Part shown: in pieces, positions 1 to 64,000 of the stretch
Numbering within the stretch: position 1 is the first letter of the stretch
How the letters are laid out: each line of letters opens with the position of its first letter
Assembly (NCBI GenBank): GCA_051294905.1
Contig: CM119372.1
Location: forward strand, 5,952,001 to 6,016,000
DNA length: 64,000 nucleotides
Direction: 5' to 3'
Source of the DNA: Botryllus schlosseri
Taxonomy: Eukaryota
Position numbers and translations under genes: made by a program
The notes under the pieces: model-generated
What the model was told of the DNA's origin: nothing
The model's database searches: none
The model's input: only the letters and a program-made list of their open reading frames with translations

Positions 1-238
1 GGCTATGGCCAAATCAAAAATATATGACCATTGTTTTGCAATAAAATCGTACATGCAGTTTCGTGTGATAGAAGGCTCTGAGTGTCTTGAAAAACCAAGC
101 TGGACTCTGAAGCCCAGGGGTGTGCAACTGTGCATGTACAATTGTACATATGTACAATTAAAAATATGCATAATCGGCAGTAACGTAGTAATTTTGCTTT
201 ATAACTAGCAGAATACTTCCTTCCTATACTTTTTTCAG

Positions 239-445
239 CTGTGACATGTATGGAAGATCCTAGTTTTCCAAATGCCACTCTGGAGGCTTCATGCGCTAAA
301 AACAGTACTGGTACCACATGCAAAATAACATGTAACGATGGCTATTATGTGATTGGATCTGCAATGGCAACATGTGTTGAAGGCGACGGATCAGGCGGTT
401 CCGACACAGACGGAGTGTGGGAGTACGGAGATACTGAATGTATAC
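239..445 (+). CDS. Intact sushi/CCP exon (type A), upstream cluster
   Basis: TTTTTCAG acceptor, GTAAGT donor, 207 nt, phase 1-1, six Cys plus W (VTCMEDP...GVWEYGDTEC). Confidence 0.85.
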
Positions 446-693
446 GTAAGTCGTCTGCAGTGGTCTAAATCCGACGAAGGTGCAGATGTTGCAAGAATGA
501 TTGGATTTCGGATTTCGTACAATTATATTCATATAACTGAAAATGGGTCAATATACTTGTACACTATACAGATAACATTAAAAAAAATGAAAATTCTTCA
601 CTCTTCGCACGATGTATCAGGTGGCGGGATAGCGTGGTGGAATAACCCACAGCTCCAACACCGATCCAAAATATGATACACATACGTCTGCAG

Positions 694-3232
694 TAGGGTT
701 CGATTATCCGGATAACGGTTAACCGGGTAACCGATTACCCGTAGATTTTTTTCCTATCTGATATCCTGATATAATTCTGCCGGTTAACCGGTTAAAAGAG
801 TATCTTTGCGATTGCGTTTTACACTTTTTAGTAAGTTTCAAGAAGTTGTATCATCAGTATTGCGCGCGGCAAATTAGCGAGAAGCGTGTTGCCAATTAAA
901 GAGATTAATCTGTGCCGCAAGCTCGTCCATCGCCGCTGGCCTAATTTATCGCGTCTTCAACAAGCCTAGTTCCGCTGGCTTGAAGAATAGCATCTGCAAT
1001 AGTCTTTGTGCACACTATACCATCGCTTGCCTGCACAATCGCATCTGCATTGGCGTGGTGCGCGCGATATTATCGCTGGCCTATGCAATCCCATCTGAAA
1101 TAGGCCTGGTACGAAAGATATCGCCGCCGGCCTAACTATTGCGTGCGCCGTGCCATTTGTGGCACGCGAGATGATTTTTCATGGAACGCCAAATGATTTC
1201 ACGCAAACGACATATTGAGACCAAGTTTTTGCAAAAAGTGAAACAGAAATTTTCAAAATGTACAAAGTTGGTAGGCGATCCAAAATCATTTGGTAAATAA
1301 ACATAAAATAGAGTCTTTCAGGGCAGATTTTACTTTCGTCGAATTTTTTTTCCGCGCTTCGCACGATTTCTTAGAACCCGTTTTCTTGGTTATAATGTGG
1401 GAACCCCCAATAAATAACTATATATGTATATAGAAAATGTATTTAAAAACTATGCACTATGTACAGAAATGAGTCAACCGTATTAGCAGCTATGAAGGAA
1501 CGTCAACCGTATGAAACCCTCTGGATCCTTTAGTCTAGGAGTAGGAGTGTTATTCATTGTGCAGCCTACGGGAGCGCAACTTATGAACCGGCGCTGGGCA
1601 TTTTCACGCTATAGAAGACACGGCCTAGACATAAAGTTTCGGACAACATGCGACCATGCGGTGTATGCGTTGCCAAAATGATTGGCGGTGATAAAACCGT
1701 GAAACAAAATAACCGTGGCATGCTGGCCAAAATGCTCGACATTGATACGTCCAGTCCACTGTCGAGGCGCCGAAGTGACATAGTCCAGCGCTCGCAGCTT
1801 GAGCCTCACGTATCAAATGAGACCTGCCGAGGAAAATAATGAGCTCCGTGTCGAAATGCGAATTTGAAATCGTGTTCGTCTCTCGGAAGGAGATATTCTT
1901 TTAGTTTAGTCTGGTATGCAAGCGATTCGATCATATCTAGGGCAATGACAAGCTTTACTGCTTTACCGCGACCTTTGCAGAAAAATCTAGTGTCAGACAC
2001 CAAACCGACTTGAATGATACAGGGGTGACACATTTTTCATCTTCCTCAGACCATATCATCGTAACAGCACTGATTGGCCAGTCACTTATTGGATACATTA
2101 CCGAACACAGTGGACTTGGAAACGACCAAATCGACCACAGACGATCGATCATTACCCTATTGCGCAACTGAAAATATATTATGTAAATATCACGTACATG
2201 TAAGCGATAGGTCGGGTGCGGTAGCGACCAAAATTCATTCATTCCCTTCGCGGCCAATCAGAATAACTGGCGTGACGGATGCCGTTGCCAGCTGCAGAAA
2301 ACGGTTGATGGTATTCCTTGCTTGAAACGTTAAATATTATTAAATTGACTATTTGGCACGCAAGCTGGCAAAAAATTTACATTCTTATGACATTTTGGCA
2401 CGCAACACACAAAACGTTGCCGGCCCCTGAACTATCGCGTATCGGGCCTAGCATGCGTTGGCTCCTATCTCTCGATGGCTTGGAGACTACATATGCCGGT
2501 AAGTATACGATGATTAGCGATTGTGATTAAAGTGTGACATCGCGAAACTGAATGACATCGAATGTTCGCAAACATGTGTGTGGTGTGCGTGCATGCATGC
2601 GTAATTGATTTCCGCTGATACTTAATTCGAAAAAAATCGAAACCCCCCATTTCATTTCAAACCCCCCTTATTTTCGGCTGACTAAGCGCCTGATCACGTG
2701 AATTTCTCAAGGAGGAATTAGAGCGAGCTATCATGTCGGCATCAATTCCAGTATCAGCTACTCGTCCTTCCAGTATTCCAAACCTAAACAGAAGAAGGGT
2801 CAAAAAATAATGTCAAATCTTTGAAGTTTCCGGGAAATCTTTTTAGACGCTCTACCAAGCGATGCTTACTATTCAGCCCACTTCTGTGGAAGCAGAAAGA
2901 GCATTCAGTGCATGTGGATCATCTGTTACAAAACTCCGATCCCGTCTACGCAGGATTCCACAATCGATGCATTGTGCTTTATGAGGAGCAATGAACATTA
3001 AATTTGCGTGATTTTTCTCTTATTCGCTCGTATACTGCGCGTGTACGTAGCTTAAATCTATAATAACACTGTGTGATGATTTTACGATCCATTTTTCAAA
3101 CGAGCCTCGTTAAACCGATCGTCTCACTTAGCAGTTATTATCCGGTTAACCGGTTAGATAACTTCCAAATATAGCCTACGGATATGTCCATTATCCGGAT
3201 GGTGGAAATTATTGATATCCGAACTAACCCTG
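694..3232 (+). mobile_element. Non-autonomous hAT transposon with transposase C-terminal remnant
   Basis: Termini TAGGGTT...AACCCTG; exact 8-bp TSD gtctgcag (686-693, 3233-3240); PTSVEAERAFS...RSRL...TIDALCF dimerisation motif at about 2862-2988. Confidence 0.9.
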
Positions 3233-3620
3233 GTCTGCAGTATACTTTCCTCATTCCCATCAACTCATGAAGTGCGTACATGCCGGAGTAAAGCATAGCC
3301 CAACCATGGCGACTTGTTCTGCAAAGTAAATGAAATCGATCGAGATTGTATTTTGATATCCCCTTAGAAGGCATTCAGCGTATATCTACATCTACAGTGT
3401 TTTTGACATTGATACTTGAAAATATAGAGTAAATATGACTCCTGTAATAGAGAAGTCTCCAGATTCGTGTCATAAACGGACCAGTAAACCGTTAACGGAC
3501 TTTAACCAGGATGAAGTCGTTATGCAGCATTTTTACGGTTGGTGGTCGTCACATCAGAACATCCATTCCGTCCCAGTGATATATAACTACAAATTCGAGG
3601 GTTCCAACCATTCCATATAG

Positions 3621-4321
3621 CAGTGGTTCCCAACTTTTTTCGTCTCGTGCCCCCCTTGGCCGATATTTGAGCTAAAATCCCCCCCCCCCCTATGAAAAAG
3701 TTGCCTGTGACTAAAAAAATTTGCTTTTTAACGCGCAACCATGTGTTGACTGAGCAATTATTGGCCAAACATATTCAGATATGTCCGAACTATGGCGAAT
3801 CCGGACCGCACTAAACGTTGGTAAGGTACAGTCAAATATGACCTGTTTTTGACCGATCAGGTAGCCGCTGACAAAAAATAAATCACCAAGTCCGCTTGCT
3901 ATGGACTTGGGTTGAATCGATGAATTTGGTACGGTATGTTTTCCACGTTAGCTCATATGTTGGCTTGAAAAGGTAAACAATTTCACTAGCGGCCTTGTGC
4001 TGAATTAGGGTTGATGTTTTCCTGCTTAGTTGCAATTTGGTCGAGAGGTTGTCGCGGACCCAATGAAATCGTCTCGTGAGCCTCACTTTATCTTGGTGTG
4101 TAATAGCTACGGAAGGCATTTAAACATATACCTAGCATGAAATCGGCCAAAGAAACATACAATTGTAAAGAACTAATTTCTACTCAACAGGTCTATACCA
4201 TAAAAAATCTAAAAACATTGTGAACCCAGTGTATCTTCCGATACAATGCCAAAGCCAGATTCCCCCCTAAAAATTTCAAAATTCCCCCCAAGGAGAATTC
4301 CCCCCCGGTTGGGAACCACTG
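3621..4321. mobile_element. hAT (Charlie-like) non-autonomous element
   Basis: 14-bp TIR cagtggttcccaac; TSD ccatatag/ccatatgg. Confidence 0.82.
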
Positions 4322-4884
4322 CCATATGGTATACCTCGACTATATCGGCTGCAAATCGTCCATAAGTTCATCATATATCGATTTTTCTAATTTATATATA
4401 CAATTATGGCATTATTATGGCATTATTCAACGTTTAAAAACAACATTTTGTTTTACTAGAGACATTTTTTAAATCATGTTTTAAGCATATTGTTTTCCAT
4501 CACGATTAGTTTAGTGCAGTGGTTCTTAAACGGAATGGCGCGCTCCCCTTTGGGGGCGTGAAAGCATCTGAAGGAGACCGAACTGCAGTCAACTGAAAAA
4601 TCTTACATGCAATTCATAGTTATTGCTCTGGGTATTGGCAGAATTTCCTATTTGAGAATTCTCTCATCAACAGTCATAACCTTCCATGACATCAAACTAT
4701 ATATAAACATGTTTATTAACTCATTTATAGAAATATTACTGTTTAAAAAATACCTCACTTTGGAAATAGGACGATAACTGTTTATAAAAACTATAAATAT
4801 AACTCATTTATAGTTCATTACCTTGAAATGACTAATAAGCATGGTGCTCGGACTAATTGCCAAATATCCTTACTATGTTTATAG

Positions 4885-5086
4885 CTATGAAATGTGGTGA
4901 ACTTCGGAATTTTCAAAATGGAGATTTTGGGGGTGCACAGTGCACATGCACACTCCTCTTATAGCGCGGTCAATACAACGTTCGTCACAGCATGTAACGA
5001 TGGTAACACAACAACATGTACTGATTCCGACTTGTCGAGTGATATCATTATTGCAAGACAATGGGATTGTGACACTACGTGTAGTG
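4885..5086 (+). pseudogene. Disabled sushi exon (type C-like)
   Basis: Homologous to the 10448 exon but with a frameshifting insertion (tgcacagtgcacatgcac), loss of YYRNGS, a Cys to Phe change and no good donor. Confidence 0.8.
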
Positions 5087-5158
5087 TACTGTTAAGTCCT
5101 CTATATTGTGGCTTAATTAGGACTTATATTGTGGCTTAATTAGGACTAACGTTTAGAT

Positions 5159-6018
5159 CAGTGGTTCTTAACCTGGGGGTAATTACCCCCAAAGGGGTAA
5201 TTTACCAATTGTTGGGGGGTAATTCAAAGTGACGTTTTTTAAATACTTATAACGGCGCACTGAAGTATTTTCGAACGTAAATCTTAATGTAGGTCAACAT
5301 ATACTTTTGCCAGCTTGTATATATTTCGTTTCACTTAGCACACCATGGCTGCTGTGATATCATAGTAACCATCAGTGATTATGAATTGCAGGGCCGAATG
5401 TTTTGTAGTATAGTGCTAGGTAAGTCCAATTTATTTTGCAGTAGCCTAGTGCGGATCATATATTGTTGGGCACGCTGACAAATATAAAGACAACAAGTGG
5501 CATCCCAAGGTTAGCTTTACACCTATAATGCAGTAACAATATCGTACAAATATAGTATAGTTAGTATTGAAACGTGTAGTGGTGGTCTATTCTAGTCAGT
5601 AAAATTAGGTCTGAAATCATCGAAGAAAAGAGGGAAAGGTTTTGGAACATTTTTGGGTACGCCTTCAAAATAAATAACCGATGTTGATCATAAACTCATA
5701 ATGGCATTGAACTTTCTGATTGAATTTCCTCCAACGTATTGCTGTGAAGTAGGATTTTCTGCAATGTTATCTATCGAAACCAAATAAGTTTGCGATGGAC
5801 AATGACATGAGAGATGCCGTCTATTATCCTCCCCTTCTAGATTTGACTACTACTAGATAACAGTAAAACAGCATCAGCTTCTCCATTGACTTGGTATTTT
5901 TAACAGGCATTTCAGTGTTCATTATGATGTCATATTTGCGCTGTTTTTGAAAAGGGCTAATTGCATCCTGTCATTGTCTTCTTGGGGGTAACGATATGAA
6001 AAAGGTTAAGAACCACTG
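5159..6018. mobile_element. hAT (Charlie-like) non-autonomous element
   Basis: 16-bp TIR cagtggttcttaacct; exact TSD gtttagat. Confidence 0.88.
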
Positions 6019-6327
6019 GTTTAGATGGTGCAAGAATGATTTCATTCTCTATTTGCTACACGTATATTCACGTCATTGAAATTGGGTAAAAATACAAATC
6101 ATGTTATGAAAATTCGCATTATTTGTTTACTCTCCACACGATAAACCTCTGCCACATCTGTTTCAATTACTCTTTGTTTCCTCTTCACTTTTTTTTCGAG
6201 AAGAGCATATCCGTGTTCTAAGTTGTGCCAAATGAACTAATGAAATAGAAAATCAAGTCAGACTGAAATTTTGGCATATCTACTACTTTCAAATTTCCAT
6301 CGTATAGCCTACTTAATTTTTTCACAG

Positions 6328-9300
6328 CCATTACTTGCGAGACATCTCCAAATGTGACGAACGGGTATATAGCAGATGGATGTGACAGCGGAAGCGAATA
6401 CAGTGAAACATGTGAAATAACCTGTTATGAGGGTTACTATATTAGCGGGGAAGAAAAGATCACGTGCACTGTTAAAAATAGTCTATGCCAAATTACTGGT
6501 CTGGTCCTGGCAGCAGTTTTACGACTCTGAGACCAGTAAATTTGAAAAATATTTTCCCGTAAATAATATTGACCGTAATTTATTTTTACAAAGACTGACT
6601 GTTGAAATTTTTACGGAAAATTCCCGTTACCGGATGTAACGGAAAACGGCTGTAATACCAAGTTACTGGTCTAGTCCAGTGCAGCAGTTTTACGCTGATG
6701 AGACCAGTAAATTCAAAATAACTCTCCCCGTAATATGATTTTACATATGCTGACCGTAGGAAATTTTACGGAAAATTTCCGTAACCTAAGGTAACAGAAA
6801 TCTGCTGTAATATCAATATACTCGTCTGGTCCCTTGCAGCAGTTTTACGTTCCTGAGACCAGTAAATTTGAATCAGGTTTATTTGGTGCGGGAACACGTA
6901 AAAAAAAAGTAAGTGTGGATAATGACGAAAATCCAGTCTTTCTTGTGGAGATCATCGGTCAGCAACTGCCTGAATGAAGAGGGCTTCATCAAAACTTCAG
7001 CAGCAGTTGAAGGACTGTACGTTGGGCCATGCTCTTTTGTAGGTTCATCTATAATCTGAACAAAGATTATGCTGTCATCAACACCGTTACAATTTGGAAA
7101 CTTTGAGACGCTATAGTATGACATACTGCGGCTTTTCATATTCTTGTCAATTTCTCAAATAATGATGGCCTAGGATAGCGATGTCGAACATAAGGCCAGC
7201 AGGCCGCATGCGGCCTGCGAAGCAATTCTGAGTAGTTTGAAAAACCCCTGTATTACCCAGCACATTTTCTAACAAATGTTGAGATATTATTGTAAGAAAT
7301 GCTTCCCGCAGGGCCACAAATGTCAAGATCATAGACCGTGATATAATTATCCGACAGTGGTGTTATGGTTTTACTCTAGTCATCATCAGGAACAAGTTGG
7401 TGATACTGACATCCAATTCCAAAAACTCCAAAAAGTGCACACTGAGTTCATATTTTTATGAAGAAATGAGCCAAAAAGTAGTTATTCGTGAAGTGAAAAA
7501 AACTGTTATATGCAGGTCGCATGGAAAATATAATAGTTATAAAAAATACAATTCAAATATATTTGGTCGCACTGCTGTATCACTTCTACTCTAAGGCCCC
7601 AGACAGACAGAGAAACCCGAATGACGATTAATAATGAGCCAAATTCTAACGTCTGCGTTTACAATTAAATCACTTGTGTTCCTCAAAGCGCATACGATGA
7701 GTTAACGGCAGATTAAAACAAAGGGAGCATACAAATATGTCAGCTTATTCCGTGGTTAGAGTCAGTGTTTAAGCGGTTGAATTCAAACGATCAATCTTTG
7801 AATTTTTGCCAAACTTCCGTTGTTTGCGAGTAAAGGTGCTGCTAGAATATATCCATATGATATGATCGTGAATGTTATGTAATATACCAAAATGTATACA
7901 GGATTGATAATAAACTATTTAAGCGAAAAGTAAGGTCGGGCGTTTTGATGTACCGTAACATTTTGGAATGATTTGACTGATCCGGCCCACGAGCGGTTTG
8001 AAAGTTTGAATCTGGCCAGCGACGCAAGTTGAGTTTGATACGGATACCCTTGGCCTAGGACTTCGTACCTGAATCATCTTTTCCAGCGTGATTGCAAACT
8101 TTTCTGGCAATACTCCTTTGCATCGCACGTCCAATGTATTTCGCACGGCATTGTGCTAGAAGCGAGAGGCGAAATGATCCCTTTCTATCACATAAGCATT
8201 CGACGTCATGATTCATAATGCCATAACGCTTCCATTTTCGTGTAGTTCAATGTCAGAAAATGTAAGACATTCTTATAAGCCATAGCTTCTGTTCACCATT
8301 AAACTGTAACGAAAATACATACGTCTTCAGAAACAGGACTGAGAATAACTTGCCAGATTTGAGCTCGGATACTGCTATACCTACAATATCTGCTATCAAC
8401 ACCTGCAATATTCTAAAGCTAGAGTTAAGCTGTGGCTTCGAAACCCTCAATATCTTGCAGCAACGCATCTTGTTATTATCCAATACGAAAACATCGCGTC
8501 GATATAATATCTACCTCGGAACATTCAGCCGCACGTGCTCAGGCTCAGATATGTCTGACGTCTGACGCCACTATGTCTGGAATATGTATGACGTCACAAT
8601 GTACTGTTCGCTCGAGCAGCTACGATTTCATGATCAAACAATTCACAAGGCCATTCGCAGGAAAAAGGTAAAGGACGTCTACTACTCTAGTCTCAATGCC
8701 AAAGGAGCATGGCGGCTAAACACCAGCTCCAGTGTTTCGATATATAGTTTGGATCATACATGCGTTAAGGAGTCTACAATGGTGGCAGAACTGGTCCAAC
8801 AGATAATTACACAAAAGATCATACCTGCATTAAAACTACATAACATACCAAATTCGCTTGCCATGCTACTATTGCTAGACCTTGATGTCTCAAAGGATAC
8901 TATTTATGAAGCGATATAAACGATGGTATCTGCAATGCCCAAATGTTCGGATACCATTCACCGATTAGCAATCAGCACCGCCATCGATGTCGTAATTTGG
9001 TTGATGATTGAAACATGATGTAATTACGAAAATCACATATATATATGTACATAAGACCGTAAGCGTGTAAAATGATCGAATTGTGAGTTCAATAGCAATG
9101 TTGCAAATGATGATTATCCAGTAAATCGCTTTTACGAATGCAAAAGTAAATCCGGAATACTTATTATCCAGTAAACTGCTCTTACAAATCCAAAAGTAAA
9201 TCTGAAATACTGGTTATCCCGTAAATTGCTTCTACGAATTTAGTCTGTAATTTTTTTACCCTCTAAAAACAAGTAAATTTACTTTTGACGTGCCCGTATA

Positions 9301-9462
9301 TTAATTTAACGGGCATTTACCGTTAATATAACTGACGGGACAAATTTACCGGTATAATTTGGGTAAATCTACGAATATTTCTAAGAGTGTGTGTCGATGA
9401 GCCTGGTCAAGATGACACAAACAAAGTAGGCGAATGGAACTACGGTGACACAAACTGTACAG
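6328..9462 (+). pseudogene. Sushi exon (type B) split by a transposon: 6328-6466 plus 9392-9462
   Basis: Removing 6467-9389 and one TG copy restores an open 210-nt exon (ITCETSPNV...KITCVDEP...[11 protein letters not shown]) with intact acceptor and donor. Confidence 0.9.
6467..9389. mobile_element. CACTA/EnSpm-like (CMC) element inserted in a sushi exon
   Basis: Termini CACTgTTAaAAATA / CACTcTTAgAAATA; 2-bp TG TSD; triplicated subterminal repeats at about 6495-6870 and 9115-9240. Confidence 0.8.
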
Positions 9463-10447
9463 GTATTAACTACGCATATAACAGTCTGTATTTCATGTTC
9501 ACACAGCTCATACACTCTGCCCAATATACTCTCATTGCCATATAGCACTACCTATCCTATGTATAAAATACATTGAAAGGTGACTGGCGATACTAAAATT
9601 GAATATGACATTCAAAAATGCAATCATAGCTGTATACTATATATTGAAAGCTTTTTAAAACAAGCATGTTTTCTATTGTTTTTAACCATGGATTGACATT
9701 GACAATTGAAAATATAGGGAAATATTAGGGATGGTGAACCTCAGAGAACCTCGGAAACAAACCCATGTGAATATTTTACATATAATATATTTTTTCACGT
9801 CATTATAACATCTTTGGTTGAGATAATTCCCCACTAAACTTTCGCCCACACACCGCATACTGCTGACAGATTGAAAGGAATTTCGGCACCAAGTGAAATG
9901 CATCTTATTTCCCTTTTCAAAAATTTCATTTCCTACGGTAGAAAAGATGGCTCGAAATATTCAGCTTTCCGTTTCTGAACCATTAGCGACTCTCTGCTGT
10001 GAGCTTGGCATGCAATGGATATTATATCAATTTATTGACATCGGCGAAACTGATATAAAGAATTCATCATTGTCTAATATAAAAAGTGTAGCGAACGAAC
10101 GGGATCCATTTTGATTTTGCATGTTTATTGTATAATATGAACCAAATCTTCTCCAGGTGTTGGCTACTGTATAACTTAATTTTGAGTTAATATCTGTAGG
10201 AAGATTATTTTCCCTTGCAAGTCTTCGTGGAAATCGAAAAAATGCAAATTTATTAGATTTTATGGAATTATTATAGCGTTTGATTGTTTCACTTGATACA
10301 TTTGGTGATGCTTAAATGACGGTGATGCTGAATGTGACGTGACGTCACATCACTTTAATGTCTTGTATACATATATTTCATTGCCATTAAATATCTAATT
10401 AGCATGGTGCTGGGACTAGTTGGAAAATATCCTTACCGTGTTTATAG

Positions 10448-10654
10448 CTATCAAATGTGGTCAACTTCCAAATTTTCCAAATGGCGAGTTTGGTGATGAG
10501 TGCTCCTCAGGTAGTGCAGTCAATACAACGTGCGTCATAACCTGTAACGATGGGTATTACCGTAATGGAAGTGACACAGCAACATGTATTGATGCCGACT
10601 TGGCGAATAATACCAATATGGATGGAGAATGGGATTATGATACCACATGTGCAC
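10448..10654 (+). CDS. Intact sushi exon (type C), upstream cluster
   Basis: TTTATAG acceptor, GTAAGT donor, 207 nt, phase 1-1, six Cys. Confidence 0.85.
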
Positions 10655-12660
10655 GTAAGTCGTCTAAAGTGTTGGCTTAGTTCCCAGTAGTTCAAACGTT
10701 GCGTTGCATTTTCTGTTTGTTCATATCATCGATAGCACTGGTCTACAAATATTTCAAAACATTATGCGCCTAAAATAGGCTAATTCTTCGGTGCTGCATA
10801 TAATTCTGGCATCAGAATTTCTCTAACACCTCCATTTTTTCGCAAAGAATTTTGCTGAATTTCATGAATTAATCAAATTTTTACTGATTGTATAACAGCA
10901 ACAGATCATATATTGCTATTGAAATAATTTCTGATGAAAATTACGCTGTTTTAGCACAGAATGACTCAGTTTTCGTTAACCTTTTATGCATTCGTTGTCT
11001 ACGTATGTTTTTTTCAATGATGACTTCTTTTCGATTGTCGAAAATATAGGTCAGTGGTTCTCAATTTGTGGTACCGTACGCGTACTATTTGAGGTAACTA
11101 CTCGAGAATTTTTACGTAGAATTTCTACGTAGGATATTGTGTGAAATCCAAAGAGACTTATGAAAACATTAAGGATGCGTTATAAACACTGAACTACAAT
11201 GATAACTCACTGTATATCATGCGTAGACATGAAAATCATGAACTTTCAGTTGGGACAGAAAGGAAGTTGAGCCTCCTTCAAAAATCCTTTTTTTCTTTGC
11301 TACTGGGATAACAGAGCTACTGTTTCACTTCTAGTAATATTTGATAAATGATTTCTAGGCTCTGTGTGTTTGTGTTTCATAATTCAACACCACAGCAGTT
11401 CTGATTATCATACCAATTACATTTCAAAGCCGTTTCTGATTTGCAGTAATACTTTACTATGATCCAATGGTCAAATTAGAACTGGAAACCCGACTCAATT
11501 ACAAATATAAATTGCAAAACATGTCGAAACTACTTTATGGTGATGTCGAAAATGAAAGATATGGAAAATACTAAAGTCTGTAATGTCAAAAGGTATATTT
11601 GGCCGGGGCGGCGTTGCGTACTTACTCGGAGGTGACTACTTACGAAATCGCAAAACATATATATCCGAGACTAATGAAAAATGGTTACTGACATTATCCA
11701 TAGGTACAATTTTCACAGATAAATGCAGTCACTGTGATTCGGGGGCTCTTTGACGTGGTTACTATGATAACTCTGATAATGGTAATGCGACTATCCCTAA
11801 ACTACTTTCTACTTTTCAAAATCTAAATTGTGAAAGTATGTCTTTTTGCGGAAAAACTGTTCACGTAGAAGTGGACGTAATCTGAAAAGATAACACCATG
11901 TAACAAAAATTTAGTTGAGCTGATTTTTTGATATTTCCTCCACAATATTTCTTGATAAAACATGTTGCGGGCATTTTTTGCCACAATTGTCGATTAAAAA
12001 TGTAATTTTAAGCTTTTAAAACTTCCCGCACCATGTCTTTCAAGCTCCTTCAATAAATTCCCTATTAACTGTGACGTTACAGCAAGCAATCTCAAATTCC
12101 TTTCGTTTTGTTCTGTTAATACACTGATTGTGGATCTATTGAGTATAATCTCATCATTAATGTCAACATCACAAATTTAAACTCTCGGCTGACTGTTTTT
12201 GGTATATCTGTGGTCTGTATATCAGTTTGAAACATGTTAGGTACAAAATATAGATAGAAGTAAGGTTTTTTATACTTATCAACTTTATTTGGCATGACTA
12301 TCGGAGATAAGGATAAAACTGGGCACTTCATGTAATCTGCGAAACATGCCGATGAAATATGGATGGATGGCTAGGGGAAGATCGGCATTCAATGTCATTT
12401 GCTATTAAAGAATCTGAAGGAACTGCTATTTCTGTATATGGGTGACATTCCAAGGTTGAGAATAGCTACAAATGACTTGACATTGCATATCCTTTTATGC
12501 CATCTCCACTTAAGCACATGCTGCGTAGGCTATTGTAGTAACTTTTCACTGCCCAAACTATCAGACAAAAAAGCTCCAGAAGACAGGGATTAAAGATACA
12601 GAAAATGACTCCGATGACGACTTCAACATCTCTCATATAGATATAAAATCAGAACCACAC

Positions 12661-14868
12661 TAGGGTTAGTTCGGATATCAATAATTTTCACTATCCGGAT
12701 AACGGATATATCCGGATATTTGAAATTTAGCTAACCGGTTAACCGGATCAGACTTGGACAACTAGATAATTCTAGTTGTCTAATTTCACTGAATTAGAGC
12801 AAAATGCCAGTAATCTAATTCTAATCTAATTTGTGAAACGTTTCGATGCTCTAATTCTAATTCTAATCTAATTTGTGAAATGTTCATATGTTCTAATTCT
12901 AATTCTAATCTAATTTGTGAAATGTCCCTATTCTCTAATTCTAGTTCTAATCGAATTATTGTTTTCGTGAAAATGCCTCTTTGTCCGAGGCATATTGCAC
13001 TATTGCAGTGAGTTAACAAGAATATCTCCTCTTGCGCAAGGAAATCCAGTGCCAAGCCGCCATCGCCTTACTTACACCGCGCAGTCATAGTAGATATTAT
13101 GACGAATAATAGCCTGCTAGAGTAACTTGTAGTCTGCGATAACATTCTAGTTTTTGAAACTTTACGTTAATACATCGCCGTTCCGACTAACATGGGCGAT
13201 GCCCATGGTTACCATAAAAGAAGTAATATTTCATTAAAGTATAGTAAAAATTGAGCCAAGCTTGGTGTACAGAAGTTAACAATTCTCATGGGTATAGGAA
13301 TGCACTGTTGTTGTTGTTGTTGTTGTTGTTTATTAAACAAAAATATGTGGCGCTTATCGCCTGACGGCCTTTTGCACCACGCACTGTGATTTGATATGAA
13401 CTGAATTTTGCTGTATTCATTTCCCATATACAATTTCATTCAATTTCCAAGTTTTTGGAAACTGAGTACCTCTAATTCTAATTCTAATCTAATTTGGAAA
13501 AAGCTTGGTAGCTCTAATTTTAATTCTAATCTAATTTGGAAAAAGCTTAGTAGCTCTAATTCTAATTCTAATCTAATTTGGAAAAACTGTAGCTCTAATT
13601 CTAATTCTAATCTAATTAAAGAAAAACTGTGGAGCTCTAATTCTAATTCTAATCTAATTCAGAAAAGCTGAAAATTTTCTAGTTGTCCAAGTCTGAACCG
13701 GATAATGAATGCTAAGTGAGATAATCGATTTCACGGGTCTGCATGAAAAATGGATCGGAAAATCATTACACAGTGTTATGGTAGATTTATACGCACACGC
13801 GCAATACGAGCGAATACGTGAAAAATCACGCAAATTTCATGTTCACTGCTTCTGCAACTCCCTCCTTATAAAGTACACTACAACAATAGTGGTATCCTGT
13901 AGCCGGGACCGAAGATTTGTAACATAGAGTCCACATGTATTAAATGCCCTTTCTGCTTCCACAAAATGGGCTGAATATAGTAAGCAGCGCTTCCTTTTTG
14001 CCCATTCTTCTGTTTAGGTGTCCAGTACTGCAAGGACGAGTAGCTAATACTGGAATTGAGGCCGACATGATAGCTCGCTCTAATTCCTTAAAGGGAAATT
14101 CACATGATCAGGCCCATAGCCAGCCGAAAAATAAGGGGGGTGGTTGTTTGAAATAAAACGAGCGGTGTTTTAAATAAAACGAGGGGGGTTCGATTTTTTT
14201 TTCGAATTTAGTATCAGCGGAAATCAATTACGCTTGCACGCACGAACATGGTTGCGAAATGCGAACATTCGATGTCATTCAGTTTCGCGATGTCACTCAT
14301 TAATCACAATCGCGGATCATAATAGTCTTAGCGGCATATTGTCTCCAAGCCACCAAGAGATAGGAGCCAACGCATGCCAGGCACGAGACTGGATGGGTAC
14401 GCCAGCGATGATATCGTTCGTACCATGCCTATTGCAGATGCGATTGTGTAGGCCAGCGATAATATCGTGAGCACCAAGCCAATGCGATTATGTGGACCAG
14501 TGATGGTATAAAGTCCACAGAGCCTATTGCAGATGGGATTCTGCCAGCGGAACTATAGGCTTGTTGAAGACTCGAAAAATCAGGCCAGCAACGATAGCCG
14601 AGTTTGCAGCAATCAATGACCTAATTTGGCGATCTTCTCAGCGGAAGATATACACTGCATTGACGTATCTCGCTAATTGGCGACATGCTTCTCGCTGATT
14701 GGCCCCGCGCAACAGTGATAATACGATTTATTGAAGCTTCCTAAAAGTTAAAACACAATATTAACGATACTATTTTATCCGGTTAACCGGCAGATTTATA
14801 TCCGGATATCGGATAACAAAAAAAACCGCGTTTAACCGGTTAACCGTTATCCGGATAATCCAACCCTA
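12661..14868 (-). mobile_element. hAT element of the 694-3232 family, opposite orientation, nested in Chapaev3
   Basis: TAGGGTT...AACCCTA; exact TSD aaccacac; internal sequence is the reverse complement of parts of 694-3232. Confidence 0.9.
12749..13695. mobile_element. hAT MITE with (ctaatt) subterminal repeats, nested in 12661-14868
   Basis: 18-bp TIR cagacttggacaactaga; exact TSD aaccggat. Confidence 0.9.
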
Positions 14869-17800
14869 AACCACACATTCTGAACCAACACGAACTTGAT
14901 GATTTAGGCCTATTTGGGACTCACAAAATGAAATGCGGAAATTCTGACTCCAAGGTTGAAACTAGGGAACTTGCTGTATTCATCGTGTCGATGTCCTTCG
15001 TCGAGAAAAGTTCATGAACGATTTTCACGGTTTTTATGTGTGGCAGGTTTTGCGGGAATGTTGGCAATCTTTTTAAAAGCACTTGACAATGAAATGACTA
15101 CGAGAGAAGTAGGAGTATTCAAAGCATTTCGAGATGTAGTTGAAAATTTTCTTAAAAATGAACGAAGCAATGAATATGAACCTCTGGTAAACAATATGAC
15201 CGAGATATATGAAAAAATGATATGGGGCATGTCCTTAAAAATGCATTACCTGCACTTTCACCTTGATTTTAATTGGTTAGAATATAAGTGATGTAAGCGA
15301 GGAAAATAGTGACTTATTTCAGCAGGATGCGTACGATTTGAAAAGAAGATACTAAGGGTGGTGGAGTTGTATCATGATGTGGGATTATATAAGGTCCATA
15401 ATACCAGCAGATTCCTCAGACCAAAATAATGAAAACAAAACCACTTCGGAAATTGTTTGAAGTGTTTCCATCCTTTTATAATTTATGGTAGCCAACATTT
15501 TTGCACCTTCCTTCTTTTAGTTAGAGTGCTTTTACGTTCAATAAAGAATTAGGCGTATTATTACAGGACGATTTGAGTAAAACGAGAAATCAGAAAAAGT
15601 AACATTTCTCAAAGACTAGGGACACTTCAGAAGAAATGCTTGTATTTTAGTGATTGGTTGGGAGTAGCAAAACACAATATATAAAAATTTTGGCCAACTA
15701 AAACTTTTGCAAAATTTTGTTACACGGTGTAATCAACTCAGTAAGTAGTGCAAGTGAGTGCCCCGAAAAAGTAGAAGTAATCCACATGTATATTATCTTC
15801 AAAACATTTCGTGATAGAAAACAATAACGTCAGGTTTGGATTCAGCGTCCCAGAATTCGCTAGAAATGAATCAAACACAGTCTTACGCAAAATTGCGTAG
15901 ACCAGTGTAATGGGTCAATATAATACAGATCTCATTTCTTTAACATTCGAACTGGCGGTAATGTTTATAACACTCTCCATGATCAGTCACTCCCTTTTAT
16001 CTTGAGTTTTCTTCCTAAGAATAGCAAATCTGTTTTCCAAGCTTCGCGATATGCAGGAATGAAAACGAACGTAAATAATGTCAGATCACAAATACACCGC
16101 ATCAACATCTTTGAAGGGGCACTACGCTCTAAATATTACGTGGTCTCAAACTAAAGTTGAAGGTGTGAAAAATATTTTGGCGTCAGCCATTTTCGTCAGA
16201 AAACCACCGTTCTCTAACTTTAACTCGAGTAAAAATTTGCGGTGACTTAAGAGGACTTGTGACTCGCAGGCATAGTGACTTGATCCCAAATCTGCCATGT
16301 ACTTGGTATTCATAAACTTGTTGCAGATCTTGCACGATAATTTTCCCGTTTATTCTATCAGTATGTTAGTTTAGCTTACCACGGGTAATATTGATAGCTT
16401 TACACCACGCTTCTTGCAACTTATTGTCAAATTACAAAGGCTGGGTGATCTTACAACACGTTTGGTACTATTTGTTGAATTCTGAGATCCTCCATAATAG
16501 AACTTTGGGGGATTGTATTTCGTCGCTTTCAGTATCACCTATTGTAGCATGGGAAATCCCTTACTCGGAAATGCAGCGGGCGTTTTTGTGCGATGTACAG
16601 TTTGACTCAACAATAGGTGGCGCTAAACAGTTAATTGTAGACCGCCAAAAATTTTCCTACCATATAACTGGGTATCTGCTCATCGATTACAGCGTGATTC
16701 ATCATTACAACGTAAGGCACGATGTCTAAACCAATAAATATTATCAAGACTAGTAGGTAGCTTTATGAGTAGCTTTTAGCAGTTAAAAAAGTAACTTTAA
16801 GCAAGACGGTACTTTCGTGTAGGCATATCCTCCGATTGGGCCATTAGTAGGTAGATTCAATTTATTAGCAAATACGCCAAAGGTAAACGTGGGTCCCCGG
16901 TAGAGTGTGTATCGATATAGTGATTCCTACTTCGTACAACATACAGTGTACCAGTAACGTAACTCTAGAAGTGAATGATTTTGATTCTGCCATAAGTTCT
17001 TACCATGTGTGTTTTAAGTGTTGGTGATTTTGATGATGATCCACATGCTTGTATGGCGAAAAGAAATTGGCTTTTTGCTGCATTAATAACGTTGAGTGGC
17101 TCGAGTCCTTGCCCTTGAATACCATTACTTGACTGGAATGATTGCCCGTAAATGACTTGAGTTGATTCGAAGTCGATATATAGGAAATATGGAATGACTC
17201 GTGACTATTAATTTCAAGGCACCTAGTAGGCGTATTTTACTTCGCACAGCATTGTTGAATTCCCAGCCGCGCAAGAAAGCACTGCGTCATCAATCCTTTA
17301 TAAGATTTTCCAATTCCAGCCACCTTTCCTATATATGCCTAATTTAGTAAGTAGTGACAACGCAGACGAATACTTTCGGCATCCCTTTCACTGCAGTTAT
17401 AATGTCTTGAACTGAAATTGTACTGTATTATCATTACTAATAGTATACATGCTTTTTGATTACAACTAATTCAGAGCTTTTGATGTTCGCATAAACTGAT
17501 GTGATCTTACGGATAAAATGTTAATTCATGAAACACGATTGAGGAGCAATCGAAGTCTTCAGAAAAGCTCTCTGAGAACACTATTACATCAATACTGAAA
17601 GTTATTCCGATACTAAAATATGTCATGCGTCGCGCCTTTAACTTTATCACTCATCGTTGAATGGACCAATTGCTCTTTTCATTGCCTCTTAGTTGGTGAT
17701 ATCTCGATTTCCATATGAGTACGCTTTTGTCGGTGCAGATCGCCAAATTCTCTACTACGACTCCGATCATATTTCTTCAAAATGGAATCCGGCGCCGATC

Positions 17801-18599
17801 CGGATCCGGCCAAACATGAACAAATCCGGCGGATATGAAATCCATTCCCAGTTCTAGTACTGTGATGATCTGAAATCAACGGGCAGAAATATAATTTCAC
17901 TATGCCATCTCGGAACATTCAGTAGCATTTTGAGATGAGATTTGTTTAGTTTATTGTTGGTATGATTTTATCCTTTCAAAAAGACCAGACGACTTCGATA
18001 CAATGGAAGGATTGGAAAGTGTCCAAACAACTCGGGGTAGCCTTTAAGATCATATACGGTCCCGGGCCACTAGAGTCTAGACTCTGACGATGTATAAAGA
18101 TAAGTCATGGACACTGAATTAAAAGTAACGTAAAAAGAACAAGCAATAAGAGTGAGGTGGCATTATCGGAAGGCGAGGTTGATTTATCAGATCATGGCGC
18201 GGTAATAGCTATCGGCTTCCACAGTAGAAAATACTGCTGGAACTATTATTTTCGTTGATAAACTTACTCTTAGTGGCAAGGAGCGCATAATTTGACAACT
18301 CAAAAATCATCTGTCACTACCCGAATCAATAGAATTAATACTCGATTCAGATTCAAGTACTCGAATCATTGTGCCCAGTCAGAACATAAGGATAAAAATA
18401 AGGACAAATCAGACAGGACAAATCTGAGAAATACAAGGACGATATGACAACCCTGCCTATAAAGCTCCCTGCATCCGATATTTTTTATGATCTCAATCAC
18501 TCTGACTGTATATAAGTATTGTACTCATTGTTTTAGAAACTATCATAAATATCAGTGATAACACATTCTAAACATGTTGAAATAAAGATCTCAGATACC

Positions 18600-18663
18600 A
18601 TGGCTCTTTGGGGATGTATCATAATTGCTTCACTGCTCATATCGTGCAGTGAGTCAACGACAG
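18600..18663 (+). CDS. Signal-peptide first coding exon [21 protein letters not shown]
   Basis: ATG at 18600, hydrophobic core then small residues, phase-1 donor ACAG|GTACGT matching the phase-1 sushi exons downstream. Confidence 0.75.
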
Positions 18664-21600
18664 GTACGTTACTGTTATTAAACCGTTTCCCAAAATATAT
18701 GTTTTAGAGTCAGGTTTCAATAAATACGGATGATTTTGAAACTTCAATTGAAACTTGCTCTTGCATGGCTCTTGCATGAAATATTGTATGGCGTTGGACA
18801 GTGTCGGGTCAGGCGCAATGCTAGAAATATATGACTATTCGCTTGTTTCTGTAGTTTCCCATTTAACACCGAACGAAAATCATTAGTTAACTGATGTTAA
18901 TAGATTTTCTTCGTGATATTTTCCATTCAATATCGGCAGCCTGAACGGTCGAATCATTGTTACACAATCGTCGTTGCGTGGCCTCACGTTGCCTATTTCT
19001 ATGTCCAGTTGAGTCTTGAGCTCGAGCCTCATTCGCGATACCAGAGTGTATTACTCCCACAACTGACAACTAGCAGCTTATAAAAGAGGACCATTGTTTC
19101 GAATGTTCCAACGATTGATTTAGCTGTTAAAGTTGAGTGTATAAAAGAGAAAGTCCGTGCACCAAATGCACATCGCGGAACTTGTTGTAGAAGTAAATTC
19201 AAAATCGAGCCGTTGATCTGCTTCTGATACATCCCAAATCATCATTCCAATTTAACAGCAAACAATTCCAGAGTTAAGATTAACTTTTTACGATTGATTC
19301 AATTTTCTTCGAATCCCAATCCTGACTTTGTGTCTCCTCGCGATCAAAGATTCTATAATCACAAATCAAAATTTGCCTCTCATTGCCACTCTAAATTTGC
19401 AATTTATATTAAGTTCTATACCATAATTCCAAGTCCAAGTCGATATCTCCATGCGGAATTATGCTTTCTCTCGTTTCGTGAAGCTAGATGTGGTGCAAGT
19501 AGGCTATTATAGTTAAAGATGATACTTGAATGCAGATAAAATTATTTGACTACTATTCCGCTCAATCACAAGCAGAAATAGAGAAGCTGTCGGACTTGCT
19601 AACGCGTCGAAGAATTTTGTCAGCTGATTTCTTGTGACAGCCTTCAAGACCGAAATCTGAACTATCGCTATCAGCGCGAAATCACTGAAGAGTTTTTGTT
19701 TTATTACTCACACATGATATATGACGCGTCTAGCCTTTTCGGTTGCTTCGTCATAATTCGGATTTTTGTCTTTTGTTACGCTTTTGCGAAATGAGTAATT
19801 ACGTCCCAATTAGGTGCAATGAACGGGATGGTATCTGGACACAAAATTGAGACGCTGACAGAATGGCAGGGGGGTCAAACTTAACTTGGGTCGCGGGCCG
19901 GATTCAAAAGTTTTGATCGCTCGCGTGCCGGACCAGTCAAATGATTCCAATATGTTACCTTCAAATCTATACCCTTGTTTTTCACTGGAATGCTTTATTA
20001 TCAACGCTATATGCAAAACGGTATTATATATTATATCGCGGATCACGTGGGCTCTATTCGAGCAAACACCGTTATTCGCAAGCAATGGAATTGGCAAGCA
20101 TTCGATGATTGGCCAATTGTATGCAGATATAAACCACTAAAACAGTGGCTCTGACGACGATATAAGTTGGAATATTTCTATACTGCCGCTGTATTAATCA
20201 CAATGCCTCGTTGGAACTGGAAGAGGAAGCACTGAATATATCGACTTGAGTAACTTCAAAAAATTGACAAATTGTACTTGAGTCCTCCATAAACAGAAGT
20301 ATTTCGTTACCAAGTGTACCAGTCACACATAAATGAGCACGGTCATACGCCTACATAAACTCCATAAACTCCTGCATGCCGAAATGTGGATTCAAATCCT
20401 GTACTTGGACACGCTTTTCACCAATATTTCAAATCGAACATCCAACCTGCACTCCTTTCAGACGTGCACATTGCTCAAAATAAAGTGGCAATGCGTATTT
20501 TTTAATAAAATTCATTTTGTCACCATAAAGTTTCGTTTGATGCTTCGCGGCAATTATGTGTGTCGCGAAATGTTCAGCGTGACTCAAAATGGGTTGATAT
20601 ACATTGACCTCTCTAGGATATCAAACTATAAAGGGCAGTAAAATCTGATGAGAGGTCATAAGTTTCTTATGCGCATAAATTATAGATAGATGAATAGAGG
20701 TGGTATGTCGTTCTGCTTCTTTCGTGTTTGACGCGTCCACTCAAGCAAAACAGTGGTGAAGCACGTCACACATGCATCCCGCCTCCACCCTGCTCATATA
20801 GCTGGACCTGATACCAACACAGGTTTCACTCGCCGGTATGCCTGGATTCTGGGATACAGACGGGCAAGATCAACTCATTACTTCTGGTTTGGGGATCAGT
20901 GATATAACCACTGAGCTTCCATAAAAAATATCTATTTGGTAGTTTATGACCTTATATACCTATTACACCGGGTCAGGCCTTTGTTATATTGACTCGAATG
21001 GACATGAGTAACACGTTTCTGGTCCACAAATCCATAGCAGCTAATCACCATTTTTCGCAAATATTCACCTATATACCCACCCACACATGACGGGGATTGG
21101 AAATTCAATCACAACATCACTCTCTACTTTGAAGATCTAAAATGCACCAAAAAATGTTGAATTACAAGTGGATGATGAAGGTAACTACTTGATTAGTTCG
21201 CAAATATTAACAAATTCTTGAGTACATTCAAAAATGATACAATTATATATCGTTACCAACAATCTCTAAAGTTGAATGCGCATCTTACAAAATTCGATGT
21301 CGAAATGTGGATTCAAATCCTGCACTTAATTATACTTTCCACCAACATTCCTACTGAAATATAAGACACACTATTTACAGACATGCGCATTGCACATAAC
21401 AGATGTAGTTACCAGCAAAATAGCCTACATGTACCTGCGATTAGTCCTTGCTAGTTGGATGGATTCCGTCATTATAAAGTTTCGTTTGTTGTGTGGCGAG
21501 AATTATGCGAGTCATCAATTGTGCTGTGGCGCAAAATGGTATGATAAGCATTGTCCCAGGCCATGGCAATGCTGAGATCTCATAGAAGATATGAATTTTA

Positions 21601-24600
21601 TGGTATTTGACCGTATACCTATTAAACTGCGTCAGGAATGCTCTTTAAACTTAAAGAGCTTCTTGGAGGTACAGAACTTCAATATACAATTAAATAGTAT
21701 ATTCATATTGAAATGAACCCGAATATTTTCGGCTGACACTCGTCAGGGGTAATCGTCAGCAACTGTCACCAGGCTGGTGACGTCATATTTTGTGATACGA
21801 TTGTTGATATACGATGTTCTTTCCAATTCTCTACTAGTTGCTGACGATTACCCCTGACGAGTGTCAGCCGAAAATATTCGGGTTCATTTCTTTAAACTTA
21901 CGTCGCGGGATATAGTTGCATACATAATTACATGTATTCCATAATAGTGTACCGTACTCTCTTGCCTTGAAACCGGTGGTTATCATTATCCTGACTTTAT
22001 GCAGCTGTGACATGTACTGAAGAACCTCACTTTTCTAATGGAACTGTCGATTCACCATGCCAGTCTAACAGTATCTACGGTACCTCATGTTATATAACAT
22101 GCAACGAAGGCTATTATCTGAACGGCACTGGAAATGCAACATGTGTCGACACTAATACAACAGATCATACAAACATGGACGGGGAGTGGAACTACGGAGA
22201 CACTGCATGTATACGTAAGACGCCTTAGAGTTGTGTTTAAAACAAAAATCAATTTAAAACAAACATGTTCTTGTTTAAACCATGCTATTATTTTTTTTCC
22301 AAGCCCATGACGTCACGCATATTCAATTCTGACGTCATGCGGGATTGACATGCACAATTGAAAATATAGGGTAAATATAGCTCCTTTGACGAAATAGGCT
22401 TCCAACCCATGCCGTATACCAGGGGTCGAGAACCTTTTTCGATCGAAGAGCCATATTGGCCAAATATTTTCAATTGTCACTCCCAAAAGAGCCATTCATA
22501 TCAATCAAATGTTACGTCACAATTGAAAATTCGTGGGCTAATACATGGGCCATATTTTTCTGCCCATGTACGTAAGTGGAGCCAAACATGGTCACTACAG
22601 CAGTACATACGCACTGCAGGCTGTGATACGTCAGTGACGTGGGGTTAGGGGGATAAGTGATGCAGTGCTTCACATGTCGTGCGGGGCTAAGAGAAGGAAA
22701 ATTGTGAAACCTTCAATGATTTTTGGCATTTTCGATCGGTGTTTTGAATGATTAGATTTTGAGCATTTTTATTGCCAAAATCACAGAATTTCCATGTTTA
22801 TTGTTCGGAAATAAATCGCAAAAGAACAGGTACAGATGAGGCAGAGACGGTCCAGGCCTTATCAGTGATAGCGCAACTTATCGTAAATAGCTTAGAATTT
22901 CTAATCACTGTTATTTCTCGAATGTTATTGTCGCGTTGGTTCAGAAAATCTAAATATTGATCGACTTCTAAAGTATTCGGCGTAACATAACGTTGCGCTA
23001 CACACCTATTTTACGGTGGTGCTAGAAAGCTACTTAGCAATCAAGAACATGGATACTGGATAGCTATGGCGTTCTTTTTAAATAGAATGTGTAATTGTGA
23101 ATGTCACTTCTAAGTCAGTTTATTTCCCGGCGTTGAAAAGGAAGACAATGTGTAAGTGAAACTGCATTATCCTACAAGCGTCACCATGTCAGTTATTCTC
23201 TTTGATCAATCAAGGTATCGTGCAATCCAAGATTTCGAAGTGCACGATGGAGGGTATATCGAATTCGCGAGTGGTGTTAGTCGCCAGCGCAACAGCAACT
23301 TAAATTTGAGAATTTTGTAAAGGGGTGACGAGTCCCTAATCTTGTATGCTCCGCTGTCTTAACCTTTCCAAGACCTGTTCATGCTGCTACGAGAATAATT
23401 ATCCTGCCCACCATGAAAATTTTCTGACAAGTTTGGGCAATATCGATAAATCAAGTACATATTTGTATCGCGAGCGTTACGAAATGCGCGAATGTATCAG
23501 ATAATCATGTCAGATTAGTAAGTATCAATTAGTCCAAATGTCCGTATCTTAGTAAGATAATCTTCACAGCCATTACCTGCGGCACATCTGCGGAAGTACA
23601 GGGCGGGTACATCGCAGATGAATGTGACAGTGGAAGTCTATACGATGCTACATGCCAAGTAATCTGCTATGATAGTTATTATATCAGGGGGGATAAAGTG
23701 GTCACGTCGATATACCTCATTCAGATGATATAAACGAGAATGGGAAATGGAATCAATATAAATATAATAAAAAATATTATTTAACGTCGTCCCGCGCTTT
23801 TTGAATTCAACATACCCCCATTGATGATAGTGAAATATTTTGCACCTCCCCTATCGCCATATCGCCATACCACAAAAATATTTATAAGAGCAACCAGAAT
23901 GTTTGCAATGCCAACGCATTGTTTGTGGCATTGAAGGTGCAGTGTGACTGTCGTTGGCAAACGCGAATATTGCAATAATTTGATGACTACATTCATTGCA
24001 GTATAATTTACTTCACGCGTTTTCTTACTTATAACTAGGCCTACGCATATCTACTGGTGCAGCTGGTCTGTGCCATACTTTCCGAGTGCGTTCACCGTAC
24101 ATACCGGACATTTCATAGTTCACAGGTAATTCACTTATTGTTGACAGTACAGACGACAATCGATGCATATTACATTTCATGTTCATTAAGTTCGTGACAG
24201 GGGTTGTAAAACTACGGTACGCATATCCTAAAGTAATTTCGGGGGTACGCAAGCAATTTCATGCTATGACTAATTGGTAAATTTTCTTACTTAATTTTAG
24301 CTATGAGGTGTGGAGTAGTTCCTAATATTCCAAACGGAGAGTATAGGGAGGGATGCTCTGATAATGTGGTCAATGCAACGTGCACTATATCGTGTAACGA
24401 TGGGTATTATCGGAATGGAAGTGACACAGTTAACTGCACTGATCCCGACCTGGAGAGCAATACCAATATGGATGGAGAATGGAATTACGATACTGCATGT
24501 ATACGTAAGTTGTCTTTATATAGCGGTGTACTTCCGAGTAAAGTTCATTGTTGCAATATTTAATTAGTACACTCGTATTACTACCAACGAAAATGGGTAA

Positions 24601-27600
24601 AATACAGATCCCATTTCGTGGAAACTTATTTGGTAATTTGCATGGAACTCTCCAACATCCTTTTCCCGCTTGACTCTTCTCCTTCAGAATAGCATATCCA
24701 TATGTTCCAACTTTGCAAAATTAATTAACCAGAAAATCGTGTAAGTTCAGTAGCCTATGTAGTCTTATGGACAACTTTTTGAAATTTCGATTCTACACGA
24801 CATCAATCTTCACAGCCATTACCTGTGGGACATTTCCGGACGTACCGAACGGGTTTATAGCAATTCAATGTGACAGTGGAAGCGAATACAATGAAACATG
24901 TCAAGTAACTTGTTTTGAGGGTTACTATATTAGCGGGGAAGAAAAGATAACGTGCGTCGATGAGCCTGTGTCAGATGACACAAACCCACAAGGCGAATGG
25001 AACGACGGTAACACAACGTGTACAGGTATATTAACTATATAAGGATATGATTATATATTCACAAAGTCTATGCAACACATTCGACCTCGTGTGCATGAAC
25101 GTAAAATGACGATAGTGCACTGTAATCATACAGGTTGGAAAATTTTACAAATTATTCTAGCTATGAAGTGTGGAGTTGCTCCTTATATTCCAAAGGAGAG
25201 TATAAGGAGGTATTCCCCTCTGATTACGAGGTCAATGCAACGTGCATTGTAACTTGTAACAATTGGTAATATCGGAATGGAAGTGACACAGCAGAATGTG
25301 TTGATGCCGACCTTGAGAGCAACACCAATGTTGATGGATAATAGAATTACGATACTGCATGTATGCGAAGATTGCGAACATTGTCTTTATATAGCGGTGT
25401 ACTTCCGAGTTAAGTTCAGAAGTTACATGTAATATAGCGATATTTAATTTGCACACTCATATTAATATCAACGAAAATGGGTAAAATATCGATCATATTT
25501 CATGATAAATTATTTGTTAACTTTGATAAAACTCTCTAACATCCGTTTCATGCTTGACTCTTTCTTCTCCGTAAAAATAGCATATCTATGTTCCAACTTT
25601 GCAGAATGAACGAAATAGAAAATTGTGCAGTATAGGCCTAATTCACTTCACGCGTTTTTCTTACTTATGGCTACGCGTAGTTACTGGCACAACTGATCTG
25701 TGCCATACTTTCCCAGTGCGTTCACAGTACACACCGGACATTTCATAGTTCACAGGTAATCCACTTATTGTTGACAGTGGAGTCGACAATCGATGCATAT
25801 TACATTTCATGTTATATATCGTTACCAACAATCTCCAAAGTTGAATGCGCATCTTACAAAATTCGATGTCGAAATGTGGATTCAAATCCTGCACTTAATT
25901 ATACTTTCCACCAACGTTCCTACTGAAATATAAGACACACTATTTACAGACATGCGCATTGCACATAACAGATGTAGTTAGCAGCAAAATAGCCTACATG
26001 TACCTGCGATTAGTCCTTGCTAGTGGGATAGATTCCGTCATTATAAAGTTTCGTTTGTTGTGTGGCGAGAATTATGCGAGTCATCAATTGTGCTGTGGCG
26101 CAAAATGGTATGATAAGCATTGTCCCAGGCCATGGCAATGCTGAGATCTCATAGAAGATATGAATTTTATGGTATTTGACCGTATACCTATTAAACTGCG
26201 TCAGGAATGCTCTTTAAACTTACGTCGCGGGATATAGTTGATTATACATATATTCGATAATAGTGTACCGTACTCTCTTGCCTTGAAACCGGTGGTTATC
26301 ATTATCCTGACTTTATTCAGCTGTGACATGTACTGAAAAACCTCACTTTTCTAATGGAACTGTCGATGCACCATGCCAGTCTAGCAGTATCTACGGTACC
26401 TCATGTTATATAACATGCAACGAAGGCTATTATCTGAACGGCACTGGAAATGCAACATGTGTCGACACTAATACAACAGATCATACAAACATGGACGGGG
26501 AGTGGAACTACGGAGACACTGCATGTATACGTAAGACGCCTTAGAGTTGTGTTTATAACAAAAATCAATTTAAAACAAACATGTTCTTGTTTAAACCATG
26601 CTTTTATTTTTTTCCCAAGCCCATGACGTCACGCATATTCAATTGTGACGTCATGGGGGATTGATATGCACAATTGAAAATATAGGGTAAATATAGCTCC
26701 TTTGACGAAATAGGCTTCCAACCCACGCCATATACCAGGGGTCGAGAACCTTTTTCGATCGAAGAGCCATATTGGCCAAATATTTTCAATTGTCTCTCCC
26801 AAAAGAGCTATTCATGTCAATCAAATGTTACGTCACAATTTTTATTCGTGGGCTAATACATGAGCCATATTTTTCTGCCCATGTACGTAAGTGGAGCCAA
26901 ACATGGTCACTACAGCAGTACATACGCACTGCAGGCTGTGATACGTCAGTGACGTGGCGTTAGGGGGGGTAAGTAATACAATGCTTTTCATGTCGTGCGG
27001 GACTAAGAGAAGGAAAATTGTGAAACCTTCAATGATTTTTGGCATTTTCGATCGGTGTTATGACTGATTAGATTTTGAGCATTTTTATTGCCAAAATCAC
27101 AGAATTTCCATGTTTATTGTTCGGAAATAAATCGCAAAAGAACAGGTACAGATGAGGCAGAGACGGTCCAGGCCTCATCATTGATAGCGCAACTTATCGT
27201 AAATAGCTTAGAATTTCTAATCACTGCTATTTGTCGAATGTAATTGTCGCGTTGGTTCCGAAAATCAGAATATTGATCAACTTCTAAAGCATTCGGCGTA
27301 ACATAACGTTGCGCTACACACCTATTTTACGGTGGTGCTAGAAAGCTACTTAGCAATCAAGAACATGGATAGATATGGCGTTCTTTTTAAATAGAATGTG
27401 TAATTGTGAATGTCACTTCTAAGTCAGTTTATTTCCCGGCGTTGAAAAGGAAGACAATGTGTAAGTGAAACTGCATTATCCTACAAGCGTCGCCATGTCA
27501 GTTATTCTCTTTGATCATCAAGGTATCGTGCAATCCAAGATTTCGAGGTGCACGATGGAGGGTATATCGAATTCGCGAGTGGTGTTAGTCGCCAGCGCAA

Positions 27601-30600
27601 CAGCAACTTAAATTTCAGAATTTTGTAAAGGGGTGACGAGTCCCTAATCTTGTATGCTCCGCTGTCTTGACCTTTCCAAGACCTGTTCATGCTGCTACGA
27701 AAATAATTATCCTGCCCACCATGAAAATTTTCTGACAAGTTTCGGCAATATCGATAAATCAAGTACATATTTGTGTCGCGAGCGTTACGAAATGCGCGAA
27801 TGTATCAGATAATCATGTCAGATTAGTAAGTATCAATTAGTCCAAATGTTCGTACCTTAGTAAGATAATCTTCACAGCCATTACCTGCGGCACATCTCCG
27901 GAAGTACAGGGCGGGTACATCGCAGATGAATGTGACAGTGGAAGTCTAAACGATGCTACATCCTAAGTAACCTGCTATGATGGTTATTATATCAGGGGGG
28001 ATAAAGTGGTCACGTCGATATACCTCGTTCAGATGATATAAACGAGAATGGGAAATGGAACTAATATAAATATAATAAAAAATAATATTTAACGTCGTCT
28101 CGCGCTTTTTGAATTCAACATACCCCCATTGATGATAGTGAAATATTTTGCACCTCCCCTATCGCCATACCACAAAAATATTTATAAGAGCAACCAGAAT
28201 GTTTGCAATGCCAACGCATTGTTTGTGGCATTGAAGGTGCAGTGTGACTGTCGTTGGCAAACGCGAATATTGCAATAATTTGATGACTACATTCATTGCA
28301 GTATAATTTACTTCACGCGTTTTCTTACTTATAACTAGGCCTACGCATATTTACTGGTACAGCTGATCTGTGCCATACTTTCCGAGTGCGTTCACAGTAC
28401 ATACCGGACATTTCATAATTCACAGGTAATTCACTTATGGTTGACAGTACAGACGACAATCGATGCATATTACATTTCATGTTCATTAAGTTCGTGACAG
28501 GGGTTCTAAAACTACGGTACGCATATCCTTAAGTAATTTCGGGGGTACGCAAGCAATTTCATGCTATGACTAATTGGTAAATTTTCTTACTTAATTTTAG
28601 CTATGAAGTGTGGAGTAGTTCCGAATATTCCAAACGGAGAGTATAGGGAGGGATGCTCTGATAATGTGGTCAATGCAACGTGCACTATAACGTGTAACGA
28701 TGGGTATTATCGGAATGGAAGTGACACAGTTAACTGCACTGATCCCGACCTGGAGAGCAATACCAATATGGATGGAGAATGGAATTACGATACTGCATGT
28801 ATACGTGAGTTGTCCTTATATAGCGGTGTACTTCCGAGTAAAGTTCAATATTGCAATATTTGATTTGTACACTCGTATTACTACCAACGAAAATTGGTAA
28901 AATACAGATCCCATTTCGTGGAAACTTATTTGTTAATTTGCATGGAACTCTCCAACATCCTTTCCCGCTTGACTCTTCTCCTTCAGAATAGCATATCTAT
29001 ATGTTCCAACTTTGGGTCAAATATAGATCCTATTTCGTGAAAAATTATTTGGTAATTTGCATGGAACTATCCAACATCCTTTTCCCGCTTGACTCTTCTC
29101 CTCGACAGTAGCATATCTATGTTTCAACTTTGCAAAATGAATGAAACAGAAAATCGTGTAAGTTCAGTCGCCTATGTAGCCTTGTGGACAACTTTTTCAA
29201 ATTTTGATTCTACACTCCATTAATATTCACAGCCATTACCTGCGAGACATCTCCGAACGTACCGAACGGGTTTATATCAGATGAATGTAACAGTGAAAGC
29301 GAATACAATGAAACATGTCAAGTAACCTGTTATGAGGGTTACTATATTAGCGGGGAGGAAAAGATCACGTGTGCCGATGAGCCTGAGCCAGATGACACAA
29401 ACCCAGAAGGCGAATGGAACTACGGTAACACAACGTGTACAGGTATTAACTGTAATTACGGAGATATTTATTTTCATGTTCACAGTCTCTCCTAAATAAA
29501 CTTTGCCTGCTGAAATAATATTTAAATACGCTATATTCTAACTTAAATATAGGACTACCATCAATGATGACTTTACCATGTACAAAAACAAAAAAATGAC
29601 GAATTAGCATGATTCCCGGACTGATGTATACTTATTCTTTTTATAGCTATGAAATGTGGTGAACTTCCCAATTTTCCAACTGGCGATTTTGGTCCTGAAT
29701 GTTCTCCTGGTAGTAATGTCAATACAACGTGCAACATAACCTGCAAGGATGGTTATTATATGAATGGTGGTGACACAGCAACATGTGTTGATGCCGACTT
29801 GGCGAGTAATAACAATATGACTGGACAATGGGATTATGATACTACATGTACACGTAAGTCTTTTAGGCTAAATTCAGAGTGAAGTTCACATGTAGCATGA
29901 ACGATTGCATTTTCTATTTGACACATTTAAACTCATTTCACCGAAAAGGGATCAATATGCGGATATCATTTTGGGAAAGGGTAATTTGCTTTGCAAAGTT
30001 TTGTCATTGGCAACACTAAAACACCTTTAGTATGCGCCGATCGTTTAAGACCCCTGGTATCGATCATCGTCCATAAATACTGAAATCCGGCGTTATTTTA
30101 TATTGATCGAAATGCGGATATAATTTGGGGAAAGGGTAATTTGCTTTGCAAAGTTTTGTCATTGGCAACACTAAAACACCTATAGTATGCGCCGATCGTT
30201 TAAGATCCCTGGTACCGATCATAAATACTGAAATCCGGTTATTTTATATTGATCGAAGTGATTCCCAGACCTTTATCTATCCGGAAACATACTTGCTATA
30301 AATTGCGTCTGCTAGCCTATTTGAAACCTTGGCCTTAGTTGAACACCAAGAAGTTTCTAGGAATTCAGTCAAGGGTGATAAGTACGGTGATTTTCTACCT
30401 AAAAACGGAAGATTTTGACCTTGGAAAATCTCAATTACGGCCGAATTTGACCTAACCCGTGCAAATTAGGTGTTTTCACACATAATGTTAGAATCGTAAT
30501 GCTTATCTTCATTTCTGGTTGGAGCTGTCTGTCCTTACGAAGTAGTTTAACCTGAAAAAAAATTTACCCCAGAAACGGACAAATTTTGACATGAAAAAAC

Positions 30601-33600
30601 TTTATTTTAATGAAATCTGTCCCTATATGAAGAATTCCAGTAGTTACATTACGCATTATGGTAGAAATAATTTAATAAAAATTTTAGCACAACAAAAGAT
30701 ACTTTCTTACATTATCGGGTAGAAGGTCCTTACTAAGTAGCTTGCCAAGAATGGACAAAGAACGGTCAACAGCAGCAGCAGCAGCAGTTGTTGGCTGACA
30801 ACACCGAAGGTGTGCGTACACTGCTGGTGATAAACCGTGCTGCTTCATTCTGGCAATGGTGCCTACATCACAATTTTCATCACGCTCATCTTGATATAAG
30901 AACCATGCAATGCTCACGCAGTCTTGCTTCAGTTGGGATATTGCGGTACGTTGAGCATAACACCATGTCAACCTATTTGTTTCATGGGAATATTTATGAT
31001 TCACAATGAGCAAACAATGGGCCGTCTGCAACGGTAGACCTATAAAGTAGGCTACAAGCTGTAAAATGTCAAAGGATAAGTTCACCGACAGTTCAAAATC
31101 TACGATACGAACGAAATGCAGGTGGCAAATAAGTTTTAATTTTGACATTTTTTGACCTAACGCTACAATTTTGACTTTTTGTGACAGGTAAAAAATCGAG
31201 TTAGGCCAGTTTTTCTTAACCCAGTGACCACCAGCGCCACCCTTAACTTGTACGAAGTCACCTTCAAAAATGGATTGACTTGACTTGACTCGAGTCAAAA
31301 TGTGAAGTGACTCGAGGTGACTCGTGACTCGAAGGTAGTGACTTGATCCCAACACTGACGCAGACGATTTCGAAATAAGAGATATTCATCCGCTCACATA
31401 TGCCACCCATAATATTTACTGTCCACGTAATAATATTCAATGTCATCATCATCATCATTGGTTTATTAGCAATTTTATCAGTTCAATACACCACAAAAAT
31501 GCGATACAATGAAAAGAAAGGAAGATGTCGAAGCGACTAGGAGTTGTCTATGGAATCGGACACCCACCTTGGCCTAGGCGATGTAAAGAGGAGGCATGCA
31601 CACTGAATGAAAGTAAAGAAGATAGTATAGAAAAAGGAAGCGACAAGAAATAGGGCGGCATTTCAGGGGAAGCGAGATCGATAGGTCAGTCGTGGTCCGG
31701 TAATTTTGAGGATGGACTGTATTTATTTAGTAGTAATTGCTTGTATTTCGACTTGAATGTGGACATGCTCGTCGACTGCCTGATGGCCGGCGGGATACTG
31801 TTCCACACATCAGGTCCGGCATATTTGATAGAGCGATGATCTTTTCGGTCGATCATATGATATTTGGACGACGTGGACGCGCGTGTGTTGTACTATGTGC
31901 GCTTCGAGATTTGACAGATTTTGTCGGATGTTGATGTGCAATGCGAACGCAGGGATATATATGCTGTACAAATCTGGTAAATTTACAAAGAAATTTCTGC
32001 AACATATACATCATACAGAAACATCTATCAACACATACGGTCCCTTTCTTTCTTATCTAATTTCGTATAAATTGATAGTTTTTCTTCCATGTGTGGTTCA
32101 CTACTTACTTATCTAACCGGACGCTGCTTGTGATGTCACAGTTACGCCTTAGTTGTTTACTACGAGTCTCAGAAAAACCCGCAACGCGTAACCTCAAGGT
32201 AACCTATTACAGGTCGTCGTATCCGCCATTAACAAATGGTCAACTGAGCCTGCGGTGCTGATATTCCTAGTTTCAGGAATAAGATGGTATATCCTAAACT
32301 GATTTTCTAACTTATCAACCCTATCTGTGACAACAAGTCTAACCGCCGTGGCGAGATAGCGCAGCGGTATAATCCGCGGCTGCAACACCAATGGGTACGG
32401 GTTCGAGTCCGACCGAGGTCGACTTCCGAATTCCGATACCTAAGTGTTGGAGGTTTACCTAGGCTCCTCCTCGCCACCTCATCCGCGTCAGCGTTGTCTT
32501 ACAAAAGCCTAGAGGTGGGCCGTGCTATAAGTCGGCAGTTACGGAAAATAAGACGAATATCGGCCTGGTGTAAATGACCATAGTAGTCGATAAACACCAT
32601 GAATACCCCAAAACAAACAAACAAGTCTAACCGCCGAGACCGACCGTGTAGCCATTGCCTTATAATATAATGGCTATGGTGTAACCCCATTAGCTACGAT
32701 TTTCAGTTGTTTCTTGTACCCAACTATGTACTATACCGAAATTGGTACTTGGTCAACCAGTTCCGCATGACCTACACCTGTTTTGCGAACGAGGTTGAAT
32801 CAGGTCAAATCGCAACGAAAATGATGTCAAAGACACAGAGACATTCAGTTCCGCGTATACAATGGCTTCTGGGGTTCGGAAGCTAATCAATTTTGCCAAT
32901 AGCCTGGTAAAATGCAGTAGTGAGTAACTGTCAGTAATCTTGCGATGAAATTCTGGTAACTTGACTTTGCGGCTAAATTAAGTTAATATTACATATCAAC
33001 AACAAAAAAGTGGCGAGATAGCGCAGTGTCATAATCCGCGACTGCAACACCAATATGTGCGGGTTCGAGTCCGACCGAGGTCGACTTCCGAATTCCGATA
33101 CCTAAGTGTTGGAGGTTTACCTATAGGCAGCACCGTAACTGCCGCACCCCAAACCCCCAATTGGGGGGGGGGCCGAGCTCGATGGGGGGCCCAAAAATAT
33201 TTCGTGAATTAGCATAAATCATAGAGTATTTTTTTTAAATAGATGCAATTTTTTAAAAAAAAATTTCGCGCCGCGCGCGAATTCACGTAGCCGTTTATCT
33301 GTCTTATTGGGTATTGGGCCATTACCGCGCCACGACCCACCAAGACATACAATCAAGTTTTAGGCCATATAACATGCGACTCCAAGAAGTGTGCCAGAAC
33401 GATTGGCAGCGAGAAAAGCTTGGTCGAAAAGGTCTATGCCCTTATGCAGATCAAAGACTTCGCTATATATACAAAATACATATAGGTTTAATTGTCCATA
33501 GGCACCTAAATGACTGGCGCCGAATGTTCCTGTCTTTGCAATCTGAACCTCACAAGACAAATACCATCCCGCTGGGAAAAATTTTATGCCAGTGAAGAAA

Positions 33601-36600
33601 TACCAATTTGAAATCGTGTGCTTCTCTTAGTTTAGAAGCCTACGTTTGGGCGGTTCTATATTTTCTGATATAGCAGACTGGAAGTCACGAAATAACATCA
33701 TGTAACGAAGTCATATCAACGGTTCCGCCCGCCCGAAGATGTTTAATCATTATTTACGAGCCCTCCCGTTTTTAAGACACTTCACTCAGCTCTACCGGTA
33801 AATCTAATTACGTGAGTATAGAAGACAATAAATTGATAGCATATTATATATGCAGTCGCCGATCTGATTTACCGATTTTATCATAAATTATCGAAAATTT
33901 TCGCGCTTGGCGCTGGCTCTCAATACAGTACGGGTAATTTCGTGACAAACGTGAACAACGTGATGGGGGGTCGTTTTATCACCCTATGGGAGCCCAAGAC
34001 CCACGTTCTTGGAGGCCTGACGAGGTGCTGTTTCGTTCCTGCCAACGGGTATACGCCCGAAGATGTTTAATTATTATTGAGTGGTCCTACCATTTCAAAC
34101 ACACCTCACTCAGCTCTACCGGCAAATCTGATTACGTGAGTAGAGAGGGCAATATATTGATAGCATATTATATATGCAGTCGCCGATCTGATTGACCGAT
34201 TTTATCATAAATTATCGAAAATTTTCGCGCTTCGCGCAGGCTCACAATACAGTACGGGTAATTTCGTGACAAACGCGAACAACGTGATGGGGGAGGGGCG
34301 TTTTATCACCCTATGGGAGCCCAAGACCCACGTTTTTGGGGGCCTGACGAGGTGCTGTTTTGTTCCTGCCAACGGGTATACGCCCGAAGATGTTTAATTA
34401 TTATTGAGTGGTCCTACCTTTTCAAACACACCTCACTCAGCTCTACCGGCAAATCTGATTACGTGAGCAGAGAGAAGATAAAAATTGATAACAATGTATG
34501 CAATTCCCGATCATACTGACCGATGAAATCATGAATACTAGAAATTTTGCGCGCTTCGCGCGCTCAGGCGACTAAAGCTGATTCACTAAAGAAACTCCCA
34601 ATGAATATGATGAATAGTGGTAAACAGTGTATCGCCGGAGGGGGGTCTGGGGGGCGAAACGTTCGGTCTATAACACTCTGGGGGGCCCAAGACCAACGTT
34701 TTTTGGGGGGCCTGACGAAGTGCTGTTACGGCCCTGCCTATAGGCTCCTCCTCGCTACCTCATCCGCGTCAGCGGTGTCTTACAAAAAGCCTAGAGGTGG
34801 GCCGTGCTATAAGTCGGCAGTTACGGAAAATAAGAAGAATATCGGCCTGGTGTAAATGACCATAGTAGTCGACAAACACCATGAATACCCCAAAACAAAC
34901 AAACAAAAACATATCAAAATGTAAAATTACAAGCTACATGCAGCTATTGGCCGCGACCGGTAATTTGTTGTATATTTTGCTGAAATTTCTTTGTAAATCT
35001 ACCAGATTTGTACAGCGTATATATCCCTGCGTTCGCATTGCAAATCAACATTCGACAAAATCTGTCAAATCTCGAAATTTTTCATCGCGCTAGACGCGAA
35101 TTGTGGGTCGTCATTCCTTGCAACATGTTTCCATGAATGCAGTGGTTTATTATAATTCATGTAAAATTAATTGCGCGTGATTTTAGATCGCCAATTACCC
35201 GTTAAAACACCCCCGTCTCGCTAGCTCTGGTTATTTTCCACATCATGTTTCAAACAAGGTATTTTATCCCCCAGCGCACAGCCTGTCGAAATGAAGCTTT
35301 TTGGTCAAAATGATTAACTAAATATATTTGTATTTTAGAGCTACAATATTAAATCTTCAGAATATTTCTTCATCTTATCATTGAGGATGATGCAGTTTAG
35401 TGTTGTGACACGCAACCTCACATGAACATTATATAATATGACCGACCGGACTTCGAACTCTTACCCCTTTTTTACTTCCATCCTTAAAATATGGGGGCGG
35501 CAGATATAGGCAATTTTTGAAAAGAGGTGCTGCAGGAAAAAAGGTCAAGAACCACGAGTTAGGCTGATGCAAAAATAGTATCAAGTAGATAGAAGCTGTG
35601 GCTTTTACAGATGTAGATATTGTAGGGTGGATGGTCCTTTCGTATAGTAAGGTCAATGGAACGTCCGTCATGACCTGTGACGATTGGTATTATCGAGGCG
35701 AGAGTAATAAGGGGCCTAACGACCTATGTCATATTTTGCCTCATCAAAATATCTGCGTATCCATGCTAGTGCTAATGAAATCATTAAATATCTCTATAGC
35801 GTAACGTGGATCTTCTAGTGTGTTAAATAGTCCCACCATCGCATTGCGAGTTAGGTAAGGGGTCGCCGACCTACGACCCGAAAGCCGCGTGCGGCTCGTT
35901 CACGCAACTGCATCTGCATGCTGCGGATTTCTAGCTTTAAAGTGAACTCAATGTACTTCGTATAATTTTTATGAAATATTGCTTCGCCAGTGATTTGTTT
36001 TCCTCAAGAACGTGCTCGTTCATTTTTATGCTGTTGCAAAGTAGACTAACTAGCATAGTATTGTCGCGCTTGTCACTCGCCGATGGTACGTGGAATTTCC
36101 ACTCGCAATGTGGGCCTAGATAACAACTGCCTCAGTGCAGTGATATCTTGGTAGCTGGGTTACTGTATTTGTTACATTAATATGTTGCAACTATGATGAA
36201 AAATTGGAAAGATATTCTTCAGCATCGAACCAATTCAGCAATTCTAAGATTTCATTCGCCAGTTGAATTGCCACCGAACTTCAACGATAAGTCATTATTA
36301 GGGCGGTTTTTTTGACATGTCAAAAATAGGAAAAAATATTTCAAAAATTGTAGCGCTAGGAATCATAAACGGCATAATGAAACAAATAGGTTGGCATGGT
36401 GTTATGCTCAACGTACCGCAATATCCTGACTGGAGCAAGTCTGCGTACGCAATGGTCATTGGTTTTTATATCAACAAGCGCATGATGAAAAATTGTGATA
36501 TAAACAAAATAGTCAGAATGAAGCAACACGGTGTGTCACCAGCCGCGTACTGTACACACAACTTCAGTGTTGCCAGCCAACACTGCTACTGTTGAACGTT

Positions 36601-39600
36601 CTTTCTCCGTTCTTGGCCAACTACTTAGTAAGGACAGACACTCTCTACCCGAGAATGTAGGAAAATATCTTTCGTTGTACTACAACAAATTTAATTAGTT
36701 CTCCCATAATACGTGATATAACTACTGGAATTCTTCATAGGTCCAGATTTAGTTCAAATATACTTTTTTCATGTAAAAACTTGTCATGTTCAAGTCAAAA
36801 AAATTAGTTCAGGCCTAACTACTTTGTAATGACAGGCAGTTCCAACCAGAAATGAAGATAAGTAGTACAATTAGAAGATTTGTGGGAAGTAACTAATTTG
36901 CATGCGTGAGGTCAAAATTTGGTCAAAATTAGGTTATTTAATGTAAAAAAATGTAAAAACTTTGATTGTTTAGGTCACAATCTTTTGTTTTTAGGTAATT
37001 AGGTCGCCCTAGTCATTACACAAGAACTACATAGGAGTGGGACTTCTGTCATTCAGCAAAAGTCATTCCCCAAATTTATTGCATTATGTCAACTTTATTT
37101 CTCTATAAAGGGGATTTTCTGGACAGGTTAAAATTGAATTCATTGAACCCTCGCGCTGCGAACGAGATTGTAAATTAGCTCAGAGCAATCACTCATTTAT
37201 ATAAGTCATAGAATGCCATCATATCATGTATTGATCTAGAGCAGACTCTTAGGTACTATATAGAACAGTGGTTCCCAGCGTGGGCGATATCGCCTCCCAG
37301 AGGGCGATTTTGAGAAACAAGGGGGTGAAAATACCAAAGGGTCGACTGGGGGGCGAAAATGTTAGAACGTCCAGTGAGGTATATTTAATTAACACTGTCA
37401 AAAAATACATGTTTTGACGGTTTATTCTGCATATGACGCGAAAAAAGTCACCTCAATAGAAAGTAGACGCGGAAATCGGGTTTCGAGCACCTACCACCTC
37501 GGAAAATGGCCTTTTTTCAGTAAATTCTCCAGCGATCAGACCTAGGTGAATACTTTACCCGATTATATGTCCTCTTTTTCGGATACGTAAGTATGGGAGC
37601 GGAAATTTGTATCGAGGTGGATAAGGGATCGATTAGTCGAAAAAGGTTTGGAACCACTGATATAGAATTTACTCCGTAACAATCAATGTAATGTAATAGT
37701 GTTCTGGTCAATTTTTCTTTTAGTCATTGATATTATTTACTCTATAGCGTACATGGTGCTGAATATTGACACCCAAAGCTCCGCGGTGAAGGGGATGGAT
37801 ACTAACTTGACAGTGCGGATTAACTCTAGTCCTGACGGTCTTCCTGTTGATATCTCGGTTTTCGTGATCTCTTCGCCAAACAATACCTTGAATGGAATGG
37901 CGTTGGAGCAGTATTCTTACAATGATGATGACGGTTTTTTTACATACGGCATCACCATAACGAATGTGGTTGAATCAGACGAAGGGAGTTATGAATTCGA
38001 ATCATCTGCAAGCTCAGAATCTGAATCTGATGTATATCCAAATATATCTTTTTCGGGGATGCAATATCTGTACGTTCAAGGTATGTCAAGAAAATTGCGA
38101 ACATTAACAGGAAGGATTGTTCGGTTCATGTATTTCAATTTACAGTTATTCCGGAAAACTTCCAATTTTATATTAACGAGACGGGGGTAAATGAGGATAT
38201 CACATACGTGAGAGGAGACCCTAACAGCAACGTAACATGTAGAGCTGACGGAAAACCGGAACCTGATTATAATTGGAACACATCCGATGCAACAAGCCTA
38301 CCCGATGGAGTTTCCACAAATAAGCAAATTTTAAATCTCGAGAAATCGTACTTTTCGGATAATGGCACGTACGTCTGCGGTGCATCAAATAATGTATCCA
38401 AAGAATACAACCAAACTCCAAATCGCTCGTTATACATTGAAATCGAAGGTAAGTGTCAAGAAAGTATCTAAATATACGGTACTGCTCGTATTATCTCGTG
38501 TGTGCGCTATGCGCTTACCACTTATTGCTTTAACTGCATTACAACGGACAAATAAATATTAACTTAAAATCTAATATTCGTACACGTATATTCTATGATG
38601 AATTTTGTATATTGGGATTTGAATCCGGATGGGCAAAATCAGTGGTTCCCAAAGTGGGCTATAGTACACCTCGGCGTATTTTGAGACATGAGCTAAGACA
38701 ACGTAGGTCGAGGTTTGGGGGCGTAAACATACGAAGGGGCGATAGGTGGGCAAAAATGATGGGGCTTTCAGTCATTTATATTTAATTAACTCATTGGATT
38801 GCGGCCAAGTTTCATATAATCGATTGAGGTTGATATAAATCCGACTCAATGCTTGACACATCCAGCTCGCAAGTGGGGAAAAGGATCAAATCAAGAAAAT
38901 TTGCTTCACGTTTCACCACTTAAACTTATTTATGAATTCCATCAACTTCGTAGAAGTGCAGCCAAACCTACGTCACTTTGCAATATTAAGCATGAAAAAA
39001 TATTATTTTAATTAGTTGAAGTAGAACTAATATACGAACAAACCTACTTGAGTGAGTGAAAAAATTAGATAAACCTTGATTCGTACGGAAAAGTATTACT
39101 TCGTTACTGATGACCTTAAGCTTTTAGGCGATAAAGATACAGCGAGCTTGATACGGGGGTAATGTGTCAAAATAGCTTAATAACCAGTCGACCAAATTCT
39201 AAGAAGCTAATGCTATATCTGTATTACGTCTGTGAATTCTGTTAGGAATTCCGGTTATTATTTCCGAAAATCAAAAACTTCCGCTGAATGACGATTTCCA
39301 CTTGCAATGCTTGATGGACGCTAACCCGATGCCGAGCATGGTTACTTGGAGTACTGGCGGGGAGGAATATGATGACAGTGAAGATGCATTCGCGATTGCC
39401 TCAAATGTTGAGAATCGGGAAAACGGGAGCTACTATCAGTATCAGAACTCACTCACTTTATACTCGCAACTATGTGTCGGCAATCAGACCGTTGCATGCA
39501 AGCCGTCCAATACCATTGGAGAAAGTGGAACGTCAGTCACGTATACACTAAATGAAGGTAATTGCCACCTAGCAGAAAAAATGTACAGCAATGTGCATAA

Positions 39601-42600
39601 TTTTCGTTTATGTTTCATTTGTTGTAGGCACATACGATCTTGATCAAGATTCAATGACGTATATAACTTATCCAAGTGACAACTTCACAAAAGCAGAGGC
39701 GGATGAAGCCTGCAATCTATCGTCGGGACATCTCGTTTACATTACAAGCGTCAGTCTGCAGCAATTTTTAGACACAAGAATTAACTACGGTATGCGCCAT
39801 TCATGCCACACCGTTCAAGGTCCTTGTTATACAATGTAGTTGCATTCAGAATACTACATCGGAGCAGTGAAAGATGCAGCTGGTAACTGGACTTGGGGTG
39901 AAAATGGGGATGCCGTTTCACTGGACAATTTCACCTCTACGGCTGGAAATGGAAGCTGCGCAATATCCACCGTGTATGGGTGGAAAGTAGTCGACTGCAA
40001 CGAAACATTCCGATACGTCTGTCAACTGACAGGTGCCTTAGCTGTTGCCGTAGTAGGCTAATGTTTGCAGACAGACAACCAGATCATTGATTACCGAAAT
40101 AGACAAATTGTTCGCCGATATTGTCGTATAACTTAAACGGCGATCATGATCCCGTAAGCTGCACCGGCATTTCAGTATCAGGAACGAAGCCAACCAAAAC
40201 TGATAATTAAACAAGGAAATGACTACAAGCAAAGCTACACTGTAAATATCGGTGTATTCACCAGATTTCCACCATAACGTAGGGAGCAAAGCAGGTCAAT
40301 GGAATTTATTGATACCAAATAACGCTTCTACACCTATTCCTAGGGTTGCATTTAAAACAAATATTTGTTTAAAACACTTTGTTTGAAACATGTTTTAAAC
40401 CAGGGGTCTCAAGCACTCGGCCCGTGAGAACATTTTGTGCGGCCCGAGACGGGATTGTGGAATTTCAAGCATTCGACAATATTTTCAAGTGCCACATATC
40501 AATATCACTGAAATCTCAACAAACTACACCATCACATCACTTTGAAAAGCTACTATGCGGTAGAAGATCAGCTAATACGTCACATTTCTAGTTTATGATG
40601 ATAAAACATGACCCGTTGATGATTCGTGACTGAAAATTGTGATTCGGTTTGGTGCGACCTTTCGTAAAATTACTCGATTTCAGATTGACTGGGTGATTAA
40701 ATAAAAATGACTCGAGTTGGGTCAGGCCAAACGTTAAAATCAGAGAGGGACTTGAGACTAGGAACGGTAATCCTACGGACGCAACAATGTTTGAAACTGT
40801 TATCGGTAATAGTAATATATCAAAAGGTCGTAGCTTGCGCTGCGTAGGATATAGCTATCTAATGAGATCAGTATGGCAACCATCGGCCTTATGTGACCCC
40901 CGTGACGTATAGCTGGTTACATGCTGGGTGTTGTTTGTTCTCTTTATCCATGTTATTATCGGTGGCGAGTAAGGTAGTCGCTCCACAGCTGTAACACCAA
41001 TGAATTCATCGGCGATTGGGCATTTCTATTCCAGGGGTTCTTAACCAGGGTCCGTAGACCCATTCGGGGTACGAAGCACCACATCAGAGGATACAGGGTA
41101 CGAGATGCATTTTGGAATTAGGCCTATATGATGTGGAATATTTTCTTGGCCAATTTATTGAACTGGAAAATGGTCTTTGCGCTACGCGCGATTTTATGTG
41201 TATGGGATTTCTGATTTTAATATAGGTACCATCAAATATTGTTTTGAAAATGAACAGGGTCTACGAGAAATCTTATTGGAAGCACGAGGGGTACGATCGC
41301 TAAAGTTTAGAAACAATGCTATTACTATGACTCAATATTGGTTATATTTAAGCTGTTATTGATATGTTCCAATAATAATCAAAGGCAAAATCGAACGCTG
41401 ATTTAATTTGACTTTGGCAATGACAGTAGCCATGGCCATAAGTATACTTATCACGACTATATCAAAACCAGGATTGGGCTACACCGCTCAAATGCTCTGA
41501 TATCAGATCAATCTCCAGTAGATTTTAAAATATTCTACATAATATTGTGACACGTCAAAGTTCCTCTAGCTGCAATATTATAACCCGACAATTTGATAAC
41601 GTCATGATGCATCCTCTCGCATGATGTCTATAACTCATTATATTACCAAATTATGTCGGGCACAAAAACAATTTTTATTCAGATATTTGAAAATGTGATT
41701 TTTTTCGAGTCAGACGTGAATAGTAGAATAGCAAATTACATTTTCACGATGTTTGTGGAATGCCTGTATGCAAGCTTTCGTCAAATAATGCCTACTTGGG
41801 AACTATACATTGAATATCCCTATTATTGATGCTGCGTCCCGCGGCGTCATCATAAACGCAAATTTTCGCTCCCCTCCAATATTTACGGATGAAAAAAAAG
41901 ACATATACACGGTTAATTGATTCGCGTCCACTTTCCGTTGAGGTGACCTTTTTTAGTCAAGTTTTGTATCATATGCAGAATAAGCCGTTGCCACGTGTAT
42001 ATTTCGGCTGTGTTAATTAAATATATCTCACACGACGTTCTAACATTTTCGGCGCCACCGCCCCCTTTGGTATTTTCGCCCATTTGTTTCTCAGAATGGC
42101 CCACTGGGGGGCGATATCGCCCACGTTGGGAACCACTAGTCCAGAGGTCTCAAACTCAAATGTGCTTGCGGGCCAATTTCCTAGTTTTAGATGACTGCGC
42201 GGGCCGCAGCATCAGTAATAGGGATATTCAATGTTTAGTTTTCAAGTAGGCCTTATTTGACGAGACCTTGCAGACAGGCATTCCACAAACACCGTGGAAA
42301 TGTAATTTAATATTGTACTGTTCACGCTTGACACGGAAGAAAATCACATTTTAAAATATTTGAATAAAATTGTTTTTGTGGCGGGCCTAATTTTTATATT
42401 TAGTGAGTTATAGACATCATGCGAGAAGATGCATCATGACATCGTAAAACTGTCGGGTTATATATTGCAGCTAGTGGACCTATGACGTGCCACAATTTTA
42501 TGTAGAATATTTTAAAATCTACTGAAGATTGATATGCTATCAGAGCATTTGAGCGGTGTAGCCTAATTCTGGTTTTGATATAGTCATGATAAGTATAGGC

Positions 42601-45600
42601 TATTGTTACTGTCATCGCCAAAGTCAAATTAAATCAGCGTTACATTTTGCCTTCGATTATTATTGGAACATATCAATAACAGCTTAAATATAATCATTAT
42701 TGAGCCGTAGTAATAGCATTGCTTCTTAACCTTTTTAGCCATCGTGCCCTTGTGCCTACAATAAGATTTTTCTTGGTCCATTTTCAAAACAATTTCTGAT
42801 GATATACCTATATTAAAATCAGAAAGCCCATTCACATAAAATCGCGTGTAGCGCGAACACTATTTTCCAGCTGAATAAATTGGCCCCGAAAATATTCCAC
42901 AGCATATAGGCCTAATTCTACAATTCATCTCGTACACCCTGATTTAGTGCTTCGTACCCCGATGGCGTCTACGGACCCTAGTTATAAACCCCTGGAATTG
43001 AAATGTCCAATCGACGAAGAATTCATTGGTGTTACAAATGAAGAGCGTACTACTACTACCTAGGGATGGTGTGAACGTGAGGTTCACGTTCGCGTTCTGT
43101 GTGTGAACCTCGGAAGTTTCGAGGTTCACGTTCACAAACGAACCTTGGTAGGTTCTGCACTGTGAACCTTTTTCATGGGTTACAATTTTTTACGTCATTA
43201 TAACATTTTGGTTGAAATTATTTGCACTCCTACTTTGCACCACTCTATGCATGACGCTGGAAGGATAAACAAAATCAACATCGAACTGGAATGCACCTTG
43301 CCAATCTCAAAAATTTGCTCGAAATATCCCGCTTTCCGTTTGTAAATATTTCGTTGTGAGCCTGACCTGCGCTCACACAACATCAAGAGCGAAATATACT
43401 ACATGTAAGTAGTCAGCGGATAATTCTTACTGAACCAATCAAAGAAATTGCCATCGTTGTCTGATATGAAAAAAAATCTAGCAGGCGTACGGGGTCAATC
43501 TTGATATCATATGTTATTGTATCATAAAAACCAAATCTCTGCGATGGGGGTGTTTGCTACTTCTGATTAACTTGGTAATGGAATAATATCGGTATCGGTT
43601 TAACACTCTGCTCAATATCAACGAAGCAATACTTAGACGGAGAATAGATTGTCCGGTCTGACCTATACCCTAAGCTTATATTCCCTTGCAAGTCCTCGTC
43701 GAAATTGTTGGCAAAGTAAGGGAAGATATTGATTTTACTTCAGGATTGTGGCATTATGTGGCCCAAGTCGTCGCTAGATATCATGTACATTAACATAGGC
43801 TATATAGTAGTAGTATAGTATAAGCTAATATAGGGTTGGAATTAGCAATATGACGTCACGTGACGTCATAAAGTTCACGTTCGTCTTCACACAGAACCTT
43901 TCTAAAAGGTTCGCGTTCACACGAACCTGAACCTTTCAGAGGTTCACACCATCCCTACTACTACCTTACTCCCCACCGATAATAACATGGATAAAGAAAG
44001 TAAATAACACCCTGCATGTAGCCAACTATACGTCACGTGGGTCACAGAATACCAATAATCGTCATACTCGCCTGATTAGATAGCTATAGACCCTACGCAA
44101 CGCAAGCTACGACCTTTTGATATAATACTACTCCCCACGACAGTTCCATATATTGTTGCATCCGTAGGATTACCAAGTCACCGTTCCGAGTCGCAAGTCC
44201 TTCTCTAATTTAAACCTCTGACCCGACTCAACTCAATTAATTTTTATTTAATCACCCAGTCAATCCGAAATCGAGTAATTTTACGAGAAGGTCGCACCAA
44301 ACCAAATCACAATTTCCAATCACGAATCATGAACGGGTCATGTTTTGTCATCATGAACTAGAAATGTGACGTAAAAGCTGATCTTCTACCACATGGTAGC
44401 TTTTAAAAGTGATATGATAGGGAAATTTACGAGATTTCAGTGATTTTTATAGTAGTTTTAGCGTGAACTTCAAGTTCTTATGTCTAAAAATGATATATGG
44501 AACTTGAATATATTGTTGAATACTTGAAATTCCAAAATGCCGTCGCGGGCCGCACAAAATGCTCTCGCGGGCCGCGTGTTTGAGACCTCTGCACTAGTCT
44601 ATACTCATTACGCAGTGGCGCCTTTATGCCAGTTTCGCCATTGAACATGAAGAGATCCATCCATCTGAAATGACATATCCCTTTGATTTTGACTGTTGCA
44701 TGATAGCTGGTGATGTACGCAACAGTTGCCGACGCTCACACAGCGTCTTTACGTTGAACGACTCATCGCCATCAATCATTTCTCACACTCCATTTTGCCG
44801 CTTATACCCTTTCGTAATCATCCCCAGGCAAATTTTGTATCCCTGATACAGATTTTGTGGAGACATGCTGCATGCCTAGTGTGCCTCTGCTTTTACAGCG
44901 GGACCATGCTCAACGTCTAACTCAGAGGTCTCAAACTCAAATGTGCTCGCAGGCCAATTTCCTACTTTTTGATGGCACCGCGGGCCGCAGCATGAGTAAT
45001 AGCGGAATTCAATGTATTTCCAAGTAAGCCTCATTTGAGGGGACCTTGCAGACTGACATTCCACACGCATCTTGAAAATGTGATTTACTATCGTTAGTTC
45101 ACACTTGGCTCGAAAAAAGAACATTTTTAAATGTTTGAATAAAATTGTTTCTGTACTTGGATAGTTAGTCAAAATAATTAGTTGTAGACACCAGGCGAGA
45201 GTACCAATGCATCAGGGCATCGTAAAAGCTGTCACGTTATAATTTTGCAGCCAATGGACATTTGACGTGTCGCAATTATAGGTAGAATATTAGAATTTTA
45301 CAAAGATTGATCTGATATCAGAGCATTGGAGCAGTACAGTCTAATCCGGGCTTCGGGTACACTCCTGATAACTATAGGCTATTAATCATGTCATTATCAA
45401 AGTCAAATTTATTCAGCGTTAGATTTACCTTCAAATATTTGAACAGATCAATAACAACTTGAATATAATGATTACTGTGACATAGTAATAGAAATGTCCA
45501 ATCGCCGAAGAATCCATTTGTGTTACAGCTGTGCAGCGTAAACTACGACTACTTTATACTCGTCACATTTAATTGGCGATATTACCATAGATAAAGATAC

Positions 45601-48600
45601 ACAAGATGACACAGGATGTAACCAACTATATATCAAAAGGGCAACATAATGCCACTGGTTGCCATACCCTCCTGCTTAGATATCTAAATAAGCTACGAAA
45701 CGCAAGCTACGACCTTTTAATATTTTACTATTTTCCATACCAGTATGATAGTTTGTTGCGTCCGTGGTTTTTCCAAGTAACGGCGTTCCGAGTCACAAAA
45801 GTCCTTCTCTGATTGTATCTTTTGACGTGACTCAACTCGAGTCATTTTTATTTTATCACCCGGTGAGTCCGAGTTCGAGTAATTCTACAAAAGGTCGCGC
45901 CCAAGTCCAAATCACAATTTTCAGTACGAATTATCAACTTGTCATGTTTAACCAACCATCATAAACAAATAATGTCACGTAATAGGTAATCTTCCTCAGC
46001 GTCGTAACTTTTGAAAGTGATGTAATAGTGAAATTTGATGAGTAGTTTAAGGCTTCTGGAGCAGTTTTAGAGCGAATTTTAAGTTCTCAAATTAGGAAAA
46101 AAATTGGCAGTTAAATATTGTCGAATACTTCGAAATCCAAAATGACCTCGCGGGCCGCACAAAATGGTCTCGCGGACCTCTGGTCTAATTCAACGTTTCG
46201 TTAAATTCTAGCGTCTGGTTATCCAACGGATGTAAAAGCCACCACACAACATTGCGAGCCCCGTCTTATTAACGTATCGTGGGAGGCTGCCGATGATCGA
46301 TTTCTATCGACGCTGTATCGAGTCAATTTTACCAGCATGAATTCAACAGAACACAGCCACATCGATACCATTAGTATGGATTCGAGTCCACAAGTATATA
46401 GTTTCCGTGATGCGAAAGCAAACACAGAATATCAAATTGAGGTAACAGTACCTCCCAATTTGATGTGTACAAAGTATAACTTTACCTTTCTAATATCAGT
46501 TGTATGCGGCTGTCGACGTCTGCCTTCCTCAATACACACCGATGGAGATGAGGTTAGCTACGACAGGATTCGATAAGCCAGAGAAAGTGCGCGATGTATC
46601 GATGTCTAACATGGAAAGTAATGATGTATGCTCCTTATCGTGGAGCTATGACGAAACATTCCAGTGGCAAATTGAATCCTATCAAGTGAGATTTCTGTTA
46701 TTTCCATACAATACGTAAATGTATGTTGCTAGCCAGCTCACAGATTTCGAGACTTCAATGATGAAGTTAACATACTTACTTTAACGACACAGAACAATCC
46801 CCTTTTCATACTGCGTTTGGCCCTTATAGAAAAAATTGTTTAACTGTAGGTGACACCAACGGTTACTTCCGATATTCGCCCTTGTTGTATTACTGTTATT
46901 TTTATTGTAATCTACCTGCATACCAAATATCCATGGAAAATATTGTAGTCATGCAGAATGAATATTCTACAAAGCCGGTTACGTTGAATGCCCAGTGTCT
47001 CGAACTATGATGATGTCGCGGTGTTCATACCGAAGATTTGAGGCTGTCCCAACTCACCGCGCCCCCTTTGCCACACGTGTTCAGTTTTCATGCGATTTTC
47101 GCTAATTATGTCATAGATTTCAATAGATTGAAAGAGCTGTTTTTCACGTTTCTCCTTATTCGATTGTTCACCCAATGTCTACAGGTAAAAGTAACGGAGA
47201 TGGAGGTGAGCACTGGCGATTCAAGAACTCGGAGTGACCTATGCAACCCTGGAGCCAATACATCGTGTGTGTTCGAGATGCAACCGAATTCCAGATACAA
47301 CGCCAGCATCAAAGCGATATCGTCTTGTGATGTTTTAGGAGAAGCCGTAGTCGCGTCAGGCAGCTGTGAATCAGACGTCGCAGGTACAGCACCCACTTAA
47401 CGAATACGGACACTTTTTACCTACTTATCCCGTCCACGCGTAGCCCCCGAAGAATTAGCTGTTGTGGTGGAGCCCGCCAACGGCGAAGTCGACGCTAGGA
47501 ACGGCTTCACGATTACTGTGCTACCGCAAGATCAAAGAAACGGAATCATAAGGTATAATTTAAAACCGAAGTACACGTACAAAATAACGTGTAATTGCGC
47601 AAGTAACATGTAAGAAAATCGTTTTAGCTGCATCTTTGTCTACGTGACGGTCGACGACTCAGCAGACGCAAGCAATAATCGGATACCACATAGTAACTCC
47701 CTCGATACTGTCGCTGGCGAATCTCGTGTACACGCTTCTGAAAAGTAGGTGCATCATATGCGTGTTTAGAACCGACATTCCGGGACATCGCGATCCGTAT
47801 GCTTACAGGGCAGCTGATGGGTTCCAATTTACAATTGGAGCCAACACATCCCCGTCGTCGTGCGACACGAACCCGACATCGAGAAAAAAAAGGGCGACTG
47901 TCGGATCGAACAAGGGCAAAGTATCTGCGCAAAACATTGAACTGAAACCTAATAAATTCTATCGCTACTACCTGAAATCCACCACGCCGAATGGCACCGA
48001 CTTTTATATCATTCAATCAAGTGAAATCTCCAGTATAATTGCTACGAGTAAGAAATAGAAATCGCACTCATTTGAATATACCCGGCACCGTGTTATGTAT
48101 ATACAGACTACTACGCATGGATTGCTGCAATCGTGGTGCCTCTTTTTCTTATCGGAGTTGCGATCGCATTCTACTTCTGGTACAAGAAGTAAGGCAACAG
48201 AAATACACCTTGTATTGTTATTCTTCGTTACTCCGAGTATCAATATTCAAGGAATTATGAAGTTTTTGGGATGCCATTCTGATTCAAGCCGACCAAATGC
48301 CGTGTTTTGCTGCGATAGATCGGTTATTTTCAGAATATCTCTGCTCCTTGCTATACATTATCACGAGTGATAGGTTTTGTAAATGCTTGTTAACGTCAAT
48401 GCATCATATTTACATTCTTCTTGTATCGTGTGACATGTAACAACACGGCGTATCAGCGCTGAAATGACTTAACTCGAGTCGCAATTTTTCGTTGACTCGA
48501 CTTGACTCGAGTCGCTTTCTTAAAAACGGAAAATGATTCGACTTGAGTCTTAACACTATGACTCGGACTCGACCCGTTGCTCCCTCCTTAGACTCGGACT

Positions 48601-51600
48601 TGACTCGGTTGTGAATTGAAAATGACTCGACTTGACTCGAGTGAAAACTATAAAAGTGAAATTGACTTGGGACTCGGTACCTTGTGACTTGGTTACAGCC
48701 CTGCGACGTACAATTTCAGAATGAATGATTTCTCCAGTCGTAAATTTAGGCTAGGCTGTTGCTGCCATCTTGTAGTTTACATCACATTGTTATCATCATG
48801 ATGTGTATACGGATGACTTCTCATGCAGTGATGATTCTGTATATTAAAACACTTCTGTATTCCTCACATTCATTGACGTTGGCGATGAAAATTAATGATT
48901 TCCCAGCTGTTCTTCCGGTTTTCTTTGTTGTCACGGCCATCAATACCGAAAACAACACTGATGTTGATTTTTAAGGAGACAGAAGCCTGACAACGATGTT
49001 TATACGCCCAGACCCGAGTCCGGGACCCAGTTCGCCTCTACAAGTACGTTCCGAGTAGGCACATCGCAACTGCGTGCAATAAAGTAAATTGGAACGTTAC
49101 AGATTTGGCCATGGTCGATCCGATCTATGACGAACCGAACGAAAATGTCATCAGACCTCCGCCCCCGAATCGACTAAACTCGCGAGACCTGAAACAGACA
49201 TACGAGCACAAATGCAGAGATGACTTCAGATTATTGCGAGACGAATTCAAGGTTACATTAGAGATTTACACTCTACACGCAAGATTCAAGTCATTGTTAA
49301 TATTATATTTTTTATTGTTCTTAACATACCTTCGGTACTTATAGCCTGCCTTCGGAGAAATTGTGTCGCTAAGTCGAGTCAAAGGTAATCCTCCATTGCA
49401 ATTCGGTTGAGACTAGGGAGTGATCGAGTTGATAATGATAGTTGGAAATTGTGGAAATCCGCCATCTTTTTCAATCTGAAAAGCGGAAAGCCTCGTTGAC
49501 TGTGCATCCCGAATACGAAAATTCTATTTCAAATACGGGCTTGATTACAACCAATGGTGATACGTAACGAAGTACCTGTACTTGTCTACTTGCCTACTTG
49601 CACTATAACCCTCTCAAATGGTTGTGAATTTAGACTATTTACACGTCTACTTCTACATATTTTAGTCAAAACTATAGTTACTTTGTAAACTTTATATTTT
49701 GTAAAGTGGAAAATAGTTATGGGATATGCTTGCATTGCTTTTATGAAAGAAATTGTCACGACACCGACTGAAATAGCATCTGTAATGGGGCAACTGAACA
49801 TATAATTTCTAAAAGTACACATTTTCACATTGTCACTTGTCATGTTCTGTTAGCCACGACTATATGCATCATTCAATTTCGAAATTAGCCATCTATGATT
49901 GACTACTAATATGCGCCACATATTACAAACTACTTACTTACTTATCTTGGGAATCCCTAGCTTCTATACTTGTAATCAAGTTGAAATTTACGAGGGTCGC
50001 GATGCTGATTAGTTTGATCAACTCTGTTTACACCTCGATGATTGCTAAGACTTTGAGCCGAACTGGCGTACCTTTACGCAAAATCTATTGCACCCTATCT
50101 GCTGGTAAGCATGGGGATGTATTAATCGTCTTCACATAATATAATTGTCTGTCAGAGATAACGCGCTCGCCGTAACATATATGGATCCACTCCATTCGAA
50201 TCCCCTATAATAATTTAATGGAGTATAGTCGACCCTACATGGAAATATACGACTTACTTTCAACCGTACACTTCGTGTATCTTTAATATTTCAATATTAT
50301 TATTATAACGTATAAAATGATGTTAATAGCGCTTGTCGCTATTAAAGCTTTCGCATCAGAGAAATAAGAATTTATATGACTTTACGACAGTTCCACACAT
50401 AGACTATACCAACATATGTACATATGTAAGGGCAGTGTAATTACGTCTCAGGATGTGTAATGTTGCTGTGACCATCTGCATAGTACAGGTGACGATACAT
50501 TATGGCTATCGGTACCGACAAAAACATGACCAAATGACCATACACAATGAATTCGAAGCAGATCTAAATTCGCTACCGTCAATAGTGAGATCATTCCCAC
50601 AGAACACCAGAAGTCACGATGTAATCTGATTATATATATACCTGAAGTATTCTTAATTGCTAAAGCTATAGAAACGATCGGCCACCATGACTCGAATTTC
50701 GTTACAGAAAGTCAAAGATGCAGCCAGGCAGTTAGACGACAGCTTCAAAGAGGCCAAGGGTTACCGAGGGCTGAACCGGTTTGTCAACATTTTGCCAGGT
50801 AAGACGAATTTACAATCAAGGGCGAGCAAATGAAAAGCGTTCTCCCACCACAGCAAAAGACCACCGAGTCCGGATCACACCGTCACAGGAAAACTCCCAG
50901 GGATTTATCAACGCTTCTTACATTGCCGTAAGAGTGGAAAACACCCAGTCGATTTTTCGATAGCGATCCAATTTTGTGTTGCAGGGATATAAGCAGGAGA
51001 AGAAATTCATAGCGACGCAAGGGCCGAAACCAAACACGATCGCGGACTTTTGGCAAATGATTTGGGAACATAACGTGGAAGCTATTGTAATGTTGACGAA
51101 CGTAGACGAAAACGGAAAAGTAAATATACATTACACGCGCATAGTTATCGTTCTGTTTGCATGGCACCAGCGCGCCCAGTAGACTGCCTCACAAGTCAAC
51201 AAAACAGTAATGGTGGTATAGTTAATATTAAAAATATGGCATGCAGAGTTGAAGATGAGAAATTGGATGAATTAAACAAAAAATAAATGTCTCTACTATA
51301 GATCAATGAGTGGAAAATTGGTGTATTTATCTATGATTTAAGCCATTGCATGGAGTGTAAATAAGGTAACTGGCGCTTTTACATACCAAATTGTGCTTTC
51401 AAACCCGTTACAATGGGTGAAAATGAGTCGAATACACCAATCCTTGTGGAGTTATATCGCAGGACGTATAGTGGGTTCTGGTTACGTAGTTTTGGGATTT
51501 CCTGGGGAGCTGCACCAACGCAGAACCCACTGTACCCCTGGGATATATATATCCGCGAGAATTTGACTCGATTTCATCCTTCGGAAGAGTTTGAAATAAC

Positions 51601-54600
51601 AACTTGATACATGAAATTGCCGTTTCCTTACACTAGGGTGAAAATCGGCGAAACACAAGATTTTATTATATAGTGTGTAGAGACAATCTCCAATCTACAT
51701 TTCAAATGGTATATTTTGAGTTTCGTTTCGGTTAAATAATGTACATAATGTTGCCGTCAGAGATTTCCGACTGAATTGCAACAACGGCGTTTGCATTTAT
51801 AGGCTAATATAAACATAACGATACAAGGAATAGACTTTTGGGGCGACTGTGAATGAGCCAACAAATATCCTGTATCATTGAATCGTGCTAACATACGCTA
51901 TAGTGTTCAAGGTATGGTCTGAAATCCTGTTACATGCCGTAATGACGTGGCTCTTTTGTTTGCTCGCAAATACCCATATAACGACCGTGTATCGCAGGAA
52001 TGTGAAAGTAAGTTATTTACCTTGGGTCTCTCCGTGACATTATTCGCCTGTTTACATTCGTAATCGTACGTTACACACGAGATTCCTGTACACAGTATAC
52101 TATGCATTGAAATCAGACTTCTGTACGCTTTTATCGCAGAGAAAATGCGAAAAGTACTGGCCGGAGACTTCGGAAACATTTGGACACGGTAGTATCGAGA
52201 TCATCGGTAAGGAGCAGAGTGAATGCGGGCCGATAATTGTGCGCAAATTCTCGATAAAGGACAAAAAGGCGAAAACGGTGAACATAATTGTAAACTTACG
52301 TAGATTGTGGTCAACAGCGACACCTTACGTTCAGGCGAGAGACCTTACGCAGTATCACTACGTTTCTTGGCCGGATCACGGCGTCCCCCTTACCACGTCG
52401 GACCTCTTCAACCTCAGAAGGATTGTCAACCTTGAGTGTCGCGGAAGAAATCCGATCGTGGTCCATTGCAGGTAATGATCATACCTACAGCTCCAGCGCC
52501 AATTAGTCTGAAGATTGGAAGTAACCAGAGGCAGTAGACTGAATACAATTAGAGAAAAACGTACATTGGTTTTCTGGCTCTCGGAAAGCAAGGTATACTG
52601 TATATTACATGAAACGAAAACGTATTTTCCTCTGGCCATGCATAGTTATATGTTCATGACCAGGGGTCGCCAACCTAAAACGACTCGCGGGCCACTTTTC
52701 GAATTTCGTACAGGCCGCAAGAATGCAACATCGATACAAAATAGGCCATATCATTTAGCAACTGGGGTTTCAAAACTTAACGTCAGTACAACACTGTTCT
52801 CTGTAATATTGGAGACGGCATAGTTACCACAGAAGAAATAATATTTTACTAAAGAAATACGAACCCGAAAAAAGTATCATGATAATTACTTTTGATTTGA
52901 ACTATGAGCTTCGCACCATACCTGTAAACGCCTTTAAGCGACTGAAGAATCGATAGTTGGGAAAGCGAGACACGCTACTAGGTGAAAGACTATCTCCCCT
53001 CAATGCCTGATCTTGTGGAGAACCGTAAGACGTTTTCTAGGCGTCTTGGTCTTTGCAGTGTAAATTTCAGCATTTCACCAAAATTTTCTTCCAACATTTC
53101 AAATCTGATCGCGGGTCGGGACTCTGTTATTGACCATTACCATAAGAGAGGTGGCAGTAACGAAGTACTACTCTTCTACAGTGCCAAGTATGTTTTGCCT
53201 ATCTTTACTATACTTACTCGATCGAGAGGGTACGTTTTTTGACGACTTCGACTTCTACTTAACAGTACGTTTCGGTAAAACGACTTAGGGGAGACCGGGG
53301 ACAATTGTAACACTTTTCGTATTTTCCAACATTACGTGTTTTGCTCGTGGAAATTTCACTTCCAAAGTTTTATATAAAGAAGCCAACAACTCGATAGTTG
53401 ATATGAAAACTAAATTGGAACTCAATCAACAATCAATCATGGAAATTTTGGGTCGCAAAAATCGCTGCTCAAATGTTACAATCGCCCCGTACCCAGGGGC
53501 AATTGTACCACCCTTGCGGGGCAATTGTAACAGTGTTATTTATAACTAAACACAAACTAAATGAACAACGAAAACGGAAGCACAAATTGTAATATTGCAT
53601 GGAACTAAAGGAAGATACGTTTGAACGCTTCCAGGCTACGCCCCATCGCATTTATGGCCTCTGAATGCAATATCACCCTTCGTGTCTTGTTCAAGCTTAA
53701 ATTGTACAAGAGACACATTCATTCCATCATCTCCCTACACATATTCGGCCTCTTCTACCAAGGTTCTGTTGTTCAGCGGGCATAATGGCTTGGTCATTCG
53801 GCTACCTGCGAAGGTGCGAAACCGACCTGGCTAACATATCTTGGTTGAATGGGCCGATGATAGTATAGTAAAACGAGGACGCAACATTGTCTGGCGTCAA
53901 AGCTATAATGATATTTATCTGTGCTGTAGGAAATTAACATAAATTGTTCACATCAAATATCAAAATGTAAGTGGGCCATGATCAAAGTCAGAGGACGAGA
54001 ATTAAGCCATGACTATGGAAGTTCGACACACCAAAAGTCGATCAACATGAGAAAGCGTGGTTGAATCACGAAAATAACCGAACCGTCAGATTCACATCAC
54101 CACTATTGTATGGCCGTTTCGACAGATGATCATGTTAGAATTGGTATCGCCAGGCAGTATGTGTTATGGTGAACCTCTGGCTGTTGCAAGATTATTCTGC
54201 AGTAGATGAATGGTAATACCAACATATGAACAAAGACATTCAGAATTGATAACATATTGTAACGAGGCAAAAGTAACAGAGTGTTACGATTGCCCCTGAC
54301 ACGCTCGACCATGATTAGTGTCTCAGTATGGTACCTTCCCGGCGATGCAAGTCCTATTCTTTCCATCACCACGGTAGACTATAGTAACATTGTTCCAGCT
54401 ACACATATTACGTTGTAACTACTTGAGGTACCATTCGTTTAGACAAATTATTCCAGACCAGAAAAACTTTACTCGAGGGTCAAAAATTTCGTTTTTTGCA
54501 AATTATTCCGGGGTTTCGCATCGTAGCTCAACGTAACTCCAGGTATAATAGGAGAGATAACTACTGCATGCGCACTTGAAATATCAAGCTGATTTCTCCA

Positions 54601-57600
54601 TCCTACTAGCGATGAGGTCGATTGTTACATTTGCCCCTAGTTACATTTGTCCCCGGTCTCCCCTACTAGTTACACTTTGGATTTTGCGACGAATAAATAT
54701 GTTTTGGGATTTGCTTACATCACTTTTACGAGTGAAATTGTCATAACAACTGCAAAAATTAGCCCCCTGCAACTGATTAAATTAATATAGTTTCGAAAAT
54801 CGCAACTTTAAGTGCATAGGGCCTCTATCGTTGATTACTTCGGGAAGTTGCGTCTGTGACTTCGGAAGTGACCATATCTGTAATTCACTGCTAAAATTAT
54901 GCGACCGCCAAACCAAATGTACCTTTTGAAACTAATTACTTCAATACTTTTGAGATGTTCATTTCATTAATTCTACTTGTAGTAGTTTTGACATGTCTTT
55001 GCAATCACTGCGTCTATACTTGAATATCAACGCTGAATACATTCACGACCTCTTCTCTAATACCCTTAAGTGTTAACCTATTTCGGATGGATAAATTGTT
55101 TCTACTGTGTAGTGTGTATTACCGTTAATACCTCGTCCTGTGTCTTTTAGCGCCGGAGTGGGAAGAACGGGAACATTTATCTCCTTGGATTATAACCTAG
55201 ACGATTTGGCTACTACATCAACGGTCGATATCACATCTCAAATGTGGGCCATGAGGGAGCGAAGAACAGAAATGATTCAGACCTCGGTATGTTACACTTG
55301 GAAACGTTTGATTCCGAGGCGCGGAGCTCACGCACTCGATTTACGTTTCCAGGACCAATTCATCTTAGTTCACAAAATGATTTTGGAGCGACATCTGATG
55401 GGAGAGACGGACATTGATGTTGCGAGGTTGGAAGAATTGATGTCCAATAACGGGTAAGACTGTGGTACCAAACGTTGGCGGAGTTATAAACCGGTTCAGG
55501 GGTCTAGGAGTACGGCATGAGGTGTATATGTTCGGAGGGGGTTCTTGGAAAGAATCGAATCTGAGTCAAGTCAAAAAAAAAATATCATCACACTAAATCA
55601 CTTCGATTCCGAAAGACTATAACGGTGGTTTTTAATCTGTACTAACCTGCGGAACTCCAAATATTCACTGAGTCATACATAACAACACCACAATACACAT
55701 ATAAATATTAAACGCACATCTATTACTGCACATTACTATAAATTACCGATGCAGAAAATGAATTGTGCATCAATATAGTGCTAAAAGAACAAAACCATTA
55801 TAGTATGATTGTCACACAAAACGAAAACATTATAATGGATATTTATTGCAAATACCAGTTCGGAAATTCTAGGCTTCTCCTTGGAAAGTGGCATTGTATT
55901 GTTCGGTCGAAATGCGACATCGTGACAACAATGGCTTAATTACAAATGAGTTTGTGGATACTGGAAATAAAGTTGGCATTTCAAAATGGTCGGGGATTCG
56001 ATATCGAACCCAACCTTCCCTGAGTACGACATTGCACAAGACGCACCGCATCAAAAGTTACATTTCGACTACGGATCAGGCCTAATTACATGCAAACAAT
56101 TATGGCCTGGACGGGTGTTTATCATCAAAAATCATATGCATGAGTTGAGTTTGTGTCTTAACCTCGCCAGGTAACCCCTGAGATTGTTTCAGGGTATCCC
56201 TAGTGTTTAATGGAATACCGCAGTTCAGAACCTCTGCTGTATAACTTAGAGATCTGACTAACTTTGCAAGTTATAGGGGAAAACACTATGTTGATTCGTA
56301 ACGAACTTCTACACTGTGAATGGTGTATAACTTATAACTTATGTGCTATTTGTACAGACCTTAACACCTCTACACTTCGATCATTCACAAGCATAATATA
56401 GGTATATCTAGTAGGGATGGTGAGAAAAGTAACCTTGGTAGGTTCTGCCCGTGACCGTTTTTCATCAATATAAGAAGTTTACATTAATATGTTCATGTGT
56501 ATGTACATTGTACAATGTACAATAAAGTTCATTTTAACGTTGGCGTTCACAGTCAACCTTTCATAAAATTCCAGGTTCGTTTTAGGGGTTAACATCATCC
56601 CTACTTATAATAGCTGATCTAGATTTATAGCACTATTTCATAGGCATTGCAATCAACAGCTCCATCGTCCGCAATACAAAACACATCACCCAGGCAGTTA
56701 TGGATTTGTATTCTTGGTCAATTTGCACTAATTACTAACGTTACAATCGACCAGGTTATCCGACGATCATCTGGAAACCGAATTCGAAAAAATCAGCAAA
56801 GTAAAACCGACCGAAACGGACCAGGACATTAGCTCTCGGTTCTACCACTTGAATCGCGATCCTTCAGTCATACCATGTAATAACTGCGTTTTCTTTGCTC
56901 GCGTCTGTTTCGTAGCCTATAATCCCGTGCCTGTCTTCCCGCAACAGATGACCGGAACATTGCAGCCATACGAATGCGCCCCGAGGACCACACCGCGCCA
57001 TATTTGAACGCTTCTTTTATTCCGGTAGGTGAAAATTCAAACGAATCATATCGAAATGAAGCGGAATATTGTCGGCCGACTCTTGTGTGAAGTAATCGTC
57101 AGCAACTATACTAGACAATTTATGTGGTAGTGGAACCCTGAAATATTTATTTCGATATGAATATATTATTCAATTGTATTTTCAAGTTCCGTACCTCCAA
57201 GAGTCTCTTTAAGTTTCGTGATTCGTCGAAAATGAAGAAGTATAAAGGGACTTTCACCGTCAGGATTTTCAATTGCTTTAAATAGCCATATAGCACATGC
57301 CAAAAATAACAAAAAAAGCTTATTTTTGGCATTTTTCAGATTTTATTTTTGGCGATTTTGGCATCGCCATGAAATCATATTTAGAGACTCGAATTAACCA
57401 TGTGAAACGCTTCAGTTGCGTCTTTCTTATGATTCCGAAATCACAACAAATGAAGTATCCACACTGTGCGATCAAACGGTAAGCTTTAAATCCGAATTGA
57501 AAACGATGTATTGGAGACCAAATTTACCCGATACAATGCAGTATTCTTAATACTCACTATGCGTGCAAAATCACCGGCATTCACACAGGTCACAAAACTT

Positions 57601-60600
57601 ATGATAACAAGTCAAAAGAGTTACTGACACGTACACGTTTGGATTGCAGCCTTCGCTACCCAACCTTTGTTTAGAAATCATGAGTGGCTTTAATTGATAT
57701 TGGTCAGAGTGAAAAACAGGTTTCTATTCCATACGTGCTACAAATATCACCTCATAAAGAAGTTATACGGTAGCCACCATCCCAATCGGACAAATTTGTT
57801 TATATGATACAATAAACATCAAATCAAGGTGGATCCCACCCGTCTTCTAGATTTTCCACATTATAGAACGATGTATAGGGATGGTGAGAACCTCAGAAAG
57901 GTTCAGGTTCGTGTGAACGATAACCTTTTCGAAAGTGAACCTCGTGACGTCACGTGACGTCATATTGCTAATTCCAACCCTACATTTCAGTGAAGTGATA
58001 GCCTATATTAATGCAATAAATTTCGACCAAATATGTTTTAATGAAGTGAAAATTGTAATATATGAAAAAGGTTCACAGTGCAGTGCACAGGTTCGTCTGT
58101 GAACGTGAACCTCTAACTTTCTGAGGTTTACACACAGAACGCGAACGTGAACCTCACGTTCACACCATCCCTAAAACGCTACATTGGTTATATCAATTTC
58201 ATTGATGTCAAAAATTGATTGACAATTCGCTAACAAGCTATACAACATATACATGTTATTTGTTCTGTTGTTGATGATGTGTGATTGCGGACCAAGCTCA
58301 CAGCAGAGAGTTACTAAATATTCACAAACGGAAAGCCGAGTATTTCGGGCAAACTTTTCGAACATAGCGAAGTGATTTTCGAAATTGACAACATGCTGGT
58401 TTGGATACGGCCGAATTTATTTTCCTGCTGCCAGGGTCACGGAAAGGGTGGTCCGAAGTTGAAATGCAAATAATTTCAACCAAACATATTATAATGACGT
58501 GAAAAAATGTAATATAACAAAAGGGCTCATAGTGCAGAACCTACCAAGGTTCATTTGAGAACGCGAACCTCCAAATTTATGAGGTTCACACGCCCAGCGC
58601 GAACGTGAACGTCATCTTCACGCCATCCGTATATAAGACTCGTAAACGTCACCCCAAGTCTTACAGAAATTGCTCTGAAATTTGAGTTCATTTGCAATCA
58701 CAGTCCGCACGCACACGGACGATCTCGCATCTTATGAGCGAATATAACATAGCCGGTACTATTGCACGGCTTCCATGTTTTTCCTAATTTTAAACCAGGG
58801 ATACAGCAAAGAAGACAAGTTCATAGTGACACAGGACCCTTTACCAGACACCGAAGAATTATTTTGGAGAATGGCATTGGATAACAATGTTTCGTGTGTC
58901 GTCATGATTCGGAAACGTGGCGAATCGCAGGTATGGCGGAACTCTCCGTGCTAATTTCATCACAGATGCCGGCATGATATTTTCTATTAAATCTTAAGCA
59001 TTGAGTCCATCATAATTCTCCATTTCTGCGCGGTTTCGCGAGTGTCATCTTTGGGCTGAGAACCTCTGTGGTCTTGTAACGCATACCACGTCCAATAGCA
59101 TCAGGCTGTAGTCGGGTTATATAGTTCGTAATGTGATGGTATTTGTATCATGTGATTCTTGAGGCTGCGAAAGCGATATGCTCTCGATCAATTGATATAA
59201 GTGGTAGATATATCCACCGTCACTTGGTGACATTTTATTTCCATGATTATGACACAACACCTAAACTTGTAATATCATTCGTGTTTATATCGTTGCGCTC
59301 GAACTTGCGAAAGTATCTTAAAAGTAAATTAAGCATACGAGCTGTGCCATGGTATTTGTGTAAAGATATTATTTAAGATGGGTGAACTAGTATGATAGAT
59401 TGCTAGTAGCCTACGTGTAACTATTCGTATAAGCGAATCCTGAATGAATTTAGCATAGTTTTGTGATATGAATCCAACCTTCAAATCGTACATATCATAA
59501 GCGTAGCTGTGACTTCTCTAACGTCTGACCATTACGATGTCGCTCTGTAAGAATGCTATACGATAACTGTCAAGCAGCTATATTTTTGTGATTCTGATCC
59601 GTTGCAACTACAAAATTACAGCCAGCCTTTCATTGCCGCGTTAACAAGAATAGGTAATGATATTAATTGCCTAGGACATTTCGGCCAAGTACTGGGCCGA
59701 CCGGCAATCAGTCGAATTCGGGAAAGTGACCGTGTCCGTGCTGGAGACGTTCATGGAGAGGAATTTCACCCAAAGGAAAATATTTCTGCGGGAAGTCGTT
59801 CTCACGGTATGTAATCCAAATTTTTCCGTTCAGTTCTATTCCGCATGTAGGCCTACAGTACATATATAACTAACAATGAAATAAACATCTGTCTTATTGG
59901 CAATGAGCCTTATACATGCTGAATCACATTCATCAATTCACCTAACATTACGGTAAATATCATTACGGTGAATCCCTTACTTCATTACATGCCCGCTATC
60001 TAAATAAGCAAATAGAAACAGGTTTCAAAGAGAAAGTACTTTGGATGATACCTCAAGGACTGTAACCACTGTCACAAGATCTTTGTGGGGGTATTTCGGG
60101 TTTCTTGTTTAAACTACTGTTGCTACATACAGTTTGTATTCGCTCCTCGGCAATAAACGAATATTCTGCAAAGAGTCACATAAACCACCGTGTATTCAGT
60201 TGTGCATCAATGCCCCATCCATCGATTCTGTGTATATATAGTCAGAAAGGGTCCAATATTGTTATTACCTCTGCCTCTACACTCTCCCATCACTGCGAAC
60301 AACAAACTATCCGTCGCATCATACTTACATGACACGTCATAATACAATATAACAAGCAGGATCCGCTCAACACTTGCATCATGTTACTCAGTATGTTATA
60401 GCAAACATTTAATAGCACGGAGGAATTTTGTTATCACCTGGTACCAATGCATACGATAGGGTATCAATAACTCCAATCATCTAATGAATTCCTCTGCGAG
60501 AAACTAATCGAGTTATTAGGTTACAGTCGAATAGCTTTGTGTGTACGGCCGCTCGTACAAGCATGTGATATAGCTAATTAGTTTCTTACGCAGAAGAGAG

Positions 60601-63324
60601 AGTATAAGCATTTTTTATAGCGGCGTATCAACCGATTCTGCCTATAACGTGAATCGTTATTAAATGCGTGAATAGTGAACAGTTGGAATGGTGAGTGCAA
60701 AGTCTCTGTAAGCATCTGCGTCACGTTCGTGTTTGGTAGTGTCAAGTTGGGTGTCTGATCTCAAAAACCAGGCTACTCCGAGTCGTTTCGACACCTTCCT
60801 ATCTTTTATTGTATTTCAATCTTGTGGTATATTGATCGGATAATATTGCTTTGTTTTGAAATAGGCCTGGCTGTGTTCCAGTAATCATAACATCTACGAT
60901 CGAATCGAAACTCTTCGCGGTCAACAACCGTGTCGTGATGCCAGTAAACAAAATTCAACACAGAGCTTAGAGGACATAATAGTGACATAATAAATTATGT
61001 CGAGAATTTGGAATGAAGCTTGGGATATCATTCTATTTTATTTGTTAAATAAAATGTTCCACTTCCTTCGTTGACCTATAGGCAGATATGGTCAAAAGTA
61101 GTCATCAATGGTAATCAGCACAAGCTAAATAACGCCGTAAATGTGTATTACGTACTACGAAAGAGTGGGAGTAATTCGATAATGATCACCTCTGCCTCTG
61201 TAGGTAACGTATGTTGACAATATTACCATAGTGTCCTATATGGTGTCGAGTGTCGACACAGCCAAATGTCACGCCTCAGTGAAATTGTATCACGTGACAA
61301 TTTCCATTTGGCTACAGGCAATTTCAATCGAAAGCTGACTCTGCACTGATTACAAAAATATTAATTTTATTCCGCTCGTGGCCCTGGAGCTCCCAGCACA
61401 ATCAGCCTCGAATTTTTCATTGTTATGGAGATTGGCATTGGGACGCAACAATGCTGTCTGGCGAAACGAGAGAGTAGCTCAAGAGAAAAAGAGCCAGACA
61501 GCATTGTTCAGCATTGTTGCGTCCCAATGCCAATCTCGATAACAATGAAAAATTCGAGGGTGATTGTGGGAGTTCCAGGGCCACGAGCGGAATAAAATTT
61601 ATACTTTTGTAATCAGTGCTGAGTCAGCTTTCGATTGATACCCGTTTTACCAAATTTAATGCTCGGCAAGCCGGTCAAAAATGACCGTCAAATTGCCTGT
61701 AGCCAAATGGAAATTGTGACTTAAATCAATTTCACTGAGGCGTGAGATTGGCTTGTGTCGGTGTCGACACCACCGTTCCCGTTCAGTTATCTAGTGCTAT
61801 CTAGTGTCTGATGAGAAGGATATGATATGTCCGCTTGGCATAGACATTGTGAATTCATAAGCACGTGTTCGTGTTCACGTTCACACCAGTAATGACTGAT
61901 GATGAGCATTATTCGGCTTCAGATAGGATTAGGACGGGATTTTGCACACCTTTGCGTCACTCGGTTCGGATACGCATTCTATGTAATCTTTTGTCTCGTA
62001 TATCTTCGGATAGCTGTAACCAGAATTTAGTTTCGATTACTAACCAGAAGAAGAAAATCATCATATAGACTAGCAAAATAAACCGTAGAAACCGTGTTTA
62101 GGGACTGGTATCATTCCAAAACCATTCTCTCAAGGGTAAAACCCAATGTAAATCAGCTAATCGATTGCAAAGGCTATTTCGTAACTATATCTCAAATATC
62201 ATTATCCACTCTACACTTGGTTCGCACTAATCAGAACCTTTGCGGGCTTTCCATCACACCTATAGTAACTAGAAAATATCGTCCATGAAATGCTGTTCTG
62301 ATGTTATTCTGCTGTGTGCAGTCCGCTCGCTCCAGCAACATTACTCACTTCGAATTCACCGAATGGCCCGAGAATCCAGCCCAAGGAGCTGATCCATTAC
62401 TAGAACTGATAGGCCGCGTGCAGAAAGAGAGAGCTGCTGCAGACGCCGGACACGGGCCTGTCATCGTGCATTGCGGGTGAGAGCGTCGCTTTAACGCTTC
62501 TTTAAATCAGACCGAGGCTTACGGCATCGCGTAACGTGTTCAGGAACGGATCGGAGTACGTTGGGGCGTTGTGCGCCATCGCGAACATCGTGGAGCGTAT
62601 CAAGAACGAGAGTCGGGTCGATGTGGTGCGGGCTGTCAAAGACCTGCGCGACATGAGGCCGCAGATGGTTTACAGTTTGGTAAGGCTATATCAGTGGTTC
62701 TTAACCTGGGGCTCTAGCGCCTCCATGTGGCGATTTGGATGTTGGAGTCACGAAAACGCCAAGCGGGCGGTAGGGGGGCGCTGAAGAAAAATGACGTCGC
62801 TGTGTCGGACATATGAATAATGATTATATAGTAGAAGAATAGTTCTATGTTTACAGCGTGTTTCAATGAATGCAGTGGTTTATTATAATTCATGTAAAAT
62901 TGATTTGGCGTACTTGTAGATCGGCATTTCCCCGTTAAAACACTCCCGTCACACTAGCTCGGGTTAGTTTCCAAGAAATGTATCGAACTAGGTATTGTAT
63001 CCAGCAGCGCACATCATGTCGTAATCGAACAGGCAAGAGAGAAGATCTCCACCACATCCTCATTTGATTTACTAATCACACAAAGCAATAAAATAAAACC
63101 CAATACAAATATAGTTATAAAAACCCGAAATTGTAAACCTGCATTTTACTTTGTAACGTAGGCTACTGCGTCTTTATTTCTCAAAATAATGTTTCTCAAG
63201 CATCTACGTATGATACGTATGACTCAGACAATTTTGCGTATTGTTTCAGGACGAATACAAAGTCTGCTATGCGGCCGTAAGGTCCTACTTGGACACTTTT
63301 AACACCTATGCGAATTTCCAATAA
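18600..63324 (+). CDS. Multi-exon receptor-type protein tyrosine phosphatase (SP-sushi x7-Ig x3-CTLD-FN3-TM-PTP D1-PTP D2), 36 exons, about 1,950 aa
   Basis: Exons joined by hand with GT-AG sites and matching phases; summed length 5844 nt is divisible by 3. PTP motifs [49 protein letters not shown]. One junction (47717/47770) is non-canonical. Confidence 0.88.
21714..21758 (-). ncRNA. Inverted identical copy of the hammerhead motif
   Basis: Exact reverse complement of 21842-21886. Confidence 0.65.
21842..21886 (+). ncRNA. Minimal type-I hammerhead ribozyme motif
   Basis: ACCC-CUGACGA-G(7 nt)C-GAAA-AUAU-UC-GGGU: full core, 1-bp stem II, palindromic stem III AAUAUU, stem I ACCC/GGGU; predicted cleavage after C21879. 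Confidence 0.65.
22005..22214 (+). CDS. Sushi exon 1 of the RPTP (type A)
   Basis: AG/GT boundaries, 210 nt, open frame VTCTEEPHF...[10 protein letters not shown]. Confidence 0.88.
23570..23760 (+). pseudogene. Sushi pseudo-exon (type B')
   Basis: Acceptor intact; 4-nt deletion (acgtcgat versus acgtgcgtcgat) causes frameshift and stop; no donor. Confidence 0.85.
24301..24504 (+). CDS. Sushi exon 2 (type D)
   Basis: TTTTAG/GTAAGT, 204 nt, phase 1-1, six Cys. Confidence 0.88.
24816..25025 (+). CDS. Sushi exon 3 (type B)
   Basis: CACAG/GT, 210 nt, open frame ITCGTFPDV...[11 protein letters not shown]. Confidence 0.88.
25161..25366 (+). pseudogene. Sushi pseudo-exon (type D')
   Basis: Copy of the 24301 exon with frameshifts, W codon changed to TAG, donor decayed (gtaag to gaag). 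Confidence 0.85.
26321..26530 (+). CDS. Sushi exon 4 (type A; near-identical to 22005)
   Basis: AG/GT, 210 nt, open frame; only a few amino-acid differences from the 22005 exon. Confidence 0.88.
27878..28068 (+). pseudogene. Sushi pseudo-exon (type B')
   Basis: Same 4-nt deletion as 23570 plus tgc caa changed to tcc taa (Cys loss and stop). Confidence 0.85.
28601..28804 (+). CDS. Sushi exon 5 (type D)
   Basis: TTTTAG/GTGAGT, 204 nt, open, six Cys. Confidence 0.88.
29233..29442 (+). CDS. Sushi exon 6 (type B)
   Basis: CACAG/GT, 210 nt, open frame [12 protein letters not shown]...[11 protein letters not shown]. Confidence 0.88.
29647..29853 (+). CDS. Sushi exon 7 (type C)
   Basis: TTATAG/GTAAGT, 207 nt, open, six Cys. 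Confidence 0.88.
29956..30258 (+). repeat. Two-copy tandem repeat, unit about 150 bp
   Basis: atgcggata...gggaaagggtaatttgctttgcaaag...tatattgatcgaa occurs twice. Confidence 0.8.
30350..31215 (-). mobile_element. hAT remnant with transposase C-terminal fragment (family of 36299-37011)
   Basis: LRCCQPTTA...[15 protein letters not shown]...NVRKY on the minus strand; reverse-complement similarity to 36300-37000; ends approximate. Confidence 0.7.
32349..32619 (+). mobile_element. Full-length tRNA-derived SINE
   Basis: A box tagcgcagcgg, B box ggttcgagtcc, (AAAC)n tail, 17-bp TSD aacaagtctaaccgccg. Confidence 0.88.
33010..34909 (+). mobile_element. Second SINE copy, split by a hAT insertion
   Basis: Head at 33010-33127; body and tail at 34737-34909 match 32349-32619. 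Confidence 0.85.
33128..34736. mobile_element. hAT element with internal tandem repeats of about 330 bp
   Basis: Termini cagcaccgtaac / gttacggccctg; exact TSD cctatagg; repeat units at about 33700-34500. Confidence 0.85.
35600..35712 (+). pseudogene. Highly decayed sushi exon relic
   Basis: [20 protein letters not shown] aligns by eye with [20 protein letters not shown] of exon 10448; boundaries approximate. Confidence 0.55.
36299..37011 (+). mobile_element. Non-autonomous hAT with transposase tail
   Basis: TAGGGCG...CGCCCTA; TSD gtcattat/gtcattac; [17 protein letters not shown] motif (frameshifted) at about 36570-36680. Confidence 0.82.
37266..37659. mobile_element. hAT (Charlie-like) MITE
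   Basis: TIR cagtggttcc; exact TSD atatagaa. Confidence 0.88.
37748..38080 (+). CDS. Ig-like domain 1 exon (no canonical cysteines)
   Basis: 333 nt, phase 1-1; [16 protein letters not shown] Ig E-F strand motif. Confidence 0.8.
38146..38448 (+). CDS. Ig-like domain 2 exon (I-set-like)
   Basis: 303 nt, phase 1-1; [14 protein letters not shown]...DNGTYVC. Confidence 0.88.
39246..39557 (+). CDS. Ig-like domain 3 exon
   Basis: 312 nt, phase 1-1; [16 protein letters not shown]...[11 protein letters not shown]. Confidence 0.85.
39628..40032 (+). CDS. C-type lectin-like domain, two exons (39628-39789, 39850-40032)
   Basis: A..AC....HLV.I, YIGA, WTW, C...W..VDC...RYVC pattern; 60-nt intron. Confidence 0.85.
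40401..41720 (-). mobile_element. Truncated inverted copy of the 42142-44591 family
   Basis: Begins caggggtctcaagcac; internal reverse-complement similarity to 42142-44591 and 44923-46182; far end not found. Confidence 0.7.
42142..44591 (+). mobile_element. hAT (Charlie/MER45-like) element containing a nested hAT
   Basis: TIR cagaggtctcaaac; exact TSD cactagtc. Confidence 0.9.
43061..43957. mobile_element. Ac-like hAT MITE (TAGGGATGGTG ends), nested
   Basis: TIR tagggatggtgtgaac; exact TSD ctactacc; gtgaac(c/g) subterminal repeats. Confidence 0.9.
44923..46182 (+). mobile_element. hAT element of the 42142 family
   Basis: cagaggtc...gacctctg; TSD gtctaact/gtctaatt. Confidence 0.85.
46212..47383 (+). 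CDS. FN3-type domains, exons 46212-46441, 46500-46685, 47185-47383
   Basis: PTDV...VSW...YRV...ANTEYQIE and P..VRDV...LSW...PNSRYNASI patterns; phases 1-0-0-1 consistent. Confidence 0.8.
47444..48047 (+). CDS. Membrane-proximal FN3-like domain, exons 47444-47552, 47628-about 47717, 47770-48047
   Basis: NGIISCIFV, FTIG and LKPNKFY motifs typical of the RPTP membrane-proximal domain; RKKR site; middle donor unresolved. Confidence 0.7.
48107..48188 (+). CDS. Transmembrane exon
   Basis: [21 protein letters not shown] followed by basic KKR; AG/GT and phases fit. Confidence 0.88.
48454..48703. mobile_element. hAT-like MITE with gactcga repeats
   Basis: cagcgctg...cagccctg; flanks cggcgtat/cgacgtac; related fragments at about 16230-16290 and 31270-31352. 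Confidence 0.65.
48976..49251 (+). CDS. Juxtamembrane and wedge exons (48976-49043, 49103-49251)
   Basis: Open frames with canonical sites; contains IYDEP and LLRDEF. Confidence 0.8.
50708..55453 (+). CDS. PTP domain D1: exons 50708-50798, 50854-50927, 50985-51119, 52140-52277, 52335-52471, 55151-55286, 55353-55453
   Basis: All classical PTP motifs in order; catalytic [13 protein letters not shown] loop and Q-loop intact. Confidence 0.93.
53288..54663. mobile_element. Tc1/mariner-pogo-like non-autonomous element
   Basis: 24-bp TIR ggggagaccggggacaa(t/a)tgtaac; TA TSD. Confidence 0.85.
56412..56603. mobile_element. Short TAGGGATG-family MITE
   Basis: tagggatggtg...catcatcccta termini; no TSD match. 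Confidence 0.6.
56755..63324 (+). CDS. PTP domain D2 (degenerate) and C-terminal tail: exons 56755-56876, 56948-57024, 58799-58930, 59675-59806, 62322-62476, 62544-62679, 63250-63324
   Basis: LETEF, YLNASF, FIVTQDP, KYW, WPE, HCGNGSEYVG, RPQMV; ends [10 protein letters not shown] then TAA. Confidence 0.9.
57876..58173. mobile_element. TAGGGATG-family MITE, inverted relative to 43061-43957
   Basis: tagggatggtg...caccatcccta; reverse-complement similarity to both ends of 43061-43957; another end fragment at about 58540-58630. Confidence 0.7.
61241..61772. repeat. Foldback element with long inverted arms
   Basis: Arms (about 61241-61460 and 61490-61772, with an asymmetric insert) are reverse complements; no TSD seen. 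Confidence 0.8.
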
Positions 63325-64000
63325 CGATAAATTTACCAGTCCGGACCGAGGATTTGCCCAATGCAGCTGCCATACAACTCTCACAGGGATGAAGTGATTT
63401 GGGTCGCCTTTGTAGCCTTGCGTTGCTGTATAGGCGGACGCTGCATGGATTATGCGTTTGTGATTTGTATTTCAGCTGGTATATTTTGATTTATGATGCC
63501 TTTTAATCTATACATGCCTACATATGCAAATTAATTTCGTCCATGTACTGCAACATGAATTGATTTATATAGTAATTTATATGGAGTGTGGACTCTGCGA
63601 AGTTTTCCTATTATGCACATCAAATATGATCACTGTATTACATTGAACGGTTAGGGTATTTCTGTGTTCCGGGATAGTAGGAAGTACCGCATATTAGTGT
63701 TAGTAGGCCCGAATATGATACAATACCTACCAGGTAATCATCTGTGTTTTATTCATCGAGGGCGAAATGAAATGACATACGAAACGGCCATTGTCGGGTG
63801 CCTTGACTAAAACCTGTAATTCGTGATTCGAAAGTGCCAAAGTTTTCTCGGTATCATATACTGTACATGCTGTTGCTGAAAAATTGGATACGATCTAGCT
63901 CACGCATTGCACGGTCGACGCAAGTCGATTGCTGTGCAACAGAATTCGATAAAAGGCCGTTCCTGTGTATGGTAAGAAACCGTAAGTATGCACCTGCACT

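Follow-up and report, generated by a model that had tools for sequence, protein, structure and literature searches.

A predicted receptor tyrosine phosphatase of Botryllus schlosseri with sushi, Ig-like and lectin modules, and its ascidian-only clade

Does an array of sushi exons in Botryllus schlosseri belong to the same gene as the tandem protein tyrosine phosphatase (PTP) exons that follow it on the same strand, and if so, is the resulting receptor a new kind of molecule? The window analysed here, meaning the whole stretch of 64,000 nucleotides from contig CM119372.1 (positions 5,952,001 to 6,016,000), is eukaryotic DNA with a G+C content of about 40%, over the entire length of which ARAGORN and Rfam (at the gathering threshold) returned no matches. 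A preliminary description, made from the sequence alone, had proposed a single receptor phosphatase in which sushi repeats, Ig-like domains, a C-type lectin domain and fibronectin-III (FN3) domains precede a transmembrane helix and two PTP domains. It had suggested a lineage-specific inhibitory immune, adhesion or allorecognition receptor, without confirming that the architecture is undescribed.

The gene model and its domains

Using splice consensus and reading phase, an exon chain was derived independently of the preliminary model and later adjusted by alignment to homologues; some borders of the FN3 and juxtamembrane exons were set by homology and consensus alone. The chain occupies positions 18600-63324 of the + strand, beginning at the ATG at 18600 (context ACCATGG) and stopping at 63322-63324. 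All of its introns are GT-AG, many of them 55-75 nt long and a few 2-8 kb, and the coding sequence of 5808 nt specifies 1935 aa with no internal stop. The in-frame chain claimed earlier, from signal peptide to tandem PTP domains, was thus recovered, down to identical junctions at 29853/37748 and 40032/46212, with a count of 35 exons rather than 36. The exons of the model are as follows.

18600-18663, + strand: exon 1, signal peptide, phase-1 donor GTACGT; the sole strong leader-like first exon with a phase-1 donor on this strand
22005-22214, + strand: sushi exon 1 (type A), phase 1-1, six Cys; Pfam Sushi 2.6e-5
24301-24504, + strand: sushi exon 2 (type C), phase 1-1; Pfam Sushi 1.5e-7
24816-25025, + strand: sushi exon 3 (type B), phase 1-1; Pfam Sushi 3.6e-6
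26321-26530, + strand: sushi exon 4, young duplicate of exon 1 (3 of 210 nt differ)
28601-28804, + strand: sushi exon 5, young duplicate of exon 2 (3 of 204 nt differ)
29233-29442, + strand: sushi exon 6, older duplicate of exon 3 (20 of 210 nt differ, 15 non-synonymous and 5 synonymous)
29647-29853, + strand: sushi exon 7, phase-1 donor C|GTAAGT, followed by a 7894-nt intron; Pfam Sushi 9.7e-7
37748-38080, + strand: Ig-like exon 1, no Cys, Y-E-F in place of Y-x-C
38146-38448, + strand: Ig exon 2; Pfam Ig_3 2.4e-9, I-set 4.3e-6
39246-39557, + strand: Ig exon 3; Pfam Ig_3 3.2e-5, below the cut-off
39628-40032, + strand: C-type lectin-like domain in two exons (39628-39789, 39850-40032); Pfam Lectin_C 1.3e-4
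46212-47383, + strand: fibronectin-III region (exons 46212-46441, 46500-46685, 47185-47383); Pfam fn3 1e-4
47444-48047, + strand: membrane-proximal domain (exons 47444-47552, 47628-47744, 47809-48047), motifs NGIISCIF and SSCD
48107-48188, + strand: transmembrane exon
49059-49251, + strand: juxtamembrane exon
50708-55453, + strand: first phosphatase domain, D1 (exons 50708-50798, 50854-50927, 50985-51119, 52140-52277, 52335-52471, 55151-55286, 55353-55453)
56755-63324, + strand: second phosphatase domain, D2 (exons 56755-56876, 56948-57024, 58799-58930, 59675-59806, 62322-62476, 62544-62679, 63250-63324)

Read in this order, the protein would consist of a signal peptide, seven sushi modules, three Ig-like domains, a C-type lectin domain, an FN3/membrane-proximal region, one transmembrane (TM) helix, D1 and D2, with an ectodomain of about 1255 aa carrying 47 N-glycosylation sequons. 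The classical layout of a receptor PTP is present, with a leader, a single TM helix and two Y_phosphatase domains on the cytoplasmic side. We put the probability at about 0.68 that the chain is one gene for a type I receptor protein tyrosine phosphatase of about 1935 aa with a mosaic ectodomain. The Pfam domains and the D1-D2 alignments agree with the preliminary description in this respect; the database evidence for the gene itself comes from queries with single exons or from homologues.

The phosphatase half is the clearest part. Pfam matched Y_phosphatase on four D1 and two D2 exons, with a best value of 1.1e-19 in D1, and the spliced cytoplasmic part aligned over about 600 aa with tandem-domain receptor phosphatases (E about 1e-126). 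All catalytic motifs are retained in D1, namely the HC(X5)R P-loop, the WPD loop and the Q loop (QTSDQF), while the phosphotyrosine-recognition motif KNRY reads LNRF, a change of Tyr to Phe. The D2 P-loop is VHCGNGSEYVG, in which Tyr replaces the catalytic Arg; WPE stands in place of WPD, and the domain ends in TFNTYANFQ before the stop. In this family D1 is expected to carry the activity and D2 to be regulatory and non-catalytic. By its residues D1 has everything needed for phosphotyrosine hydrolysis and should be active, and D2 is most readily read as a regulatory pseudo-phosphatase.

The ectodomain modules are of uneven strength. All seven intact sushi exons, queried singly, scored above the gathering threshold of PF00084 (E 1.5e-7 to 2.6e-5), and each is 204-210 nt long, of phase 1-1, with six cysteines and a conserved (E/Q)W(N/D) motif. 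As for the three Ig domains described before, the second is firm (Ig_3 2.4e-9) and the third weak (3.2e-5, under the cut-off); the first stands at the level of the fold only. Pfam found no significant match for that exon (V-set 0.06). Its AlphaFold model is a seven-strand sandwich of low confidence (pLDDT 58), for which the best Foldseek matches are Ig-like with E values of 6e-3 or worse, so that an Ig-like fold is loosely supported by the model. On a genomic contig from Logan, an exon 60% identical to this one adjoins an Ig exon.

The lectin domain spans 115 aa with four cysteines, and its second exon reached 23.1 bits against a Lectin_C cut-off of 22.6. It lacks an EPN or QPD motif and has WKVVD at the WND position, which makes classical Ca-dependent sugar binding improbable. 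The fn3 match is sub-threshold (22.9 bits against a cut-off of 25), but the region from fn3 to the TM helix is collinear with homologues from Styela and Clavelina. The membrane-proximal alignment with these ascidian relatives contains conserved cysteines and the motifs NG(P)ISCIF, LGD..S.CD and TT..NG.

The sushi array and the extent of the gene

The seven sushi exons are of three sequence types arranged in two cassettes. Positions 21243-24715 recur at 25812-29014 with 96-99% identity, and part of the array derives from a recent tandem duplication of 4.3-4.6 kb. Sushi exon pairs 1/4 and 2/5 diverge by 1.4-1.5%, compared with about 3% mismatches over the entire duplicated block. The older change between exons 3 and 6 looks about neutral, without a clear sign of purifying selection, and the counts are too small to tell relaxed from diversifying selection. 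Three degenerate sushi pseudo-exons are interspersed among the intact ones:

23533-23756, + strand: frameshifted degenerate sushi pseudo-exon, with similar remnants at 25142-25380 and 27859-28020

About 235 nt at 21654-21888 are present in one copy of the young duplication and absent from the other. The alignments on either side of it share 12 nt of the second copy (26211-26222), which points to a recent insertion accompanied by a target-site duplication.

Whether this array is joined to the phosphatase depends on two long introns. The Ig-lectin-FN3-TM-PTP part can be taken as secure from its sequence, because introns of 58-75 nt link the exons within blocks and because Styela and Clavelina proteins show the blocks in collinear order, starting where the lectin domain ends and continuing to the C-terminus. 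Within this part, the 6.2-kb junction 40032/46212 has a weak donor (CAG|GTGCCT, score 1.1); it is nonetheless supported, because Ig, Lectin_C, fn3 and two PTP domains occur together in Styela LOC120335592. Read-through of the donor (40033-40061) adds nine codons, GALAVAVVG, before a stop. If the donor were left unused, intron retention would yield a secreted sushi-Ig-lectin protein without the phosphatase.

The 7.9-kb junction between the last sushi exon and the first Ig exon is the more consequential one. The first Ig exon has a phase-1 acceptor and neither a start codon nor a leader of its own. When the whole + strand was scanned for a Met-initiated hydrophobic leader with a phase-1 donor, only the exon at 18600 and one poor candidate at 35971 emerged. 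Pfam searches of the open frames inside the long introns revealed no further domain exons, the only match being a sub-threshold one to the hAT dimerisation domain. A member of the same phosphatase clade in Clavelina lepadiformis, CAK8678005, is modelled as Sushi-EGF-Ig-fn3 followed by two PTP domains. Because the Ig exon is leaderless, 18600 is the only good leader, the intron is free of domains and Clavelina offers a precedent, we join the two exons across this gap and regard a single gene for the sushi array and the Ig-to-PTP exons as likely. The phases match across the junction, although phase compatibility by itself is weak evidence.

The same gap could instead separate two neighbouring genes: one for a sushi-repeat protein, secreted or anchored in the membrane, with 18600-29853 and a last exon not seen here, and one for an Ig-lectin-FN3 receptor phosphatase that starts within the 7.9 kb. 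The length of the gap and its wealth of transposon remnants would fit such a boundary, and no linking transcript connects 29853 to 37748. Among the protein-library matches there was no transcript or spliced protein from the same species (the best D1-exon match was 48% identical); a word-seeded search with the first Ig exon for a transcript fragment spanning the sushi/Ig junction gave a single genomic fragment only. A weak leader-like exon at 35971-36085 and a weak hydrophobic terminal exon candidate at 32019 could serve as the missing ends, but the start context of the former is poor and its leader atypical, and the latter has a weak acceptor, which leaves 18600 as the sole good leader. All exons across the junction share phase 1, the Clavelina protein places N-terminal sushi before Ig-FN3-PTP, and a transcript-length Logan contig fuses a sushi array to tandem PTP domains in one open reading frame (ORF). 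We therefore hold two genes to be unlikely.

The 5' end of the gene is uncertain, because further sushi exons precede the signal exon, two intact and two broken:

211-462, + strand: intact sushi exon upstream of the signal exon
10423-10671, + strand: intact sushi exon upstream of the signal exon
4863-5085, + strand: broken sushi exon upstream of the signal exon
6312-6479 with 9390-9482, + strand: broken sushi exon upstream of the signal exon

The last of these looks like one exon that has been split, its halves lying about 2.9 kb apart. Thus the gene may start before the window does, or the leader exon may be preceded by the end of a neighbouring sushi gene. In the former case 211-462 and 10423-10671 would also be coding, the 18600 exon would be an alternative or internal first exon, and the array would exceed seven modules. 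The upstream exons are on the strand of the gene and match the downstream cassettes at 70-81% identity, the two intact ones are phase-compatible, and the window itself begins within a sushi array. Two of the four upstream copies, however, are broken, about 8 kb of repeats and transposon debris lie before exon 1, and both the start context and the donor of the 18600 exon are good, so that an upstream start seems rather improbable to us. It is more doubtful still that the array is mostly decaying and that the mRNA skips most or all sushi exons, leaving an essentially Ig-lectin-FN3-PTP receptor: the three pseudo-exons, the roughly neutral ratio between exons 3 and 6, the youth of the newest copies (too recent for their intactness to be informative) and the in-frame skipping open to any sushi exon would allow it, but all seven exons keep an open frame, six cysteines and GT-AG borders next to pseudo-exons that have clearly decayed, and pairs 1/4 and 2/5 differ by less than the block around them.

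The non-coding parts of the locus are rich in repeats. Between the upstream sushi exons and exon 1, positions 12786-13671 form a low-complexity tandem stretch with ...RLELELE... and ...SNSNSNLIWKK... frames on the two strands, and an open frame at 14956-15291 resembles the C-terminal part of hAT/ZBED-type transposases (…MSLKMHYLHFHLDF…). Inside the 7.9-kb intron, 30446-30985 and 36377-36916 are inverted copies with 78% identity. The sub-threshold hAT dimerisation match lies in the open frame 36522-36695, and a minus-strand frame of 223 aa at 30687-31355 has a tail similar to it; the repeats of this intron are probably decayed hAT-type transposons. In the 6.2-kb intron between lectin and FN3 exons, 40401-46178 consists almost entirely of mutual direct and inverted repeats (74-85% identity), in a nested or palindromic block.

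A fast-evolving ascidian clade

For the single receptor gene favoured here, relatives were sought through the phosphatase domains. In a HMMER search of 1.8 billion representative proteins, the D1 exon had no close orthologue; its best match was a PTP fragment of 108 aa with 48% identity, which, to judge by its old UniParc identifier, may be from Styela plicata. Other top matches came from Ciona, Styela, a mite, a tick and an amphioxus protein. The spliced cytoplasmic part aligned over its full length with tandem receptor phosphatases at 33-38% identity, proteins of Styela clava and Clavelina lepadiformis ranking first. When the Ig-lectin-FN3 part of Styela LOC120335592 was the query, only generic Ig proteins, Dscam and IgSF10 among them, came back.

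A maximum likelihood tree of D1-D2 (LG+C20 PMSF; 36 rows, with few vertebrate subtypes and no PTPRC) placed the gene in a clade of 10 sequences, all of them ascidian (with Styela, Clavelina and Ciona), with support of 100/99. This accords with the suggestion that the receptor is lineage-specific. The clade is separate both from the LAR clade, in which Nematostella, Patiria, fish, oyster and Lingula sequences fall, and from a PTPRE-related clade. Because the branch of the gene is long (1.36 changes per site), its exact place within the ascidian clade is unsure.

The relatives in Styela and Clavelina, all of them automatic models, resemble the gene in several respects. Five of them (Styela LOC120335592, LOC120336018, LOC120336019 and LOC120336894, and Clavelina LOC143445616) have an ectodomain collinear with it from the lectin domain to the TM helix, in which Pfam finds Ig, EGF, Lectin_C and fn3 domains, and clade members from the two genera are 35-38% identical to it over about 600 aa. 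A C-terminal ...Y(G/A)NFQ tail is common to the gene and a Styela PTP69D-like protein. In the gene as in its ascidian relatives D2 departs from the canonical P-loop; the Arg is lost in the gene and one Clavelina member and kept in the Styela members.

The N-terminal halves differ more. Pfam layouts within the clade include three Lectin_C domains with Ig, Lectin_C-Ig, Ig-fn3, Ig-EGF-Lectin_C-Ig-Lectin_C-fn3 and Sushi-EGF-Ig-fn3. None of the clade members retrieved pairs a sushi array with a lectin domain as the gene does, and seven N-terminal sushi modules were seen in this gene alone among roughly 390 proteins retrieved. Because the numbers of Styela LOC120336018 and LOC120336019, and of Clavelina LOC143445616 to LOC143445619, are consecutive on one chromosome, tandem arrays of clade members are suggested in both species. 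From these predicted proteins, the clade appears as a fast-evolving, ascidian-only group in which the FN3/membrane-proximal-TM-D1-D2 body is constant and the N-terminal modules vary. No study of its members was found in the literature searched.

These N-terminal module sets may have arisen through exon shuffling. The twelve exons from the first sushi exon to the second lectin exon are all of phase 1-1; therefore any one of them could be skipped in frame, and length isoforms like those of CD45 are possible from the exon phases. As a surface receptor, the protein might bind a protein or glycan partner through its large glycosylated ectodomain, or be sorted by size at contacts. Either process would, in the manner of other receptor phosphatases, control where D1 dephosphorylates phosphotyrosine substrates near the membrane. 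That the receptor acts in immunity or allorecognition is a guess by analogy with the types of modules. It is a long shot that the sushi cassettes, which are still duplicating and decaying, give rise to ectodomain isoforms of a phosphatase-coupled recognition receptor, or to variants of it that differ in copy number from one individual to another, in a CD45-like or allorecognition-type use evolved independently in tunicates.

At this locus tandem duplication of exons, and probably exon shuffling, continues to remodel the extracellular side of a signalling enzyme in the invertebrate lineage closest to the vertebrates. Should transcripts bear the model out, ascidians would own a whole unstudied clade of receptor phosphatases built with modules of immune type (sushi, lectin and Ig), of which this gene is one uncharacterised paralogue among several. 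Such a clade would bear on how phosphotyrosine signalling met cell-surface recognition before adaptive immunity.

Comparison with known receptors

The preliminary description implied that sushi modules on a receptor phosphatase are unusual. The databases argue otherwise, as sushi together with tandem PTP domains is already predicted in the ascidians Ciona intestinalis (XP_018667440.1), Styela clava, Phallusia mammillata and Clavelina lepadiformis, in three Branchiostoma species, in the sponge Halichondria panicea and in the frog Hyperolius riggenbachi. The amphioxus receptor phosphatases have the layout MAM-Sushi-EGF-fn3 and the sponge protein Ig-Sushi, and the frog protein is a 'PTPRK-like' one with sushi. 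Among about 390 retrieved proteins none carried a sushi array and a C-type lectin domain on one phosphatase. The exact module set of the gene was likewise absent from that collection. The gene is thus a new variant within a group of phosphatases known from databases only, and not a new kind of receptor. We found no paper describing sushi-bearing receptor phosphatases; a paper on Botryllus allorecognition refers to CD45-like phosphatases only in passing (PMC12582321).

Another set of sushi-rich ascidian phosphatases forms a separate family. The Logan contig mentioned above (P0013, 5825 nt) encodes in its one ORF a WxxW domain, a ricin domain, 14 sushi modules and two PTP domains, and has orthologues with 52-61% identity in Styela (LOC120339059), Phallusia ('RPTP alpha'), Clavelina (LOC143458809) and Ciona (XP_018667440.1, automatically named 'sushi, von Willebrand factor type A, EGF and pentraxin domain-containing protein 1-like'). 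In these proteins a long sushi array sits directly on the tandem PTP domains, and the arrays align with that of the gene at 24-27% identity, with E values down to 1e-33. They differ from it in lineage, since they group with PTPRE in the tree, and in their WxxW and ricin lectin heads; matches to Ig, C-type lectin or fn3 were not found in them.

The vertebrate R2A phosphatases (LAR, PTPRS and PTPRD) share with the gene three Ig-like domains, FN3, one TM helix and tandem D1-D2, and LAR-type Ig domains gave weak blast matches to its second Ig domain. The gene nevertheless falls outside the LAR clade, has a lectin domain between Ig and FN3 and sushi modules in front, and lacks the Arg of D2. In a search of solved structures, PTPRE and PTPRA were the best matches for a D1 exon and a D2 exon, with CD45 lower. 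The R4 phosphatases (PTPRA and PTPRE) have short ectodomains, unlike the ectodomain of about 1255 aa with folded modules found here, which sets the gene apart from R4. CD45 combines a large ectodomain, heavily N-glycosylated and with N-terminal exons whose skipping preserves the frame, with a D2 whose P-loop is defective. The gene resembles it in these features, but CD45 has no sushi, Ig or lectin modules.

Outside the phosphatases, selectins and regulators of complement activation are likewise type I membrane proteins built with C-type lectin and/or sushi (CCP) modules. In selectins the order from the N-terminus is lectin-EGF-sushi, with a short non-enzymatic tail, whereas in the gene the sushi modules come first and the lectin domain follows the Ig domains. 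Compared with this set of proteins, the lectin domain of the gene is without the EPN/QPD and WND motifs, and its sushi modules have six cysteines rather than four.

Follow-up and report, generated by a model that had tools for sequence, protein, structure and literature searches.

Sushi exons at the locus

The window, that is the whole 64,000-nt stretch of Botryllus schlosseri DNA analysed here, carries an array of sushi (CCP) exons, downstream of which lie exons for Ig-like, C-type lectin, fibronectin type III (FN3), transmembrane (TM) and protein tyrosine phosphatase (PTP) domains. Searches by tblastn and HMM identified exactly ten sushi-like exons, all on the + strand and within 22.0-29.9 kb, seven intact (A1, C1, D1, A2, C2, D2 and E) and three dead (B'1, B'2 and Cpsi):

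22005-22214, + strand: A1, intact sushi exon, 210 nt, phase 1-1
~23570-23753, + strand: B'1, pseudo-exon, D-like, with a 4-nt deletion; 3' end and donor gone
24301-24504, + strand: C1, intact sushi exon, 204 nt; fold model matches CCP modules
24816-25025, + strand: D1, intact sushi exon, 210 nt; older layer, 88% identical to D2
~25161-25366, + strand: Cpsi, pseudo-exon; 1 nt deleted, TAA/TAG stops present, GT donor destroyed
26321-26530, + strand: A2, intact sushi exon, 210 nt; 3 substitutions relative to A1, all non-synonymous
~27878-28058, + strand: B'2, pseudo-exon with the 4-nt deletion and 3' loss of B'1, and an extra TAA
28601-28804, + strand: C2, intact sushi exon, 204 nt; donor GTGAGT
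29233-29442, + strand: D2, intact sushi exon, 210 nt; colinear with D' of the paralogue
29647-29853, + strand: E, intact sushi exon, 207 nt; colinear with E' of the paralogue

All seven intact exons are 204-210 nt long, with an AG acceptor, a GT donor, a length divisible by 3 and phase 1-1, each encoding one module as is typical of sushi exons. The initial annotation had reported ten phase 1-1 sushi exons, the intact ones of 204-210 nt, and had counted seven as intact and three as dead; the former was reproduced by tblastn, HMM scan and splice-site reading, and the latter by the status of frame, donor and stops. Both B' copies lack the same 4 nt, which read TGTA in the intact B exon of the paralogue and whose loss removes a Cys codon, and in both the last ~25 nt of the exon are gone together with the donor. 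As the deletion is shared and the TAA occurs in B'2 only, the earlier proposal that the common deletion predates the duplication, and that the stop in the copy at 27878 was acquired later, holds. Having no donors, the dead exons are expected to remain intronic. Orphan and broken sushi exons were also seen upstream of the array, at 4884-5082 and 6327-9464.

Profile, alignment and fold comparisons confirmed that these are genuine sushi/CCP exons. All nine intact exon peptides scored 25-33 bits with Pfam Sushi (PF00084; gathering cut-off, 20.7), the seven intact exons of the array all exceeding the cut-off, and a PDB profile search matched CR2, CR1, factor H, DAF and E-selectin. The framework residues C4, C32, C46, C67 and W61 are invariant in the alignment of the sushi exons, as are C19 and C28, which identifies a 6-Cys variant; in each of the seven intact exons the six Cys and the Trp are preserved, along with an open frame and consensus splice sites. 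C1, modelled with AlphaFold2 (pLDDT 77.7), forms six strands, and nearly all of its top 50 Foldseek matches are CCP modules (CD55, CD46, CR2, factor H, E-selectin), with probabilities of 0.99-1.00, a query-normalised TM-score of up to 0.71 and, the domain being short, E-values of just 4e-3 and weaker.

Structure of the tandem duplication

The repeat is a mosaic, an older C-D-C-D-E array with a young A-B'-C copy embedded in it. Its elements are as follows:

21243-24715, + strand: young duplicate, copy 1 (A1-B'1-C1 with introns), ~97% identical to copy 2
25812-29014, + strand: young duplicate, copy 2 (A2-B'2-C2 with introns), ~97% identical to copy 1
21654-21888, unstranded: 235-nt insertion with an internal inverted repeat, in copy 1 only
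22415-23465, unstranded: A-B' intron repeat of ~1 kb, interspersed, with >40 copies across the genome at 75-80%
about 25639-25811, + strand: fragment homologous to the B'-C intron (88-89%)
28896-29014 and 29015-29132, + strand: 119-nt direct repeat (88%) at the right edge of the young copy

The substitution identity between the young duplicates is ~97.3%, being 98.8% for 21243-21653 versus 25812-26222 and 96.3% for 21889-24715 versus 26211-29014. It falls to 88% in the older layer (24594-25061 versus 29013-29476; also 88% for D1 versus D2) and to 77% between Cpsi and E, while a partial extra copy at 25135-25627 is 79% identical to the C block. Of the tandem block of about 3.7 kb with a partial extra copy that had been described initially, the duplication and the extra copy stand, but the single block resolves into a composite of ~3.2 kb of young (~97%) and ~0.46 kb of older (88%) sequence. 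On the left, the young copy begins at a sharp, non-homologous junction (25811|25812) that coincides with the right end of the intron-derived fragment; on the right, at the 119-nt repeat, young sequence adjoins the old C-D intron. The 235-nt insertion, for which no Rfam family reached the gathering score, is confined to copy 1 and so arrived after the duplication. The ~1 kb repeat is present in copy 2 as well (about 26730-27760) and is therefore older than the young duplication; no colinear match to it was found in the A-B intron of the paralogue.

A ~2.7% difference between copies is no more than alleles of marine invertebrates can show, so that two haplotypes placed end to end by the assembler might produce a similar picture, and all 22 variant letters from DNA run X1 within 25812-29014 correspond to the copy-1 base. 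Against such an artefact, a 924-nt k-mer contig from X1 spans 24943-25866, from D1 through Cpsi, the fragment and the junction into the start of copy 2, with 0 mismatches; an independent contig thus crosses the novel joint between non-homologous sequences. Furthermore, the window is free of any N, D1/D2 (88%) and Cpsi/E (77%) are too divergent for alleles and each have their own counterpart in the paralogue, and the 235-nt insertion is found in copy 1 alone. The depth of A1-type (10.4) and A2-type (9.1) variants in X1 was similar when compared with each other; all DNA runs found derive from one sample of one animal. The read-depth check for an assembly duplication proposed in the initial annotation gave an ambiguous picture, as did the variant letters; with the junction confirmed, we consider an artefact very improbable overall.

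An upstream paralogue and the order of events

At a distance of 120 kb upstream, C2:5849755-5891478 holds a colinear paralogue, with signal exon, sushi array, three Ig exons, C-type lectin domain (CTLD), FN3 and TM in the same order, and with only 1.8 kb between E' and the first Ig exon. No phosphatase domains were found in it, showing that the link between this ectodomain and a phosphatase is not obligatory. Its array has one A and an intact B, from which it follows that A2-B'2-C2 was gained and B lost in the present lineage, in support of the birth and death of exons suggested at the outset.

The sequences show directly the exons with their phases, the duplication and its junction, the paralogue, and also the succession of changes. 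An old array A-B-C-D-...-C'-D'-E, still visible in the paralogue, existed when the gene was duplicated; in this lineage, a transposon then inserted and exon B died, exon Cpsi being lost as well; the 3.2-kb A-B'-C copy was next placed between Cpsi and D2; and the stop in B'2 and the 235-nt element in copy 1 came afterwards. The frame remains open across the seven intact exons, the dead ones being expected to stay intronic. The locus thereby offers a cleanly dated example of a modular ectodomain growing and shrinking.

Proposed architecture of the gene

Outside the array, the following + strand features were recognised:

18600-18663, + strand: signal-peptide exon (21 residues), 64 nt, phase-1 GT donor; putative first coding exon
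37748-38080, 38146-38448 and 39246-39557, + strand: three Ig-like exons, all phase 1-1
39573-40058, + strand: C-type lectin domain exons (Lectin_C match), 93% amino-acid identity to the paralogue
46205-47610, + strand: FN3 region (fn3 match), colinear with the paralogue
48107-48188, + strand: TM exon (27 residues), GT donor
50964-55454, + strand: tyrosine phosphatase domain D1 (Y_phosphatase match), VHC / SAGVGRTG across an intron
58748-62781, + strand: tyrosine phosphatase domain D2 (Y_phosphatase match), apparently without the Arg

We conclude, with a probability of roughly 0.6, that the array region forms the membrane-distal portion of a single large modular + strand gene, a receptor-type PTP of a tunicate-like animal whose sushi part evolves by exon gain and loss. 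Judged from domain matches, its product probably comprises a signal peptide, seven sushi and three Ig domains, a C-type lectin domain, FN3 repeats, a TM segment and two PTP domains. Phase 1 is shared by the signal donor, every sushi exon and the Ig exons, which join into an ORF of 822 aa with no stop; this continuity, together with the colinear paralogue, would place the array at the N-terminus of a receptor PTP, and probably not in a stand-alone recognition receptor. Further copies of the signal exon occur at C2:5849755 (86%) and 5791844 (75%). The TM exon encodes a 21-residue segment followed by YK, the single TM segment between the ectodomain and the PTP domains, and homology to the paralogue stops just past it. 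Phosphatase domain D1 has the HC(X5)R catalytic motif of PTPs; a comparison based on one PTP exon placed the gene in no vertebrate subtype. All these parts would form one transcript, in which the array would lengthen or diversify the ectodomain of the phosphatase. This combination of a 6-Cys sushi array, Ig, C-type lectin and FN3 on a receptor PTP was not found described in the literature searched.

The 7.8 kb of transposon-rich sequence between E and the first Ig exon could instead separate two genes, one for a secreted or lipid-anchored sushi-only protein and, downstream, an independent phosphatase receptor gene with its own unrecognised first exon. Sushi-only "selectin-like" proteins of this 6-Cys subtype are indeed annotated in Styela clava (P0003, 589 aa; P0008, 477 aa), and three bulk RNA runs (sampled at 6-13%, shallow, tissues unspecified) had no read on any sushi exon and none joining the sushi and phosphatase parts; nor did the protein collection yield a predicted protein matching the exon. 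We hold such a division to be unlikely. Neither a further signal exon nor a terminal, stop-bearing exon was found in the 29.9-37.7 kb interval: the sole candidate TM-like ORF (31380-31540) continues into a young transposon copy, a repeat present dozens of times at 99-100% identity, and the sole coding-like conserved block between E and the first Ig exon is a decayed sushi remnant (35646-35780). Moreover, the phase-1 acceptor of the first Ig exon, as expected of an internal exon, is conserved in the paralogue, where the same order is kept with only a 1.8-kb distance from array to Ig.

Selection on the array and its potential for variation

Aligned with the paralogue, exon sequence (1041 nt) shows 89.0% identity and 0 gap columns, against 85.0% identity for intron sequence, in which gaps occupy 64 of 1865 alignment columns and aligned bases the other 1801. 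The dN/dS pooled since the gene duplication is ~0.66, with about 0.3-0.8 for the older exon pairs and 1.7, from few changes, for A1 versus the A of the paralogue. A1 and A2 differ by 0 synonymous and 3 non-synonymous changes, and the young pairs overall by 5 non-synonymous to 1 synonymous. These figures are suggestive of weak purifying selection on the exons since the gene duplication, and not demonstrably of diversifying selection; the dN/dS comparison called for initially has thus given a weakly purifying and not a diversifying signal.

One might also regard the array as a decaying or silent relic, the gene being unexpressed or its transcripts skipping the sushi exons, and the intact exons being simply unbroken so far. 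Three of the ten exons are dead, the RNA runs are silent on all of them, the changes within the young pairs are mostly non-synonymous, the pooled value is only marginally below 1, and orphan and broken exons lie upstream. Yet seven exons have kept their six Cys, Trp, frame and splice sites while dead neighbours of similar age gathered frameshifts, stops and donor losses; the exons have diverged from the paralogue less than the introns, and without indels; older pairs have low dN/dS (0.3-0.5); and the RNA sampling was shallow, from unspecified tissues. On balance a relic appears improbable.

The initial annotation had further stated that any subset of exons can be skipped in frame, which is arithmetically true, as the frame between signal exon and Ig exons stays open in each of the 128 possible combinations of the seven intact exons. 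Since phase 1-1 symmetry is a general property of CCP exons, this is no evidence that skipping occurs. A hypervariable, immune-type recognition receptor, whose ectodomain length would vary between isoforms by cassette skipping and between individuals by unequal crossover, could draw on this freedom and on the young 3.2-kb tandem repeat, whose ~97% identity makes it a substrate for unequal exchange, and has precedents in the ectodomain of the fester family of tunicate allorecognition receptors, varied by exon skipping and copy number (PMC12582321), and in the copy-number alleles of multi-CCP units in human CR1 (PMC8702080). The phosphatase-receptor architecture matches neither the fester nor the FcoR family, and no X1 contig skips the young copy; we therefore rate this reading as quite doubtful. 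The likeness to hypervariable recognition receptors was not upheld as stated, the array most likely belonging to a receptor PTP and its exons being under weak purifying selection. Rather remote, too, is a scheme in which the number of distal sushi domains would differ between haplotypes and isoforms, ectodomain size or specificity tuning how the phosphatase signals at cell contacts (a size switch in the manner of CD45, made of CCP modules), and in which the phosphatase-free paralogue might act as decoy or partner in self/non-self or gamete recognition. Evidence of variable exon use or of differing copy number, from transcripts or population data, would make this locus a tractable non-vertebrate model of size-variable phosphatase receptors. 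At present, this is ordinary exon shuffling, gain and loss, in a fast-evolving gene family.

Relation to known receptors

CD45 (PTPRC) is a receptor PTP with two PTP domains, the ectodomain length of which is changed by skipping of N-terminal exons; these variable exons encode O-glycosylated mucin-like segments, not CCP modules. The likeness is an analogy only, illustrating the possible effect of a variable distal ectodomain. Selectins consist of an N-terminal C-type lectin domain, EGF, 6-Cys CCP repeats, TM and a short tail; a selectin was rejected here, as 6-Cys CCPs and a CTLD are present but in the opposite order, the search for domains gave no EGF, and a tandem phosphatase forms the tail.

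In CR1, duplications of multi-exon CCP blocks give copy-number alleles with different numbers of CCP modules (PMC8702080). Like the long homologous repeats of CR1/CD35, the present array is a tandem series of CCP exons with an intragenic multi-exon block duplication, the junction of which is confirmed here. Unlike it, where the unit is seven CCPs, variation between people is documented and the tail is short, the young unit here has two working CCP exons and one dead, in one genome, and precedes a tandem phosphatase tail. Sushi and Ig domains are also combined in two groups of tunicate surface receptors, the Botryllus fester family (FF) and the fester co-receptors (FcoR), whose ectodomains vary by cassette exon skipping and by haplotype differences in copy number; in FF proteins an N-terminal V-like Ig is combined with one sushi and three TM helices, and FcoR proteins have Ig-sushi-Ig-Ig, one TM and ITIM/hemITAM tails (PMC12582321). 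Membership of the fester family or FcoR was ruled out by the architecture of seven sushi, three Ig, CTLD, FN3, TM and two PTP domains.

An ascidian Logan transcript (P0061, a 5.8-kb contig), which encodes an extracellular sushi array and two intracellular tyrosine phosphatase domains, is a precedent, as a transcript, for a phosphatase receptor with a long sushi array. It differs in having WxxW and ricin-lectin domains and 14 sushi while lacking Ig, CTLD and FN3; the identity of its phosphatase domains to those of the window is only 27-41% in most exons, with one 44-residue stretch at 64%, and by these comparisons P0061 is of a different gene lineage. The best database matches of the sushi domains, at identities of at most ~49%, are the "E-/P-selectin-like" proteins of Styela clava and LOC120335372, which are of the same 6-Cys subtype with a long acidic loop before the Trp. 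These relatives differ from the present gene in being either sushi-only (P0003, P0008) or an adhesion GPCR with ~56 repeats (P0001), and the subtype thus occurs in several architectures. The eight near-identical repeats of P0003 indicate that exon amplification recurs in the family.

Seven intact and three dead sushi exons

A protein-versus-DNA search with three exon peptides, followed by an HMM built from nine intact exons, located ten sushi-like exons, all on the + strand between 22.0 and 29.9 kb of the window, which contains no N and has a G+C content of ~40%. Seven of the ten are intact, each of 204-210 nt with AG/GT flanks and phase 1-1, and every one of them exceeds the Pfam Sushi cut-off.

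Intact sushi exons of the array (window positions)
22005-22214, +, A1
24301-24504, +, C1
24816-25025, +, D1
26321-26530, +, A2
28601-28804, +, C2
29233-29442, +, D2
29647-29853, +, E

Searched against the PDB, the profile of nine intact exons matched complement receptors 1 and 2, factor H, DAF and E-selectin, and C1, modelled with AlphaFold, can be superposed on CCP modules (TM ~0.7). The domain is a 6-Cys variant, with four framework Cys and a Trp plus an additional invariant Cys pair. The remaining three exons (B'1, B'2 and Cpsi) are dead. B'1 and B'2 share a deletion of four bases, present as TGTA in the paralogue's intact exon, by which one Cys codon is gone, and past the Trp codon both continue in AT-rich sequence with no donor; additional to these common defects, B'2 carries a TAA. 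Cpsi has kept its acceptor, and shows a 1-nt deletion, TAA and TAG codons, and a donor changed from GT to GA. The initial annotation had described ten exons, seven intact and three dead, in phase 1-1 and with a common B' deletion, and on all points checked it proved correct.

The array and its probable receptor tyrosine phosphatase gene

On the same strand, a signal-peptide exon precedes the array and three Ig-like exons follow it.

Exons flanking the array (window positions)
18600-18663, +, signal-peptide exon with phase-1 donor, upstream of the array
37748-38080, +, Ig-like exon 1, phase 1-1, good splice sites
38146-38448, +, Ig-like exon 2, phase 1-1, good splice sites
39246-39557, +, Ig-like exon 3, phase 1-1, good splice sites

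When the signal exon, the seven intact sushi exons and the three Ig exons are joined, they read through 822 codons with no stop. Further 3', still on the same strand, are a C-type lectin domain (CTLD), FN3 repeats, a transmembrane exon (48107-48188) and, as the last parts, two tyrosine phosphatase (PTP) domains. From this we infer that the encoded protein is most likely a receptor tyrosine phosphatase, with the array at its N-terminus. The strongest argument for this assignment is a colinear paralogue located 120 kb upstream (C2:5849755-5891478; the prefix denotes the chromosome, not exon C2), which repeats the whole ectodomain order: signal exon (86%), sushi A, B, C, D, C', D', E', three Ig exons, CTLD, FN3 and transmembrane exon. 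In the paralogue, E' and the first Ig exon, whose phase-1 acceptor is conserved, are only 1.8 kb apart; in the window, the 30.4-35.5 kb part of the interval between E and the Ig exons consists mostly of repeats, among them a tandem pair (33.1-34.7 kb). The earlier label of "recognition receptor" gives way to the distal ectodomain of an inferred receptor tyrosine phosphatase.

The only terminal-exon candidate 3' of E (31380-31540) has a phase-1 acceptor, a hydrophobic stretch, a basic tail and a stop, and was rejected as a transmembrane/terminal exon: from 31443 on it is an interspersed repeat. Dozens of copies of this repeat (31443-31620 and beyond), 99-100% identical, are scattered over many chromosomes, pointing to an element that was active very recently. 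A vertebrate subtype could not be assigned to the phosphatase from one exon, as PTPRA/E, PTPRS, CD45 and LAR scored alike. The second PTP domain reads, within 62289-62781, VHCG and then NGSEYVG; judged by these residues, it appears to be without the catalytic Arg and is probably inactive, like the second domain of many receptor phosphatases.

Four further sushi exons were seen 5' of the signal exon (window 238-10659), and seem to be what is left of a further array unit.

Sushi exons upstream of the signal exon (window positions)
238-450, A-like, intact
4884-5082, C-like, broken
6327-6482 and 9387-9464, D-like, split by ~2.9 kb
10447-10659, C-like, intact

In the paralogue, C' has its loop deleted, E' has a Trp to Cys change and the first Ig exon is interrupted by ~520 nt. 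The donor of its transmembrane exon is conserved, homology ends directly past that exon, and no close phosphatase paralogue was found near the upstream copy. The paralogue is an ectodomain-plus-transmembrane gene without phosphatase, and could be either a decoy-type receptor or a pseudogene.

A young duplication with a mosaic structure

According to the initial annotation, a block of about 3.7 kb was duplicated in tandem, with an extra partial copy. Self-comparison of the window upheld the duplication and not the uniform block, as it revealed a mosaic of a young part (copy 1, 21243-24715; copy 2, 25812-29014; A-B'-C with introns) and an older part of 88% identity.

Identity between parts of the array (window positions)
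21243-21653 (copy 1) and 25812-26222 (copy 2): 98.8%
21889-24715 (copy 1) and 26211-29014 (copy 2): 96.3%; ~97.3% by substitutions alone
24594-25061 and 29013-29476 (D1 and D2): 88%
Cpsi and E: 77%

Copy 2 is separated from D1 by Cpsi, which is 79% identical to the C block, and by 175 nt of B'-C intron sequence (88%). At its left edge (25811|25812) copy 2 is joined to non-homologous sequence, and at its right edge, marked by a 119-nt direct repeat (28896-29014 and 29015-29132), young sequence meets the old C-D intron. Copy 1 alone has a 235-nt insertion (21654-21888) with an internal inverted repeat. Copies related to this insertion were located at C2:5890218-5890364 and 5950501-5950674 (91-97%), and when 18-38 kb was scanned with Rfam, no family, the hammerhead included, reached the gathering threshold. 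The A-B' intron of both copies contains a ~1-kb interspersed repeat (22415-23465 and 26730-27760) with more than 40 genomic copies at 75-80%. Directly downstream of exon E, a ~155-nt local tandem repeat was also observed (29950-30257; 90-94% identity).

That the duplication is an artefact of assembly is very improbable. DNA reads from one run, probably from the assembled animal (X1, as Logan contigs), were placed on 24250-30249, and one contig of 924 nt, free of mismatches, begins in D1, crosses Cpsi and the intron fragment and covers the first 54 nt of copy 2, so that the novel junction 25811|25812 is present in the reads. Moreover, D1/D2 and Cpsi/E differ too much for alleles, and each is matched by its own counterpart in the paralogue. 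A1-type and A2-type variants were both found (depth 10.4 and 9.1), and the variant letters in copy 2 all equal the copy-1 base (22/22), i.e. they are paralogous variants. Unscaled contig depth was 8.4-10.4 for copy-specific and ~16 for shared sequence, and the animal may be heterozygous for the duplication. As to how a genuine duplication arose, the mosaic is not what one unequal crossover, or one simple tandem duplication, would leave behind; the favoured, not proven, explanation is that the young copy is a duplicative insertion or a long conversion tract with one non-homologous end.

In the paralogue, C-D is colinear with C1-D1, and C'-D'-E' with C2(flank)-D2-E. The simplest order of events would be (i) a whole-gene duplication (intron divergence ~15%), (ii) in the window copy, arrival of the 1-kb repeat and inactivation of B and Cpsi, (iii) copying of 21243-24715 between the post-Cpsi fragment and the old C-D intron, which would have overwritten the old C' exon (divergence ~2.7%), and (iv) gain of the TAA by B'2 and of the 235-nt insertion by copy 1. 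The proposed birth and death of exons is supported, the paralogue having a single A and an intact B.

Divergence and expression

Alignment of the five exons that match between the window and the paralogue gave 89.0% identity over 1041 nt, free of gaps; for the flanking introns, identity was 85.0%, and gaps made up 64 of the 1865 alignment columns (1801 aligned bases). Pooled dN/dS is ~0.66, with 0.3-0.8 for older exon pairs and 1.7, on few changes, for the A exon; young exon pairs show 5 non-synonymous changes against 1 synonymous change. The framework residues are held and the remainder is evolving fast, the counts being too small for a claim of positive selection.

Three bulk RNA runs (X7, X9 and X11) were placed on 24250-30249. 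No read fell on the sushi exons, which is not proof of silence because the reads sampled were 6-13% of each run, from unspecified tissues. The reads lay almost entirely on the transposon part 26552-26712, and stem from other repeat copies, since all continue into unlike sequence. A one-exon search of the protein collection, with a length window that leaves out long proteins, returned no candidate. The window's own gene was not found among the 150 best sushi proteins, where only P0061, from a different gene, had PTP motifs.

Relatives and sushi clusters

P0061 (Logan SRR32906199 contig 5464) is a full-length transcript encoding WxxW, a ricin-type lectin, 14 sushi, a transmembrane segment and two PTP domains. 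Its other ectodomain domains are unlike those of the window gene and its PTP domains are distant, making it a different phosphatase receptor; since it bears sushi repeats, sushi arrays on phosphatase receptors are not unique. A literature search for sushi-bearing phosphatase receptors in ascidians found no papers.

A variable ectodomain through splicing or copy number, as initially predicted, is possible. The tunicate fester and FcoR receptors vary their ectodomain through exon skipping and copy number, but have an architecture unlike that of the window gene (PMC12582321), and human CR1 is the classic example of copy-number alleles of multi-CCP blocks (PMC8702080).

The best database matches were Styela clava proteins, with at most 49% identity, too low for the genome to be that of S. 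clava. These comprise sushi-only "selectin-like" proteins of 6-8 repeats, one having eight near-identical repeats, and an adhesion GPCR with ~56 sushi repeats. In the genome, the 6-Cys subtype forms large, same-strand clusters, one of 0.5 Mb on the window's chromosome (C2:5741653-6240930) and another on C4:1.18-2.26 Mb. In some cluster arrays the repeat recurs every ~270 nt within open frames of 196-349 aa (e.g. C2:5798234-5799296 and 5923866-5925604), and these appear to have several modules per exon or very short in-frame introns.
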